Assembly (NCBI GenBank): GCA_017499595.2 | Contig: CM039009.1 | Coordinates: forward strand, 2,418,001-2,482,000 | Length of the DNA stretch: 64,000 bases | Source of the DNA: Psilocybe cubensis | Taxonomy: Eukaryota | Direction: 5' to 3' | Shown here: positions 1 to 64,000 of the stretch, piece by piece | How the letters are laid out: every line of letters begins with the position of its first letter | Numbering within the stretch: position 1 is the stretch's first letter | Notes under the pieces: generated by a model | Seen by the model: only the letters and a program-made list of their open reading frames with translations | What the model was told of the DNA's origin: nothing | Database searches by the model: none | Made by a program: the position numbers and the translations under genes

Positions 1-414
1 AAGATGAGTGTCAAAAACAGAATATGACCTGCAGCAATAAACATGTACCTCGCAACTCTCTACATTATATGCAGAGACAATGTTGTCAGTATCTTTCTGT
101 GAGGATGATTTAGATTTCATTCGGCAATGTGACCGATATTAATTGACTTACTTGAGGAGCCACGAATGCAGTGCTGGCGCTGTAGTGAACCGTGGCTGCA
201 CTGACACCGGATGAGTGAAACTGTAGGACCTCTGTGTTATATGTTAGCTGCGAAGTTGAAATTTACAATGAAACAACTTACTCCAGCAAACGGGGTACAA
301 GTCTGAGTACAGCTTTCCCTCAGCTGGCGGGGTGAACATAAGCATCAAGTCGATCTCCTTTCCGAGGTTGTTTGCCCTGAAGGTGAGCTGTCTGGCATTT
401 CCAGTGATAGGCAT
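1..414 (-). CDS. Family paralog A, 5' part (exons 1-3; gene runs off the left edge)
   Basis: ATG at 414 gives MPITGNARQLTFRANNLGKEIDLMLMFTPPAEGKLYSDLYPVCW|RVLQFHSSGVSAATVHYSASTAFVAPQ|KDTDNIVSAYNVESCE, with GT-AG introns at the same positions and phases as the other paralogs; closest to B. Confidence 0.9.
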
Positions 415-1615
415 TGCGAATGAGGGAGAATTGACGAAAAGAGTCGTTGCAATTTGAGATGGAAATGTCTCCTGGAGCGACTTTCCAATTTATACCATTC
501 AGGCGCTCATGTACGCTTGGTGTAAGATTCCAGATCTGTGTTTGTTCGAGCATCTTTAGTGTAACACAAGACTCTCGGCGATAGAGGAGTGCCGGACCAA
601 CGTCTTTTTAAACGATGTCGATACAATTTGACTTGCCATACGCTCCCCTGGTTTGATATAAAGTAAGCCGATTGATAAACGCCTGCACCTACATGATAGG
701 TGTTCCTTGATCTCGAGGGCTACTTACCGCATGTCGATCAATTTCCCCATAATGATGAAGGAGCACAAACATTACCGGAACCGCGTAGCCACTTAGGCAC
801 CAATGTAATGGTACAGGAACAAACACCAAGTTTATTTTACACTTTCAAAAACTTAAGACCCTTGCACGTAAACATGTCCCATCATTTTGGTATTACTTAA
901 CACAATTGTCACCACCTCGTGTGTAGTACAGGAGTACCGGACCATCAAATCTCCGAGTCTTTACGAGAAATCCGGATTCCATATTGGTGACAGAGAGTGG
1001 GAAAGTCAGTCATGCCCTGACCTGATCGCTCTAATATCCCAGAATGGATACCCCCGTATGGATGTGGGCGTTAAATTCTGCGGGAGAGCAGGTGTGTGTC
1101 CTGGGTTCGAGGCATACTGCGGTCAATGAATAACATCGGAATACATGTGTCTTCAGACAATGTTTCGACGTCCACTACACCATATTTTTATTAATTTTGC
1201 TGCTGTCGTCGTTTATTTTGTGCCTTAATGCTCTTTAGTTCACGTTGCTGTACCAAAATGTCTGCATTATGTGCCTCTTACCCTGGTATCTTCCATGCTC
1301 ACTTCAGTATGAATGGTTTTCGGTTTTGTAATTACGTGCTCACAGATAAACACTGACGCTGCGACGATGAATCGGAGACCCCTAATGTTTACATCATATC
1401 CGCATTAAAAAATAGCATTTCCAATGTTGAGCATGTACCATAAGAATTATGGGAAACGGAGAAGGCATTGGTTTTCGCAATCAGTTCAAATTGCACATTT
1501 TGGAAAACTGGAAAGACTTATGTCTCCATTAAAATTGATGAAAAGCGCTATGAATAGGGTACTAGGAAACTATTTAACGACGAGACATAGGTCAACGTCC
1601 GCCTAATATACGTGA

Positions 1616-2603
1616 CTACTTGGCGCGCACAATCTTCAACTGCAAGCTGCTAGGATCACGGACAACATTCCAGGTAGTTTCGTGAGGGAGTTGAGTAAGG
1701 TCTTGCCTAAACAACTCGTCCGTGTTGACATTTGCTGTCAAGATTTCGCTAGCTGTATCATCCACATATTGTCAGCCAAATCTTGTACGGTGATAGATAT
1801 GAATTAATGCTGTACTTACAATGATAGTCGCTGACCCCATAGATTCTCAATACGGGGGTGAGTTTTACAGCCAGAGTGGAATCGACACTGAAAAACGGGC
1901 ACTGTGAATGAAGACGTTCTGGGGGGTAAAGCCTCAAGTAGTAGCTTACCCAAGTCCGGTCCATTTAAAGATGGGTGCAACCGACTGATCCTTGCCCATG
2001 ATACCCTAATAAAATGTTCAAAACTCATTCTTCAAGTAGTGACATACTCAAGACTTACGAATGCAAGATCCGCTGGCTTTGCAGATTGGATTTTGCACTG
2101 AATGATTCCAGGAGTACCTACTCCTGGATGGGTAAGGTAATTATTTCCCTTGTTGTTGGTCATCAACGAGCAGACTTGGCCACCCTTTATAATAACATTT
2201 AGAGTGTTGTTAGAAAAGCAATATTCCTTCATACCTGGCATCTCTCAACGTTCAGGGCAGAGACTATGTTGGAATCATCGTCTTTCTGATATAGATGTTA
2301 GATTACGTTGAGTAAATAGGATTAAATTTTCCACTTGCCTGCGGAACGATAAACGCGGTGTCTGCAGTATATACCACGACTGCGGTGCTGATGTTAGAAG
2401 CACTGAATTGAAGGACCTCTGCCGAGATCAGGTTAGCATTAAAGCTAGTAAGTAGTGCGGGAACGCTTACTCCAGCAAACGGGGTACAAATCTGTAAAAA
2501 GTGTACCCTCTTTTGGGGGGTCGAACATAAGCATCAAGTCGATATCCTTTCCCAAGTTTTTGGAGACAAAAGTGAGCTTTCTGGCATTTCCTGTGATAGA
2601 CAT
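1616..2603 (-). CDS. Family paralog B, intact 7-exon gene, uncharacterised beta-rich protein
   Basis: MSITGNARKLTFVSKNLGKDIDLMLMFDPP...YPVCW|RVLQF...FIVPQ|KDDDSNIV...CQ|GGQVC...LAF|GIMGK...WTGLG|VDSTLAVKLTPVLRIYGVSDYH|SSEIL...KIVRAK*. Intron 2 (2286-2338) has a GC donor. Confidence 0.92.
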
Positions 2604-3437
2604 TTTGAAAGAGGAATTATATGGATAGTGGAGGTGTTTAGGATGATGTTTGTGGAAATATTCTCCTCAATTTATAGGCGTTCGTGTCGTGCCGCCTTTC
2701 TGCAGCGTGAGAGTCAGTGTCAGCAACTCAGGAGGGCCATCCGAAGGAGTAAACGCCCACACCCATACGGAGATATGTAACATGGCATCACGAATGATCG
2801 AATCAGGGGATCATTCATATTGCGTCGCGGAGTTGAAATGAAACTGCCCTGATCATTTAAGGAGAACATCGGTGATATGAAACGCCGAGTGTACGCCTGT
2901 AGGTGCGTTTGCGCTGTACTTGAGTAGTGGTAAATTGATTGCAGAGTACTAGCCTTGACTCCTGCGTTCGTCGATGGTACATCAGTGTCAATCTAGATCA
3001 TCTGTCTTGAATGATAACTTTGAAAATTCTCCGACGAGGACCACTCAGATTAGTCATGTAACTTATCAACTATGTCAAGTCAACAACTTCAACCTTATGC
3101 GACATATGCGCTTCCGCAAATCCTGGACAATGTTGTGATGCCATTTTGGTGATATTTATTGTTGTAAATGGTGTTGGAAGAACAGATTCGCTTAGTCTCT
3201 GAACGGTGGCAATTTGTGCTTATCATAGCATGGTACAAGTGGGAGGGTCCTCGGAATCCAAATTTGCAGGTACATATTGTTCCTGGAGGAACCTCGGGCG
3301 ATATACAATCTCCGAGGCATCGTCTGCTTACTATTAGAATCCACATGGAGTGTGTTAAAGGTAAAGTATAAAAGAGGAGAACATGACTGTGAAATCAATA
3401 CCCCAACTCTCCAGAGTCATAAATCGCATTTATAAAC

Positions 3438-4414
3438 ATGTCTGGAAACAATCGAAGACTCGAATTCGAATACTCAGACCTCCCAAAGTCATACCAGCTG
3501 ATGCTTATGTTTGAGCCTATGGCAGAAGGCAAAGTATACACCGAGATGTTCCCTACATGTTGGAGTAAGATATCTCTATATTGATATTGAAAATATTGCT
3601 GATGATACTTACAGAGGTTCTCAGGCTGATCAAAGAAGTTTCTGGGGTAGCCAAAGCAATTTATACATCGGATACTGGGTTCATGGTACCACAGGTAGCC
3701 CTATAGATATATTATGGTAAGAATAACGCCTTTCTGACATTTTTGTATAGACCGATTGCGGAAATATCATTTGCGCTGGTACTGCGCGCCCATGTGAGGT
3801 CCGTCTTTCATCAGATTTCTATAACCACCTGAACTAATTGAACTACCCAAGATGGGCCAATTATGTACTGTGATGACCGACAATGATGGAGACAACTACC
3901 TCGAGCAAGCTACAACCGGCGCAAAGGGAATCATCCAGTGCAAAGTCGACAGCTCACTCCCTGCCACCGTTGCATTTGTGTGTCACCGTCACTTTTGAAA
4001 CAGCATTTTATTGTGACTAACACATAATATAGGGAATCTTTAACACAGAAAAGACGGCCTTCGAGCCGTTGTTTACCTGGAGAGACATACCGTAAGCCAG
4101 TCTACACATCAACTTTTATTGATCAATTGCTGACATACTGCAACATGTAGGAAGGGAGACAAACTTTCGATCAAGGTTACCCCAGTTCTCAAGATCTACG
4201 CAGTCAGCAATTACCAAGGTTGGATAATGTATACTCTCGTAAATTAAACACAATTCTGACAACATCCCGCATAGAGACCGAGGTGGTCAGATCCGATGTT
4301 GTCAGCAACCTATTGTTTAGAGAGGACATACTCAATCTTCCCGCTGTATCAAGGTGGACCGTCTCAGTGGACAGTAATACCAAGTCCATTCAGATCGCTC
4401 GGGCCTTACAATGA
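3438..4414 (+). CDS. Family paralog C, intact 7-exon gene
   Basis: MSGNNRRLEFEYSDLPKSYQLMLMFEP...FPTCW|RVLRL...FMVPQ|TDCGNII...CE|MGQLC...VAF|GIFNTEKTAFEPLFTWRDIP|KGDKLSIKVTPVLKIYAV...|ETEVVRSD...IARALQ*; TATA-like GTATAAAA near 3367. Confidence 0.92.
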
Positions 4415-5074
4415 TTGTTTGACATTCCTATTACGTTGGATTATTACTTGTGGTTAAATAATCCCGAACAAATTACTTTTTATACACTATTTTACTCGAG
4501 TCATTTAATCTGCATGACTCTGCGAATTGATGTCTGAAAAGAAAGCTCGGTTCTTTTGTAGACTAATCTGCACCACGGTGGCATTCACAGATTGTCATTA
4601 AATTGACATTCCATATTACACTGACTTCGACATCAATTCAATGATGAAAACTATCGGGACCGATGGATCTAGAGAAATCACCTCCGTCCTATACAATGGA
4701 ACGTCAACTTGATGCATCGGCACAGAGAACGTTCTGGTGAAAAGCTATCTGTCATAATCAATAGCTTCCACGTTTCAAAGGCCATCAGAGATGGCACCAT
4801 TACCCGAAACTTTCGAACTCAGCAGTGTCGCGTTGACGTTGACGTTGAAGTCATCCCGACAGCGGAAGCACGTGTATCTTAGGCATTAGTGTATCTCCGT
4901 GCATACAAAAATTTGATCTGTAAAGGTTCTCCAATGTCAAGATCCCAATCTCGTATGACGGCAGTACAAGTATGCTATAAAACAAGCACATTCATGAAAG
5001 TGTTTTAACATTTTTCAGAACAACACCAATGCCTCTGCGCTCTCATACAAAAACCTGCATATTTTTTTTGAACA

Positions 5075-6082
5075 ATGTCTGCACCTGGCACAGTACGAAA
5101 CACGAAAAAGCTCAACTTCATGAGCAACCAGCTGTCTCGAGACGTGACTTTGGTGTTCATGTTCGCACCCATGTCAAATTTGGGCACGATGTTCTCAGAC
5201 CTTTTCCCAATCTGCTGGAGTAAGCGATGTTATTTTTTCATTGGTTCAAGTAATAACTTTGGTGGCGACTGTACTTAGAGGTCATGAAGTTCAGGAAGGG
5301 GTCGATTGATAAAGGTCTTGCGGTGTACACGGCAGACACAGGTATTGTGTATTTTTCCTTGAATTGTACTCGATGGCGTGCTGATCGATATCGACGAACG
5401 GTTTACACCAGGTTGAAAACGGAAATATTGTGCTTCCCAGCGGTGTTCGTCGCTGTCATGTAATTGCCATCTTCTTTGTATCGAGTAATATTACACTGAA
5501 AATGGACGTGTAGAACGGCCAGCGCTGCGAACTTCTAACTAATGAGGGAGAAAACTACCTCGAGGGGCCTGCAAAAGCTCCTAATCCACACAATATGATA
5601 GAATGTAATGTCAAGACCGCTTTTCCTTCTACACTTGGATTTGTGCGTAAGCTGTGACTGCATTCTGAGTGCGTCTTAGAGTTGACGTGTATGTGGATTG
5701 TAGGGCTTGTTTGACGAGTCTGGGACAAAGATGGAACCGATTTTACATGGAAGGATCTTCCGTACGTCATCCTCTATTGTGATCAGCCGTGATGCGCTAA
5801 CTGGTGCGATATTTTATCAGAAAAAGGCAAATTCTTTCGCTGGCGCTTACACCTCTTATCAGAGTATATGCTGTTACCGACATGACAGGTTTGTTCTTCA
5901 ATATAAATCCCACTTGTACACGTATTCAGATCTTCGTAGTAAACGAAGTGGTCAAAGCTGAAATGGAAAGCCCGGCGCTCCTCGACGCATATCTCGTGGC
6001 GCTTCCTACGACGTCAGGGTGGCTGGTGTATATTGAGGAAAACACGAACGCCGTAAAGATCAAAAGGATTGAAAGCTCTTAG
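5075..6082 (+). pseudogene. Family paralog D, 7 exons with a 1-bp frameshift in exon 5
   Basis: All seven exons are recognisable. Exon 5 reads CCG ATT TTA CAT GG where paralogs need ATT TTT ACA TGG (PIFTW), i.e. one T is missing in the run at 5741-5744. This could be a homopolymer sequencing error. Confidence 0.8.
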
Positions 6083-6409
6083 CTAGTAGTCGTTACCTCC
6101 AGTTGTTGACGTGGCACCATGTCCGTCGTTTAAGCGTAATATATATCAGTTTCAACCTCCGCAATTCCTGGTTGGAGTTTGAGTGAATGACGTGCACGGA
6201 ATTGGCAGGATGAAGTGGAGTGCCTTTTCTTGTCTGCTGTGATGAGTCGATATGGAAATGTCTTTTTATCTCGTGCCGGGAAGTGGTTAATTTCACACTG
6301 GCAGTCCAGTCGGTGTGACAATAATGCGTTTTCTGGACCGATATATTTTTGTTTACACAGATCTGGGGTACATTGAATTTATGAAAGAATGGAGCCATAA
6401 TGAGGTATA

Positions 6410-7302
6410 CACGGGGGCCAAAGTCCAGCACGGTAGAATTTCAACCGTGCCCGTCGCGGTTGAGATTCGAGTGAACAAAGGCGGGCCAGATTTCCGTCGG
6501 AGATTTAAATATTTAATCAGCGTAAGACTTGTTATTCTCGACATGACTTCACCTCATATTTTGCTGTTCAAAAGAGTCATGGTGAATATTATGCAAAACT
6601 CCAAAGCTTAACAGATAAATATGGAGCTAATACATATACTTAAGTTTGTCTCATGCTTCCTATTAGTATGTAGATAGCTTAATTTGGAGGCCTATTACGC
6701 AATAACTACCTTAATTACACATACTGCTCTGCGACAACTATCTGTGAGCCGAAAGCTTGATCATATCCTGTGAAACTATATGATATTAGTTAGGCAGCTT
6801 GTGTCATAGTTTAAATGTATTTTGGAACTTTATTATGCTTTGAAATGGCACCGACAATTATACTGAAAAATATGATAAAATAAAATCAATTGAGGATCAA
6901 TTGCTCTAGCAGTATTTTTGCCAGTAAAATAATTATATAGAGTGTGTTTAGAATATTATCAAGGTGTACTACAGTTGGAATTGAGGTTACTGAGATACAT
7001 CCACTCCTAATTACTTTTAAATGCAGAAGCAATAATATGCCACTGCTAATTGGAACACTATCACCAATCCATTGGCACTGTGGGCTTTAAAACTCAAATC
7101 AAACTCTTAGAGCATATTTATACTAAAATTTACATGAAGAAAATTAAGGTGTACATTGTTGCTACATCTAGAAAATATAATACACACAATTTTGTTGGCA
7201 AAGTGTGCTTGTGGAATGACATCAACTTGATTACGTGGTCCCAAAATCTCAACCGTGACGGGCATGGTTGAATTTTGACCGTGCTGGACTTTGCCTCCTG
7301 TG
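6410..7302. mobile_element. Non-autonomous TIR element (MITE, CACTA-like termini), 893 bp
   Basis: ~58-bp imperfect TIRs (CACGGGGGCCAAAGTCCAGCACGG... / ...CCGTGCTGGACTTTGCCTCCTGTG), 3-bp TSD ATA (6407-6409, 7303-7305), AT-rich non-coding interior. Confidence 0.85.
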
Positions 7303-7819
7303 ATATGGGAACAAATTGAAAAGCTTCTGATGGCATCGGACAAACCTGCAAATGGTTGGGAGTCATAAGCATCATCCCTCTACATCCAAAAGTATAACAA
7401 TGTGGGGGCAAGTGATGCAGAAACCTGATAACATGAAAGATAAAAGGAGAATTTAAACACCCTGACGACGTAAGGCTAGATTGAAACCTAACAAGAGCTC
7501 CCATTGCAGGTAATACTTAAAGTATGTGACAGTATATACTTGTTTGTATAGTGGACTCAGTGCAGGGTGTCGGAAGTCATTCATCCATAGCAAGATTGTT
7601 TTCTACACAGCCGTCCGGTTGTCGAGGTCTGAACTAAGTCACGGGGACTGCAGTCAAACCGGAGGCAAACTAGGGACAAACCCAGGAATGCTACCCATTG
7701 GAAATTCCAAGTCTGGGTGACTTGGTGTTGACCCATGTGGTCATGGGTTTATTGCATGTCCTATGTGGCAGACTTCGGTTTTAAACACGGAATTTTTGGA
7801 GTCTGCAAAGACTTGGAAA

Positions 7820-8033
7820 CACCGCTGGCGCTCATACATATTTTTAAAGAAAATAAGACCCAATAATTATGTTTTCTACATTTTTTTGATGTATTTTATT
7901 GGAATATAGACTTCGGGCTTCCCTAATTGGGTAACCCCAAACTCTATATACGAGAAAAATACGTCAAAAACCAACAGGAAACATAATTACCAATACATAT
8001 TTTTCTATCAAATATGTATCAGCGCCAGCAGTG
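7820..8033. mobile_element. Short foldback MITE, 214 bp
   Basis: CACCGCTGGCGCTCATACATATTT ... AAATATGTATCAGCGCCAGCAGTG, imperfectly palindromic along its length; 3-bp TSD AAA on both sides. Confidence 0.8.
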
Positions 8034-8182
8034 AAATACCGTATTGTTTTGCATGTGGTGTGTTGCCTAGCAATCACTCGGCATACCTGCCGGACGATGT
8101 CTGCATAACGCCTCGTGATGTCACATTGGTTCGTGCGTGGGAATAATAAACGGTCTAGCCCTCTCCAGGCCTCAAGAAATCA

Positions 8183-9372
8183 CACGATGGGCACCTAACT
8201 GTCATGTGGCTATCTAACATGTTAGCTAGGTTGTTGCCATAATATTGTGCTATGTTAATTGTCATGTAATTGTCATGTTAACTGTTGGTTAACTGTCATG
8301 TTTTTTGAGTCACACTCTGTCTTGTCACTCAAGACCATGGGGTCCAGTAGATACATATCCGGTTGACTTGGGGGAAAAATGAAAGGACATGTAGAGTGTA
8401 TATATTAACACTGCACCACCTGGCCAATATTAAACACTAGGGGCATTGGCTTAAGAAAACAGTAATTTGTCTGAATTTTTTTGATTGATCAAGTTGCAAT
8501 TAAATTTCAAGATTTATTGACAATAAAATTCATGTGGTGCACATCATGGCGGTATTTGAATCCATCAATACCCATGCCAAACGGCCGTTCTCAAAGGTAT
8601 TAATCATGCTCGCTAGAATCCCCCTATTCATATCAATTTCTTCCAATATGGCGCGTACTCGCGCGTTAGAGAGACAGCATGCACCTACTAGATATCAGCA
8701 AAATAAGGACAAGAATCTCACTTCCTGGGAAAAAATGGCAATTTTCCTCATTAACGATGCAAAAACGGTCGACGAGCAAATAGTCGCAACCATGTTCTCA
8801 CATCTCGCAAACTAAGATTGGAAATCACGTCGATTACAGGCTGAGAGGCTTTCTATAGATGGGTGTGATCGTTGACAGAATGCGCACCTTGCCATGCATT
8901 GGAAAACATAGCTGAAAACGCGCGCAAAGAGGAGACGCGCCGCGAAATAAAGACGCGTTTCGACGCGTCAAAGCTCCTTGACTACGCCGTTGCTGCGGTC
9001 GGCATGTTGGCCGCTTTTAAGCTCATTCAAACTCAGAAAAGCACACCAACAGTATATACCACATGAATTTTACTACCAAGAACGTCAGCTAAACTGTTCC
9101 ACATGGTTTTAAAAATTAAACAACATCGTAAAAAAGAGAATTGAGTAGCACTATTGTCCCCAAGTTGACCGGTTATGTAACTGCCAGTTTGGGACTTGAA
9201 GACTATTCACGGTTCACAGAGACTTACTGGGTCTTGAGTGACAAGGTAGAGTGTGACCCAAAAAACATGACAGTTAACATGACAATTACATGACAATTAA
9301 CATAGTACAATATTATGGCAACAACCTAGCTAACATGTTAGATAGCCACATGACAGTTAGGTGCCCATCGTG
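8183..9372. mobile_element. Non-autonomous TIR element (CACG termini), 1190 bp
   Basis: ~150-bp TIRs (CACGATGGGCACCTAACTGTCATGTGG... / ...CCACATGACAGTTAGGTGCCCATCGTG), 3-bp TSD TCA (8180-8182, 9373-9375). Confidence 0.9.
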
Positions 9373-9394
9373 TCAGTCATGAATGCATGACTTG

Positions 9395-10074
9395 CCCTGC
9401 GAGCGCCGACCGCTGTAAGTTAAACATAGAGCAGAAAACTTACATGTCTTATGTAAGTTTCGCTGTAAGTTCGACATACAGCAGACGTGTATGAAAAACA
9501 AACACTCAGCAAAGACATATTGTGTTTGGTGGCTGTATGCCGACCAAACACAATTGCTGTAAGTAGACTGTAAATAGAATAAACACCTAAATTACACAAA
9601 CTGTGTTTGTCCGGTGTTAGTAAAACATACACATTTTCTGTAAATGACACAAACAGCACTTTCTGTAAGTAAAATTTACACACAAAAATTTACACACAAA
9701 GAACACTATTTGTGTATGTCAGACTTACACCATTAAATGAATTGAAAAACTTGTGTAAGTATAACATACACAAATTGTTTTCTTTCTGTGTAATTTTTAC
9801 TTATAGTAAGTGCTGTTTGTATTACTTACAGAAAATGTGTATGTTTTACTAACACCGGACAAACACAATTTGTGTAATTTAGGTGTTTATTCTATTTACA
9901 GGCTACTTACAGTAATTGTGTTTGGTCGGCATACAGCCACCAAACACAATATGTCTTTGTTAAATTTTTGTTTTCCCGACACATATGCTGTAAGTTGAAC
10001 ATACACCTAAACTTACATAAGACATGTAAGTTTACTGCTGTATGTTTAACTTACAGCAGTCGGCGCCCGCAGTG
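9395..10074. mobile_element. Foldback MITE with ~280-bp inverted arms, 680 bp
   Basis: Arms are near-identical (the mirror ORFs 9420..9683- and 9810..9998+ give the same peptide); termini CCCTGCGAGCGCCG / CGGCGCCCGCAGTG; flanks TTG/CTG are an imperfect 3-bp TSD. Confidence 0.85.
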
Positions 10075-10725
10075 CTGGTACTTACACATACAGGAGTAAT
10101 TTTAGTCTATTTTCCAATGTTCCAATGTGACCTCGTGCATTGATTACGCATACATTTGATGCCAATTGAGCAACATCCACTGTAATTTGAATCTCGTGTG
10201 ATGGTAATCAATATAATATTTCTGACAGGTGCAAATAGAAGGCAATTTTTAATATAATTACATGGCTACAGTGTACGTATGTAGGTCCTAGTGTCTGATA
10301 AACACCGGAACCTAAAAGTACCGGAGGTTTAACCCATCACCTCACTTGGGGCTCGGAATATGAGCTTTCCGAGATATACATTCCAGGTACTCAGGCAACA
10401 TCATGTAGTTTGTTAGTTTCAGCTAGGTACAGATATTATTAGCTCTTGTGGTTTACTCCATCTAGACTCGTAAGGAGCTAAAAAATAGTCCATTGAATTG
10501 AATACATAAATTAACAGTGTCATGATGTTGCTTCATGTCAGACAAGACGGATGCATCTTGCACTTTGCACTCATAGGCCTCGGGTACGCATAGCTGTACA
10601 TTGTTAACGTACACTTTACACGAGAGTTTATTTGAATGGTAAACCCACAAGAACTATGACTACAAAGCGTATAAAATGGACGAGGATTCTGTTGCTCTTC
10701 CTCACCTTCTCCTGCCATAACCACA

Positions 10726-11770
10726 ATGTCCACCAACGCTAGATCTGAAGAAGAAAGACAACTTTCTTTTGTTTTCAATGATCTGAAAAGGGATATCAAC
10801 TTAGTACTCATACTCTCTTCACCTGGAAATTTTAAGGACATAGACCCTCTCTGTTGGAGTTCGTGATTGCTTGTTTACGGTTTTGAATGAGTGCTCACCA
10901 TACAAATCTCTATAGAAGTTGTGAACCTCCCTGCTGGAATGATAGGCCTAGCAAAAGTTACGTACAGCGGCGTAACCGCTTTTTCTATTCCCAATGCAAG
11001 TTTAAAGTCACAACTTGACAGCATGAACATGTGCTTACATATACTCTTTACCGCCAATTCCATTGACAGGACGATACAGGACTTGTTGATGCTGAATCCC
11101 CCACGGTTTCTTGCCAGGTGTGCACGGGATAGTTCTTAATATATGAGCGGTTCTCATTACCATTTTTATCCAGGTTGGCCAGCGGTGCACCATCAAGACG
11201 GATGACCAACGAAAAAACTATCTTGTGCCTGCTGTTTACGGTCAACCTAAAGTCATCACATGCCACTTCGACACAAGTTCCCCAGCTGACGTCGTATTTG
11301 TATGTCTCTCTCCTTTCCATTTATGTCATGTATTCAGCTTGGGGTAACCATGTTTCATTACAGGGGCTAATTGACAGTGGCGGACAGTCGCCTTTGAGCC
11401 CGATTTCAAAGTAGAAATCTATCATGTGTGTACTAATGTCCAATAGACATTTTTGAAGAACAACCAATATTCTGACCTTCCATTCGTAGGCCAGGAAATG
11501 ATCTGTCTCTGAGATTCACTCCAATCTTAAGTATTTATGCCGTTGATGGTTATAATGGTGAGCCAATTTTGTACAATACCATACACACATGACTCAAAGA
11601 GGAGCCACTGGTGTCGACAACCAACAGCTGGAGATGTAATCACCTCAAATGTAAGGGACTCGGAATTGTTACTCCATCAAGATCTTGGATATCTTCCTCC
11701 AAAGACAAAATGGGAGGTCCTTTTTGACGAGAACAGCGGCGCTATCAAAATTGAACGTCAAAGGAACTAA
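10726..11770 (+). pseudogene. Family paralog E, divergent copy with an in-frame nonsense codon
   Basis: Seven exons recognisable (MSTNARSEEERQLSF...PLCW ... KIERQRN*). The conserved exon-5 Trp is TAG at 11412-11414. Intron 2 (10996-11069) has a GC donor. Confidence 0.85.
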
Positions 11771-11816
11771 TAGCGCCCGTGCGCTGTCTATGCAGACCGA
11801 CATTATGGCATTTACC

Positions 11817-11828
11817 CTCGTCGTTAAA
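11817..11828 (+). promoter_or_regulatory. Conserved 3'-UTR motif CTCGTCGTTAAA (paralog E copy; representative of about 8 copies)
   Basis: The same or near-identical 12-mer lies 26-46 nt downstream of the stop codon, in sense orientation, in paralogs B, C, D, E, F, H, K and L. Function unknown. Confidence 0.6.
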
Positions 11829-12032
11829 CATTTTATAAATCCGGTTTTCTTTTGTGTCTCAATTAAATAATGATAGCAACCTATCCTGAATCACACAACA
11901 ACTGTAAGATCTCCTCACTCCAGGCAAATGTGTGAAAAGTAAAACATATATGTTGTAATATTGAGACAAAATACACGAGGTACAGGTTTAACGACGAGGT
12001 GTAGAACAACTGCGTCCTTTGAACAACTCCGT

Positions 12033-13006
12033 TTATGAACGGTTAATCTTGATTGCGTTGCTCGCTGGGTCAATAGACACAATCCATTCGGTAAAGTTTG
12101 GAAGAGCGATGAGATTCTCTTCGAAGAGAAGAGGTGAGCGGATTTCTCCTCGCACAAGCTCGGTTTCTGTAATGCAAACACTGTTTAAGAATATGACAAA
12201 AATAATTGAAGAGACCAACCTTGATAATCTGTCATGCCGTAGATCCTCAATTTAGGGGTGAGCTGTACGGCAAGGGTGCTTCCCACACTGAAGTGTAATG
12301 TCAATAGAAGACACCAATTTTGGTCGGATAGAGTGCATACCCGACTCCATCCCATTTCATGACGGGTTCAATTTTGTTCCCTGCCTTGTTAAAGAGTCCC
12401 TACTCAAGACGGCTTAGAATTGACAGTAGCATTAGCAGTACAGTATAGCGGGTGACGTACAAAGGCAACCTCAGACGGGCGATGAGTCTTAAATTCGCAA
12501 AGTATAACACCGGGATCTCCAGCAACAGCGGGATTGAGGAAGTTATCGCCTTCGTCGTTGGTCTCCATGACACACATTTGGCCAGTCTGATATTAGACTC
12601 GTAAGAAGGGTGTGTTGAAGGAGTGGTGTAGACCATACCTGGCATCGTTGTGCGTTGGAGGCGGCAACAAGGTTCCCGGTGTCCCTCTTTGTGATTATTC
12701 AAAATGAAGCGCTTCAAGCAAGGAAATGAGGCATATATCAACACACCTGGGGAACCAAGAGCCCGCTGTCCGCGGTGTACTCAACTCTAGCTGCACTGAT
12801 TCCACTAGGGGTGAATTTGAGAACCTCTGTAAAGGTGATGAGGTTCTGATACACCTATATGTGAGCGACCGCGACGTACTCCAGCAGACAGGGAACAAGT
12901 CCTTGTATAAAGTGCCATTCTTTGGTGGTTCGAACATGAGCAGCAGGTTGACGTCCCTGCCCAAGTCACTGGAGGTGAAGTTGAGGCTTCTTGAATTTCC
13001 AGACAT
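12033..13006 (-). CDS. Family paralog F, intact 7-exon gene
   Basis: MSGNSRSLNFTSSDLGRDVNLLLMFEPPKNGTLYKDLFPVCW|RVLKFTPSG...VPQ|RDTGNLVAASNAQRCQ|TGQMC...VAF|GLFNKAGNKIEPVMKWDGVG|VGSTLAVQLTPKLRIYGMTDYQ|ETELVRGEIRSPLLFEENLIALP...KINRS*. Confidence 0.93.
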
Positions 13007-14576
13007 GTTGATGTTAACGATGTTGAATATGTGAGAGAGAAGTACTGGGGTTGTATTTACTCGCTGATCCTGGTCTTGTTTTATAGGTGAATTGAGGGTC
13101 AGGTGCGTTCAACATTTCGCTTCGATCCCCATGCTCAGGGCTACATTACACAGCGTTTTCGAAGATGGTCCATGCTTCAATAGGTCTGTTCAAGACCGTG
13201 GAAAGGCCCAGTGTAGGTATCTTGTTGGTTACGGAAGACCAGTATGTCAATGATCGAATAGAATCAAATAGAACCATTATACAAGCTGTTCTATCCGATG
13301 CCAGTTGTCACTTATCCCCACTTACATAACATACCCTTACAATGGCTGCACCCCGCACTACACCATCCAAATTGATTCTGTTATTGTACCTACCAAAAAG
13401 AAAACGTCACCGGTGACCATCCAATGTTCATTACTGGCTATGCACTCTTGATGCAGGGTTTTGAGCCACGCCGCAGTGACTCATGTCTAACATCTTTTCA
13501 TTTCTACGTAGTTCTATTTCTTGCATTGAGATTGTATACACGATGGGATTTTATCAATGATTGAACTTGAAACTGTTGAACTCTTTGATACTGATGATCC
13601 TGATGTGGTCCGTGCGCGCAGAGCTCACTATCCTCACCTGAAATAACTGCCTGTGCACATTTCAGTAACTTAGGCATTTTCTGACTACACTGTGGTAACG
13701 CACCCTGTTCTTGATTGTAAGCGAATGTGTCCATTCATTCGAATGCCTGACAAGAATCTTACCCAGAAGCACGGAATAGAGAAATGGAAGGAGTGCGACC
13801 GAATAACAGCGAATAACAAAGGCATAGAGAACAATTCATCCTGACTTCTTTACGTGAATTTTTGTAACCTCGTTTTTCAAGATAGCAAATGTGGGACAAT
13901 ACATAAACATGATCTGGCTCTATGAAGAGCCTAATTCGCTTCACTGCTTCGGAGGCTTCGGAGGAGAAAATTCGTCTTTTGTTGCAAAATATACTGTTTT
14001 CAACCCCCGATAGAGAACTTCGTTGATTAGCCGTTTGTATTTCCACGTTCCTTGATTACTGAGATGTAATATTAATGAAATCGGTTCCACAACTGGTAAC
14101 ATGCGGAACTCGGGGACAAAGATCCCTCTGACCCGTTGATAAGACAGTAGATCACGATTCCAAGCGCAGAACAATGCCGTCACATGGCATTGTATGTGGG
14201 GTTCGAAGAATAGCCTACAGGGAATCGACGCCTACCCCCCGAATAGTGAGCGAATATCATAGGTACACGTGTCGAGAGCTTTCATGGAGGCGTTCTTAAG
14301 CTGAGGTTGCACCAGTATTCAGCAATCGCGACACATGAAGAAATCAAAATTTAAATCATAAGTTGATAAAGAAACCTTGTTAAGAGGAAAGGAGGCCAGC
14401 AATGTCCACCGACTCGAAACACATTCCCTGAGACTTCTAAATATAAGCGCTCGGCTTTATGACACCGCCGAGATTTAGATTTACTTTATAATGTATTTCT
14501 GCGAATTCATATACGTTATAAGCCACCGAATACAAAAGATAAGGAGCCTTGTCCCATCATCCCTTGGCTATCTACC

Positions 14577-15598
14577 ATGACAGAAATCACCTTTGCTAGC
14601 ATCGATATTGCCAGCGACTTCAGAGCGCTCAATTTTATATCCAGTGATCTTGGAGAACACGTCTATCTTCTGCTCGTTTTTGATGCACCAAACGGTGGAA
14701 CCCTATATAAAGATTTATTCCCTGTTTGTTGGAGTAAGACGTCGCCCTCTAACTCACTCTGAACGATGGCACTGATGTAGTACATTAGAGGTACTGTCCT
14801 TTAGCCAATCTGGTATAAACGCAGCCACTGTAGAGTATACAGCCGATACCGGATTTCTTGTGCCACAAGTTGCGTCATTGTTGTGTTGTGCAGCCTGTTT
14901 CTCACCCACTTTCCCTCTAGACGAGCACAGGAAACCTGGTCTCCGCCTCAAACGCACAAAGATGCCAGGTAGTGTACAACCAATCTTTCGTCATCGGGAT
15001 GGTGTTCACATCATCTATAAATGTTTAGATCGGACAAATATGCACGCTTAAGACCAATGATTCCAATGGTCAAAACTACCTTACCTCACCAGAGGAGGGT
15101 GATCCAGACGTCATACAGTGCCGCATGATGACCGCTACCGCAGCAGATCTCGGTGTGGTAGGTAGAAGCCATTGATTATCCTGATATCCATTAAATCACT
15201 AACCATCCGGAGTAGGGGCTTATTACGAAGGCTGGCACGAAGATTGAACCCCTTTTTCTGTGGAATGATATAGGGTACGGTTTTTTAAAAATCTGAAAGC
15301 TTCTCTAACTTAATGCTCCACACAATAGGAGGACCAGCACCCTTGCCATCAAGCTGAAACCGATGCTCAAGATATATGCTGTATCCGACGCCACAGGTAT
15401 AGCAGTTGCCTTCAATTTTTGTTGTCTTTCTCTGATGTTAAGCGTTATGCAGATTTCGTTGGAGGAAAACTGATTAAAAGCGCCTTCCGCACAGCCCCGG
15501 TACTCGAAATAAATTTAATCTCCCTCACGACTTTCACAGAGTGGCAGGTCTATATTAATCCCAGTACAAAAGCGATAGAGATAAAGCAGATCGACTAG
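14577..15598 (+). CDS. Family paralog G, intact 7-exon gene
   Basis: MTEITFASIDIASDFRALNFISSDLGEHVYLLLVFDAP...FPVCW|RVLSF...VPQ|TSTGNLVSASNAQRCQ|IGQIC...|GLITKAGTKIEPLFLWNDIG|RTSTLAIKLKPMLKIYAV...|...EWQVYINPSTKAIEIKQID*. Confidence 0.92.
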
Positions 15599-18017
15599 TC
15601 CGCATCGAACGCCCCGTTTGTACGGATCCTACCCAACACAATAGTAGGATTACATGTGCACAGGCACAATACTTTACTAAAAATGAGGTGGACCTTAGCA
15701 CAAAGTATATACAATGGTTTTCGAAACCGAGATTGTGAAATCAAAACCAGCCGTTTACAAGTGAAGTCCATAAAACTGTTAGTTTTGACCCTGTGGAATA
15801 TTGAGAGTCATGGACGAGGTTCAAGACGCGTGAATAATATATGATAATCGAAGATGTAGAGGGAGAATACTTTGTATAGGAGGGTAGTTCTATGACAGGA
15901 GAATGACCACAAAACCTGTAATTGAAAGATGCGCCCGAGAAGTTTGGGAGCGATGGAGATTAAATGTTGCATTGTATCCGCGGTCGGCCAAGGCCGCCGT
16001 GGTGAGATAGAGGGTCACATGCAAAAAAATGCCTCAGATGGCGATAGTGAAAGAACAGTGTAAACATGTGTAACGTCCATGTGTCCACTGGGGATAGAGC
16101 AATGCACACGAGAGATACAGCAGCTGAAGGAGGCATGGAGTCCCAGAAAACCAGTTGCACAGCATATTCATGATCTGCATGGAGTGCTGCGCGTTCATAA
16201 CATATTCCAAAAGTCCATAATAGCCCTTTGTAGTCCATATATGAGATGGGGAACGAGCACGGTATGTCTCAATGGATGGAGATGGTCGAAATGGGCGGCA
16301 GAAATTCCATCTCCAGTATTGACAAGGTGTAAAAGATGTTCAAAGACAGAAACTCGGAGGGATACCTATGCCCTAGATCACGATGCGAGGAAATATGTTG
16401 CTTCAATCTGTAGGGTTGCATTTGAGGCTTTCTAAGAAGAACACCGCGAATTGTCGACTCGCGTTGATAGAGGCTCCTAACTTCTTCAAATTCGTGACGA
16501 GAATGGCGAATGCCATAGCTAGGGCTTTGTCGTCGTCATAATCATCGTAGAAGGGGCCCTCGTTGTGAGTCTGACAGAACACGGATGGGTGAATGACACC
16601 GTTTGGTCGTGTAAAATGGTGACGCAGACTGCGCTCGGTGAATTTTGCATGTCTAGGGGTTAGATGCGTACTGAACGATACATTGACTCTCTCACTGCAG
16701 GGAAAAAGTCTTCCTTTTTATCCATTAATTTCCCCTCATAGTTTCTCGTAGTATGTGCGTGAAGAGGCAGAAGAAGAAGAAGAAGAAGTGGTGGTGGTGG
16801 TTATCAAGTTATCAACGAAAATGTTCGGACCTGACCGGGAGCGCAGTCAATTAGGTAATCAATCGGCAATTAAAAGTTTGACACTCCGAAGGTCTCTGCC
16901 GACCGCCAATCTGGCTCTCACCTCCAATGGAAATGTTCTGACGGGTGACTACTTCTAAGTTAATTCCATTTTTTCCAAGATTCTAAAAGATTTTATTTGG
17001 TATTACAAAGCACTGTTGTGAGTGTTAAGCTTGACAAGCGGTTACCTCTCAAGTTCTATTATTCGGACGCGGAGAAAGGTTTAGATAATCCAACGGTCGC
17101 ATTCGATTGCTGCATCGCAGCGTGCGGTTAGTAATCCTAATCGACAGCGAGTTAGCTTGTTTTCATCAAGTAGACATTCATTTTCGATGCGAGCACCGCC
17201 CCCCAACGCGTGTGAGAGCTGATTAACACCTATCATTAAAAATAGACTCTTTGTCTCCGGAGTTTTCAAGTTGCGGTGGGGGTGGTGCTACAAAATTACC
17301 ACATTCAGTGATGACACCAGAATTAACGCTTAGATGTTTTTCTGTCTGAAATCTAGTGTCCCAAGCATCCCCTGTGCTGGATATCGCCCATAAAGCGCAT
17401 CTATGATGCATATTATGGTTTTGTGCTGATTCGGTGACTGCACAACATGCACAAGCCGTTACCATGGTTTGAAATCACTCTTAAGTCTTACCTGTACCAC
17501 ATTTTACATACATAACCATTTAACGGAACTTGAATAGACCCTATGGACGCTGTGGGGTAAACATCGGAGACGGGAAAATGACACCACCGAGAAGAAATCA
17601 TTATCCAAAGCGTGCCTATTCATTCCTAAATCAGTATGCCGAGGACATGCCGTTGCCAATTAAGCCACCCCTCAGGATCTTCCCAAAGTCGAATCTAAAA
17701 GTAACCTCCGCATCTCATAAAACGCCGTGTACAAATAATGCGTAAATCTGAATATACTGAATGCCACAATGTCTAGTTTTCAATGTGGTGGGAAACGTGC
17801 ACAATCAGCGCGTGGGTAACAGTAGACATGACTTTGGTATTGCAATGAATCCGATGCATGTACCAATAGAAACTGAACAGTTGCTTATCTACCACAAGAT
17901 CCACAACTACAGCTTGTAGAAGTATATAAAGGCTATCTAGCAGCCACATATACCAGACTCGCAACAACTGCTTGATTCTCCAGTTACCCAAAGCTCAGTT
18001 TTATCGCACTTCCTACA

Positions 18018-18832
18018 ATGTCAGCACCTACTAGCCTTGTTCCCGGAAACTACGTCATCTTTGCAGAGGACCCCAGCAACACCGTTAAAACAGGAACACT
18101 CGTCAATGGGCGATCCAACTTTGCAGTTACATGCCCCTTGTCCAGCGGAGGAAACTGCACCATCACCACCCTCGCTACAACATCTAGCGCCTCCCCCACT
18201 CAGATCGTCAGTCTACCCACTGTCCATCTCTAAGTAGAATGTGCTACAGTATGATCTCACACTTCTCACACTATCACAGTGGCTCGTCACCGGAGATGGT
18301 ATGATCCTCTCCAAATCCTCATCCACCGGCCAACTTGCGCAAAGCCCGACATTCTACATGAGCTACAGCAACAATTCACCCAACATCGTCACTACAAGTG
18401 CACCAGCATCACCAGCACCCACCACAAAATTCGTGGCTCAAGTCTCTCAGTGTGTATCGTCTTCTCAGCCTGTTGCTCATGCAGAATTGTGCGGCGAGGT
18501 CTAACATATGTTTCCCCTTTTCTCCTCTGTTACATAGGATGGCTGCATCAAATAAAGGGGATACGACCACCTACCTCGCAACTCTTATGACAACCGATCT
18601 CACTGACCAGTTCTGGACTGTTGATGACTTGGTAAGGCTTTTCTCCATCATAAATTTCAAGGATACAAAAGCTCATACCACATCTTTCCGAATTTCAGCA
18701 AAACAATGACATCGTGCGTCTTTTCTATGCCATTTCACCCATGCAGGGAGCATATCAGGCTAACACGCCACATTCCAGGTCAAAGCCAACACCGCACGCA
18801 GCGCCAAGAACTGGGTATTCGTACCTGTCTAA
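18018..18832 (+). CDS. Small cytoplasmic beta-trefoil (ricin-B/CCL2-like lectin or protease-inhibitor-like) protein
   Basis: Five-exon model: MSAPTSLVPGNYVIF...NFAVTCP...SPTQI|WLVTGDG...|...DQFWTVDDL|QNNDI|VKANTARSAKNWVFVPV*. GNYVI start, QxW motifs, terminal WVF and no signal peptide match mushroom single-domain beta-trefoils. 15-nt micro-exon at 18699-18713; TATA near 17924. Confidence 0.7.
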
Positions 18833-19421
18833 ACTGGCGCAAATTTCACATAGGATGATTCCTCTGCGTTTTGTTTGGAGATTTTGAAAAAATTAAAGAA
18901 ACATATCTCGCGTACTTCGAATATATTACCAAATAAAAGTCAAAGTTGGGAATACATTTATTATTGCTTGACATTGGCAAAATACGGTCATGTAAACATG
19001 CGGTAGGTGTGCAGGGACATCAATTACACACGCCGCGATCCTACTCTTAATTAAGAGCAACAAGGAGGTGCGTATCGGCGCTCCTTGAAAATTCACTAGT
19101 GATTTCTTACCAATTAGAAGACGACGCCACTGTGCATCAAGGTGCGTTGGTATCAGATTTTGCGTCGTTATCAACTGTATCCAAAACATGTCAATTCAAT
19201 AAACTCAAAAATGTCCTTCGGAAATGTGTGGCTGAGTAGGAAATGGTACAATCAAACAGATTCAAATCATTTTCTAAACTATACTGGGTCCGAGTGAGCA
19301 TGGAAAACAATGAGCAAGTTTGATGTCAGAAATTGAGCGTGTGTAAATTTCGACATTGACGAGATACATGGTACAGGTTTAACGAGGAGGTCAATTTCAA
19401 ACTCCCTCGAGCAATATACGT

Positions 19422-20411
19422 CTATCCGCGAGCAATTTCAACAGCCTTGCTCGCGGGGTTGATAGACACAATCCACTCTGAGAAATTGGGAAGGGCGATG
19501 AGGTTCTCCTCGAACAGAAGTGGTGAACGGATTTCTCCACGGACAAGTTCGGTTTCTATGGCACATAAAAATACACCGTTAACGGACGAATGATATCATC
19601 AAATCATAGAAAACAAACCTTGATAGTCTGATATAGCGTATATCTTCAACTTCGGGGTTAGCTGGACGGCGAGGGTGCTCCCAACACTGTAAGTAAGCAA
19701 CAATGCAAAATCTGTTAGTGCACGTTGGGCGGTCTGAAGAAATGTATTCGCACCCAACACCGTCCCATTTCAATACAGGCTCAATCTTATTTCCGGTCTT
19801 GTTAAAGAATCCCTGTAGGATCGTGTGGATAAGAATCTGACATTATATCTGTACAGCACGCTTTATGAACTTACAAAGGCGACATCTGCTGGGCGATTAG
19901 TCTGGAAATCGCAGAGAATAACACCAGGGTCTCCATTTACGGCGGGGTTGAGGTAGTTATCTCCTGCATCGTTAGTATTCATAACGCATAGTTGGCCAGT
20001 CTGATAATCCATTGATGAGCTGCACAACCCTCTGTAAAATTGTAACTGGCGTACTTGGCAACGTTGGGCATTGGAAGCGGCAACAAGGTTTCCTGTGTCC
20101 CTCTTGATATAATCATTAACACTGTGACTATATAATACACAGAATCTAAACGTACCTGGGGAACCAGAAGACCGGTGTCGGCAGTGTATTCCACTCTGGC
20201 TGCGCTGATTCCGGAGGGGGTGAACTTAAGAACCTCTGTACAAATAATGAGCCATGACGTATTCATTGACAAGAAAGGACGTACTCCAGCAGACAGGGAA
20301 CAAGTCCTTGTACAATGTACCATTGCTGGGAGGCTCGAACATGAGCATAAGATTAACGTCTTTGCCCAGATCACTGGATGTGAAGTTGAGGCTTCTGGAG
20401 TTTCCGGACAT
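19422..20411 (-). CDS. Family paralog H, intact 7-exon gene (213 aa), close relative of F
   Basis: MSGNSRSLNFTSSDLGKDVNLMLMFEPPSNGTLYKDLFPVCW ... ETELVRGEIRSPLLFEENLIALPNFSEWIVSINPASKAVEIARG*; six GT-AG introns, phases 1,0,0,0,2,1. Confidence 0.93.
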
Positions 20412-23400
20412 TGGTGTTTTCGAATTTGTGGATGGTGAGTTTGGATGATGTTTCTAGTCATTGAATTTGATCTGTCTTTATAGACGGTTGAACGTGACAC
20501 GCGTTGAATCTGTAGCAATGGTTCTTGAAGTCCTTTACCCGCGGTTACATAACAGAACAAAACGTTTGCTGCGCCTCACAATCCACGTTCATGCTCATCC
20601 TACCGGTTTATCTCTGCTACCGAACAAGAAAGAACAGTATATCCACACAGTACGTCCACCTATTCAAATATCCGCAATGCATTTCCGATGAATGGTTTTC
20701 AATTGTACGAAACGAAACAAGTAACAATGGTTGTACCTATCCATAGACACTTCTTTTTCGGGACGCAAATTTAGACAAGGTCACCTTGATACGGTCCGCG
20801 CCCAGTTCCCCGCTTGGAAACTGAGAGCGGCCACGCAGTGCGCGCTCACCCATTCTGTCAATCTTCTGGAACACATGTGACTAATATCTGATCCAGAAGC
20901 ATAAGATTACAATAGAACGACTCCAGGGGCCGAATAATATCGAACAAAAAAGATGTGCAGGTGTAGACATCGACCACTGCATAATTACTTACGTCGGTTC
21001 CGGGGGCATCTACAGTAGATATTGTGAGAATAATATTGCTTAAAGACCTTCATCTCACTCAATCATGGGGAATATATGCTCTAGAGTTTAACTATATCTT
21101 TATCTATACCTTTTTTTCTCCACACGGGGTATTACAGAAATATTTCGTAAACACGTTCGAATTAATTAAATGAACACTCATGTTTCGTAAATGAGGCATG
21201 TTCTGGGGTGAGAAGCCTCTATAATGATTCCCTGACTACTGTCATCTTTGAACTAAAATGGACTTCACATTCTTGCTCAGGGACACTGGATGATTGACAT
21301 AATAAGACTGTGCCCTGACCAATGTGTATAGGATCCTGCAAAAATCTGATCAATTCAAAAGAGCGGTGAAGTATGTCAACCGACATGAGAATTATGCACT
21401 GAACCGACTAAGCACAGCTCCTCGTCATATACATTGGTCAACGCGGCTGAAAAAGCGCATTTTTCCATTCATCACTACGATGTTTGGTCTGCACTCAGGC
21501 TCGCTGTTTAGATCCCACCTTGAATACTACCAGACCGTTTTCAACCTTTCGAATATGATCGGAGTCATTGGAGCGCTTTCAAACCTTCAAGCGCCTCGTA
21601 CAGACTGATGAGAGCTATATTGATGCTTTGGGGATCATAGAGACGACTTACAACGTAAAATGAATGATTAGCATTTATCCAGCGCATCCCTTTGGAATGA
21701 GGTCCGCAACTCCGAAATTATGAAGCTACAAGAAATGACTATGAGAACTTCAATTTGAACGTTATCCTAGTTATAGGATAGATACCTTTCGAATTCTCAG
21801 AACATAGATGATAGTTGAATCATCATCACAAGGTTTTGAGCGGTGTGTCCTATCAAGTGCTTCCTGGCCCGAGCGCGACCTGTTCGTAAGCGGTCGGCTG
21901 ACAAATCAATAAAACGTGACCGATCAGTTACCTGGCAACGTTCTGGACTCATCCATCTCTTCCCGCATGGCATATTCAACTTCACAAATTGAAATTTTCA
22001 CTAATTAAAAGTGCTCCCTGTACTCCACATCCATTGACGCATGCCTGAGGTCATCACCGCCAGAATTATCACGCTGGATTCTTGGAGGTTCATCGAACAC
22101 ACTTGAATGTATACATTGTACCACCACAAACCACATCCATATCTGCGTTACACCAACCCAAATATTCTCCTGTCATCTCCGGTATGCGCGCGCATTCTGC
22201 TAACAATGATGCTCACTGCACCAGGTGATGCGATCACACAACGGACTTTTAACTGACTAGTCGGCCCGGATTTCAAGCTGCCCTCGGTAACTTCCTGGTT
22301 ATTCTCAATTAGCCTGCTTGTTTCACTTTTCTGTCTAGCTGCATACCTTTGGCCATAAGTGAGTCCCCTCAGTAGTTGAATCACGCGGTGCAACTATCGG
22401 CTTGCACAAGAGAAGATACGGTGAGAATAGCGGTTTTGTGATTTTCATTGTTAAACAGTAGTGTTTTGATTCTTCTGTCAAGCGGATATGAAGAGAAGCT
22501 GGCTGGTCCAAAACAATGCTCAAGGATGCAGTATTTATACCCCCAAAACCGCCATTTTTTGAGAGTTTGGACATAACCGGACTTTTTATTCTGAGACAGA
22601 CTCTATGGATAATTATCAGTGCTAAGTCTGTCGAGACTTCCATTTTCAGTCACTCATTGGCTTTATAAATTCCACTGTAGTAATTTGGATAGATGAACAA
22701 TCATACTTAAACTGAACATCAATCAAACCCTTTTATTCTTGCAACCAAACATGAAGCAAACCGACCTCAGAAAGAGGGGAAGAGTCTCGGACATTATGGT
22801 AATGAATTGTCTGTGAAAGAACATTTACTAGTCGTTTATAGGATGGTAAAATGGCGACGGAGAGGTATTCTGTAGGTAAAGACGGTAGCTGGCCGATGCC
22901 GCGTGGCGAACCGTGGGAAGCGTGGCTTGTCGCCTGCACGAGCTCATAGCGCAAAAGCGCTTATAGAGCGACAATGATCATGAAGCCTGTTGTCAAACCG
23001 GTGTGTTACATACATTGTGTGTAAATCCATCGTAGAAGGTTTGGTCCCGCAGCCATTTCATTTAGATCATGAGCTTTTACATTCAGTTGTTATTGATACT
23101 CTGCTTAGAAGACTCTTTACTGGTCCTTTCTGATCGAATGTTGACTTACAGTTCGAAAGCTTGGTGCATTGAGGCTTTTAGAACAGGCAAACCACAATCC
23201 CCGGTGATTAATGCCTGTATTATAGAAAATATCTTTGATTTCCGTCAGGCTTGTGCCACTAGGGGAGTCGAAGAATAGAGTAAAGAGTGCTAGTCCACAC
23301 ATTAGGACAGTGTGGTCAAGTACAGAACGCTTCTAAGTTTCAGTAGCTTATACGATAAATTTAGTTCATCAAAGTGTTCACCTATATAATAGGGATACAT

Positions 23401-23476
23401 CCAATCATTTCATCCATTCCAGCATTCATCTGTTTTAGTACCGTGCTGAACATTCACAAGCAACAACATACCGGCC

Positions 23477-24176
23477 ATGTTATTGAACACTATCTTGAAG
23501 AGTGGACTCACACTCGTATTGTGCTTCTTGAGCTTCGGCGCCGAAGCTGCATCCACCGCTCCCGGGACATCTCCGGTTTGTTATTCCTCTTGGGATAGAT
23601 ACAGTGTTACTAATTCAATTTTTCAGTCTGCACCGAAATCCAAATGTGCAGACCCCAAGCTAACTGCTAGATATGTGACCTTCTGGGATGCCGGTCGCAC
23701 CACGCACGTAGTCGACCAACGCTGGCAATTCGTCAACAACGTTGTACCGGCCAATGCTGGGGAATGGACTTTCCAAGGGGACAATTTTTGCGCCTGGCCA
23801 TCGGCGGAGGACTCCACAGTCCCAGTGTATTTATTTATCAACCCTTCTACATTGGACTATCAGTATGTTCTCTCCACGGACGGCTCTGTCCCCGCGCCAA
23901 GTGGACTTGCGAACAATGGTATTAGGGCATACATGTACGCAAAGGAGAAAAAGGACTGTGGAACTGTCCCACTGTACGAACTTTCAAATCCTAACGTCGG
24001 TGATCACTGGTACACTATTTTTGAGCGGGAGAGGGATTCCCTCCTTGCTTTGGGATCTGGGTGGGTTGATGAAGGCATCTTTGCTCATGTGCTTCCTTTG
24101 AAGCGTAGGTGATCTACACATACATTTATTTACATACTAACCAAATATCTGTCCAGACTGCAACTCCAGGTATTAA
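23477..24176 (+). CDS. Secreted protein with DUF5648-like repeats
   Basis: Hydrophobic signal peptide (MLLNTILKSGLTLVLCFLSFGAEA); repeat motif TVPLYELSNP..GDHWYT...ERDSLL...GWVDEGI, with an earlier degenerate TVPVYLF repeat. Probable in-frame 51-nt intron 23576-23626 and terminal intron 24105-24156 giving ...LKHCNSRY*. Confidence 0.8.
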
Positions 24177-24527
24177 CACAGTATGGTAAATATGGTAGTG
24201 TTGAAAGGGAGAATATCAGGCCGTCTCATGTTCTGAATTTGTTTGTGTTGCACTCAATGAAGTTGATGTGCGAAATATAGACCCTTTTCTTCCATTTCAA
24301 GTGGATATTATTATCTAAAACTTGAATTAAATTTCAAGGTTCTGTAAGAAGTAAGGCTTAAATGTCTTAGAAAGTCTTCATATGTCGCCTCATTGCCTGA
24401 AGAGTCTCGGTTTCCGTACGCTGGCCCGAGCGCGCGAATGACCTTCCAAATCCGTTCACAGCAATTCTCGGCTGATTAAGTAAGCCTCAAGGCTCAAACC
24501 ACGTTTCTGATTCTTGACTCGTTCATC

Positions 24528-25001
24528 AGGCCCCGGGAAGCTCCCCTACAGGCGTATCCCCGCCGGACCCAAAATATTTGTCTGAAATCCGCGAGATTTT
24601 GGGTCTCCAATCCGCGAAACCGGACGGTCATTTTGCCAAGACCTTCCTATTTAGGTAATTCCTCTCACCCTCGGACGGAGTCAAAGGAGCAAAAAAAAAG
24701 GCGCAAAAAATTCTACAGCTTTTTTCAAGCAGTCTTTTTCACTGTTCTTCTGTTTTTGGCAGTCAGAAAGCGTTTATGTCCTCACAAGGAAACTAATTTT
24801 TGTCCATATTTGGCAGCGCGCCCTATTTGCCGGCCAGACCAGCCGCCCATGCAGATTCTTCTCCTCAAATCCGCAGTGCCCCGGTCAAAGGTAGGCCTCC
24901 GGACCTCTCAAATCCGCGAAAAACGGACAGTAAAATGCTATTTTCTCAGGTCTCAAATCCGCGAAAAGTCGATACGCCCCTAGGGGAGCTTCCCGGGGCC
25001 T
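24528..25001. mobile_element. MITE with 8-bp TSD (hAT-like), 474 bp
   Basis: TIRs AGGCCCCGGGAAGCTCCCCTA..GGCGTATC / GATACGCC..TAGGGGAGCTTCCCGGGGCCT; TSD CGTTCATC (24520-24527, 25002-25009); subterminal AATCCGCG repeats. Confidence 0.9.
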
Positions 25002-25720
25002 CGTTCATCTCTCAGTCTCGCTTTTAGCTTTCATCTCTACTAGTTGTCCAAGGTGTCTCAAACCGACATTCCCTGCTGACGGATGTCTTTTGTTTGTATG
25101 CCTCCATGCTATTAAGAGAAATTTCTGCTCTACATCCCCTTTCCTCAACGGTGGCCTCAACGTTGTGCTACGACCTGCCTACGTTCTTCGCAAGTCACCA
25201 ACCATAAGCACATCAAAATCTCTGCAATATAATACTCTCACGCCCATTCTCTGAGTCGACATCCAAACCTGCAATTTACTGCGTGACGTGTCACGTTGAC
25301 GGAACTTACATCAACGGAATGTACACCGGTGTATGGGCTTGATGGGGACTGGGTATGAAGGATCATTGTTTATCTTAAGAAATTGGATCATTTCAACAAA
25401 ACGTTTGATTGACTGTGAGCAAGTGCGTGAGTGGTTGTGATCTGGCCGTCGCTCGCTCGCTTGCCATTGTACTCGCTATCTCTATGGATCCTTCAGCCCC
25501 AGGATCCCTCAGTCAGAACCCAGTCATTTGTATTCGTGGTTAGTGAGACTCATGGACACAGAGCATCCCATGGTTAGACTCCATAACAGATTGAGATGGT
25601 TACAACAGACACTGTTATTTCATTACAAGAAAGAGGGTTTTGGTAATATGCAGACCCGTACCAACATCGACGACAAGGTCAAAGCTACTCATTGACAAAT
25701 TTCTCTCCCATGATATACGT

Positions 25721-26711
25721 CTATGCACGCTCAATAGTGACTTCTCCGGTCCCACTGTCAATGGACACAACCCACTGAGAGGAGCTAGGGAGATCGTCGA
25801 GGTCCTGTTCAAGGATAACAGTCGATCCTATTTTTCCTCGAATTATTTGTTTCTCTATACATGCGTTCATGAAAGGTGTGAATTAGATGTTCCATAGCAG
25901 CATATTGTAATATACTGACCGTGATAATCGTGCTCTGCGAATACCTTCAACTTGGGCGTAAATTTAAGGGAAACTGTATTGCTAACGCTATAATTCAGGT
26001 TCGAAACAAGGACCGTCAGTGGTTTAATAAACTATGGGTTTGTAGTAATCATACCCGACTTTATTCCAAAACATGAGTGGTTCAACCGTGCTTCGGGTTC
26101 CACTGAGAGTGCCCTTGCGTAAACATGCTAAGCCTACATATCATGAGTCTGTAGCAATCTTGAAACGTACAAAGCCGACGCTCGACGGCTGACTGGTATT
26201 AATCTCGCATTGCATCGAATTTGGATTTCCCTCAACCGCTGGGTTGAGAAAGTTCATGCCTTCATCGTCAGTCTCCATAACGCACTTTCCCCCAATCTAA
26301 AAAAGACCATAAGTGTTACAGATAACCAAAGAGTTTAATTTTTAAAATTTGCACATCAATGCGTTTGTAGTCGATAGAAAAAACATTATCCCCGCCAGCT
26401 GTCTTTTATGCCTATGTCAATACTACAGATAAAAGATTGCAACAGATTTTAACACACCTGAGGGACAAAAAATGCGCCTTCTGCGGTATAACGGACAGAG
26501 GCTTGGCTAGCTCCAGCTGCACTGAAAGTGAGAACCTCTGCAGGACAGAGATATGAATAGTTATCTGGATCGATATAAGATAAACGAACGTACTCCAGGC
26601 CACTGGAAATAAGGACTGGTACAGGGAACCATCGTTGTGTGGTTCGAAAACGAGTACCAAGGTGACATCTCTGCCTAATTCGTTGGAGGAGAAGTCGAGA
26701 GTTTTGGACAT
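25721..26711 (-). CDS. Family paralog I, intact 7-exon gene
   Basis: MSKTLDFSSNELGRDVTLVLVFEP...FPVAW|RVLTF...VPQ|TAGGDNVFSIDYKRID|IGGKC...VGF|GTLSG...WNKVG|VSNTVSLKFTPKLKVFAEHDYH|EKQIIRG...VTIERA*. Exon 3 needs the AAG acceptor, which gives the conserved 16-codon length. Confidence 0.88.
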
Positions 26712-29456
26712 GTTGGCTGATGTTAAGAAGAGTTCTACGCCTGATTTTACTCGTTCAACTTGGCATTGTTTTATAGGCAATTGGAAGTCACAGCCTCGGG
26801 AACTTTCAACGCTCCATTATCTAGATAATCTGATGTTTAGGAATAACAAGAGACTTATTCGGTTCCTGCATCCTGTTTCCTCATGAAAGCGTACTAAATG
26901 TTAATTAATGCTAATCACACTATTGTCTCTGGGACAATGAGGCGCACCTGTGGAAAGATATTTTCTATATGTAGAACAGAAGCCACCAGTAACATTCGAG
27001 ATTCGCCGAAGCATTGCTTGGGAAGCAAAAAGGCTCTAATGGAAGCCTATCATTTGAGAGGTTTGGAAAACCGGAGTTTGACCAGTATCGATGGATATTT
27101 ATAATTATTCTCGCATGATATCTCAAGAAAAAGTCGAATGGATCCTATTTGATAGTTTCCGTGCTATTTTAATGTATGTGGCACTGACCCAGTGGAGCTT
27201 GCTTTCATGCATAAGAAGCAGTTACGAGGGACTAGAAGTACAATGTCGGGTTCTTAATGATGCAAATTGATATCGTAAAAGTTGGTACAGACTATCTGAG
27301 AGTGGACTGATTGTTTGTCCTGGCCGATAATCTAGACATGTGCAATTATGTGTATAAAGCTTTCATCCGTATACTGCAACAGCATCATTGATAATCTGAA
27401 TGATAAGAAAGAAAGCTGTATCGATAGCTAGCCTTATTAACTTACAGACAGAATGGACAAGGTTCTCAACTCTCACACCATTTCCAATCATTGCTTCGGG
27501 AAAAACTATCACACAAATGGGGGTTTCTGCTTCCATTTAAATATGACTCTCTGCCACTCGAGAAGGTTGAGTGTTGATAAGGAGGCGTATATCACTGATG
27601 TCTCACGATAAACACCGGAGGTGTATGCACGAAGAAAAAGCCGAGCTCATATAGCTCTTGAAACAGAAAAAAGGTGACGGTTTTGTCAAAATACATATCC
27701 ATATTACTGGGATTCTTACAGAGCATCTCTGCTTGTCACGAATTCCTCAATTTCTTAGTAGTATTGGGTGCCAGGGTATTGCGATTCTGCGATAGCCGCT
27801 AGCGCAACTAAAGCATGCCAAGAGTAATACGTAAGCGGTCTGGATGCGGAGCTTAAATCTTGTCATTCCTGGCATCCCGATCTATCCCGATACTTGTGAT
27901 TCCTACGTCTTCCTCCTGCATCAACTAATTCTTATTCCTAAATGGACCCATATGATGCCCTATATCTTTTCTCTACTTCCTCACTCTCCATATAAGGAGA
28001 CAGTCATATGAATACCCCAGAGCGGGAAGCGAGTCAGGGAGTTTTGAACAGGAGAGAGGAGGAAGTGCCGACGCAGTCAGGTCAAAGGTGAGTCCTGTAT
28101 TCCATATACGACCGCTTTCATTGGACAACATCTCGAAATATAATATCTACTCTCGTCGTATAGAACATGGCAGTAACCGTCCAGTGTCGAGCCTGGCTTT
28201 ATGATTCACCATACCCCAGACGATTCTCAAATACCCAATGCCTTTCAAATTGCTCAGATATATCACCGAAAAACATTAACTCAAGCATGTAAGACAAAAC
28301 ACGGCATTTATTACACCCGCTGAGTATTGGCTGGCTCAATATCGAGACGATAAACATTGAGGAAACGCTTGCGAGCAATGAGAGAGTGCGTGGAAACGGT
28401 CAGATCAAGGTAAGCATTTTACGTATCCGCATCGCACTCACAGCGTTTCTTCAGGCTGTCCAATTCCACGTCGTACCACGCTATCAGTATTGCATATAAT
28501 CAGGCTCAGAGCTACGCATTCGAGCGGGATGGAGTGCTTCAGGAGACTTGCACAGTCTAGGGTCCCGTGCTTTCCGTCCTTCTCTGTTATCAAGTGAGCC
28601 ATACTGCGAGTATCCACATTCTTGAGCTATCATATGCAGGATGTCTGCGGCATATATGACTTGAAGGTACCGCTACTCGCGATTGATTGATAACTCGACC
28701 CCTATGCCGTTCCGCCTCCTGCACCTCTTATGCCTATGAGATTGCTCATTCTCGTTTCGCTTGCTTTCATCTATATCAGAGACTCTCGAGCGGCCGTGAT
28801 ATGCTGCTTCAACTCGCCCTCAGGATGTCTAGTCGACATGGAACTCAGAACGCTCCTGTGTTTATGTGTGCTGTCTGGCCATATACTGTTGCCTTTGGTT
28901 TCCTACTATCACCGCCCCCCTTCCTTCGCCTCTATTCAAACTCGTTTTAAAGCTCGATTGTGAATTGCTGGTCAGAGTGGCTTGCTCGATGTCATCCCGT
29001 ATGATTGCCCATTTGTCCATTCAACGTGGGCCTGAGAATTCTTCCGTCTATTTGTGAGTTAGGATTTCAATTGGCGTGCGTTGGTATTCAAGCCGAAGTC
29101 TCCGTTCAAATACATGCCTGTTCCCTTTTCTTTGTTTCTATTGGTCATGATTCGTTTTTCACTGTCGTTGATCGTTGAGGCTCATATCCTAATCTGTTTT
29201 CCCTCGATTTCGTGCTCGATTCCGATCAAATCCTCGATTCCCGGTCTGCTCACATCAATATGTGCGGCCATATTCAACATTCAATCATAAACGCGTACAA
29301 ACTTGTATCCTTTCAAACAACGAAACGGATATGTTTCTTGAAATAGGCACACCATTACATCCCAGTACCAACACTAATGTCCACTGCTGTTGAGAATTAT
29401 GGAGTAATATTTTCAGTTTCTAGACAGATTCTGGCAAGGGCCGGCGATGGACATAC

Positions 29457-30116
29457 CTTATGTTATTCCATATCATGATTGGATCAACATCTTCCCCATC
29501 CCCTTTGTATAACCCCTTGATAACAGAGTCAGAACCCGGCATAATCTTCAAACAAAAACCGTCAAGAAACACTTACGAACGCAACGTCTGCCTCTTCCGA
29601 AACGTCAAACTTGCAGCTGATTATATCAGCATTTGCACCCACGCTGGGTGCGCTGAGGACGTTCCCGCCACTTTCGCTAGTGGTCATAACACACGTTTGA
29701 CCAGTCTAACAAATCTACTGTGAGCTGTAAAGGGGGGATATACAAGACTGGCAAGTTTGTACCTTGATGCGCTGTGCGTTGACAGAAGAAATCAGGTTCT
29801 TGTCGCTTTTCTGTAATGATTGTATCAACGACAATCCCCTTTCAAACATGCTGGCTAATGGAGACAAACCTTCGGGATGATGAGCACGCCGATGTTGCTG
29901 AATTGTACTGTATGGTGAACTTTTCCAGTTGGTTCAAACTTGAGAACCTCTGCAAAGAATTTATAGGTCTTATGCGCGTCAAAATAAGGTAGATGACATA
30001 CTCCAGCAGATAGGGGTTGGGGGATTGTGCAGTGTGTCGTAGTCAGCTAGGTCTACCATGAGCAATAATGTGATATCTTTCCCAAGATCATTGCTGCAGA
30101 TGGAGAAAGACTCCAT
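29457..30116 (-). pseudogene. Family paralog J: exons 1-5 only, 5' end split by a 10.9-kb insertion
   Basis: MESFSICSNDLGKDITLLLMVD...PICW|RVLKFEPTG...IPK|KSDKNLISSVNAQRIK|TGQTC...VAF|GLYKGDGEDVDPIMIWNNI. Exons 6-7 are not recognisable downstream. The first codons and upstream region lie at 41045 onward. Confidence 0.85.
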
Positions 30117-31049
30117 TACGGCGGGCAACAAGAAATGTCAGTGCATGTCAGTGCATGTAAGTGCAAGTCGGCAGTGACATGCACTGACAATATAATGTAT
30201 ATGCACTGACATGCACTGACATCACTTAGGATTTGTGAAAAAAATGAAGTCTGTACTTATATAAAATGAAACTGTGTTCAGTGCAGGATTACTTAGACGG
30301 ATTTTGAATGTATTATAAGTGTCTAGAAATCTACTATCCTCCTAGAATTATCTTTACACTGACTACCAAGAGTTGATGCACTGACACATGCACTGACCGC
30401 CAAGCAATTGCACTGACTTTGCACTGACATGCACTGACGGTGCACTTACATGCACTGACGGTGCACTCACATGCACTGACATACACTGACCTTCATTAAT
30501 GGTGCACTGACGATGCACTGACATTGTTTTTACCTTATAATCATGTTATCTTTTATTTCAAACGAAGAACACAATGGTAGGTAAGTAGACTGACTTAACT
30601 CCCACAACAATAGAGATGATTGCTTAGATATACAAACATCGATAACTAATATTTAGTAGTCGCGTATGGCGGATAAGATAAATCACTCACATGTGATTGA
30701 TTAATTATCTCGGATCATGCACTGATCATGCTCGGACTAATCCATGCTGTCCTCGAATCCGATGCTACTGGAATACCCTCGAGATGGTGTTGATACGCTC
30801 AATCTACTGCCCAAGACTTGTTCTGCATTGAAATGCTCTTATTTAATTGCCAATGATGTAATTTCTGTAATTTTTGGTAGATTACTACTTTCCAACTCTT
30901 AATTCAAGTTCTTCCAGACAACTTTCTTTGCAAATATCATTATATTACTGTTGATGTCGAGCTCTAAGATACTTTATTATTTCTGAACAAGTCCTCACCT
31001 TTCCCACGATTGATCGGAGATAAGACTCCGAGAAAGGTTTGGAAAAAGT

Positions 31050-32800
31050 GAATACTTGTCCTCATCGTCGTCCCAAGCACCCTCGGCCCCCACGTCCCCT
31101 CGATCCACAGGCTATTTCTTCAGTCTGCGGACCCTACCTTTACCACATCCCTTCTGAGTATTTCGAGTTTGTTGAATGGCCTGTGTACCTGGCCCATGGC
31201 TGAGATTGTTTAAAGGTCAGTCTGGTTTGTTTCTAATTTGTCAAGCATAAAATCAAATCTCACTTTTCGAATACTCGTTCCCTCGTCGTTCCGGACGACG
31301 ATGCGCCGGAACTCGACGCCCCTTCCCCCCCTCCAACAATGCCGTCCACCGGCGGCCGCCCTCCATTACCACAGCCTGTGGTTTGACATCCCCACTCCGC
31401 AGGCTGTTTGGCACCCTCGTCATGGAATATGCTGGATTCACAGCACTCTTATAACGTGGGTAGTCGGTTGCGCGGCTCCCCCTGCTCGTCGGTACACGCC
31501 CGCCAGCGTACTCCTGCATGGCTAGCTCTGAGGGCGTGTCCTGTCCTGCGCCCGCATCGCCTCTGGGTTCTTCGTCCGATCCACTTCTGCATTTTTTTCA
31601 GTAAATCATGGTCTAACACAAATCTTCGGAACTGCTTACCTTGAATCCGATGCTTCACTTACCCTGATATATCTCAAGTCAGAAATCGTTTAGTAACAAA
31701 TATTCCATAATGTGACATACCTCTGCACCTCTGCGGCGTCTCCGAGGCGCATGCGGCACTCCCATCTGGTTCAAATATTTTTGACATTAGTTCTCTTCAA
31801 TCGAGAGGCGGCACTACAACATACCCTCCATTGATAGTCTGGTCACGGCCGTACATTGCCTCGACGGGGCCCGTAAGGGACCCGGAGGCAAGGTTGCGAT
31901 CCGGTTCAATGGATCTGTTAGTGTGTTTATGTTCCGCCTCTCTGTATGAGGAAAACATGTTGCACGACTGCGAGGAGCCTTCGCCCGTCTCGACATAGCG
32001 AGGTACAGCCAGCGGTCGAAATGGCTCCGTAATGGAACTATGACATCAATATCAGTTTTTGTGCTGTATCATATCTATAGCCTCATGAACATATTACCTA
32101 TGGCTTTGGTTTCCTGAGGAACCTTCAGAGAACAAGGCCTCCGTATAAGGGCAAAAGAGTTCTGGTGCAGGCACCATTGTATTCCTGTAACGAGCGAAAT
32201 AAGCATCACGGAATAGTGTGTAAAAATGGAAAACACGTACTTTTCGTTTACGGATGCCCAATCCGACTGGTACAGGTTGACCTGAGCACTATCCGCCGCT
32301 TTTGTTGCAACTAAGTTGAATGGGCTGTGGTGACTACTGTATATTGGCTCAGGTAACCGGTCCCACTCGTCAACGCTTTGTTGAAACAAGTCGCCGGCCG
32401 CATACTCATCCACTGGCGGTGCGGCGAGATCGCTGAGTGGATCGAAATACGGATTGGGGGCAGGCTCCGTCGCAAGATGGATGTTGTCGGGTGTGGTAGA
32501 ATGGGGTAGATAATGAGGGATGGGTACATCTAATGTGCTCGTGGAGCCCTCCCATTCCCCAGCAGGCGTCCCGCAGGGCTGTTGTACGTCTCTAGACATA
32601 GCAATCAGCCATCTTGTGGTGTCCTGTATTTGCCGCGTCGACATGTATGCTGATCGCAGAGGTGGTTGATATTGGTCATACTCATAATTTGCTGTTGTAT
32701 TGTAGCACTCACGAATCATATCGTGTAGACATTGTAGCATTTCCGACATTTCAAGGCCTTGGCTTGAGGGTACGGACGATTGAACATTATTGGAGTTCAT
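31050..32800 (-). CDS. Cargo gene or gene relic, low-complexity hypothetical protein (3' exon structure uncertain)
   Basis: 241-codon ORF from ATG 32800 followed by plausible GT-AG exons (NTMVPAPELFCPY..., SITEPFRPLAVP..., MQEYAGGRVP...). No recognisable domain; the 3' coordinate is approximate. Confidence 0.45.
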
Positions 32801-35800
32801 GGATGCAGGACGTTAGAGTGTCTAATCGGTAATAGATGGGATGAAAGGAAGGAGACGTGAGTGTACACACATAGCAAGGATTATATCCAATCAATGCTCT
32901 CACTCAAGGCTTTTGCCGTAATCGGAGCGAGTGGCGCGACTGACTCGAGGTTGCTGGTCTGTCAGAAGATGCGACTTATCAATCAAATCTCAGGCATGTT
33001 TCTCCCACAGCGATCAGGGTGCTTCTACCTCGCGTTCTACTGCAGGCAGCTTGTGCTGCTATGCTATAGCGTATCAGAGTGTGGTACCATATAACAGTAC
33101 AGTCCGCCTAGGATATGTTTTTTCAATCCGTAGAATTAGTACGGTTGGGGGAAAGAGGACCCTGTATCGTTGACTTCGAATTTACACGCCTCAAACTGCT
33201 TCCGATTGTTCCTCCAGCCGTGTTCGAGAACACGCAGACTCGGCTCTGTATTAGTTGACGTCTACATTTCTTCCGTTCCTCCAGTGTGAAGATCTAACCT
33301 GCTTTATCCACAAACTGATCCTATCGTAGAGCTTCCAGTGGCTCAAAAATCTCCATTAGGACTCCTGGCTCAACATTCCGCAAATTCTGTCCCGGTGATC
33401 CTAGATTTTCCCTCGATTGTGTGTGTGTGTACGTCGGAGATTAAAATTATTGTGTGTATGTGTACGTCGGAGTTGAAATGATTGTGTGTATGTGTGGACC
33501 CGAGGTTCAACTTCGTGGCAAGCTCGTGGTCATGATCCAGTATGCTCCACGGGATATATAGCCTGTTGAATTTGACTGCTGCAGTATTCAAGTTTCGATT
33601 CACTGCGAAGGCTTATCATCACTGTATTAAATCGAAATCCGATTGTCGTTTGAAAGGTCACCAGCTCAGTCTGAAGATACATTCCCACGGTCAGCATCCG
33701 AATATGATCTTCGTCGTCAATTCGTCCGTCGTACATATGAAGGTGAAGATGTTTCCTACTTTATCCAGGAAGTTATGAACTTGTATGGTTTAGTTGTCCG
33801 CGCGTTCAATTCCGAGTGATATTTAATTTACCTTGGCGCGCTATGCAATCGTCGGGATCCGTCAGGTAATCAATGAAGTTCTCAAATCTCCCATATAAAA
33901 TTTAACGACGCAGCATTTCACATATCTTAACCTTTAGGAAATACATACATTTGTCGAGGAGTATTACATATATATCAATCGATAGAACAAATTGTTTAAA
34001 GATCAATTTTTGATAAATGGCGCTGAGAACAGACTTGGACATACGGTTAGTCGTGTCATGATGTCATGATGTCAAATGTGGGATTCTGTGACTTTTCTCG
34101 ACGTTTAATTCCGTGTAGGGGTGAATATTAGAGTTCAATAGTCCCCTGACCCGTATACCATCGCTCCCTTCCGTGCAACACTGTTATCGTCGCCTATGAC
34201 GAGCGAATCAGCCTCGCGTAGGTTAAGGATAATGCGACTACACAATGAGCATTGAATGGCAACTGAGAATCCAATGGGGGTTTCGATGAGGCCGTTCTAT
34301 ATACCATTGTTGATGTTGTTGCCGTTGTGGATGTTCGAGTGGTTATGTAAAGTTTTCGGTGTTTTATCTGATCAGTGATATGCAGAATTAGGGAGTAAGC
34401 GGGCAACAAGAAATGTCAGTGCATGTCAGTGCATGTAAGTGCACGTCTGCACTGACATACACTGGCAATATAATGTCCATGCACTGACATGCACTGACAT
34501 GCACTGATGTGCACTGACATCACTTAGGACTCATGAAACTGTGTTTGAGCAGGATATTACATTACGGTGCCATTTTAACCTCATAGATTTTAATTTTTCT
34601 TTCTATTTAGATGCTTATATAGTAGGTTGTTGTACTAAGAGAACCACGGAGTTGTAATTGCTATGTGTTTGATACAAACAAAATTTGACGAAGTGTCACA
34701 CCATGTGCCTTTACATTTTAGGTGGTTGTGTCCTCAGTAAAATGTACACACCAGTTGGGGCATCTACCTTTAGGATGGATGCTACATACAATTCAAATGA
34801 TATTATAAATGTGCACAAAATGATATAGTTTGCTCATGCCACAGGGGCCAGGCTATTATTTGTAGAGAAATTTGTCATTGAGTAATATATTCCGTGTAAT
34901 ATTGAAGTCTGTACTTATATACAATAAAAGGATGTTGAGTGCCCAACTGCTTAGACAGATTTTGATTGTATTACAAGTGTCTAGAAAGCAATTTAGTCGC
35001 ATAAATTATCTTTACACTAACTGCCAAGAGTTGATGCACTGACACATGCACTGACCGCCAAGCAATTGCACTGACAACGCACTGACATGCACTGACGACG
35101 CACTGACATGCACTGACAACGCACTGACATACACTGACATACACTGACATACACTGACCTTCAGTGATAATGCACTGACAATGCACTGACATTGATTTTA
35201 CCTCTTAATCATGTTATCTTTGATTTTAAATGAGGAATACAATAGTAGGTAGGTAGACTGTATCAATTCCCTCCAGTCTATCAGCTGTTCCCAAGACCCG
35301 CTTAAATAGGGTGCTCCAATGGGACTTTTTAACTCCCTTGCCCTTTCAGCTGTGACATGATAACATTGAATCCCTACCAGCAAACCACACCCCAATACAA
35401 GGCCAATACCAAAGCATTGTTGCACCTTCAGCAAAAGATGATCCCAAAGCATTGTCAAATGAGCATGTTTGATTAGTTATACAAAGGGATACTCTGAAGC
35501 GCCTATCTAATAATTCCTACACAATTCATTCATTTTCCCAACATCTATGCTTGATTTAGTACACCGGATTGTTACTTGAAAATGTAGAGAATATATGTCT
35601 ACTTCTATATCTTGGTATTTAGCCATTCCTGACCCATAAATTCCGAGACTGTATGCTTTAATCCTCCCCAAGTTAACTTTCTCACGGCCCACAACTTTCA
35701 ATTAACAAGTACAAATTTTGCCACCACACGATGAGCTAACCAATGCACTAACATACTTGTTTTAGTGGGCCACCGCGGAGCGTGGCATGACGAGTCTTTA

Positions 35801-35854
35801 CGATTCAGCGTCACGCTTTGTAATAATATAATATATATATAATATAATATAAAT

Positions 35855-36829
35855 ATGTCCAACTTTGACGTGGATATCGGTGCAATGGACGAAGTGATAT
35901 TCAGACTCCAAGGCATAGTTAGCGACAAGATGCTACCACCAATGGCAAAGCCTGCTTCGTACGTCCACTCCATTGAGGTGAATTAATTACAAATGAGGAC
36001 TGTTACAGCCACGACAGAACGGTCAAGCAACAACCATATTTACGTACCGCCATTGCTATCACGGGACTCGGAGACATTGTGTTCAATAAGGTGATGGAAA
36101 AGCTAGAAGAAGTTTTCCTCCGTTTTGCAAACAATTTTCCCGCGGACAGCGTCAGCGGCTATGACCCAGTTCTTCACAAAGACACGGGTTTCAATGTTTT
36201 CTATGCGCATAGCCAATATTTCACGAAGGTATCCGCATATCAAGACAAATCTGACAACATAGGTTTTCATCCCCTGGTCAACCCTGATAACGTGTTGGCG
36301 TCCATGGTAGGGGACAGTTTCATCCACGCAATCGATAACAAGGTACAGTTTCTTCGTCAGGAGATACTTCCTGACGGAACAGCCAGGTATGTTTAGAAAA
36401 TACCAACAACACATCACAACCAAACTAATATCATGTTGCAACAGATATTATTCTTATAATCCTGCCTCCATACGAATTGGAGACATTGTCGAGATCAGTG
36501 TTGCCTTTGTCGCATTTCCTGCCCAAGGAAACAAGTACAAATTTGTTGTCGCTCTTTGCGGAATACTTGTCTTGGACCAGGAGGCAAGAGAGGTAAGCAA
36601 TGTTACATTGAACAGTCTCATAGCCATTCATAACTTCCAACAGAAAGCTGATATTCTCAGAATGCGGTCGCGCTATACTCCAGCGAAAAGACAGGTTGCT
36701 GTTTTGTGTAGGACAAAGAGGCAGCTGTACAAAGGTCAGATTGACATTGAAGACACGCAACAGAGGATGGCACGTATGCGTTTAAATGAGGATACAGTCC
36801 ACAATAGCAATACTATGTCCCAAGATTAA
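35855..36829 (+). CDS. TE-borne hypothetical protein, possibly OB-fold/ssDNA-binding-like (~270 aa, 4 exons)
   Basis: Splices to an open frame: MSNFDVDIGAMDEVIFRLQGIV...LPP|...AITGLGD...NPDNVL...HAIDNKVQF...|YYSYNPASIRIGDIVEISVAF...|...MSQD*. The fold is inferred only from the beta-rich IGDIVEI segment. Confidence 0.7.
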
Positions 36830-36974
36830 TACATATGTACATAGAAAGACAAGGATATCATAAATGTGCTGAACGAACAATCAATCCATTTGCGTGAACA
36901 TTGTAAATAACAAGGAATAATTTGTCAAGTCATTTTCATGACAGAAATTATCTGAAGGTGTTAGTTGGCACCCC

Positions 36975-37154
36975 ATGGGAGAATCCTGCGTACACTGTAC
37001 GCAGAATATTCCCACACTCGGCTGAATATTGGCGAGGAAGTCCGTGGGAGAATTCTGCGTACACTGTACGCAGAATATTCCCACACTCGGCTGAATATCG
37101 GGAGAGGTTGACCGTGGGAATATTCTGCGTACACTGTACGCAGGATATTCCCAC
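36975..37154. repeat. Three tandem 41-bp palindromic hairpins (period 69-70 bp)
   Basis: Consensus GTGGGAATATTCTGCGTACA-C-TGTACGCAGAATATTCCCAC at 36975-37015, 37044-37084 and 37114-37154; related copies at 38976-39016 and 39212-39252. Confidence 0.92.
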
Positions 37155-37235
37155 GCTCATCCACAAGTCAAACTTACAAATTAAGACAAAAAAAATGAGG
37201 ACGAGAACACAAGTTTATTTCGAACAAAAATTTGA

Positions 37236-40207
37236 CTAAGGATGGAAGAAATTACAAATATCCATTCCACAAGAGGCTTTGTGGTTGAGGGCGATGCAAC
37301 CAAAAAATATCTGCCTTTCTGGATAGCAAATACAAAACAGTTGCATGTACACGGTCATCTTTTTGCCTACATTACAGGAATTAAATCGACAAATACTAAA
37401 ACTAAAGAGCACACACCTTATACCCCTTTCCCAGGATTTGATAGCTTTTTTGACACGCTTGTGTAATTGGTAAACATCTGCCGCTGTATAGTGAAAATCT
37501 AATGCAATACCACTGATGCGACGGACACCAAAATGCAAACAATCAAATTCATTGAGCAACAATGCCCACGAATTGGCTTCAACAAAGGAAGTCTGATTTG
37601 CTTTGGGTAAAAGAGGCAAAGAATAAACCCAACAATGCCTGTCGCCAACCCGTCTAATCCCAGGAGAGAACAACTCTGAATAAGGATCGTAATCCAGCAC
37701 AATGAGAACATGACCACGAGATGAACTATACCCAACATTTACGTTGTCCCTGATAGACTATATCCTGTTTTGGATATGGCGGTCCATTTTCAAAGTTTGC
37801 GATGGAATGGAAAGAACAAATTTCAAGCCACGGGAATGATATTTTGCAAGAAATTTTTGCGCGCGCTTGAGGTCGGCAGAAGGTTGCAACAGAGAGACTT
37901 GATGTCCAAAGGTAGCATTTGGATACAAGCTGTACACCTTCTCAAAGGTAACAAAATTCATGACGCCGGCTGCAGTAGAACAAAATTGAAGTTAACATTG
38001 TTTTGACACATGACATTGGGGACATACTGCTATGATACCCCAAAATGCACTCTACCACCGATTGACAAGTTGTAATCAGTTGGACAAAAGAACCTTGGCA
38101 CCATAGGTTAACGACCACTCCAGTGGTATTGTAATGTCGATGAAGAGGATGTTTCTGAAGGACGATTTTTTCCATTTTCAAAATTTTTTCTGCTGTGGTG
38201 TTGTCCGGATATTTGGGATGCGGCATGATAGTAAATCCAATGGACATCATCCAGGAAAGAACGGGAAGAGCATATCTGTGCTCGACATACATGTCCATGT
38301 CACCTGGAATCCATATATTAGCACGATTGATTACGAAACTTTATGTAAGTAAAGCGAGTTCTTTTATCCCCACAACCCACTGTACAAAAATATGTCCTTG
38401 CCAATTGTCCCCATCAGTAAATCATTGATGCCATCAAAATTGCGTGATTAATACCGGTTTTTTACTTAACCGGTATGCTTGACTTAATAATCGGTTACTA
38501 TCATAGAATTTCTGTTAGTTTTTGTTCCTACCAAGGGGATATGGAAATTAAAATACTAGATATTAGCTAGGTAGATAGGTTAGCTGCCATATGGTAGAAA
38601 ACAAAATTAGATACCATTACATTATGACTTTTTAATTGCAAGTTAAACATTTTGACACAGATAATCATCGCTCATAACCAAAAATTTTATAATAATGACC
38701 TCATTCAATTGATTTAAGGCCATTAATTAGTCACAATCAATTACATACCAACTGTTTTGCATGCTTTATACACCTCTAATGGCAAGTAGAGGTAAATAGA
38801 ATGCTTTATTGTTATCAAAAAAAATTTAGCATGAATGACTAGCAGACTGTGGTGGCATAGAATAAAGAATAATAAACATTATGTATCTAGCTATTATCTT
38901 TAATGCCACTTCAAATAACTTGTCATATTAAACTTGTTGTGCTGTTCATACTGGCCATGAATTAATAAGCAGACTGTGGGAATAACTTGCATATAGTGTA
39001 TGCAAGTTATTCTCACGGTTGCTGCACTTTGCATTGAGCAACTTGAACTTCTCTGGTAATTCCTAAAATATTACTGAGATGCATTGCATATACTTTAGGT
39101 AAAATACAAGTATTTTTGGCAATAATAATTATTTTCAGTCCTAGTTTAGATGATCTTATTATATTTTACTTGCTGTGGTGTTTGTACTGGCCGTGAATTA
39201 ATAAGCAGGTCGTGGGAATATCCTGCGCACACTGTACGCAGGATATTCCCACGGTCACTACACTCAATTTGCATTGAGCACTGGCCACTTTGGTCAAGAG
39301 ATGATCAATTTGAATAATGTTTTCCATGCATTGAATGTATTTTGGGGAAGAAATAATGTACTAATACTTGCAAATTATGCTTGAAATATGTTTCCACACA
39401 GCCAATTGTGTTCACAGCAACATCAAACTATGCCAAAAAGAAATATGCGCACCAAACAAATGTTTTTGCACACAATATTGTTTCACTCTTGATGCACTTT
39501 TCAAAAATAAGAAAATTATATTTATGGGAAATATGTTCCCACTTGGGCAGCCATACACATGAGCATTCTTCCATCAGTTTTCCATACGGGATTCTCCCAG
39601 CAGATCTGGAATTCTTCAATATTTAGCAGGTATGAAAATTATAATAGACAAGTTCTTCCTTACAATTAGGCCTTATAACCTGTGCAGCTATTTTTTGTGT
39701 CTGACACAACTAAGCTTGTAGTAGACCTAAGTCATAGTAATTAATCATAACCTTGCCCAGTATCTGGCTGTGCATTCAGAACATATTAATATATATTAAC
39801 TATGTTATATAAATCTAGATTAAAAAATATTTTATACAATTGTGAGATGTAAAGTCTTGTCATGCCACGCTTTGCGTTGGACCACTAAAACAAGTAAAAT
39901 GCAAAACGGTGGAACCTGAAATAACCAGGCCAGTCTTGAACTGGAGAAGACAAAACAGCAAATGTTCATTGGGTTTGAAGATAGGAGCAAATAAATTTTT
40001 GGGACGGAAGGCGCGGCGCATATAGCCCAAAACGCGATCGTTTAGCTCCTTGCAAGTCCAAGAGAAATGGTAGAGGGTTTTCAGATCCATCTGATCCATG
40101 TACACATCGTCCATGGGAGGCGGAAAGACTCTAAAAAATAAGTAATAACCAAATGAGATAAAACAGTGAACATACTGTTGGAAACGGGGGGATAACGCGG
40201 AAGCCAT
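37236..40207 (-). pseudogene. F-box-like/nucleotidyltransferase-like gene, split by a nested element and carrying a nonsense codon
   Basis: Removing 38331-39894 restores ...GLVISGSTVLHFINRANIWIPGDMDMYVE... (GS...DxD), then VQLIT...GYHSTGVMNF...YSLYP...KYHSRG...RRVGDRHCW. In-frame TAG at 37758-37760; the true 3' end is uncertain. Confidence 0.75.
38331..39894 (+). mobile_element. Short sister Helentron-like element (1564 bp) nested in opposite orientation
   Basis: 5' end TTACGAAACTTTATGTAAGTAAAGCGAGTTCTTTTATCCCCACAACCC and 3' end GTAAAGTCTTGTCATGCCACGCTTTGCGTTGGACCACTAAAACAAG match the ends of the host element. Excision restores the host reading frame; no TSD. Confidence 0.8.
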
Positions 40208-42243
40208 GGGTAAAACAGTGCGGAGAAAAGTGCATTGTCTATACTACGTCAATAAATATATTAACCGTAAGCCGATAGACGCCCGACGTAGGGGAAGAAC
40301 AAATTGGTATGTGTGAGAAACGATCATGAATCAGAAAATCAAATTCAAATAGTACAGAACGCCCAGAACCCAAGAACGCGTAATTATTTCTATTTGAACT
40401 CTGATTGATGAAGCTACCGATATCAAGGAACGTGTGTGCCTGCACAGTTCTATTTCCAACCTTTCAGACCCATAGTTCAAAGAGTGCATTTGTTCCATCT
40501 CTAAGTATTAGTACAATATATAAGCATGTTGGCTAGACGGTTCCACATGGTTTTAAAAATTAAACAACAACGCAAAAAAGTGAATTGAGTAGGACTATTG
40601 TTGTTGGGTATAATTAATTTTATGGAAACGCACATTCACATTGCGATCAAAACAAATCAAAAACAACCTTTAAAGTAACCAATGGTAAAAAGAAGTCGTA
40701 GAATGAATTGGAAAGGGGTTGCTTAGGGGGTCCGGTGACCGCTTAAGGAAAATACCGATAGCGGTAACAACATTGATCACATCAATAATATTTTGATGGG
40801 GACAATTGGCGAGGACATTTTTGCTCGCTGGGTTGTGGGGATAAAAGAACTCATCTTTACTTACGTAAAGACTCGTAAACCCTGAACGCACTGACACACC
40901 CTGACCAATTTATAGATCATTGGAAACATGCACTGACATTGCACTGACATCACTGCAGTTTGCACTGACATTACTGCGGTATGTACTGACATGCACTGAC
41001 CGCACTGACGTTGCACTGACATTTTCCAGTGCCCCCATTACGGCGGCTATGTTGATATTTGTGAGTACGTTTGGCGTTGTAAAAAGAGTTATGGTGTTGT
41101 TGCTCAGTAAATTCGTTCTTGTTATATAGACAATTATGCCTTACATAAATTGACATAAATGTATCTACGCTCAAGCTCATCGGCTTCCATCACCATCAGA
41201 TAATCAAAGCACATTGCCTGCTAAGACTCATTGCAAGAAGTCAGAAGTCAGATATCATATTGCCCATGCGTTTTTTATCTCTGCAGGAAGACTAAAAGCG
41301 CGCCAGAAGGTTATTTGTGCTTTACTCTCGGATATGCGATTGGTTTACAAGCAAACCGGAACTTAATAACATTATGTTCAATATGGTCTTACATACCCAC
41401 ACCGTACCGAATAGTCGCTTCCATATTTGATTATCTTTCTTTTCACCGGCTTCCTTGAGAATGGTAAGACCTCGAGCGCGGCCGAATAGCAACTAGAAAT
41501 GTACAATCCATGCGCAGCCGAATAGCAGCTAGACAATCATACTTTATCAGTGGCGAAGTATTACCCTTTATGGCAATTATAGTCTTGTATCACACGCAGG
41601 GGCTACAGTCTCACTCCCATGTCGTGGCAGCTGTGTGACGTGTAGAGATGTCAGCCGTGCAGGAGTCCTGGGCCGTGAGCCTTGTCACATTGGGATGGAA
41701 TCCACATCTGGAAAGTTGAAAGCTATTTGAGGGTACGTTAGAGAGGCAGGAATTCAACCAGTCTCACCAGCAAAGAGAGAAACGTAGTGTCAATAACTAT
41801 CTAAAGCATAGTCGGCAGCACGACCTTTACCTATACTGAATCATTTTGAAGATATCTTCTCACACCTCCCTTTACCCAAACCACAGCTCTAATGCGTATG
41901 GATATCATGCATGACAAGCGGCTCTATATATCCTTACCCTACTCCTTTTTATCCCTCCCATTTTTCATATTTGTTGTCCTGTTCTCCCCTTGTGTCATTA
42001 TTTGTGGTATACTGCCTTCAATATCATCAAGAGACAAGCCACAAGAGTTTAGTAAGCCCCGGTGTCTGTAATCCAAAATGATTGAGTTGAAGTGCACATT
42101 TGAATTGAAAGGCGATAAAAACAATCAATTTATATTTTTTAATCTTTTATGTAAACAAGACGATACGAAACAAAAGTGATATTTATGAAATTAGTTGAAT
42201 GCATTTTTAACGACGCCACCTTAAGCGTCGGAACTGAACGAGT

Positions 42244-43865
42244 TTAATTAGCAGGATCGATCCTGACTTCTCCGGTGGCAACGTCAATGCTGACAATCCA
42301 GTCGGAATTGGGCTGAAGACCGATGAGATTTTCATCGAACAAGACGGGGGATTCAATGTCAGCCCTTATTACATCAGTGGCTATGATTGCAAAATTAGCA
42401 TGAACTTGATCAATCTATACAGTAAAGTAGGCCAACTTTTGTAGCCGGAAACCGCATATATCTTCAATTTGGGGGTAAGCTGAACTGAAAGTGTATAGTT
42501 ATTTCTGTGCGATCCGTTAGATGGAGGAGCAATATACAGGTAAATTGACGTACGCAACGTTGTCCCACAAAAGAGCAGGCTCTATCTTGAACCCGGTGTC
42601 ATTAAAAAAACCCTTGAGGAAGTAAATTAGCATTCATTAGTTAAACATAAATAAGTCATACAATTCCCAAGCTTGCAGGCCGCTCGGTGAGATTTGTGCA
42701 TTGCAAAACACCTTTAACTCCAGGAACCGGGGAAGTAATGTATCTGTGAGTGTCTTCAACCTTGAGGGTACATTTTTCTCCAGTCTGCATGCATGGAGCT
42801 AGTCGGATATTTGGGGATACTTTGAAATTGTACATTACATACCTGACAGTGCTGAGCGTTAGAGGCAGATACACGATTCCCCCCTTGGAACTAGTATTTA
42901 CGGCTTTAGACGGTTAGTCAAATTCCCAATTCAAAGGGTACTAACCGAAGGTACAAAGAATCCGGTGTCTGCACTGTATGTGACTGAGGCGTTGCATGTC
43001 CCCGTTCCAGAGAATGATATAACCTCTGTAACTTGATCAGTATTGTAATTTATATTCCATTCTGCAGCAGGGGCTCACTCCAAGCGAGAGGAAACAAGTC
43101 GACATAGACACGGCGGGCAAAAGTGCTGACTAGTCAGCCTGGGAGTTGGTCTGACCAGTCACCTGACCAGCGTGCTGACTAGTCACCTGACTAGTCATGT
43201 AGCTGTCACGCATTTATTGTCACGCTGGTAAGTTTCTGTAATTCCGCTCATTGATTGTAGAACAGAAGATCTCTTTTCTATGCCCCAGACTTACATTATT
43301 TGCTTCTTTCATGAATCTTGTTAAAGATATCTAGCATGCATCGACACAATTTTGGTACAGCATCTATTAATTGTCCATTTGTTTGAATAATGACCGAATT
43401 TCAACCAAACACAAGAAATGTCCAATTCATTCATTGCTTTTCTTCAGTGAGATTGCTTCAGAAGACAATGGTTTATTCCCATTTAATCTTATGTTACTGA
43501 ACTCATTTACCAATACTAACCAGCGTGACAACATTTGTGTGACCTCTCCTGACTGGTCAGTTGATTCGTCACGGAACGCGTCACGATATGGTCAGGTGAC
43601 TGGTCAGACCAACTCCCAGGCTGACTAGTCAGCACTTTTGCCCGCCGTGAGAGCTTGCCGACCTTAGGAGGTTCAAACATGAGGAGGAGGTCGATTTGCG
43701 TGCCAAGATCTTTGGCATAGAATTCAAGTGTCCTTGTGTTGCCACAGGTGGCTTCGCGGTCAACGAATTGGTTAAGAGTCCTAGAGCACTTTAACAACAC
43801 CGCCTTTCTTTGGGAATGAATGTCACTTACGGGGTGGATGCCGATTCTACGTAAACCTCTGCCAT
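42244..43865 (-). pseudogene. Family paralog K, otherwise intact but interrupted by a MITE; probable extra 5' exon
   Basis: MAEVYVESASTP|TLNQFVDREATCGNTRTLEFYAKDLGTQIDLLLMFEPPKVGKL[MITE]YVDLFPLAW|RVISF...|...|TTDVIRADIESPVLFDENL...RIDPAN*. All remaining exons are open. Confidence 0.88.
43109..43649. mobile_element. MITE (CACG termini), 541 bp, inserted in a coding exon of paralog K
   Basis: ~60-bp TIRs CACGGCGGGCAAAAGTGCTGACTAGTCAGCCTGGGAG... with no mismatch seen; 3-bp TSD AGA (43106-43108, 43650-43652). Confidence 0.93.
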
Positions 43866-44052
43866 ATTATTGAACTGGGTAAGGATTTGCTTCAAGTTGG
43901 AGATATAAGAGAGCAAGGTCAAGTTTCTGATGAACAGCACTTGTCATTTACACAAGCTTTATATACGATTTCCTGCGTGATTATTTGGAGTAGTGCGGTT
44001 ACTTTTAGAGCAGGTTTCGAACGCATCATTATCAACACAACACTGGTACAAT

Positions 44053-44815
44053 AGGGGAGGTCAGAGTGGACAATTCGGAGGCGATTCGCGAACGATTCAG
44101 GTCAGGATTCAAGACCGATTCTGACGCAGAAATTTGCTTCCGAAGCGCGATTCACTCTGACCCCCCCATTTCAAAACTTCGATTCACCTTCGATTCAGTA
44201 GGCGATTCACGGATGGTCTTTGTGCCAACTGATAATAAAAGTTGTTTAAAAGCAGTTTGAGAGAAATTTTTGTACGCACTCAATTGAGCATTTGGATAGA
44301 TCCTCTCCTTCTGCCTCGTTCTCTATCTCAGAACAATCCGATTCTCCATCCGATGACTCTACAAGCATCTCAGCCTCCTTCTGTTTGGCCCGCCGTGTAG
44401 ATTTTGCTTTTTTGGCCTGTGTTTTGGTAGGTTTCTTGGGTAACGTGGTCTTGCTGAGCGATTTTGACGATGCTGAACGAGTTGTACGGCTCGAATTTTT
44501 GGCGGCCATAGTGAGAGCCTCACAGAAAGAGTCTGTGTATCACACCAGCCCTCACGATGATGTATATAATTAGGTAAATTGAAAATAATTAATAAATTAA
44601 ATACTGCTCGATTCTGCTGAGTAGAATCAAGCTGTTGAATCGTCTCTGAATTGTTGAAGCGGCTCCAGAGCCGCTTCAACGATTCAGAGACGATTCAGCG
44701 ATTCGGCGATTCACGTTCTGAGGCGATTCAGCGTCTTCCCACGCTTTTGATGACCAGAATCGTCTCTGAATCGTGTCGCTGAATCGCCTCCGAATCGTCC
44801 ACTCTGACCTCCCCT
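44053..44815. mobile_element. Internally deleted TIR element (~760 bp) with a gene N-terminal fragment
   Basis: TIRs AGGGGAGGTCAGAGTGGAC.ATTCGGAGGCGATTC; flanks read as TSD AAT (or TA if the ends are moved in 1 bp); CGATTC subterminal repeats; contains basic/acidic ORF 44246..44509(-). Confidence 0.85.
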
Positions 44816-45800
44816 AATACCGAATGTCAGTTTATAAAAATGCTATCCCAAAGTGTACCAGAATAATCTTCAACAATGCGTTTTCATTATAATTGCCATT
44901 GTATTCTCGCTAGAAGTTAGTCAAGTGGGTGTTGCTATGTATTTATTTAGTAAAACATTCTGTGGCCTTACACATTGCCTACAGTTTATTTCAAGTAAAA
45001 CTAGAACAGCACACGAGGAAAAGCAAACCATGGGTCGGTATTTCCATCTTTGCACATTTTGTTCCTTGGACGTACACTGTGTCTCACCTGCTAGCGAAGA
45101 AGAAATTTAATATCACCAAAATTTCCTCAGTAATTCCACGGACACATTATATCACCGATGGCGAATGTGGTTAAACGATTTTGGCTATAGAATGTTTTAC
45201 AATCAATTTTCTACAGTTAAATTCAACACCTTTGCCCTAATCTGTCAAGCATGCTGGGTACAAGTGTTCAAAGCAAGTCCTGGAATTACTTTATATCTCA
45301 TTAAGCCAATGCAATAAAGGACTATCCTCTATATCTTAGCGTTATTGTCACCGGTATCCATACTAGAAGGAAAATATAATGATATGCACAAATTAACAAA
45401 GAATAGTAAAGAAATTCAGGGTTACATGTATTGCTTTTGTCAGATAACACGGATAGCGTACCGGGCCTATTTGAATGCTGGGAGTTCCTTGTCATGATCT
45501 TTATTGCATGAACTTACAAGGCAATCTGTTTCCTCTTGTCAAGGACAACAATACACAGTCCAAACACTATTGCGCCGATTGATCTCAGAGGTTTGAGGAA
45601 AGGTATTGAACCTTCCCCATGTGATTGCCGACGTTAGCAACGAGCGGAAGGGGCATATTAAAAAGGATTTATGTTCGCATGAAACGATTAATTGTATGCC
45701 TACTTACTTCTAATCTTGCAATCTTCATTACACAGTCACTAAATTCGCAGGTTTAACGCCGTGAGTAATCATCGGTCTGTTCGTGTGATGGGTTTGCTCC

Positions 45801-47311
45801 GGGCACTGGAAAATGTCAGTGCAACGTCAGTGCGGTCAGTGCATGTCAGTACATACCGCAGTAATGTCAGTGCAAACTGCAGTGATGTCAGTGCAATGTC
45901 AGTGCATGTTTCCAATGATCTATAAATTGGTCAGGGTGTGTCAGTGCGTTCAGGGTTATGTTAGTGCATTGGTTAGCTCATCGTGTGGTGGCAAAATTTG
46001 TACTTGTTAATTGAAAGTTGTGGGCCGTGAGAAAGTTAACTTGGGGAGGATTAAAGCATACAGTCTCGGAATTTATGGGTCAGGAATGGCTAAATACCAA
46101 GATATAGAAGTAGACATATATTCTCTACATTTTCAAGTAACAATCCGGTGTACTAAATCAAGCATAGATGTTGGGAAAATGAATGAATTGTGTAGGAATT
46201 ATTAGATAGGCGCTTCAGAGTATCCCTTTGTATAACTAATCAAACATGCTCATTTGACAATGCTTTGGGATCATCTTTTGCTGAAGGTGCAACAATGCTT
46301 TGGTATTGGCCTTGTATTGGGGTGTGGTTTGCTGGTAGGGATTCAATGTTATCATGTCACAGCTGAAAGGGCAAGGGAGTTAAAAAGTCCCATTGGAGCA
46401 CCCTATTTAAGCGGGTCTTGGGAACAGCTGATAGACTGGAGGGAATTGATACAGTCTACCTACCTACTATTGTATTCCTCATTTAAAATCAAAGATAACA
46501 TGATTAAGAGGTAAAATCAATGTCAGTGCATTGTCAGTGCATTATCACTGAAGGTCAGTGTATGTCAGTGTATGTCAGTGTATGTCAGTGCGTTGTCAGT
46601 GCATGTCAGTGCGTCGTCAGTGCATGTCAGTGCGTTGTCAGTGCAATTGCTTGGCGGTCAGTGCATGTGTCAGTGCATCAACTCTTGGCAGTTAGTGTAA
46701 AGATAATTTATGCGACTAAATTGCTTTCTAGACACTTGTAATACAATCAAAATCTGTCTAAGCAGTTGGGCACTCAACATCCTTTTATTGTATATAAGTA
46801 CAGACTTCAATATTACACGGAATATATTACTCAATGACAAATTTCTCTACAAATAATAGCCTGGCCCCTGTGGCATGAGCAAACTATATCATTTTGTGCA
46901 CATTTATAATATCATTTGAATTGTATGTAGCATCCATCCTAAAGGTAGATGCCCCAACTGGTGTGTACATTTTACTGAGGACACAACCACCTAAAATGTA
47001 AAGGCACATGGTGTGACACTTCGTCAAATTTTGTTTGTATCAAACACATAGCAATTACAACTCCGTGGTTCTCTTAGTACAACAACCTACTATATAAGCA
47101 TCTAAATAGAAAGAAAAATTAAAATCTATGAGGTTAAAATGGCACCGTAATGTAATATCCTGCTCAAACACAGTTTCATGAGTCCTAAGTGATGTCAGTG
47201 CACATCAGTGCATGTCAGTGCATGTCAGTGCATGGACATTATATTGCCAGTGTATGTCAGTGCAGACGTGCACTTACATGCACTGACATGCACTGACATT
47301 TCTTGTTGCCC
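45801..47311. mobile_element. Non-autonomous MULE, 1511 bp (empty-site version of 34401-41034), inverted
   Basis: GGGCACTGGAAAATGTCAGTGCA ... TGCACTGACATTTCTTGTTGCCC; perfect 9-bp TSD GTTTGCTCC (45792-45800, 47312-47320). Confidence 0.95.
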
Positions 47312-48541
47312 GTTTGCTCCTCCATTCACTTTACTAAAAAAATATTGATTGCTTGACGGTGAACATTGGTAGAAGCACAATGAAGAAAACCCTGAATATG
47401 AGGCCCTATCGGGCGGTGTCCCTTCAGAGCAAAAATATTTGACGTTTCATCCCACCATTCAGTCCGCTCACACCAGAATTAAGTTTTATCGTTACAGCAA
47501 AGACTGCAAAATAGTGATTTTCTAAGGGAGAACCGTGACCCCGAGGCTTTATCGCAAATATAAAGTTCAATAAAACGGTGTTCTTGGGCGCAAGCGAATA
47601 AGCAGGTCTGGGATATCTTGGTATGGATGTTGGATAACACAAGGCTTCCCGCGCTTCTGTTCGGAAGCTGTGCTTATGGACTATGTTATGCTCTATCTAA
47701 CGTTCATGAAATGCAAAGTGCTGCGAGAAAGTTGTAAAGTTGTATTTTTACGCTGCAGATATGGTTTGTAGGTTTAGTCGTAAATTTATCGGCTGAAAAA
47801 ACAAAGTCTTCGTTATCTGAGTAGATTGGTCACATATCGTCAGATTTTAGCACTAAGAATAGAAAAATAGATCAACACTGGGTCAAGAGGTGCGGTGATG
47901 AAGGTCAGCGTGGTAGTTTTAGAGCACAAAAAACTAACAATTACATTGTTTGCCTAACTAAACCCGGTTCGACATGAATTATGCGCTACCATTCTACGCC
48001 CGTCCATCAGCGGGTATGAAAGATAACATATCCTCGCTTTGTACGTCCCTCTCTGACTGGCAGTAGTTTTGTGATGAATTTAACACCAGGAGACTATTAT
48101 AGCATATATCTAATCAATGACAGTGCAGACCACCGAAGAGATTGAAGGAGACAGTATCCCACCAGCAAAACATTCAATATCATCCCTTAGCTATGATATC
48201 TGATGCAAATGTGTAGTGTATATTGTGGCCTTTGAAATGGAGAAAAAAAGCATTAAGTGCACACGAAGGACAAGCTTGAATTTAAAAGAAGGATTCCTGA
48301 TCAAAGAGAAGATGACCCGAAAGCCTATATATCAAGATCAAATCCACAAATATTGATTCAAAGATACACCAGCAAAAGCTACTATGAATCTATGCTCACA
48401 GAGTTGCATGTTCAATCTGTGCACTCGCCGTCGCAAGCGGTGGCCCAAAGTCTAGACCGCATTTGTTTTCCCATCACCCCGGAAGGAAGCAAATCCAAAC
48501 AAATCACGCCACGTGTATGTTTGGTTCCTCGCCCATTTTTT

Positions 48542-51500
48542 GGCCCGATACTGATAGGAGTGATGCGAAAAATAAAAAAGGAAAAAGAAAAAGAAAAGAA
48601 AAAGGGAGAGGAGAAAGGAAGGGATTATTGCTTAGCTTTGCGACAGTTTAGATAACACTGTACCTGTGATGTCCAATAATGATTAGTAGGCTCGCATGGC
48701 TAGTTCGGGGGACCCTTTTTTATACCTTTATGAGCTGGATTGTCGCTTAACTGGTTTGGTTCTCTCTCAAATTAGCATGGCATTGGTTCAGACCCTTTTT
48801 CTTGTATTTTCGGCACAGATACTCGCGTAGATTATATTCGCAGACTAAGCTAAAGTTGGAAAGCACGATTAGATTGCAGGTTACGGTAGTATGTAAGTAT
48901 GCTAGTAGTCCATTAATTCCATCCCTCATAACACTTCTTCGTGGGTCTCTTTGTATTTCTGCCTTTGCAGCTATTGTATTGGCCGCAATCTTGACAGCGG
49001 TTGCGACACAGGTTAACGTTGCTGCTTCCGGAGCAGTCTCTTTGGCCACATTTGCGGCACGTCCGCCGTTTTCGTGGCTTTTTGATTGGCTTTGTTTTCT
49101 GGAGTGATTCAACCACTCGTTGACGCGCAAGCTTCTCCATAATGATTTTGTTCTGTAATTGATGGCTTCTAGGCGAGGTAGGGCACATTTGCTGATGTTC
49201 GAGTTGTTGAGGAGCTGAAATAACATCTGTTTCGCGCCAAAATTCAATGTCCCGGCTTGCCATGTCATCGCGAGAAAGCTGTTGACTTGGTAAATCCGAG
49301 TCAACATGCATGGCATTTGTTGTAATGGGCAACGGTGCCAACATGCGATTTCCATTATCATTGGTTTCTAGCAAGCCTTCGCAAGCAGTGAGAGGTTGTG
49401 GGCACGGTTTGAAAGGTACAACAGGTGCTTTTCGTGAACGTGATGGGTCGTGAATGATGATTGAGAGTGGTCCACGGATATCTGCAGTAAGAGACAGAGT
49501 TTCGTGGATGTGTGAAAGTGTTTTCCATTTATTATAATATGCGCTCAATTGCTCAACAAGCTAAAAAAAATGAATATTTGGACTAAGATGTTACTCACAA
49601 ACAAAAAGACCAAAACAACATACCTTGTAAGAGACATCATTTGTTATGTCAGCCTTTGCATTCCATACTGGAACTGCATCTCGCCATTGTGGCTCTCCAG
49701 ACACCGGACTAAAGGCAGCGTGACTTTTGATCAGATCATGGAAGAGCTTCTTTTCCGTTGCTGTATGAACAGGTAGCACAGGCTTTCGAGTGCCCTGAAT
49801 ATTGGCAAGATACTGATGCATTTGTGGCTGATTAGGAATAACAGTATTTGAATTATATGGAAGCATGCCTGTGGCCGTTCGAATGCTTTCTGGAATAGGC
49901 AGAATCCCAAGAACTTCAGTCGTTGGCGAATAGAGGTTGCCATTGACCCAGCCATCAATTTGGACTGGGTTGATGAGTATATTGTCGAGTGAAATTGTAA
50001 GTTCCTGGAGTTTGTTTATGATCCATATCGAGAAATGACTTCGATATGGTTGGCCAGTAGAGTTGTATGTACCCGTCTAAAGTCATGTTTAGTTAGTAAT
50101 TGTTGAAATTTGATTGAAATAGTAAATTTACTTACCTGGAGATTGTGCCGAAGAACAAAGTCCTTAAGACAAGCCTGCATATGTCGGAAAGACGTGCCAA
50201 ACTTTGGCAAGCGGGACCGTATATGGGTATGAACACCGCCTTCAGTTGTATTTGTACCACGGGCACATCTGTATATGGGAAGGCCTGTTGATTTGTCGGT
50301 CCCAATTCGTGTATACAAAGGAATTCCAGGAGGATCAGATAAATATCCTCCTATAGCAAGTTCAAGAATACATTTGGCAGTTTTCCAGCCTTCCACTGAA
50401 AACAGGGGCTTTTTGGTTTTGGGATCCCTCAAGGGACCATATGTGCGAAAGACTTTGGCAAGATATTCATAGACAATATGTGGTGATGGAATATGGTGCT
50501 TGCATCGTTGACGTACCCATTCTGAGCGTGAATTTCGTAGCTGCTCATATGTTTGAGGTGGAGACCACGTTGCACCAATTGCGTCAATACGATCCTTGTC
50601 ATCTTTATCAGGAATAAAGATTGCATCGCGCAGATCACGAGTAAACTGCTTTCGGAGCCCATGAGTGGCGGGAATGTAGAACATGTGGAAAACATGCCAC
50701 ACGTCCTTGATGACACGACTGTGCAGTGTATAATCCCACTGATCTGGATCTTTTCCCAAGTACTCCTTGCAGAATAACACACTTTCAGGATCAACCTCAA
50801 AGCCTTGCACAGAATCAGTAGAACATCCTTCAGAGAGGTCATCAGATAAGAGATCCCCAACCGAGCAAGAAGGCTCTGAATCATTGGGTGCAGCAAAGTC
50901 ACATTCGGAATCAGCATCCTGAAAAATGCTTGCAGATTCATAGGGGGTTTCGGTTTCAGGCTCGGAGCTGGCAGATTCACAAAATTTGATTGTCCTTGTT
51001 GATGAGGCGGCAGGATCATAAAGTCGAAGATGGCTCTGTAAGCAGACTATCGAAAACGGTGTTTGGCCAAACGATTTCAGAGTTTGCCGACGATGCTGTG
51101 GAATAATCGCACCCGGAACAAGAACTTTGAGAACATCAATAACTGTTCTCCGTGCAGAAACTTTGATTCCATCATATGTTTGGCTTCGGGCGTGACGTGA
51201 TATTTGACCTTCTGCAATGATTGTAGTGTTATCGTTGCTGAAGAGAATGACCGGCATGCAAGGTTCCACCAATGATGGGAGTAGAGATGGCACTTTGATG
51301 TTTTGCATTTCTTTGTAGAGGCAGAGCGAAGCGTATGCATCTTTTGCAGCATAGCTTAACTGCTCGGGGGACAAAACAATATTCTCCCACAAGTTACTGA
51401 TTCGTTCTGGTACATTTTTGTCGAGACGTTTATGCAAAATCCGTGCACACAGATCTGCCAGACTTGTTTTTGAAATATTTGATATTAAAAGGCGATCTTT

Positions 51501-54256
51501 GGCAAGTTTTCCAAGATCAACTCCCCCGACAAAGTCATACGACGAGTTAGAGGCTTTTTGGAGATAAGAGAGGTCAGATTTGATCATCCGACCCACTTTC
51601 AAAATTCGTGGATGAGCGAGTAACAGCTTTAGTTGATGTGGCAGGTCCCCCTTTGCAAGCATTTCACTAATCTAATTTGTAAAAGCAGGTCAGGTCACTA
51701 TACTATAATATTCATCAACAAAAACCCACCTGAAGCACATATATGCAATCCTGATAAGCAATTTGTATAATCGCTGTCTTGCCACGATGGGTCACGTGAC
51801 CACGAGACGAAAGCTCTACATTCCATTCAGAATCAAAACCAACAGCAATATATCCCTGATCCTGGGGAACATCATCGAGAATAGATCGTGCAGCATCATT
51901 GATTGAGTGTGGTGAATCCTTGGGAAGAAGCTTGACCTGCGGAGGAAGTTCAAAGGGCTCCAAATCTGCATACTTTTCAACTGGCACTACACCGGCTCGA
52001 AGAGAAGGGAAGCACCGCTCCAAGAATGCCTTATCGGTGATATTATCGGTGAAGAAAAGTTGAGGCTGGGAGTGACCGTAAAGATCAAGAGACTTTGCCA
52101 TGGCTTTCAAAGGCAATTCAGATTGTGATTGCGCTTTGGTTGCAACAAGATTGCACGTCCTTATTTCGCCTTTTTCATTGGTTACCGTAAGAAGGCCAGT
52201 GAAAACCTGTTCACCTTCGACACGGGCTAAGTGTTTTGTAATCTATATTGCTTCCAATTAGCAATTAATCAGAGAATTGAAGAAAATATACTGACTTTGT
52301 GGCTATGGTCAATAGCACATATCTCACCCGTCAACATCGCCGTGTGCTGGTTGAAATCGTGGCCGTGCTTTTCAATAAACGAGTCATACATATCTCGAAT
52401 CCATTGGGCACTAGGAATATATCCATGACGTCCTCTTGGGCTTGTGTCATTGAAGGGCAGAAAGGATTCAAATTTTCTGTTATTCCAGGTGCCATCCAAT
52501 GTGTTTCTTCGTTCGCAAAGGTGTGTCAGATACTGCAGATTGAGCAGGTCATGTCGAAGCAGATGCTGTGTACGCAAACCGTCGGAAAATTGCTTTGTTC
52601 CCATACCATTCTGAATACAGGTTCTCAACCAATTAAACGCTGTCTTGGATATGGCACTACGATAACTTATTCTTGCTGGAAACTCAGCAGCCAGTGATGA
52701 AGGAAGCATTTTAAGGATCTCGGGATCCCAACTTCGAAATGTGACTGTACGTGTTCCAGGTTTTGAATAAATACATGTGGGGCAACGGTAACGATATCCG
52801 ATAATATAGAATGTTGAGTCCATATCAACACATCGACGAGGACGTGGAATTTCAGAATGCCGTTGCAAGCGTCTTCCGCACTTGGGGCAAGAGATACCGT
52901 CGTTGCAAAGAGGAAGGGGATCCCAGAGCATAAATCGAGAGTCATAGCAATCGGGAGGTGATGGGTGCGACGAGTTTCGAAGAATGAAATAAACCGATTT
53001 TGTCGGAAACCAAAATGTGTGTTGATTGGCATATAATGGAGGCAGACCATTTGCGTCGCGTTGCCGCGACTCTTTGAGATGTTGTCGAAATTGCTCCATC
53101 AGCCACTCGGGTAACGGCTTTACCATGGGAGCTCCAGAAGACAAAGGTGAAGGGCAATCTTCATCGTCATCCAAATCATCTTCGACACCAACACCATCTC
53201 CAGATGCATCGTCATCATCCAGCGGCACAATTTCGCGCTGTGGATCTTCACTACCAATAATTGTATCATGTGGAGGCGTTGTGTGGGTAGATGGTGGCGG
53301 ACGTGTGGTGCAGGGATTGGATGCAACCAACTGGCCGCTGTGCAGTTGAGGCGGTACACTGGGTCTGGGACTATGATTTGAACTGCGGGATGGTGGAACA
53401 AAGGAATAAGGTGGGGCAAGCAAAGCTGGAGGTGTTATCCTGCTAGTACCAGGATTTGTCTAGAAAATAATGAGAAGAAAGATATCACAAAACAAAAAAC
53501 CACGCACCGATGTCCTGAATTCGATCGACACTGCAGGAGATGCCAACTTCTGTTTTTTTGGCCTTCCTCGTGGACGTTTTGCAGGCGGCGCTACTCCCTC
53601 TAACGCTAGTGCAGCCGCTCGCTTTTGTTTGTACCCGGATCCAGGAGGTCGACCGCGTCGTGGACGTGGGGAATCGACGGCAACGGTGTGCGCACACGTT
53701 GCAAGAGGGGCCGTCACCGACGACGAAGGTGTCCCAAGAGCTGCATTTGGGGCATCGGCAAGATTATCTGTGTGGGAAGTGACAACCGTGAGTGTGAGTA
53801 CCCTAGAAAGCAGATTCTGATGAACTAGTTCGCATACCATTGATAGTGATGTTGTGCAAGTTTCTCGTATAGGTAGGCCTCCCAGCCAAGTTCCTAGCAC
53901 TGCCAGTGCACTTTAGTCACGGTTCAAACAAGCAAACAAGGCCTTCTGGCTCACCTTGCGTCAGCATTGCCTCCGAGCCTCAAAGGTGCCCCAAACTGGC
54001 TCTGCATTCCATTCTGTGCAGCCGGAATGTGATCTTGTTCGCGTTCGTTGTTCACAGGAAATAATTCCGTGTTCATAAATAAACGAAGCCGGTTATCGAA
54101 GGCAGTACAAAGAGATTTATAGCTGGAGTTGTCGTTCTCGTTGGGTTCTCGAGAACGGATGCACGGGGATGACTTCATAATTACATAATATTTTCCGTGA
54201 TTTTTTTCAAACTCAGAATCCGTATCCGTATCCGTCACCGCTATCAGTATCGAGCC
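48542..54256 (-). mobile_element. Apparently autonomous DNA transposon, 5715 bp, short TIRs, 8-bp TSD
   Basis: TIRs GGCCCGATACTGATAG / CTATCAGTATCGAGCC (1 mismatch in 16); TSD CATTTTTT (48534-48541, 54257-54264); encloses one large spliced gene. Confidence 0.85.
48913..54076 (-). CDS. Putative DDE transposase (~1,600 aa, 8 exons): AT-hooks, DUF6729-like Zn region, embedded DEDDy 3'-5' exonuclease, C-terminal Cys cluster
   Basis: Splicing joins the ORFs in frame: RRGRPP and RPRGRPKK hooks; FWFP..WDPL..CPKC..RRCVD..YRYRC; AIDHSHK|ITK; LFFTDN; ExoI VGFDSEW, ExoII KSDLSYL, ExoIII YAAKDA; KDVWH; RCARGTNTTEGGVH; CRKC..C..C..CQDC..C. The two 5' exons are less certain. Confidence 0.8.
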
Positions 54257-56150
54257 CATTTTTTTGTCCTTTGATTCAGGTTTTTCACTTCGTCCATCCT
54301 GTACGCATATACTCACCACCCATCGACTTTTCTAGCGAGCATATACACACTCTCAAAGGATCTTATACCACCTCTTGAATCAAAAATACCTTTAATTTAA
54401 CGCGATGTCACAGAAATGAGTACGGAGGAAAGCGCAAAGCGGATGAGGATGGTATTGGAGACGGCCGAGCTCGCGGGGTGGACGTGCTGCACACATAACA
54501 GTTGAACTGGAAAGTGTATGCGCTGCGCGACTGCGTCTCAGACTCAGGGGACCCGGAGGATCTTCCATTGTTAAAGGTGTGTATTGATCACCCATAACAC
54601 CCATCTTGCCTTCGTGACAACAGCTTCATTTTTCAGCGAGTCCAAGGTCTGTCTCTCGCTTAGAATTTCACATTTTCTGCCTGCAACCCGTATTTGCCAT
54701 TCCCTCGAGAGAAGTGGCGATGCCGGCGTTGGGTTATAGACTCTTTCGAACGCTTTCTATGTCGATTATATTGTGACCATTCGGGTTTGGATCGCATTAG
54801 AGTGGCATTGGAGGTTGCAATTAGAAGGGGAGGACATGGTAGGTGATGGTGTTCAACAACGTTGACAGCACGTCCGCTCGTGGGCGTCAGTACGCAAGGT
54901 TTTGATGTTGATGAGTCCGTCGGCGGGAATAGTGACACTTAGGTGCGTCCAGTTACTGCTTCCAACTGTTTCAATACCCGATGCAGCACCCGCATTTACA
55001 TTTCCGACACCCTCGCGTGTTTCTGTGCTTGTGGTTCATATGCTCCCCGCACGATGAAATAGCTTTTCGAGCCCCTAACATAACCCCAATCCTGATAACC
55101 CATCGCGCCGTCGTATCTTAGCCAACGCTCGCGAGAAGGCAAAATTGTACACTGTATGGGGTAATTGATGTCACCGGCTCGATATCAAGTGTCCCAGGCG
55201 TTCGATTTCGTTCTGTGCTTCGAACTGCTACAATGTGCACAATGCATCGCCAACCATATCGAGTGGCTGGCTTGGGTCATTGCTTTGCGCACCTTCCTTT
55301 AAGTGAGACGACGCGTCTACTATGCGTGGATCTCATATTTTACCACCTTATACCGCCTCTCCGCTCTGTATACCTCGCCAGCTTCTTGATAATCCTCCCG
55401 TTACTCCCCTCACTCAATCAATCTCCGCCTGTTATCATGCTTGTCCCAGGGTTCCAATACGTTTGTTCCAAAATACCTTTCATCCTGCATCTCCCTGTTG
55501 ATTACGTCGCGTGTCTCGCTTAGTCGAATTTGGGTTTGACTGCTAGACCGCATATACGCCCCAGCCTTTGTGCGTCGTGCGTTGTGTACTACACGGATCA
55601 GGCATTCCCAGGTATAGTGGATAATCATATGGTTTATATCTGCGGTTATACTCGACTCTCACTACATGTCCCTTCCTTCATGCCTCTTCGGCTCCGATGT
55701 ATGCTAATATGACATCCCCTTGAACACATTGGCGGGGCCATGGGCAGCTGCACCAGTTCCCCATCCCGCATATCCATTTCCCTCTTTGCCGTTTTTCTGT
55801 ACCTTCCCGGATGATCTAGGTGGTAATGGCAATAGCGGCTCATTGTCAGAGATACCCCTTCATTCCCCCCATTCACAGTCAATGCGCTTGAAGATCTCGA
55901 TCAACAATTTACTTTGCCATGAGTGGTACATCAACTCGATCCTATAGGGATTCAGCGGAAGTTAATATTCAAGAGAGCAAATCGGCTCATGTAAATCGTG
56001 ATGCTATTGGGTATCATCAATGAGATGTTCATTAATGCAATTGAAACTTAAACCAATATCGTTAAATTGCGTTCTAGTTATTTACGGATACATAGAATAA
56101 AGAAAACATGTTATATTATCGTCTTGTTTACCTGCGAATTAAAGGGTATC

Positions 56151-59100
56151 CTATAATGAGTGATGATTACAGGTGATGTTAAGTTTGCTTAGCATTGAAA
56201 TCGTGGAAGGAAATGTCAGATATTTGTCCACATATCGGCGTGCTCGTTTAGCGATTTCGGGTTGCTCACGGCTGACAATGAGTTCCAGTTCCTTGAATTT
56301 GGCATTGAGAGAGATCCCTTCCTCGTGTTTCCCCAGAGCGCAGTTGAATGTGCTCTCCAGATAGAGTGCACGTGCAAGCGACGGGAATGAGCTGCGTCTC
56401 TTTGCCGTCCTTGCCTCATAGTATACCCGCACCTTTTGGATTGCTTCCAACGCGTCTGAAACAAGGCCCTTGGAAGCTTTGTGCATAGCATGGACTTCCA
56501 AGGCATTGATATACCTTGGTTGATGATATGCCTCTTCTGAGTCTTCGAGAGATTGAATCGACTTTAATAGTCTTTCTGAAGTTTGAGCCGCCTCGATATC
56601 ATTACCCACGTCGCCGAGAACATGAGATAGAAAGAGATAAATATCGCCTCTTTCAGAATTTCCGCATCCGTCTCCACATGAGAGTGATAATTGCAGGGCT
56701 TCTGATATATAACCTAGTGCAGCATCGTAGTCACCCGTGTTTCTGGATGCCAAAGCACAATGCTGAAGACAGGATATGTACTCGTGATGGTGCTCTTCAA
56801 AGTGCATGCGAGCAAAAGTCTCGTATTTCTTGCTCGCTATGGAGGCTTCCGCGTATCGACCGAGATCACCGAGGATAACAACTCGTTGGTTCATGGCCAT
56901 TATGAGCTCTTCATATATGTCATCGTTTGTTGGATGACAGCTTCCGATTTCAATGGCCTTGTCAAGAGCGTCCAATGGCGTCGGGATATCTTTACGTCCT
57001 GGAGCACTCATCACATGGAGCACATTGGAATACGAAGTGAGGGTTTTGATGTAACATACAACCTCATCTGGGGCCTCAGCTGGATGACGATTGAACCAAG
57101 AAAGACCATGCTGAATGGATGTTAATGCATCCTCTAAGCGATCCAACGACATAAGGACCTTTGTATGATGGTTGATGCTGTCGATGTACACCATAGAGTA
57201 TTTGTCTGGGTACTGCTCCGCCAACCTCTGAGCGTGTTCCAGACAGGTCTGGGTCCGTTCTAGGCGAATGCTTTGTTCCAGATCAACGACCACTGTCAGT
57301 TTGAAGTTCAATGTCAAGCAATCGACGTAGTGAGAAGCCTGAGTTGGCTTGGATTTCATAGTTACTGAAAAGAACCTGAGCGCTTCTCCCCCGTATTGGA
57401 ATGCTTTGGCGTATTCCTTGTTATGGAATTGGATGTGAACAAGTCGGTTGAGAACCACTCCGACAGTGATTGGGGTGTGATATACATTCTCGTCCGTGGT
57501 GGAAACCAACATACGGAGTTGCAGGAGGCACTCTTGAAGCTCTCTACTTGCCTCGGGGTACATTCCAGCTTGGAAATAATTCATTCCATTGTCGAAATAC
57601 TGCTCTGCCACCAGGCCAGAAGGTCCTCTCGACGTGTCTCGGAGGAGTGATGCTAGCTGAGTCCCATATGTTGCAGCTTCTTCATATCTTGCGAGGCTGC
57701 TCAACGTCGTGACCAGTGAGAAAAGTGCCTCCGAGCGAAACACATGATCCTCAAAGGTATCTGCATAAGCTAGAGTAGATATCTCTTTCCAGTCGGATAT
57801 GGCGGCGTCGTATTGTTTGAGATTTTTCAAGAATTGCGCCTCTATCTTGAGGGCAGTACACAGTTCGCCCCGAAAATCCCTGTCTTCGCTTTGCTTATGA
57901 AATACCCTGAGTTCTTTCACACAGTTCTGTGCATACTCTAGATATTTATACTCGTCCAGGAGATTGAGAGACATGACTTCGTCGCTGCAAAGTTGAGAGA
58001 GAAAGACGGAGATTTGATGTGTGCCGTTGCATTGATCGCATAGCGTATGCTGGCTTCCCTGGAGTAGCATGTCCAGGGCCTTGACAGCAGTCTTGAATAC
58101 CCGCTCGAATTGGTGGGTGCTCCAGAAAAACATACTTGAATGGATCATAGCATGGACGTAGCGACATAAAGCACCGTCTTCACGAGAACGCAGGCTGAGC
58201 GCCGTTGTTTCCGTAATTGGGGAGGAAACGTTACCTTCGGACACATCCTGGTCCTTGGTAACGATGTTCTCGTAGACAGTAATGGTATCGTTGGCAAAGT
58301 TCGATGATGCCTCGAGTTTATCCTTTGCAAGCATGATGCAGGACAGTTGTAGAAGCAATGTCCCAAGCAATGCATTCACTTCCGCGTCGTTAGATGGGTC
58401 ACCAGTCAGTAACTTCCTACCGATGAATATGGCGTCATTGATGGTATCTTCTGCGTTGCTGAGATTATCACTCCCAGAATAGAGGTAAATCTCGGATAGA
58501 AGTCGTAAACTCGCTGGAAGGTAGCGGTGGTATATGGTTGAATCTGTTTCCGCCCACGCTCTACACAAATTGACTGCCCAGACTGCAATAGTGATGGCCT
58601 GTGAGTAAAGTCCGAGTCGACATAACCCATAGCAGAGATTGGCGATATTCTGAGAGCTAGACTGGAATGATGCAGGTTTACGATGTCCAGACAAGCTTGC
58701 CTGCACATCAAGTGCTAATGCAATAACTTGTCTCTCGATAAGTTTCCTGTCAAACATGTTGCAAAACACCGTGTTAGAGGTTGGTGGTAGATGTAATAGC
58801 TGTGATGGCGGGAATGCATCGAGTGAAAATGACAATCCTTGGCCAGAGAACATTTGGTTCAAATATGTATTGATGTTGTTGAGTTGATCGAGAAGGAAAA
58901 CATAGGAGATATCATCTGGGCTGAGCGTATGAGACTGTGTAGATATCTGAGTTGACACTGTTATCTCCGAGCCTATGTTGTCGGCCGTGGTAGTCAGCTC
59001 AGTGCTAACTACTGAGGTATCGACAACGTCGCTGATGTTTAATTTGCGAGCTACTGCCTCAACCATTCTCTCGGTTCTCGCAAGAGAAGAAGTCTGTTTG

Positions 59101-59660
59101 TATCAAAAGTCGTAAGGGGCATCAGCACAAACAGCTCTCTCAAACTGAATACGAAAATACCTGAAAGACGTCATGATAGCTTTCCATCTCATGTCGAATC
59201 TGGTTCAGTCGTCGGTTCAACTCTTTGCCACGCATCCAAGTCCGAATCCTGTTCCGAATCCTCTCAAACCTATTCGACGAATCTTCAGAGGGTACCAGCT
59301 CAAGACAGTTGATACGCGAAGCATCTAGGTTTCTTAGAGTTTTTGCGTCAGTGAGACTGCCGAATCTGGAAGTAACCATTGCATTACTCTATCAAATGAA
59401 ACAGTGTAGCACCTTGGGCTACTTCTTCGCTGGGCAGAACCGCTTTCATTTCATTTACTGAGTCTTCAATTAATTTCGCGAGCCTCTCTAAGTCTTCACG
59501 ATTTCCCCTAGCCTGTGCGTTAATATAACAATAAGAAATGAGCTGTGAAGTGATAATGTGCAGATGATAGAAGACACACAGCAACGTATGATTGATGTAG
59601 AGCCATAATCTCCTTGAAGGAAGTTGACAGCACACCGTAGCCGATGCTGACTGGGTCCAT
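56151..59660 (-). CDS. MLKL-like/four-helix N-terminal domain plus long TPR-like solenoid protein (~1,100 aa, 4 exons)
   Basis: MDPVSIGYGVLSTSFKEIMALHQSYVA|ARGNREDLERLAKLIEDS...LIE|NLDASRINC...RIRTWMRGKELNRRLNQIRHEMESYHDVFQ|TSSLARTERMVEAV... joins the 971-aa ORF with TPR-like repeats (LGLYSQA, LARYEEA, LDRLEDA, LGRYAEA, LGKHEEG). No Walker A motif seen. Confidence 0.85.
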
Positions 59661-60831
59661 TTCTTTCAGTAAAATAATGGTGGCACGCAGTTGTAGAAGG
59701 TAGGGTTAAACGAGACAGTAGTATCCATGATGCTCAGACTCAAGCCTTTTTATAAGACCAGCATGGATATCATGGCGTTGTTGTGCGACGGACTCGACCC
59801 GATTCTGCGCAGCAACGATTATGAGGTATGACAGGTTCTGAGACAACTATATTGTGTGTAGTCAAGAATAGTTTGTGAAGGTGTTGTAAATTGGGCGCCC
59901 TCTAGGGGCTTCCTGGTAACGTTACGTTGAACCCTGTGTTCTTATGTGGTCCGTGTCCATTTCATACATTTCAGAGATAGAAAGGCCTATGTCAATGACC
60001 TAAAATACACAGGTTAGCAAAACAACACTGAAGACGCTGAGTACTCCCCTGGGCCAACCAAAATATGGTGAGTATAACTTCAAGTTCAACAGATAATAGC
60101 AAACCTCGCAACACGAGATACTACGAGGAGGCTCCGATGATGGTCAATCTTCGATACTACGAGTGTGACTTGTTGTTAGAGTTGACTGTTGGGACGTGTG
60201 ATATTCCAAAGATGTCTGCCGTCATGCCTTGTTTATTATATTCGATATACTATACCAACCTGTGACACCGCGTATCCTTTACTGAACCTTTTCGGAACAA
60301 GGTTCTCGTCTTCGCTTGTTTTGGACTGAGTTTGAAATATTCAACATTTTGTGATTCCATCAGTTCTGCAGGTCTGCCGTAAAATTATGTAACACATCTT
60401 TTGAAAACCACTTTAAAATATCAGCTTATTCATTAAGCACATTTGAAGTCAGAGATCTGAGAAAGAGGATATCAAGGCCAAAAAGCGCTCACAAAGTGCA
60501 CACTACAAGCCAAGGCGAATAAGAAATTTATTCAATGCACTGTATACTGTTTTCAATCGCAATCTAGGCAAGTTTAATTCATATGAAAATGGCTTACCAC
60601 GTTCGAATATCTTTACTTGAGGCAATATTGGTTGAAGAAGTCTCTCACGGTCGAATGATAACTGTATCCACTCATTTGTTCCTACCGGGTATGGGATAAA
60701 AGTGTATAGCGTGCAATCCGTGTACCCGGGTACGTACCCGGCACATCACTGAATCAAAGAATACTATTGACGTAATGTTAGGGAAATGTTTAACGACGAG
60801 ACTCGCGTCAACGTCCACCGGATATTTGTGA

Positions 60832-61130
60832 CTACTGGGCGTGCACGATCTTCAGCTCGAAGCTGCTGGGGTATCTTGTCTAAACAGCTCGTCGGAGTTC
60901 ACTTCTCCCGTGAGGATCTCGCTGGCTGTGTAATCCCCATGAATTCAGTCAGAACGTGTGCAATCATATAAATGTATTGATTGTCGTGCTTACATTGATA
61001 GTCACTGACTGCATAAATTCTCAATACGGGGGTGAGTTGGAGAGCCAAGGTCTTCCCAACCCTACAAAAGAGACATGCATCAGCGAAGGTCACCAGAGTG
61101 TACGAAATGATGAGTAATGGCTCACGGAAC
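60832..61130 (-). pseudogene. Family paralog L remnant (exons 6-7 plus the end of exon 5), B-like
   Basis: VGKTLALQLTPVLRIYAVSDYQ|SSEILTGEVNSDELFRQD[internal deletion/frameshift]PSSFELKIVHAQ*; the 3' flank aligns with that of paralog B. Confidence 0.85.
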
Positions 61131-61139
61131 CGCTTTAGC

Positions 61140-61852
61140 ATCCCGATTGGGATGACAGAAGCCACGGAGGTTCACAACCTGCAAGGTACGAGATTGTATA
61201 GAAAATGCTCTTTTGACATAAAAGGACAATGGAGACACAAGGCACAACTGTTGGCAGGCCATTAATTTGTTACCGGCGTTGTTGTACTCCGAACGTGTGT
61301 CAAGCTACTTGAGGTAGGCGATAAATATAAATATGTAACTGTGATCTGAACATCTTGACATTGTAATTTGTAAGTTTATTGCTTCTCAACAACAGGCCAA
61401 TATCGGGACCGACGGAGAAATCAGCTCTGATCTGCGGAATGAAACTCAACATCGGTACGTATCACATTAACGGCATATTTGACAAGACTGGGACGCAGAT
61501 TGAGCCTATCTTTACATGGAAGGAGATCCCGTATGTCGTCCCCGTCCATAGCTCAGATAAGACGCAGTGTATTGACGCGCCATATCTATTAGGAAAGGGG
61601 ACACTCTCGCGCTAGCCCTTACCCCTGTGCTCAAGATATATGCTGTCGCCGACATTAAAGGTATGCTCCTAAGTATGCTCAGCGTTCTGAACCGCCACAC
61701 CAAATCTTTTGTAGTCTCCGAAGTGGTCAAGGGAGAGGTCCAATCCGGTGATATTTTCGCGGAAAAACTCATTCCACTCCCTCCAACGTCCAACTGGGAG
61801 GTCTACGTACATTGATGATAACAGTAAAGCCAATAAGATCAGAAGGCTGTAG
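61140..61852 (+). pseudogene. Family paralog M remnant (5'-truncated, frameshift near the 3' end), D-like
   Basis: ...GIFDKTGTQIEPIFTWKEIP|KGDTLALALTPVLKIYAVADIK|VSEVVKGEVQSGDIFAEKLIPLPPTSNWEVY[4-bp duplication]IDDNSKANKIRRL*; 3' flank TTGTTGACGTTGGCACCA matches that of D. Confidence 0.85.
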
Positions 61853-62701
61853 AGTTCCCAGTTGGTACTTCTTACTTTTCATTGTTGACGTTGGCACCAA
61901 GCTTAAATGAAATATTTAACTCTTGATCTATGATACCTGTGTGCCCTAATACATAGCTACGCGCTTCGAATAATGCACAATAACTGCATTTCAGGGTGAC
62001 CGCGCATGAATTCTCTCTCAGGGATGTGCGAACAATGATGCGTCGAATCGATCCGCAACGATTTAAGTAGCTGGCGTGCAGCCAGCCCTCGCTCGGTATA
62101 GCTGAGCAAAGCAAACAGCGTGTGAGAGTTGTGATGAGGATGCATCCGATATGTACCACGGACGCACCGGTCTAACACCCAGTGCGCCATGCGTATGCTC
62201 GCAGGCGGGTATTGCAGAACCTCCTTCCGCGTGTTATCGTGTGATCCCGCTCGCGACGACACCTCTAAGCCAGCCACAAGCCACAAGCCTGCATGCCCGC
62301 GACTGACGTATAAACGATGTCGCTGACTGGTCACACCGCACTCCCAAGCCAGCTACGTGGCCTCCACCGTCCATTGCAGAGTTGAATGTAAGTAACGTCG
62401 GCGCGAATGATGGTGTGTTGAATCAACTCGGGACAGCGTAAGGGCAGTTCGATATTGCAGATATCGGTGCGAATAGAGCAGCGACAGGCGATAAGTGAAC
62501 ACGAAGGTGTACATGTGAGGTATGATGACGAGACTGTACGTCGTGTGCATCCGCGCGCGGGAGTTAATCAGCACCGCGGACGCACCTATCTCGCGCCCAG
62601 CGCCCCATTGACACTGCGCGTACGCTCAAACGCGAGTTTTGACGTCTCAGTTTAGAATATCCGTCCGCATGTTTATGGTATGATACGATTAGCAGCCACC
62701 A

Positions 62702-62737
62702 GCACTCGCACTCGCACTCGCACTCGCACTCGCACTC
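62702..62737. repeat. (GCACTC)6 microsatellite
   Basis: Six perfect hexamer units; explains the ECECEC/SASASA pseudo-ORFs. Confidence 0.95.
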
Positions 62738-63014
62738 GCCCGCCAGGGACGCGTAATGGACGTCGATGATTGGTCCCAACGCACTCCCAACATACAGTCC
62801 CACCACGTCTGCCGTCGTCCATTGCAGGAATCTGGCAGGAGGTGGAATCGAAAGCGAATGCAGTATGGTAGAGATGGTGATGTGGCGACGACGCTGGACT
62901 CTATTACTTTGACGAGGGCGATGATGTGTGGGTAGATGTTATATTGTAAGGGCTGACAGCCCATGTGTATATGCCAACCAGGAAATCTTTGTACGTTGAA
63001 ATGACAGTGAGACG

Positions 63015-63130
63015 GTGGATGAACTGAGGGCGTGGATGAACTGAGGGCGTGGATGAACTGAGGGGGTGGATGAACTGAGGGGGTAGACGAATTGAGCGGG
63101 GATGAATTGAGGGGGTGGATGAATTGAGGA
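63015..63130. repeat. 17-18 bp minisatellite GTGGATGAACTGAGGG(C/GG), about 6-7 units
   Basis: Direct tandem repeats visible in the sequence. Confidence 0.9.
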
Positions 63131-64000
63131 GGTGTGGGATATGTGAACAATTAAAAAAGCAAATTTAAGCACTTACGATGGATGTGATTCACATGCATTG
63201 ATACCACCCGCCCCAACTGAGCTTCTCGATTCCTCTGCACCTCATTGTAGCCAACCCGCATACAGTCTGTCTTTAAGTATATGCACAGTCCCATTTCCAT
63301 GAGCGCTCACCGAACCCAATTCCAATGCTTTTCCTTTCCCTTCCAATGCAGATGTTGTGCCAAACCGAACGTGAGATTAAGAGATAACTCTGAACTTGGA
63401 TTTGAGCCGAAACAACGCGAAGCGAGGTAGGAATGCGCACTTACTCTGAAGCATGTCCGCAGAAGCGCTCTCGCTTACCCACGGGGTCCCATTCCTATTC
63501 CATCACTCCAACCCACTTCAGTAGTGGGACCACGTATGGTTCAAAATGGGCAATCCCGATCAACGGTTGGATGAAGCGGGAGATACGGTGTGGGTGAGTC
63601 ATGTGTATGGGCAATTGTTGCCTGTATCCCGCATAGGATACCTCCCAGAGCTATCACAGTGGAGAAGATGTTATAATTGGGAACGCACATACTGAAAACG
63701 GGGAGGCTAACTGAAGGGGCCTTGAGGTCGAATCGGGAACCGTGGATCGAATGGGTTGTGATGACGTATGCGGAATATATGCAGGCTGGAGCAAATTGGG
63801 CGCGTTGAACACAGTAGCTGCATAGAAAATTATCTGCTCATGGGAAACGTAAACGATTTAGCGAATTGTGCTTTCTGGACTCGGTGGCAACTTCGAACAG
63901 AGTCGGGACTCGGGAAGCAGGACACGTGCTAACACTGGGGGGTTTGGCATATATAGTCGGGCCCGTCTTCGTCGATTTCATGTCCGATTCCATATGTAAA

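Follow-up and report, generated by a model that had tools for sequence, protein, structure and literature searches.

The 64,000-nucleotide stretch of the Psilocybe cubensis genome analysed here (contig CM039009.1, positions 2,418,001 to 2,482,000; the window) raises two questions: does it hold a large array of related genes, and what might their proteins do? A first-pass annotation had described a hidden, 13-member array of seven-exon genes encoding beta-proteins. Searching the window by tblastn with the spliced protein of the third copy, c03, we identified 13 separate family loci on both strands (best E value per locus 2.6e-34 to 1.8e-4), and the exon structures recovered by spliced alignment and manual splicing reproduce the proposed array. 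Of these, six are intact, one runs off the edge of the window and six have been disabled by various lesions; the assignment of the 13 copies (A to M, here c01 to c13) stands throughout. Further members, JR316_0012702, JR316_0012707, JR316_0012708, JR316_0012709 and JR316_0012736, lie on the same 2.56-Mb contig with no placement inside the window, which would belong to a larger P. cubensis gene cluster. The array is not hidden in the public record: NCBI holds several copies as hypothetical proteins, with models for at least c02, c06, c07, c08 and c09 and fragmentary ones for c05 and c13. The remark that the open reading frame track misses it holds for the prokaryote-style list only.

Each of the six intact copies has seven exons, introns of 49 to 67 nt and a stop codon at the end of its coding sequence, and encodes a protein of 210-228 aa. 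Four of them, all on the minus strand, are identical to public proteins: c02 (1619-2603, 216 aa; P0011, JR316_0012716), c06 (12036-13006, 213 aa; P0002, JR316_0012719), c08 (19425-20411, 213 aa; P0001, JR316_0012722) and c09 (25724-26711, 210 aa; P0014, JR316_0012724). On the plus strand, manual splicing of c03 (3438-4414) gives 215 aa, and a homology model of c07 (14577-15595) gives an intact protein that is extended at the N-terminus (228 aa); P0017, the public model of c07, omits conserved exons 2-3. The intron phases 1,0,0,0,2,1 reported for all complete copies, c03 included, hold in five of the six. The ambiguous case is intron 2 of c02, which can be read as GT-AG in phase 1, as in the public model, or in phase 0 from a GCAAGT (GC-AG) donor. 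The conserved motifs listed in the first-pass annotation are present, with c09 representing a divergent lineage in which PVAW and GGKC replace PVCW and GQ.C.

Calling the family uncharacterised overstated the case, given the hypothetical proteins already annotated and a distribution that extends well beyond this locus. A phmmer search of 1.84 billion representatives returned 216 at E<=1e-3 and 106 at E<=1e-10. Organism names were available for 17 of 30 clusters looked up; each of these belongs to the Agaricomycetes, with 11 genera in 6 orders represented. Judged from these matches, the family appears to span the Agaricomycetes and not to be restricted to Psilocybe. The expectation of small all-beta proteins is borne out by an AlphaFold2 model of c08, computed from a 109-sequence alignment, which is all-beta with 17 strands (pLDDT 95.9, pTM 0.90). 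Searching the PDB with this model gave no convincing match; lectin rows reached a TM score of at most 0.17 and cytolysin rows at most 0.18.

The low-confidence suggestion that the motif order recalls bacterial RhiA proteins gained moderate support from profile-profile comparison, reciprocal HMM searches, a protein language model and predicted structure. As reference we used RhiA of Rhizobium leguminosarum / R. johnstonii pRL10 (PF27136, RhiA_N; L001:19865-20560, annotated 'protein RhiA'). With hhalign, the fungal profile matched a 30-sequence RhiA profile with a score of 33.6 (E 5.4e-4, 131 colinear columns), against at most 18.4 for 32 reversed or shuffled controls. A 52-sequence RhiA profile raised the score to 37.4 (E 1.5e-4, probability 52%), with 165 colinear columns that pair fungal residues 32-207 with RhiA residues 54-231 at about 15% identity; here none of 40 shuffles exceeded a score of 23.2, and the reversed control reached 16.3. 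Reciprocal hmmsearch gave best per-comparison E values of 3.6e-7 among 120 RhiA homologues and 5.5e-7 among 164 fungal-set proteins, at about 15 bits each. In the ESM Atlas, both P0001 and its Galerina relative P0025, which share 32% identity, have feature scores of 0.95 to bacterial clusters, some of which are partly annotated as PF27136 RhiA_N.

Predicted structure points the same way. The model of P0025 matched four bacterial clusters with TM scores of 0.73-0.76 over 194-200 of 220 residues, and the next row fell to 0.37; this compares the Galerina protein with bacterial clusters and not a window protein with RhiA itself. Two of the four clusters are partly annotated as RhiA_N, a label carried by only 10-37% of their members. 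Among the top three rows, one cluster has RhiA_N on 16% of members, and another is a 210-aa, Bacteroidota-dominated cluster (87% Bacteria) that the feature search also returned. RhiA and the fungal proteins are alike in being single domains of similar length (231 aa against 210-228 aa) that align colinearly over about 165 columns, and the predicted fold of P0025 resembles that of RhiA_N-containing bacterial clusters. They differ in that RhiA is bacterial and intronless, belongs to the quorum-sensing-controlled rhiABC operon and bears an N-terminal extension of about 20 residues that is missing in the fungal proteins. Relatives of RhiB and RhiC were not found in the window (tblastn, best E 0.09), and an operon link would not be expected in a eukaryote.

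An alternative is that the family is an Agaricomycete-specific invention whose likeness to RhiA reflects convergence on a two-layer beta architecture, in which case the biology of RhiA and its relatives would be uninformative. Several negative results, which mark the sequence link to RhiA as weak, lean toward convergence. Precomputed Pfam annotation places PF27136 on none of 10 Psilocybe proteins, compared with all 120 listed RhiA homologues (PF27136.1). The fungal profile reached a probability of 3.8% against a single RhiA sequence, pairwise BLASTP of a fungal protein against RhiA found nothing, and the profile retrieved nothing at E<=1 from five RhiA-bearing bacterial genomes and one chance-level match from 401 Pseudomonadota genomes. 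Even the best hhalign probability does not exceed 52%. Against this, the alignment is colinear, nearly full length and outscores every one of the 72 shuffled or reversed controls; the HMM matches are reciprocal; and the structural matches cover about 90% of the length before dropping sharply to unrelated rows. The feature similarity, moreover, is shared by two quite divergent family members, and the proteins on the two sides are similar in length (205-235 aa). We regard convergence as unlikely. The comparisons give moderate, though not decisive, grounds for viewing the fungal family as a remote relative of bacterial RhiA and its PSMB homologues.

If so, what might the fungal proteins do? RhiA has had no assigned mechanism to date; in a 2026 study, its Pectobacterium homologue PSMB1a bound plant defence metabolites, namely solanidine, with a Kd of 0.103 uM, and salicylic acid, at about 9 uM (PMC13490719). 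According to that study, PSMB1a adopts a 'butterfly-wing' beta-sandwich and is encoded in a four-paralogue island, and its authors describe direct evidence for RhiA binding plant metabolites as limited (PMC13490719). The parallels with the fungal family include a size of about 209 aa, a beta-sandwich, no reported classical signal peptide and lineage-specific tandem expansion, with four paralogues there and at least 13 loci here (PMC13490719). Unlike the fungal family, whose kinship to them would run through RhiA only, the PSMB proteins are associated with bacterial virulence and bind plant defence metabolites. Of the relatives, PSMB1a alone has a measured activity, which is small-molecule binding (PMC13490719).

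We propose that the window captures part of a larger array, that the family, with its intron-containing genes, is a distant fungal branch of the RhiA/PSMB beta-sandwich superfamily, and that the intact copies serve as cytosolic small-molecule binders, a reading to which we assign a probability of roughly 0.55. The binding role is suggested because PSMB1a, the only biochemically tested RhiA homologue, binds solanidine and salicylic acid. By this analogy, the intact proteins would probably be abundant binders of small, mostly hydrophobic molecules, whose ligands could be secondary metabolites of the fungus itself or of foreign origin, and duplication and loss of genes would tune the ligand repertoire. 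An expressed, tandemly expanded and confidently foldable fungal branch would make RhiA/PSMB a cross-kingdom family and would provide a concrete and cheap hypothesis, small-molecule binding, for 'hypothetical proteins' across mushroom-forming fungi. It would also flag an abundant candidate metabolite-binding protein family in Psilocybe. A bolder extension, which we consider quite improbable, is that the family passed from a bacterium to a fungus in the distant past, no later than the base of the mushroom-forming fungi, and was repeatedly expanded as highly abundant cytosolic 'metabolite sponges', the array being a ligand-diversified repertoire and not a set of toxins. Were that true, the Psilocybe copies could buffer or sequester either the bioactive indole alkaloids of the fungus itself or the toxins of competitors.

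Expression and selection bear on a different function, the one favored by the first-pass annotation. In run X1, a 715-nt contig documents c08 transcripts from which all six predicted introns have been removed (joints 19555/19619, 19686/19754, 19811/19874, 20000/20055, 20102/20156 and 20235/20285). Its mean word depth, a poor measure of expression when taken from a contig, is 1131, compared with 5-31 for neighbouring transcripts; the c08 transcript is absent from run X5, and transcript cover was found for c08 alone among the copies. Defence lectins of mushrooms are typically abundant cytosolic proteins whose genes form clusters of paralogues. The array proteins could likewise be cytoplasmic effectors of fruiting-body defence: lectins, or toxins aimed at nematodes, insects or microbes, that are kept in the cytosol and take effect once eaten. 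Agaricomycete galectins, ricin-B-type and fucose lectins and aegerolysins share the relevant features, being small, leaderless, beta-rich and clustered as paralogues. The absence of a signal peptide claimed earlier agrees with a crude hydropathy scan, which found no hydrophobic leader, signal-peptide-like segment or transmembrane stretch (maximum Kyte-Doolittle 19-residue mean <=1.25). Together with the all-beta fold and a tandem, multi-copy array with turnover, this would suit a defence role, and the depth of c08 in one run and its absence from another would fit condition-specific high expression. On the other side, no match to a fruiting-body lectin or toxin sequence family was found for the array proteins, and diversification had been read as effector-like. 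Synonymous divergence is saturated in every paralogue pair except c06/c08, and this single informative pair (dN 0.076, dS 1.43, dN/dS 0.05) is under strong purifying, not diversifying, selection. Of the neighbouring genes, the 'lectin-like' one is a DUF5648 open reading frame, and the TPR gene has no MLKL-type match in the portion tested. We consider a defence role on balance doubtful. A literature search, covering sources outside subscription journals, found nothing linking RhiA to Basidiomycota proteins or citing these locus tags.

The remaining loci document the turnover of the array. At the left edge, c01 (34-414, minus strand) retains a start methionine and exons 1-3 (spliced alignment to P0011 with a score of 297; tblastn E 6e-11), the remainder lying past the window. 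The plus-strand copy c04 (5099-6067) is a pseudogene in this strain, with exon 5 frameshifted near 5741 and the end of exon 2 lost; the 17 nt missing here after 5336 are present in DNA runs X2 and X3. In c05 (10744-11758), another plus-strand pseudogene, exon 5 carries both a frameshift and an in-frame premature stop, and the LMF.P motif is degraded; the 100-aa public fragment model P0114 overlaps the 5' end of this copy. On the minus strand, c10 (29457-30110) consists of exons 1-5 with degraded motifs and no recognisable exons 6-7 downstream. In c11 (42259-43743, minus strand), exons 2-7 are open and exon 1 is split by a MITE-like insert of 541 bp (43109-43649), whose 61-nt terminal inverted repeats (43109-43169 and 43589-43649) proved perfect, 100% complementary, in a repeat search. 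Two partial copies lie at the far end: c12 (60873-61060, minus strand), comprising exon 6 and part of exon 7, and c13 (61418-61846, plus strand), comprising exons 5-7 with a frameshift near 61804.

With six of 13 loci already broken, and with transposon-like sequence and indel polymorphisms between copies, the array might be mostly debris, in which c08 and perhaps c06 have a housekeeping or developmental role, the remaining 'intact' copies being young pseudogenes that are not expressed. Saturation of dS indicates, however, that the paralogues other than c06/c08 are old. Yet c02, c03, c07 and c09 keep open seven-exon frames and canonical splice sites, which would not be expected of long-dead genes, and for c02, c03 and c09 either close relatives among annotated genes or deep branches imply long retention. 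We judge the debris interpretation very improbable. As first suggested, the array is a local expansion, in which intact genes are mixed with pseudogenes and old duplicates with young ones. For the public annotation, these models imply that c07 is mis-modelled and that the entries for c05 and c13, the latter overlapped by the 86-aa model P0090, are fragments.

A tblastn search of the window with the protein encoded by c03, one of the family loci numbered c01 to c13 from left to right, recovered 13 distinct loci on both strands (best per-locus E values of 2.6e-34 to 1.8e-4). The window's DNA is eukaryotic and AT-rich (GC content 0.39-0.48), and long open reading frames (ORFs) are absent from its left 48 kb. 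The c03 gene was spliced manually and encodes 215 aa in seven exons, separated by GT-AG introns of 50-59 nt with phases 1,0,0,0,2,1. Exon structures came from a purpose-written protein-to-genome spliced aligner, for which c03 and ten public relatives served as queries. Because tblastn and spliced alignment recovered the 13 loci, we conclude that the array is real and far beyond chance. The 13 copies lettered A to M in the first-pass annotation are matched exactly, including their division into intact, cut and disabled classes.

Six loci contain complete, stop-terminated ORFs with introns of 49-67 nt: c02 (216 aa), c03 (215 aa), c06 (213 aa), c07 (228 aa), c08 (213 aa) and c09 (210 aa). The array had been described as hidden, which is not the case, as public protein models exist and those for c02, c06, c08 and c09 (P0011, P0002, P0001 and P0014) are letter-for-letter identical to ours. 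Exon 1 of c08 matches JR316_0012722 at 100% and JR316_0012719 at 93%, both of which are 213-aa proteins from the same 2.56-Mb contig. The public models of c05, c07 and c13 are poor. In the public-type model of c07, P0017, the conserved exons at 14789-14868 and 14921-14968 are missing and an unrelated one at 14894-14973 takes their place; our homology-based model, at 14577-15595, gives the 228-aa intact family member. The c03 protein has no counterpart among the public proteins retrieved. The intron phases said to be shared by complete copies hold for five of the six, but intron 2 of c02 is in phase 1 in the public GT-AG model and reaches phase 0 only with a GCAAGT donor.

Transcription was seen at c08. 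X1 and X5 are sequencing runs from one study, and their status as RNA is a guess. In X1, a 715-nt contig on c08 (mean word depth 1131) omits six stretches that read CT..AC on the + strand, equivalent to GT..AG on the gene's strand. Its joints coincide exactly with all six predicted introns, showing that c08 is transcribed and that its splicing follows the model. X5 yielded no spliced c08 contig, and c02-c07 had no cover in either run, which is not a sign of silence. Since contig depth cannot rank genes, we draw no inference about the level of c08 or about the other copies. A gene lying between c07 and c08 is transcribed as well: X1 contains a second spliced contig at 18022-18779 (+), its GT..AG joints being 18206/18280, 18449/18538 and 18631/18779, and the ORFs of this gene have no Pfam match.

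Among the remaining loci, c01 is cut by the window's left edge and six copies are disabled, each by a different lesion. The c04 copy has a frameshift in exon 5, and its exon 2 is 17 nt short at the end (5336). The DNA runs X2 and X3, from other isolates in a single study, carry these 17 nt, which restore the conserved exon-2 motif and the donor site; the exon-2 lesion is therefore an allele of the window's strain. Exon 5 of c05 contains a frameshift and a stop, c10 is missing exons 6-7, c12 is a 3' fragment, and c13 is a 3' fragment that is also frameshifted. In c11, exon 1 is interrupted by a 541-bp MITE-like element (43109-43649) that is single-copy within the window; its perfect 61-nt terminal inverted repeats suggest a recent insertion. 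Between c04 and c05, the 2.7 kb at 7403-10070 reach a depth of about 950-2540 in X2, compared to about 78, and this 10- to 30-fold excess marks the segment as repeated or transposable DNA separating the two copies. An 896-bp stretch at 6407-7302 shows presence/absence polymorphism, as X2 and X3 contigs contain the joint 6406/7303, and the stretch itself forms its own contig at greater depth.

Further members lie elsewhere on the same P. cubensis contig (JR316_0012702, JR316_0012707, JR316_0012708, JR316_0012709 and JR316_0012736, shortened below to their last five digits), and the cluster therefore continues beyond both ends of the window. A word-based search returned proteins of P. cubensis and P. 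cyanescens only. Exhaustive phmmer identified 216 representatives at E<=1e-3; of these, 106 also pass E<=1e-10 and 10 pass E<=1e-30. We looked up 30 clusters, and all 17 that have an organism name are Agaricomycetes, from the genera Psilocybe, Galerina, Crucibulum, Leucoagaricus, Coprinopsis, Paxillus, Heliocybe, Lentinus, Obba, Ramaria and Ceratobasidium (lineage checked for 3 of the 11). The other 13 are full-length, uninterrupted ORFs on contigs of 761-1666 bp; as the Psilocybe genes have six introns, these clusters look like assembled transcripts. Some relatives from other fungi (P0045, P0058, P0096, P0077 and P0040) carry extensions of 80-260 aa with no Pfam match, which lie at the C-terminus in Lentinus and Obba and at the N-terminus in Ramaria, while P0040 from Ceratobasidium has a Cupin_8 domain at its N-terminus. 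Such extended relatives could be genuine fusions, or models in which separate genes were merged.

In a maximum-likelihood tree of 31 proteins, c02, c03, c06, c07 and c08 fall in a Psilocybe clade (support 95/82) together with 12707, 12708, 12709, 12736 and five P. cyanescens proteins, and c09 and 12702 lie outside it, beside other Agaricales. The P. cyanescens protein 010785 joins 12708/12709 with support of 99/98, indicating that some duplications are older than the split between the two species; c06/c08, c03/12707 and c02/12736 represent P. cubensis-specific duplications. Amino-acid identity between intact copies is 33-56%, except for c06/c08 at 87%. This pair has a dN of 0.076, a dS of 1.43 and a dN/dS of 0.05, and every other pair is saturated at dS. 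The birth-and-death evolution proposed in the first-pass annotation is borne out by the older shared and P. cubensis-specific duplications and by the mix of intact and broken copies, and the sequences indicate turnover on a long time scale under purifying selection. The copies had also been called diversified, and here pairwise dN/dS among the intact copies gave no sign of diversifying selection.

We next consider what kind of protein the family encodes. An alignment of ten close sequences gave an AlphaFold2 model with a pLDDT of 53, and 109 diverse members raised this to 95.9 with a pTM of 0.90 (all five models at least 95.5). The predicted fold is all-beta with 17 strands, in agreement with the earlier description of a beta-protein. 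No family was found by Pfam-A, in a version without the RhiA_N model PF27136, in P0001 or P0002, in any of the 109 aligned members or in nine of ten longer fusion-type members, P0040 being the sole exception, nor by NCBIfam across the 109. PDB sequence searches gave nothing below E 0.25 with P0001 or below E 0.9 with the profile, Foldseek against the PDB gave no row at E <= 0.001, and a search of the family profile for internal sequence repeats found none. Only F25 and N117 are conserved in at least 90% of the 109 sequences, with a consensus that is mostly hydrophobic residues, Gly and Pro. None of the conserved residues looks catalytic, and neither a leader nor a membrane segment was seen in a simple hydropathy scan, as the first-pass annotation had noted for catalytic motifs and signal peptides. 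The cysteines in its motifs are shared by the Psilocybe proteins, whereas the wider family does not conserve them.

The same annotation had seen a loose likeness to bacterial RhiA. The nearest neighbours of P0001 in the ESM Atlas (0.95) are 205-210-aa bacterial clusters, and one of them has RhiA_N (Pfam PF27136) on 10% of its members. Starting from the RhiA of Rhizobium plasmid pRL10, whose identity is confirmed by the record's annotation, we collected 302 homologues, 120 of them listed, along with 43 genomic loci spread over several phyla of bacteria. Although single-sequence comparisons with RhiA were negative, profile-profile comparison scored 33.6 (E 5.4e-4, 131 columns) against a 30-sequence RhiA profile and 37.4 (E 1.5e-4, probability 52%, 165 columns) against a 52-sequence profile, compared to maxima of 18.4 and 23.2 in 72 shuffled or reversed controls. 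The 165-column alignment is colinear, pairing fungal residues 32-207 with RhiA residues 54-231. Searching with hmmsearch both ways gave matches of about 15 bits, with per-comparison E values of 3.6e-7 (120 targets) and 5.5e-7 (164 targets). The Atlas model of the Galerina homologue P0025 (pTM 0.86; 32% identity to P0001) superposes 194-200 of its 220 residues on four bacterial clusters (TM 0.73-0.76), after which TM falls to 0.37, and one of the top three carries RhiA_N on 16% of its members. On the other side, precomputed Pfam calls place PF27136 on all 120 listed RhiA homologues and on none of ten Psilocybe proteins, and by this measure the fungal family is outside PF27136 as currently drawn. 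The fungal profile found nothing above chance in five RhiA-bearing genomes and 401 Pseudomonadota genomes, and tblastn of P0001 against a plasmid collection gave only noise at E = 8. Taken together, the fungal family is probably a remote RhiA homologue with a shared fold, at a probability of about 0.7. On pRL10, 'tail fiber protein' is the annotation of L001:20682-21269, the gene that by its place between rhiA and rhiC would be rhiB.

Our literature search found no paper tying RhiA to Basidiomycota proteins, the single paper that mentions both being about soil fungi, and no citation of the array locus tags or of P. cubensis 'JR316'. We describe the array as a probable branch of the RhiA/PSMB-like fold family that is fungal, contains introns and has expanded in tandem. 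PSMB1a of Pectobacterium parvum is the only RhiA relative known to have been tested biochemically; it is reported as a 209-aa 'butterfly-wing' beta-sandwich that is encoded in a four-paralogue island and binds both solanidine (Kd 0.103 uM) and, at about 9 uM, salicylic acid (PMC13490719). By analogy, the fungal proteins would be cytosolic small-molecule binders whose ligand range differs between paralogues, a role that we put forward tentatively. The array and the cross-kingdom link appear firm enough for testing, and function is argued from analogy.

A defence role as lectins or toxins, for which the first-pass annotation had pointed to a lectin-like and an MLKL/TPR neighbour, is less likely than small-molecule binding, with which it is compatible. 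The supposed lectin-like ORF exists at 23450-24109 (+), between c08 and c09, but its domain is DUF5648 (E 5e-20). The TPR part of the second claim stands, with TPR_12/TPR_2 matches in a 983-aa ORF at 56154-59102 (-); its N-terminal 420 aa match neither a Pfam family at E <= 0.01 nor, by sequence, any PDB entry, and so lend no support to the MLKL label. Ten other ORFs in inter-copy DNA have no Pfam families. ORFs at 50019-53459 (-) match DUF6729 (E 1e-14) and the 3'-5' exonuclease domain DNA_pol_A_exo1 (E 1e-11), and probably represent a large gene derived from a mobile element.

Follow-up and report, generated by a model that had tools for sequence, protein, structure and literature searches.

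The iron-responsive element and the histone 3' stem-loop are short, marginally stable hairpins of untranslated regions (UTRs), with fixed bases, that are read by proteins and occur in several mRNAs. The preQ1-I riboswitch and the pistol ribozyme are small H-type pseudoknots in which a 5-bp stem is followed by an A-rich strand. In mushroom-forming fungi, structured mRNA control elements are barely charted. The structures described in a fungal comparative screen (PMC5640933) include a motif in the rps0 3'UTR and the SDC motif, and a second study (PMC8216456) describes 3'UTR structures of thioredoxin, RING-finger, thioesterase, GLY1 and MET13 genes. According to its account of the search, the latter queried five ascomycete genomes and did not screen Basidiomycota, and its structures mostly occur as one copy per genome.

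We analyzed a 64,000-nt stretch of the Psilocybe cubensis genome (the window) together with the paralogs of its RhiA-like genes on other contigs. On the sense strand of these genes lies a 3'UTR element of ~28 nt, consisting of a hairpin and a tail: (Y)GACG, a spacer of 10-17 nt, and CGUCG-UUAAA. The element is kept in 20 of the 28 paralogs on four contigs, and 12 of those 20 are outside the window. Its sequence features point to a so far undescribed mRNA control signal of a mushroom gene family. A preliminary description had reported a 12-nt linear motif at eight sites in the window, and the coordinates, letters and sense orientation of all eight are correct, as is their placement 26-46 nt past the stop, at 31 nt in B and L, 32 in C and H, 39 in D, 46 in E, 34 in F and 26 in K. 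The motif sequence is real, but the true conserved core is the 10-mer CGTCGTTAAA, and the 5' partner arm (Y)GACG, which is conserved to the same degree, had been missed. Co-regulation of "the cluster" was too narrow a scope, because copies also occur on three other contigs.

The host genes have six introns and encode beta-sandwich proteins of ~210 aa. Among the element-bearing genes of the window, B (1616..2603, minus strand, 7 exons), C (3438..4414, plus strand, 7 exons), F (12033..13006, minus strand, 7 exons, 213 aa, record P0003) and H (19422..20411, minus strand, 213 aa, record P0004) are open. The other four are broken in this assembly: D (5075..6082, plus strand) is frameshifted, E (10726..11770, plus strand) has an in-frame TAG at a conserved Trp, K (42244..43750, 5' limit approximate, minus strand) has its exon 1 split by a 541-nt insertion with inverted ends (43109-43649), and L (60834..61060, minus strand) retains the last two exons only, frameshifted. 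Paralogs G (14577..15598, plus strand) and I (25721..26711, minus strand) belong to the seven genes that have a full-length frame without the element (G, I, U1, U2, U4, C2b and C6a). The window also holds the 5' exons of A (34..414, minus strand), which runs on to the left of the window, the 5' part of J (29460..30116, limits approximate, minus strand), whose last exon was not found, and the last three exons of M (61472..61852, plus strand), frameshifted. Most paralogs are acidic (pI 5.1 for F and 4.9 for H).

Individual copies differ in their arms and spacers. The element of B (1573..1600, minus strand) consists of the arm GGACG (1600-1596), a 13-nt spacer with an inner stem GAC/GTC, and CGTCG-TTAAA (1582-1573). 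That of the broken paralog L (60789..60816, minus strand) has the same arm, spacer length, inner stem and CGTCG-TTAAA, with a GCGA loop. In D (6107..6133, plus strand) TGACG and a 12-nt spacer precede CGTCG-TTTAA, and in K (42206..42230, minus strand) CGACG is followed by a 10-nt spacer that extends the stem and by CGTCG-TTAAA. E (11798..11828, plus strand; CGACA, its innermost stem pair broken) and F (11987..12017, minus strand; GGACG) both have a 16-nt spacer and CGTCG-TTAAA; these two elements face each other, 158 nt apart. The element of H (19378..19409, minus strand) reads CGAGG, a 17-nt spacer and CCTCG-TTAAA, a C-G to G-C double change. That of C (4431..4458, plus strand) reads TTACG ... 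TGTGG-TTAAA; all five stem positions pair, three of them as G.U, and it differs from its sister C11c by a G-C to U.G double change. No intact copy is present in G, I or M, in agreement with the first description; the remnant in the broken paralog M (61886..61907, plus strand), defined by alignment to C11d and D, keeps the 5' arm and TTAAA and has lost the 3' arm by deletion. The copy of A lies beyond the left end of the window (G000:C12:2417408-2417434). A U-rich YAUUU tendency is seen 3' of the tail.

To judge from these paralogs, all from one species, P. cubensis, which supplied all conservation and covariation data, the element is conserved above the neighbouring neutral sequence. With at most one mismatch, CGTCGTTAAA occurs within 130 nt of the stop in 19 of the 28 paralog 3' flanks, against a mean of 0.09 and a maximum of 2 in shuffled flanks, and the best common 10-mer of a control stretch 170-297 nt downstream occurs in 4 of 28. 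Between paralogs with <45% protein identity (26-45%), the 14-nt core is 0.90-0.92 identical, whereas identity is 0.29-0.33 at fourfold sites and 0.27-0.30 in the upstream flank, and introns are at the level of their own shuffles. The contrast holds inside the element, where the 13-nt spacer has an identity of 0.37 and the two arms that it separates ~0.9. Across the window, the motif with three mismatches is found 43 times against a chance mean of 47, so its signal is positional. A search for a shared promoter motif upstream of the paralogs found only a TATA box, in at best 8 of 23 upstream regions.

These values bear out the earlier claim of a family-wide cis element under selection, since the flanks are not conserved and the motif is uncommon in random DNA; between distant paralogs, introns and flanks lie at shuffle level and at background, respectively. 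The motif is kept across divergent paralogs, as proposed, but B/L and F/H are close pairs and thus the eight copies are not all independent. CpG retention, which had been offered as an argument for selection, carries little weight because depletion is mild (observed/expected 0.85 across the window and 0.77 for introns and coding sequence). Neutral inheritance through recent duplication, or gene conversion, would suit the close pairs C5a/b and B/L, which do share flanks; for distant pairs it is refuted, because silent sites, introns, flanks and spacer are near background while the arms stay at 0.9, and as an account of the family it is almost certainly wrong.

The two arms also change together. 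In a table of 19 genes, stem pair 3 is A-U in all 19, pair 4 is C-G in 17, U-A in one and G-C in one, and pair 2 is G-C in 16, U.G in one and A-C in two. In 5 of the 19 genes the outer pair is G-G, and with 3 cases A-C mismatches in the stem are little less common than the 8 G.U pairs. The two-sided changes are C-G to G-C, C-G to U-A, G-C to U.G and G-C to C-G. Three are double changes on a single branch, for which a branch-length simulation gives a chance probability of 0.0024, and a fourth, GACG/CGTC to GACC/GGTC, is found in C2b, which had not passed the motif filter. In the nine genes with a 13-nt spacer, 22 of 27 cells of the inner stem are paired (permutation p 0.00025), and this stem switches between members of the sister pairs A/C11a and U6/N. 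Among 13 aligned copies, five of eight pairs show a double change, a result matched by 0 of 500 shuffles and worse in slid registers; these shuffle and permutation tests take no account of relatedness, the structure was derived from the very sequences tested, and double changes are few. When E, F, H, K, C2a and C5a/b were left out of model building, the model ranked them directly after the training copies; the F/H arm alignment is ambiguous. At the level of sequence, the element thus contains compensatory base changes, few in number and within one species.

Thermodynamic folding counts against the structure. None of nine sense-strand regions folded better than its shuffles (z -1.5 to +0.7), and spacers showed overall no extra structure over shuffled spacers (mean z -0.17). 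RNAalifold found no structure in an automatic alignment of 20 copies, where the 5' arms were out of register, and recovered only the 4-bp stem from 13 copies. A second register is available through the repeated CGU of the 3' arm, pairing GACG or AACG with CGUU, and is favoured in N and C11a; it would hide the tail and could act as the switch in the ligand-dependent reading given below. U3, U5, C and C2a had hinted at a pseudoknot in which the loop pairs with sequence further downstream; this was rejected over 19 genes, in which own pairs were no better than cross-gene pairs (p 0.34, 0.49 and 0.51). Searched with the Rfam 15 covariance models at the gathering threshold, the window gave no match; in E-value mode, three weak matches fell on 11700-12100, far below threshold, and three on L024, none over its four elements.

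The inverted repeat GACG/CGTC formed by the arms, with a spacing peak at 13 nt (9 of 20), might instead be a DNA site, bound behind each gene by a dimeric factor of transcription or termination. However, the spacer varies from 10 to 17 nt, symmetric double changes would ruin both half-sites although H is strongly transcribed in run X4, there is covariation in the inner stem, the stem of C can pair on the sense strand only by way of G.U, and the orientation is always sense; we therefore consider a DNA site very unlikely. The stem covariation equally argues for a hairpin plus tail and against the plain small-RNA site put forward in the preliminary description. A small RNA beginning UUUAACGACG, to which the hairpin merely gates access, would be compatible with the invariant bases of the seed-like 8-mer UCGUUAAA and would have a fitting 5' U, which suits fungal small RNAs. 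Such targeting is highly improbable: it leaves the conserved 5' arm and the covariation unexplained, the complementarity is only ~10 nt, no source locus was found, and other genomic matches are at chance level.

The element starts 10-42 nt past the stop codon, 10-17 nt in most copies, and its stem begins at least 10 nt from the stop in every copy; ~10 nt past the stop is about the reach of a terminating ribosome. The usual 10-17 nt would suit a stimulator of stop-codon readthrough or an unrecognised coding extension, but the core is spread over the three reading frames, with 10, 7 and 3 of the 20 copies in each, no peptide recurs among the extensions, a second stop directly follows the first in four genes, and stop and context vary. 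Frame, peptide and stop-context data thus largely refute this explanation, which we find scarcely credible. Protein records of P. cyanescens show no read-through trace of the element.

Within this genome, the full pattern is confined to the RhiA-like family. All 13 genome-wide matches of GACG-N8-24-CGTCGTTAAA are behind family genes, and the three non-family matches of the pattern scan all begin with AACG. CGTCGTTAAA alone is not enriched (95 occurrences versus 120 for the control). A relaxed pattern gave 43 matches versus 13 in controls; 14 were in the family, and three repeated sequences supplied 14 of the other 29. We inspected 19 of the non-family loci of this pattern; several were in long open frames and none had the family arrangement. 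A looser pattern (56 versus 82 in controls) and two covariant-pattern scans (four matches each, one family) showed no excess.

An RNA contig of run X4 runs across paralog H from 19364 to 20426, contains six splice joints and matches the element without a mismatch. The element of H is thus inside a spliced mRNA, in one run and at contig level. H is strongly transcribed in X4 and is the only one covered of the seven paralogs in the stretch compared; run X5 covers none, and neither run bears on paralogs other than H. The contig ends 14 nt downstream of the tail and supplies the whole depth of its bin; contigs cannot show true ends.

A general 3'-processing signal, as had been suggested, is unlikely because a pattern confined to one family is not a general poly(A) signal. 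The stem might still help 3'-end formation in this family, by positioning GUUAAA (an AUUAAA-like hexamer) or by recruiting a processing factor upstream of cleavage. The contig end of H, the U-rich tendency after the tail, and an AUGHAH within 60 nt downstream in just 4 of 20 element-bearing genes would be in line with this. The contig end is a weak hint from one run, as the same contig's 5' end is well short of the TATA box. AUGHAH sits ~20 nt before the cleavage site in Cryptococcus, as described in PMC3990503; the tail does not match it, H and K carry their own AUGHAH right after the tail, and CGTCGTTAAA is not enriched genome-wide. We rate a family-specific 3'-end helper as rather unlikely.

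The host protein is predicted to be all-beta (model pLDDT 95), with the two-winged beta-sandwich of RhiA/PSMB. Atlas structure matches span the whole protein and are mostly bacterial clusters (TM 0.69-0.77, predicted models on both sides), one of them named RhiA_N PF27136. RhiA of Rhizobium leguminosarum and the PSMB family of Pectobacterium are likewise ~210 aa and all beta, whereas the host family consists of fungal genes with six introns, and its likeness is known from predicted structures. A Pfam/NCBIfam profile search found no match, PF27136 possibly being outside the libraries searched, and no sequence-level link to RhiA/PSMB was obtained, with no bacterial-named record among those looked up. 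Solved structures gave no match to the model (best Z 7.5, rmsd 3.3, 101 aligned).

For hairpins limited to a single gene family, an autoregulatory role is often proposed, as described in PMC5640933 and PMC8216456, and a bacterial protein of RhiA-like fold (PSMB, Pectobacterium) is described as binding small metabolites (PMC13490719). The encoded protein might then bind the hairpin in mRNAs of its own family, perhaps in a manner that depends on a small-molecule ligand, and the 13 of 13 family matches would agree with this. Yet restriction to one family is also expected from plain descent, most paralogs are acidic, their conserved basic columns are common to genes with and without the element, and the protein model is unlike any known RNA-binding fold; autoregulation is quite unlikely. 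It is similarly doubtful that the RhiA-like protein is both small-molecule binder and hairpin reader, with ligand occupancy switching the stability or translation of the family mRNAs. If true, it would constitute a metabolite-sensing feedback loop like that of the iron-responsive element and aconitase, in mushrooms and on a fold not known to bind RNA.

The reading that we prefer, and to which we give about an even chance, is a protein-bound 3'UTR stem-loop that sets mRNA stability or translation. Folded in the cell, a stem of 4-5 bp (GACG/CGUC), to which a 2x1 internal loop and a 3-bp inner stem are often added, would present its 3' strand and the single-stranded GUUAAA tail to an RNA-binding protein that is not the product of these genes, and the bound protein would set the stability or translation of the family mRNAs. 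We infer a protein reader because the A-U pair, the G-U-U and the final AA are held as well as the pairing, and because the loop is free and the hairpin only marginally stable alone. Stem and tail are separately testable thanks to a natural mutant series comprising intact copies, compensated stems (H, U5 and C), C2b, which has the stem but no tail, and M and U2, which have the tail but no stem.

Outside this genome, a metagenome scan yielded two loci of one distant homolog. The element model found nothing on the distant homolog loci; the homolog has CGTCGTT ~150 nt behind the usual stop position, without a matching arm at the usual spacing. No relative turned up in viral contigs, prokaryote genomes or plasmids. 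Literature searches on RhiA in mushrooms and on Agaricomycete UTR motifs gave no match, and a text search with the exact 10-mer returned titles that, as titles, appeared unrelated.

The element offers a bait for seeking a candidate binding protein and a way into an uncharacterised family that occurs across Agaricomycetes, with at least 13 records in P. cyanescens. Because H was strongly transcribed in one run, its element might serve as a 3'UTR part for fungal expression. More broadly, paralog expansions within one genome can expose RNA elements that escape cross-species screens.

Compared with known systems, the element has no sequence likeness to the iron-responsive element or the histone 3' stem-loop and no Rfam match; unlike in these, the loop is free and the fixed bases are in the 3' strand and the tail. 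It resembles preQ1-I and pistol in its 5-bp stem, 10-13 nt loop and UUAAA-like strand directly after the stem, but differs in that pairing of the loop with downstream sequence is at chance, the loop is unconserved and Rfam gives no match. The basidiomycete poly(A) signal AUGHAH, described for Cryptococcus in PMC3990503, is likewise in the 3'UTR and lies near the likely 3' end of H; it has another sequence and, by that account, is used by most genes, whereas the element is structured and belongs to one family. Closest are the structures described in PMC5640933 and PMC8216456, which are also small conserved hairpins of one gene family recognised by covariation. They belong to other genes and have other lengths, whereas the element described here is present in 20 copies in one agaric genome.

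The window covers positions 2418001-2482000 of contig C12 in a 46.6-Mb genome of 21 contigs. A preliminary description had reported a 12-nt motif at eight sites (in paralogs B, C, D, E, F, H, K and L), and all eight are present as described, on the sense strand and 26-46 nt past the stop codon. The exact 12-mer occurs 13 times genome-wide (5 times for the control). Four of these copies are in the window, and two further copies on contig C11 also lie directly behind paralog stops, which is the first confirmation beyond the original sample. An exon-1 search of the genome returned 26 family loci, whose surroundings were then searched with a last-exon profile. We kept 28 gene ends, namely matches with E < 0.05 at the gene end and the second piece of the frameshifted M. 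Weak matches (E > 0.4) and one partial match (L019:9835) were dropped, and J and the second C6 copy, which have no last exon, fall outside the count. The 28 ends are a lower bound because the search covered only exon-1 neighbourhoods. Of the 28 3' flanks, 15 carried the conserved 10-mer core, CGTCGTTAAA, without a mismatch; the number rose to 19 when one mismatch was allowed and to 20 when two were. Shuffled flanks gave a mean of 0.09, and the best 10-mer of a control stretch reached 4/28. Carriers are present in all major branches of the paralog tree.

Every carrier also contains a second block, (Y)GACG, which is reverse-complementary to CGTC(G). It sits 10-42 nt past the stop and upstream of the core, at a distance of 10-17 nt from it. 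The 12-nt motif thus covers only one half of the feature. Genome-wide, the core plus the 5' arm gave 17 matches, 14 of them family genes, and all 13 GACG-initial matches were in the family. This restriction argues against a general 3'-end signal (the core alone occurs 95 times genome-wide versus 120 for the control) and, so far as exact patterns show, against a regulon of unrelated genes. In their promoters, the family genes have only the TATA box in common.

Every full-length copy has six introns, placed identically or almost so. Two paralogs have protein records, as Psilocybe cubensis hypothetical proteins. The protein is ~213 aa long and all beta in a predicted model (pLDDT 95). We found no relative of it in Pfam, NCBIfam or PDB; predicted-structure matches suggest RhiA-like bacterial clusters, and, according to a 2026 paper (PMC13490719), plant metabolites are bound by a bacterial family that resembles RhiA. 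Homologs with a named source include members of Agaricales, Boletales, Polyporales, Cantharellales and other groups, as well as one amoebozoan transcript. In a distant homolog (L052, L053) the introns are placed differently and the C-terminus is apparently extended; CACGTCGTTCAT follows ~150 nt after the point where the stop usually lies. A four-gene block with the order and strands of A, B, C and D is duplicated between window positions 1-6200 and contig C11 (232000-240000, locus L024); sister proteins are 63-90% identical, and fourfold sites are at ~0.6. D (5075-6082) is frameshifted, E (10726-11770) carries an in-frame TAG where a Trp is conserved, and both L and M (60834-61852), which stand back to back, are 5'-truncated and frameshifted. 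With these four copies broken, birth and death in the family is continuing. At the break in D, contigs from two other runs read differently, so this damage may be recent.

Over 116 paralog pairs with protein identity < 45%, identity across the 14 core bases is 0.90-0.92. The corresponding values are 0.29-0.33 for fourfold sites and 0.27-0.30 for the upstream flank; introns average 0.55, which shuffled introns also reach in the pairs listed. Conservation of the element exceeds chance and exceeds descent.

The four inner stem pairs are intact in 73 of 76 cells across 19 genes (C5b was left out as a near copy of C5a), and the outer pair is C-G in 8, U.G in 6 and G-G in 5. Each 3' arm change keeps the pairing (GAGG/CCUC in H, GAUG/CAUC in U5 and UACG/UGUG in C). 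Three of these require both sides to have changed on one branch, with a chance of 0.0024 when events, counted by a parsimony reading, are placed by branch length. C2b, which the motif filter had excluded for its lost tail, carries GACC/GGUC in the place that corresponds to the stem of its sister C2a. Nine genes with 13-nt spacers share a recurrent 2x1 internal loop and a 3-bp inner stem whose letters differ (GAC/GUC, GGU/GCC, AGU/ACU and AGC/GCU) and which pairs in 22 of 27 cells (permutation p 0.00025). A pair counter on 13 copies, whose statistic ignores relatedness, agrees with covariation. The 13-copy model ranks the eight original sites as its top eight window matches, four of them held out of the model (weak scores, E 0.018-3), and also recovers C5a/b and C2a. 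M and U2 have a deleted 3' arm and a retained TTAA. An element-like sequence one mismatch off, GACG-N10-CGTCGTTCAA, stands in repeated sequence at nine places on C2, C8, C9, C11 and C12 (e.g. L055, L056); the L056 copy lies inside a long opposite-strand open frame, so the likeness is probably chance.

Several observations stand on the other side. No copy beats its shuffles in folding stability, automatic consensus folding of a misaligned 20-copy set gave no structure, and that of 13 copies gave a 4-bp stem only. Spacers of 10-11 nt are unstructured, and the F/H arm alignment is non-unique. The element is missing from seven paralogs whose frames are full-length, whereas four of the carriers in the window (D, E, K and L) are broken in this assembly. 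Pseudoknot and stop-codon readthrough readings were tested and failed. Weighing both sides, we consider it highly probable that selection maintains a structured RNA element of one type or another here. The sense orientation, the wobble pairs, a spacing that varies and the symmetric compensation speak for RNA rather than for a dimer site in DNA; a DNA site, a small RNA, readthrough and drift share the probability that the readings below leave over.

Run X4, guessed to be RNA, has a single 715-nt contig over H (20426 to 19364, depth 1131) with all six introns removed and identical to the genome across the element. This shows that the element is present in spliced RNA of H. The contig ends 14 nt beyond the tail and accounts for all the depth of its bin, a hint from one run that this is the 3' end. 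AUGUAU stands at the end point, and fits the Cryptococcus poly(A) signal, which PMC3990503 places ~20 nt upstream of cleavage. We consider a role of the element as a helper of 3'-end formation rather unlikely. Spliced X4 contigs also cover a small intron-containing gene (17970-18710, + strand), whose first exon has no Pfam match.

The stem is weak, yet some of its bases are fixed, as is the tail, while the loop varies freely; this pattern is what a protein reader would be expected to leave. A separate RNA-binding protein may read the element and control mRNA stability or translation, a reading that we put at about even chances. That the encoded family protein would regulate its own genes in this way seems improbable.

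Exon 1 of paralog K is interrupted by a 541-nt insertion (43109-43649), whose 61-nt inverted ends are perfect and begin with CACGG. The target appears to be duplicated over 3 bp (TCT), and the insertion has the look of a non-autonomous CACTA/CMC-type element. A perfect 1371-nt inverted duplication (34385-35755 and 45957-47327), rich in GCACTGACAT-type repeats, surrounds 10.2 kb including K, and a related copy (30120-30600) adjoins the start of J. Contigs from runs X1 and X3 pass over two insertions with inverted ends, at 6407-7302 (896 nt) and 8171-10074 (~1904 nt), which indicates that these are polymorphic mobile elements. Three further open frames were noted. One (23450-24112, + strand) has no introns, begins with a hydrophobic stretch and contains a DUF5648 domain (E 5e-20); another (56151-59102, - strand) runs to 983 codons and encodes TPR repeats; the third (50016-51671, - strand) has a DNA_pol_A_exo1 3'-5' exonuclease domain (E 1e-11).

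The finding is based on one species, one RNA run and sequence-level analysis. Rfam holds no family matching the element, and the motifs that we encountered in two fungal RNA screens (PMC5640933, PMC8216456) belong to other genes. A literature search, with most subscription papers outside its reach, found no description of it. The element is similar to known UTR hairpins in its mode of working, and belongs to no catalogued family.

What the first reader, a model, noticed from the sequence alone, without database searches (positions are those of the whole stretch)
48542..54256. Intact-looking transposon whose transposase has a complete DEDDy 3'-5' exonuclease inserted in its catalytic core
Seen: TIRs, an 8-bp TSD and one spliced open gene. 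Candidate catalytic residues D (AIDHSHK), D (FFTDN), DxxH (DVWH) and E (NTTEGG) flank a domain with all three Exo motifs (DSE, D, YAAKD). Established: C/DxxH after the second Asp marks the hAT/Mutator/P/Kolobok group of DDE transposases, and DEDDy motifs define WRN/RNase D-type exonucleases. Inference: a poorly classified cut-and-paste family that may process DNA ends, or RNA, with its own exonuclease, and this copy may still be active.
Basis: partly seen in the sequence, partly recalled or inferred. Interest (0 to 1): 0.75.

Follow-up and report, generated by a model that had tools for sequence, protein, structure and literature searches.

The report
Active Dada transposon with built-in exonuclease
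This is a 5.7-kb jumping gene of the mushroom Psilocybe cubensis that has moved recently and whose cut-and-paste enzyme carries a DNA-trimming exonuclease inside its catalytic core; that layout was published in 2013 for the Dada transposon superfamily, so this is a new member and not a new kind.

Summary
Window 48542-54256 is a 5,715-bp DNA transposon with 16-22-bp terminal inverted repeats (TIRs) and an 8-bp target-site duplication (TSD), CATTTTTT. Two other strains and part of a third carry the exact empty site. One minus-strand gene of 8 exons encodes 1,585 aa and equals a public Psilocybe cubensis protein. Two of its 7 introns are confirmed by spliced contigs.

The protein reads: AT-hook-like motifs, CxxC..CxxC zinc finger (Pfam DUF6729), D532, D602, a complete WRN-like DEDDy exonuclease, D1030xxH, E1184, Cys-rich tail. 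An AlphaFold model of a 57%-identical homologue matches WRN exonuclease (Z 26.8) and the IS256-family transposase ISCth4 (Z 12.8).

The claim of an unclassified family fails. [quoted passage not shown]

Three things were not found in print. This lineage has TIRs starting 5'-GGC. It has exact 8-bp TSDs in the window copy plus six metagenome copies. None of those copies lies in a small-RNA gene. Published Dada have 6-7-bp TSDs, no TIRs and small-RNA-gene targets.

Verdict: new, recently active member of a known kind; modest interest.

The parts
48534..48541 (.). Left copy of the 8-bp target-site duplication, CATTTTTT
   Evidence: The empty allele in runs X10, X7 and X14 keeps a single copy.
48542..54256 (-). 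Whole element, 5,715 bp: an autonomous Dada-type DNA transposon with its gene on the minus strand
   Evidence: TIRs, TSD and the exact empty site, which skips 5,723 nt = 5,715 + 8.
48542..48563 (+). Left terminal inverted repeat: 16 nt with 1 mismatch, 22 nt at 86%
54235..54256 (-). Right terminal inverted repeat
   Evidence: Loose ends of two other copies in run X7 leave the element at 54256 and 54257.
54257..54264 (.). Right copy of the TSD, CATTTTTT
53955..54076 (-). Exon 1 of the public gene model (start codon at 54076-54074)
   Evidence: the 8-exon model equals P0001. No RNA contig covers this exon.
53838..53899 (-). Exon 2 of the public model
   Evidence: Not covered by RNA contigs. An alternative start at ATG 53840 would give 1,548 aa.
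53508..53767 (-). Exon 3, with two AT-hook-like GRP motifs (53669-53547)
   Evidence: The downstream intron 53507-53460 is spliced out in an X9 contig. Pfam AT_hook scores only E 0.12. The GRP motifs appear in the family consensus.
52296..53459 (-). Exon 4: DUF6729 region with the CxxC..CxxC zinc finger (52889-52773) and the first catalytic Asp, D532 in AIDHSHK (52316-52296)
   Evidence: Pfam DUF6729, E 1.3e-14. The four Cys are kept in 63, 64, 66 and 49 of 72 sequences and D532 in 70 of 72.
51730..52242 (-). Exon 5: second catalytic Asp, D602 in FFTDN (52056-52042), and the start of the exonuclease with Exo I DSEW (51834-51823)
   Evidence: D602 in 71 of 72, D673 in 70 of 72, E675 in 72 of 72. 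Intron 51729-51672 is spliced out in an X9 contig.
51290..51966 (-). DEDDy (WRN/RNase D-type) 3'-5' exonuclease domain, P0001 residues about 629-835, interrupted by intron 51729-51672
   Evidence: Pfam DNA_pol_A_exo1, E 1e-11. Family profile against PDB: WRN exonuclease, E 7.7e-28. Model against 2e6l: Z 26.8, rmsd 1.9, 185 aligned. Coordinates.
50136..51671 (-). Exon 6. In order: Exo II D740 (51575-51573); Exo III YAAKD (51353-51339); a beta-rich domain of unassigned fold (51254-51023); an acidic low-confidence linker (51011-50828); the DxxH motif DVWH (50705-50694); the catalytic Glu E1184 in TTEGG (50249-50235)
   Evidence: Secondary structure of the model.
49624..50076 (-). Exon 7: conserved C-terminal region of unknown role (family consensus GWVNGNLY, QGTRKPVLP)
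48913..49560 (-). Exon 8 with the stop codon: a basic patch and a Cys-rich zinc-binding-type tail (49059-48931)
   Evidence: the CxxC...CxxC...C pattern is kept in most of the 42 sequences that reach this far. No conserved His.

Best explanation
The element is an autonomous, recently mobile DNA transposon of the Dada superfamily. It belongs to the exonuclease-bearing lineage first reported from Laccaria bicolor and Ectocarpus.

Its single protein binds the 5'-GGC... terminal inverted repeats through N-terminal AT-hook-like motifs and a zinc-finger/DUF6729 module. It cuts and joins DNA with an RNase H-fold DDE site (D532, D602, E1184, helped by D1030xxH). That site resembles those of IS256/Mutator-type transposases. 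Insertion goes through an 8-bp staggered cut in AT-rich, non-genic DNA.

A complete WRN-like DEDDy 3'-5' exonuclease is spliced into the catalytic domain. It sits after the helices that follow the strand bearing the second Asp, and before the short strand that immediately precedes DxxH.

Shown here: the anatomy, the mobility, the expression and the conservation.

Inferred: the exonuclease works on the 3' DNA ends made in the transpososome, as Kojima & Jurka proposed. I put that at about 55%. Whether movement is cut-and-paste or copy-out/paste-in is also open.
For: Mobility.
- Exact empty site in X10, X7 and part of X14.
- In X14 my arithmetic on the depth table gives about 28 over the element against about 53 over the flanks. 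Flank SNPs (48180 T>G, 54485 T>C) and small flank insertions co-occur with the empty allele in X10 and X7 and are partial in X14.
- Other P. cubensis genes are 98.8-99.7% identical, on contigs of 2.56 and 4.19 Mb.

Gene. The 8-exon model equals P0001, and 2 of 7 introns are seen spliced in X9.

Family. 93 long homologues were found; every one that carries a species name comes from an Agaricales genus, often several per genome. All catalytic residues are kept in 63-72 of 72 sequences. They are also among the >=90% columns when a 23-27%-identical environmental clade is added.

Fold.
- The AlphaFold2 model of homologue P0005 has pLDDT 80.3 and pTM 0.74.
- D323 lies in strand 319-325. D393 lies just after strand 389-392. 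D786xxH789 lies just after strand 783-785. E893 lies in helix 889-903.
- Among 48,161 PDB representatives, the only non-exonuclease among the 50 rows shown is 6xg8_A, the ISCth4 transposase: Z 12.8, rmsd 3.2, 262 aligned, model range 166-937.
- ISCth4 has D175, D241, E348 and C262xxH265 and makes 8-bp TSDs (PMC7780238, passages). The D1-D2 spacing is 66 there and 70 here.

Literature. PMC3706591 reports the same layout: N-terminal CCCC finger, D, D, DEDDy exonuclease, DxxH, E, C-terminal finger. Laccaria proteins are among the homologues (P0003, 57% over exon 6; also P0090, P0093).

Lineage ends. Six metagenome copies in four families have TIRs starting GGC and exact 8-bp TSDs. In two pairs, 99.7% and 99.3% identical, homology stops at those ends, within 1 nt at one end of one pair.
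Against: - No Repbase Dada sequence or Dataset S1 could be compared, because supplements are closed. The link to Dada rests on the published description and on Laccaria homologues, not on an alignment to a named Dada consensus.
- Searches did not reach named animal Dada proteins.
- The TSD is 8 bp, not the published 6-7 bp. TIRs are present where Dada-U6 and Dada-U1 have none. No small-RNA gene lies at any of the 7 insertion sites.
- The C-terminal finger has no conserved His, although the paper calls it CCHC.
- No Pfam transposase family matches at E <= 10.
- The transposase fold rests on one structural match to a predicted model of a homologue.
- DnaQ-type exonucleases are themselves generally classed as RNase H-like (my own knowledge), so part of that match could in principle come from the inserted domain. 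However, 262 aligned residues over model 166-937 exceed the exonuclease's roughly 200.
- What the exonuclease does is untested.
Confidence: 0.85

Rival explanations
1. The element belongs to, or is better filed with, the Mutator/IS256 (or hAT) superfamily rather than Dada. The exonuclease-bearing fungal lineage would then be separate from the small-RNA-gene-targeting Dada of animals and Perkinsus.
For: - The best non-exonuclease structural match is the IS256-family transposase ISCth4. ISCth4 also makes 8-bp TSDs and has TIRs.
- Atlas leads for the DxxH-to-E part are Mutator-like and Transposase_mut clusters, at scores of only 0.76-0.85.
- The 8-bp TSD, the TIRs and the lack of target specificity all differ from published Dada.
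Against: - No MULE, Transposase_mut or hAT Pfam match at E <= 10.
- The N-terminal zinc finger and the position of the exonuclease between D2 and DxxH match what PMC3706591 describes for Laccaria Dada, a genus that supplies homologues here.
- The paper itself reports distant similarity of Dada to MuDR, hAT, P, Kolobok and IS256, so the structural match is expected for Dada too.
Confidence: 0.1
2. The built-in exonuclease acts on RNA rather than on transposon DNA ends. It could, for example, trim or destroy small RNAs that guide silencing of the element, in the manner of Mut-7/Nibbler-type enzymes.
For: Structural and sequence neighbours after WRN include RNase D, Nibbler/Mut-7, EXD1 and RRP6, with Z 17-19. 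Other copies in run X7 show heavy C>T and G>A decay, so the host does attack this family.
Against: - The closest match by far is the DNA exonuclease of WRN: Z 26.8, 30% identity, E 7.7e-28.
- The domain is inserted within the transposase catalytic domain, not appended, and is kept with it across the whole family. That argues for a role coupled to DNA chemistry.
- No data here bear on substrates.
Confidence: 0.12
3. It is a host gene, a Werner-syndrome-like exonuclease as public annotation names it, that merely sits between chance repeats.
For: Public names for the near-identical proteins are 'Werner Syndrome-like exonuclease' and '3'-5' exonuclease'.
Against: - Presence/absence polymorphism falls exactly at the TIR/TSD boundaries.
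- Near-identical copies lie on other contigs.
- Many paralogues per genome across Agaricales.
- TIR/TSD-bounded relatives occur in metagenomes.
- A conserved DDE/DxxH core surrounds the exonuclease.
Confidence: 0.01

Closest known systems
Dada-1_LB and Dada-2_LB (Laccaria bicolor) and Dada-1_ES (Ectocarpus), Dada superfamily, Kojima & Jurka 2013 (PMC3706591)
   Same: - DDE transposase with DxxH after the second Asp.
- A DEDDy DnaQ-like 3'-5' exonuclease between the second D and DxxH.
- N-terminal four-Cys finger and a C-terminal finger.
- Introns.
- Similar size: Dada-2_LB's representative is 5,652 bp by its Table 1 coordinates, against 5,715 bp here.
- An Agaricales host, and Laccaria proteins are homologues (49-57% over exon 6 and the whole protein).
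   Different: The paper says that all Dada with clearly definable termini lay in small-RNA genes, and the passages I read give no termini, TSD or target for the Laccaria elements. Here the termini are defined: TIRs starting GGC, an 8-bp TSD, and a target that is not an RNA gene. No direct sequence comparison with the Repbase entries was possible.
Dada-U6, Dada-U1 and Dada-tRNA families of fish, Daphnia, oyster and Perkinsus (PMC3706591; PMC8869645, passages only)
   Same: Same superfamily architecture minus the exonuclease. The D1-D2 spacing is 68 aa in Dada-U6_DR (D567, D635) and 70 aa here. The zinc finger lies about 140-155 aa before D1. Atlas clusters named for Pfam DUF6729, commonest phylum Chordata, are the nearest clusters to exon 4 (score 0.97).
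   Different: Those elements have no exonuclease, no TIRs (only short subterminal inverted repeats) and 6-7-bp TSDs. They insert strictly into U6, U1 or tRNA genes. The paper noted apparent 8-bp duplications for Dada-U1 and Dada-tIA_PMar but preferred 6 bp.
IS256-family transposase ISCth4 (PDB 6xg8; PMC7780238) and eukaryotic Mutator-like elements
   Same: RNase H-like DDE core with a C/DxxH motif at the start of a helical insertion domain, TIRs and 8-bp TSDs. It is the only non-exonuclease among the 50 rows shown: Z 12.8, 262 aligned residues.
   Different: 9% identity and no sequence-level match. It has no exonuclease and no DUF6729 finger. ISCth4 moves by copy-out/paste-in in bacteria.
WRN exonuclease domain (PDB 2e6l, 2fbt)
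   Same: Complete DEDDy motif set. Z 26.8, rmsd 1.9 over 185 of 186 residues, 30% identity. Profile E 7.7e-28.
   Different: In WRN the domain is an N-terminal module of a RecQ helicase (my own knowledge). Here it interrupts a transposase catalytic domain, and no helicase was detected.
Other transposase-exonuclease pairings noted earlier in this scan (e1-636679/81, P-type with DEDDh in Naegleria; e1-3231129/30, IS256-like with DnaQ in Actinomycetota)
   Same: A C/DxxH-clade transposase joined to a DnaQ-fold 3'-5' exonuclease; an 8-bp TSD in the actinobacterial case. These are unchecked notes.
   Different: Those use DEDDh, not DEDDy. The exonuclease is fused at an end or encoded by a neighbouring gene, not inserted in the core. 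The hosts differ. I did not test those notes.

Membership tests
Dada superfamily (Kojima & Jurka 2013) | DDE triad with a DxxH motif after the second Asp | tested here: met
   D532, D602, D1030xxH1033 and E1184 are kept in 63-72 of 72 homologues. Their positions in the strands and helix of the model fit an RNase H-like core. ISCth4 match, Z 12.8.
Dada superfamily (Kojima & Jurka 2013) | N-terminal CCCC zinc finger upstream of the first Asp | tested here: met
   C339, C342, C374 and C377 (CPKC..CPTC) are kept in 63, 64, 66 and 49 of 72. The finger lies 155 aa before D1, against 135 aa in Dada-U6_DR.
Dada superfamily (Kojima & Jurka 2013) | C-terminal CCHC zinc finger | tested here: inconclusive
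   A conserved Cys-rich C-terminal motif exists, but no His is conserved in it. The register against Dada-U6_DR could not be checked because Dataset S1 is closed.
Dada superfamily, exonuclease-bearing lineage (Dada-1_LB, Dada-2_LB, Dada-1_ES) | [quoted passage not shown] | tested here: met
   D673, E675, D740, Y814 and D818 lie between D602 and D1030. Pfam PF01612. WRN exonuclease, Z 26.8.
Dada superfamily (Kojima & Jurka 2013) | Significant sequence similarity to named Dada transposases in Repbase | not testable with these tools
   Repbase and the paper's Dataset S1 are not available. Indirect evidence only: Laccaria bicolor homologues P0003, P0090 and P0093. The contig lengths of P0093 (3.57 Mb) and P0003 (2.02 Mb) are long enough to hold the published Dada-1_LB and Dada-2_LB coordinates. 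That is an inference.
Dada superfamily (Kojima & Jurka 2013) | 6-7-bp target-site duplication | tested here: not met
   8 bp at this copy, with the empty site (8-11 allowed by slack). Exact 8 bp at six metagenome copies, with homology-defined ends in two pairs. The paper treats TSD length as diagnostic but gave no termini for the Laccaria elements in the passages I read.
Dada superfamily (Kojima & Jurka 2013) | Insertion into a specific small-RNA gene (U6, U1, tRNA); no TIRs | tested here: not met
   No Rfam family at the gathering score in the window or in 7 loci. Only chance-level hits in the flanks. No tRNA. TIRs of 16-24 nt are present. In the paper this feature was shown only for members with definable ends, not for the fungal ones.
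Mutator-like elements / IS256 family | Match to the MULE (PF10551), Mutator (PF20700) or Transposase_mut (PF00872) profiles | tested here: not met
   No such Pfam match at E <= 10 on any exon. There is only structural similarity to ISCth4 and weak Atlas leads.
DEDDy (WRN/RNase D-type) 3'-5' exonucleases | Exo I (DxE), Exo II (D) and Exo III (Yx3D) motifs in a DnaQ-like fold | tested here: met

The most novel reading that the evidence does not exclude
The exonuclease may be an obligatory step of the transposition chemistry and not an accessory. After the DDE site nicks the transferred strand, the built-in 3'-5' exonuclease would remove or resect the other strand or the flanking 3' end. Double-strand release would then be achieved without a hairpin or a second hydrolysis.

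DnaQ-fold exonucleases appear to have been recruited repeatedly by C/DxxH-type transposases: Dada in fungi and brown algae, and, by unchecked earlier notes of this scan, a P-type element in Naegleria and IS256-like elements in Actinomycetota. That recurrence would then mark a distinct transposition pathway.

This polymorphic, expressed P. cubensis copy, with its defined TIRs and 8-bp TSD, would be a ready system to test the idea.
Probability: 0.15. Interest if true: 0.7.

Novelty: new member of a known kind. Interest (0 to 1): 0.3.

Why it matters
The headline feature, a DEDDy exonuclease inside a DDE transposase core, has been in print since 2013, so the finding does not open a new class.

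The follow-up adds four things.
- It gives, to my knowledge from the searches, the first clearly delimited ends for the exonuclease-bearing Dada lineage: TIRs starting 5'-GGC and an 8-bp TSD.
- It shows that this lineage does not target small-RNA genes. Target specificity is therefore not a trait of the whole superfamily.
- It shows that a copy in a cultivable mushroom has inserted recently (strain polymorphism) and is expressed. That gives a natural system for asking what a built-in exonuclease does in transposition.
- It shows that public annotation calls these transposase genes "Werner syndrome-like exonuclease/helicase". That label misleads comparative genomics of DNA-repair genes in Agaricales.

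Tried and rejected
- No whole genome is held for this window, so copies and empty sites were sought through public runs and metagenome contigs instead.
- A local MAFFT run of 93 proteins timed out. The alignment tool was used instead.
- Pfam at E <= 10 gave no transposase family on any exon.
- The family profile against PDB sequences gave significant hits only to exonucleases, with a few unrelated weak rows above E 0.01.
- Foldseek on PDB and the second-look aligner listed only exonuclease-fold entries in the rows shown. The transposase match came only from the wide search.
- Protein searches with exon 4 (157 hits, 120 listed, fungal or unnamed) and with the divergent P0092 (13 unnamed hits) did not reach named animal, algal or Perkinsus Dada. 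The link to them is therefore not shown by alignment.
- The look-up of sequencing runs listed no RNA holder. X9 is only guessed to be RNA. I rely on its two intron-less contigs.
- A relaxed TIR+TSD scan of 40 of the 79 metagenome loci was no better than offset controls: 7 hits against 3-6.
- A stricter scan gave 9 hits at offset 0, against 0-7 at offsets 1-12.
- I therefore accept only copies whose ends are set by homology between two copies (L024/L051, L042/L061), or that have TIRs matching at 21 or 22 of 24 positions and starting GGC (L025, L036).
- L008 is rejected: a palindromic 16-mer and redundant contig ends. L054 and L070 are left undecided. The outer pair in L051 is read as a different, host element.
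- The remaining loci showed no accepted ends. Many of those contigs stop inside or close to the element.
- A replicate fold on the divergent clade was dropped. Its only members under 1,200 aa (P0222, P0224) appear to end soon after the exonuclease: P0222 has no residue at the DxxH and E columns.
- Figure S1 and Dataset S1 of PMC3706591 could not be seen.
- KDZ/Zisupton was considered because of weak CxC-cluster Atlas scores of 0.84-0.86. It was dropped for lack of any profile or structural support.

Full report
WHAT IS THERE

Window 48542-54256 is bounded by GGCCCGATACTGATAG and the reverse complement of GGCTCGATACTGATAG. These are the only two matches to that 16-mer in the window, allowing up to 3 mismatches. 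Extended to 22 nt at 86%, they are the top inverted repeat of the region. CATTTTTT lies directly outside both ends. No whole genome is held for the window, so other evidence of mobility was sought in public runs.

MOBILITY

Four runs were laid on 48042-54756.
- A 16,435-nt contig of X10, a 6,981-nt contig of X7 and 15 raw reads of X14 join 48530 to 54254. They skip 5,723 nt, which is the 5,715-nt element plus one TSD copy.
- The joint has 11 nt of slack because GCC precedes both TSD copies. This site alone therefore allows a TSD of 8 to 11 nt.
- In X14 the element's depth is about half that of the flanks: about 28 against about 53, by my arithmetic on table 2.
- Flank variants (48180 T>G, 54485 T>C, small insertions at 48242 and 48276) are fixed in the empty-allele contigs and partial in X14. 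The empty allele is therefore a separate haplotype, with no footprint. I read it as the pre-insertion state.
- Two X7 loose ends leave the element at 54256 and 54257 into other flanks, so other copies share the right terminus.
- In public protein sets, genes 98.8-99.7% identical to this one lie on contigs of 2.56 and 4.19 Mb of another P. cubensis assembly, and a second gene (P0002) exists.

THE GENE

Six long minus-strand frames join through GT..AG introns of 48-63 nt into a 1,548-aa protein. A database search with exon 6 found P0001, named "3'-5' exonuclease" of Psilocybe cubensis, 1,585 aa, 100% identical. P0001 adds two 5' exons. The 8-exon model translates exactly to it, with 7 GT..AG introns: 54076-53955, 53899-53838, 53767-53508, 53459-52296, 52242-51730, 51671-50136, 50076-49624, 49560-48913.

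Run X9, which is only guessed to be RNA, holds contigs in which introns 53507-53460 and 51729-51672 are precisely removed. None of the three DNA runs shows these joints. Two other X9 contigs stop at 52296 and 53768, at or within 1 nt of exon borders. The 5' exons and the remaining five introns are not confirmed.

DOMAINS

Pfam finds DUF6729 (E 1.3e-14) in exon 4 and DNA_pol_A_exo1 (E 1e-11) in exon 6. It finds no transposase family even at E <= 10. No paper in the searched library mentions DUF6729.

An alignment of 72 homologues (A1) keeps these residues:
- D532: 70 of 72
- D602: 71
- D673: 70
- E675: 72
- D740: 70
- Y814: 70
- D818: 70
- D1030: 71
- H1033: 71
- E1184: 63, with the other 9 sequences gapped
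- Finger cysteines C339, C342, C374, C377: 63, 64, 66, 49

Adding a clade of 13 unnamed environmental proteins, 23-27% identical to the Agaricales family, leaves all these columns at 90% or more.

The C-terminal tail has a basic patch and a conserved Cys-rich pattern without a conserved His.

FOLD

The window's protein is spliced and too long for the structure tool. I therefore folded homologue P0005 (Gymnopilus, 1,083 aa, 57% identical to P0001) with A1 as its alignment. The model has mean pLDDT 80.3 and pTM 0.74.

In the model:
- D323 lies in strand 319-325.
- Two further strands and a long helix follow.
- D393 ends strand 389-392.
- Two short helices follow.
- Next comes the exonuclease (about 420-620), a beta-rich domain (632-709) and a low-confidence acidic linker (713-746).
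- Strand 783-785 is followed at once by D786xxH789.
- A mainly helical stretch follows, and E893 lies in helix 889-903.

The exonuclease part matches mouse WRN exonuclease at Z 26.8, rmsd 1.9, 185 of 186 residues, 30% identity. The profile gives E 7.7e-28.

Among 48,161 PDB representatives, the only non-exonuclease among the 50 rows shown is the IS256-family transposase ISCth4 (6xg8_A). The match is Z 12.8, rmsd 3.2, 262 residues aligned, model range 166-937 and chain range 79-391. ISCth4 has D175, D241 and E348, a C262xxH265 motif at the start of a helical insertion domain, TIRs and 8-bp TSDs (PMC7780238, passages). Its D1-D2 spacing is 66, against 70 here.

Caveats:
- This is one match, to a predicted model of a homologue.
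- I had no coordinates, so D-D-E distances were not measured.
- DnaQ folds are themselves generally classed as RNase H-like (my own knowledge), although the aligned length exceeds that of the exonuclease.
- Atlas leads for the DxxH-to-E part (Mutator, Transposase_mut; scores 0.76-0.85) point the same way but are weak.

WHAT IS KNOWN

A literature search led to Kojima & Jurka 2013, PLoS One, PMC3706591. I read passages and the whole of section 5. The paper:
- defines the Dada superfamily;
- finds a DDE triad and a DxxH motif shared with hAT, Kolobok, P, MuDR and IS256;
- reports an N-terminal CCCC and a C-terminal CCHC finger in all members;
- proposes that this exonuclease processes cleaved 3' ends.

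That is the architecture flagged here, and Laccaria proteins are among the homologues.

Muszewska et al. 2017 (PMC5751038, passages) count 1,023 Dada copies with a domain, across four fungal phyla. They do not mention the exonuclease. Kojima's 2022 fish study (PMC8869645, passages) mentions neither an exonuclease nor inverted repeats, and speaks of putative 6-bp TSDs.

I could not align to Repbase sequences or to Dataset S1, because supplements are closed.

WHAT DIFFERS FROM PUBLISHED DADA

Here the window shows no Rfam family at the gathering score and no tRNA. The two flanks give only chance-level hits. The insertion lies in non-coding DNA, about 1.9 kb from a 983-aa open reading frame.

To see whether this is general, I fetched 79 metagenome loci encoding relatives and examined the 40 that had some flank. 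Simple TIR+TSD scans were not clearly above offset controls. I therefore rely on two kinds of evidence.
- Homology between independent copies. L024 and L051 are 99.7% identical over exactly 5,643 nt. L042 and L061 are 99.3% identical over about 5,762-5,813 nt. In both pairs the flanks are unrelated. The homology ends coincide, within 1 nt at one end of the second pair, with TIRs flanked by exact 8-bp repeats: AAATCTTT, GGAATTCC, CTATTATA and CCGAGAAC.
- Long TIRs. L025 (5,708 nt, TSD CTAATTTC) has GGCTCGATACTGATG ends almost identical to the window's. L036 (5,442 nt, TSD AGAATAAT) has GGCSCGWTACTCATGG.

All five families start 5'-GGC. None of these seven loci holds an Rfam or tRNA gene.

L008 was rejected, and L054 and L070 were left open. 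Searches for such a description of fungal Dada ends found none. Repbase records may hold it.

HOW IT LIKELY WORKS

Shown:
- a single protein with DNA-binding motifs;
- a conserved DDE/DxxH core of IS256/Mutator-like fold;
- an intact WRN-like exonuclease inserted between the helices that follow the second Asp's strand and the short strand before DxxH;
- 8-bp staggered integration into mostly AT-rich sites (5 of 7 TSDs have at least 6 A/T);
- recent insertion;
- transcription.

Inferred:
- The N-terminal module reads the GGC... ends.
- The AT-hook-like motifs favour AT-rich targets.
- The exonuclease trims 3' DNA ends within the transpososome (about 55%). An RNA-directed, anti-silencing role is less likely (about 12%).
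- Whether movement is cut-and-paste or copy-out/paste-in is open.

VERDICT

It is a new member of the published exonuclease-bearing Dada lineage. Newly defined here are its TIRs, its 8-bp TSD and its non-targeted insertion.

Noticed in passing
window 48542-54256, as seen in run X7: Other copies of the element in that strain differ from this one mainly by C>T (83) and G>A (85), out of 206 listed changes. This is a RIP-like or 5-methylcytosine-deamination pattern of decay.
   Followed up: no
window 54263 (loose ends): Six X14 reads follow the element's right end through CATTTTT and then diverge into GAGGCTCTTTGAG... This could be a third allele, or a second insertion at a look-alike target. Unexplained.
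   Followed up: no
window 52746-53865 against 51600-52745, in run X9: Contig depth is about 360 over the 5' part of the transcript but only 5-11 further downstream, and zero beyond 51600. Possible causes are a truncated or prematurely ended transcript, or reads from another copy.
   Followed up: no
Public proteins P0226, P0227, P0004, P0229, P0230: Public annotation names these transposase genes 'Werner Syndrome-like exonuclease' or 'Werner syndrome ATP-dependent helicase-like protein'. A second Dada subfamily (P0004 cluster, 47% identical) has three genes on one 3.05-Mb P. cubensis contig.
   Followed up: partly
L051 175-6225: The 5,643-nt Dada copy (357-5999) sits inside another short element with CAGTGTTGG inverted ends and its own 8-bp duplication, GCATATAC. 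This is a nested insertion.
   Followed up: partly
L008 1-6085: The contig ends repeat a palindromic 16-mer (GATAGCAGCTGCTATC) plus TCAATTAG on both sides. This looks like terminal redundancy of the assembly, or a circular or tandem form, rather than a TSD.
   Followed up: partly
Proteins P0092 and P0214-P0225: A clade of 13 unnamed environmental proteins, 23-27% identical to the Agaricales family (P0092 itself 26% by BLAST), carries both the DUF6729 and exonuclease Pfam domains. Across the combined alignment the catalytic columns stay at 90% or more. The organisms are unknown.
   Followed up: partly
Proteins P0061 and P0087: Some public gene models fuse this transposase to a protein kinase domain (Mycena kentingensis) or to a Tf2-type retrotransposon polyprotein (Lyophyllum shimeji). 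These are probably nested insertions or merged gene calls.
   Followed up: no
window 56151-59102, minus strand: A 983-aa uninterrupted reading frame lies 1.9 kb to the right of the element. It was not analysed.
   Followed up: no
P0005 model residues 632-709, corresponding to window 51254-51023: A conserved beta-rich domain lies directly after the exonuclease, followed by an acidic disordered linker. No fold was assigned.
   Followed up: no
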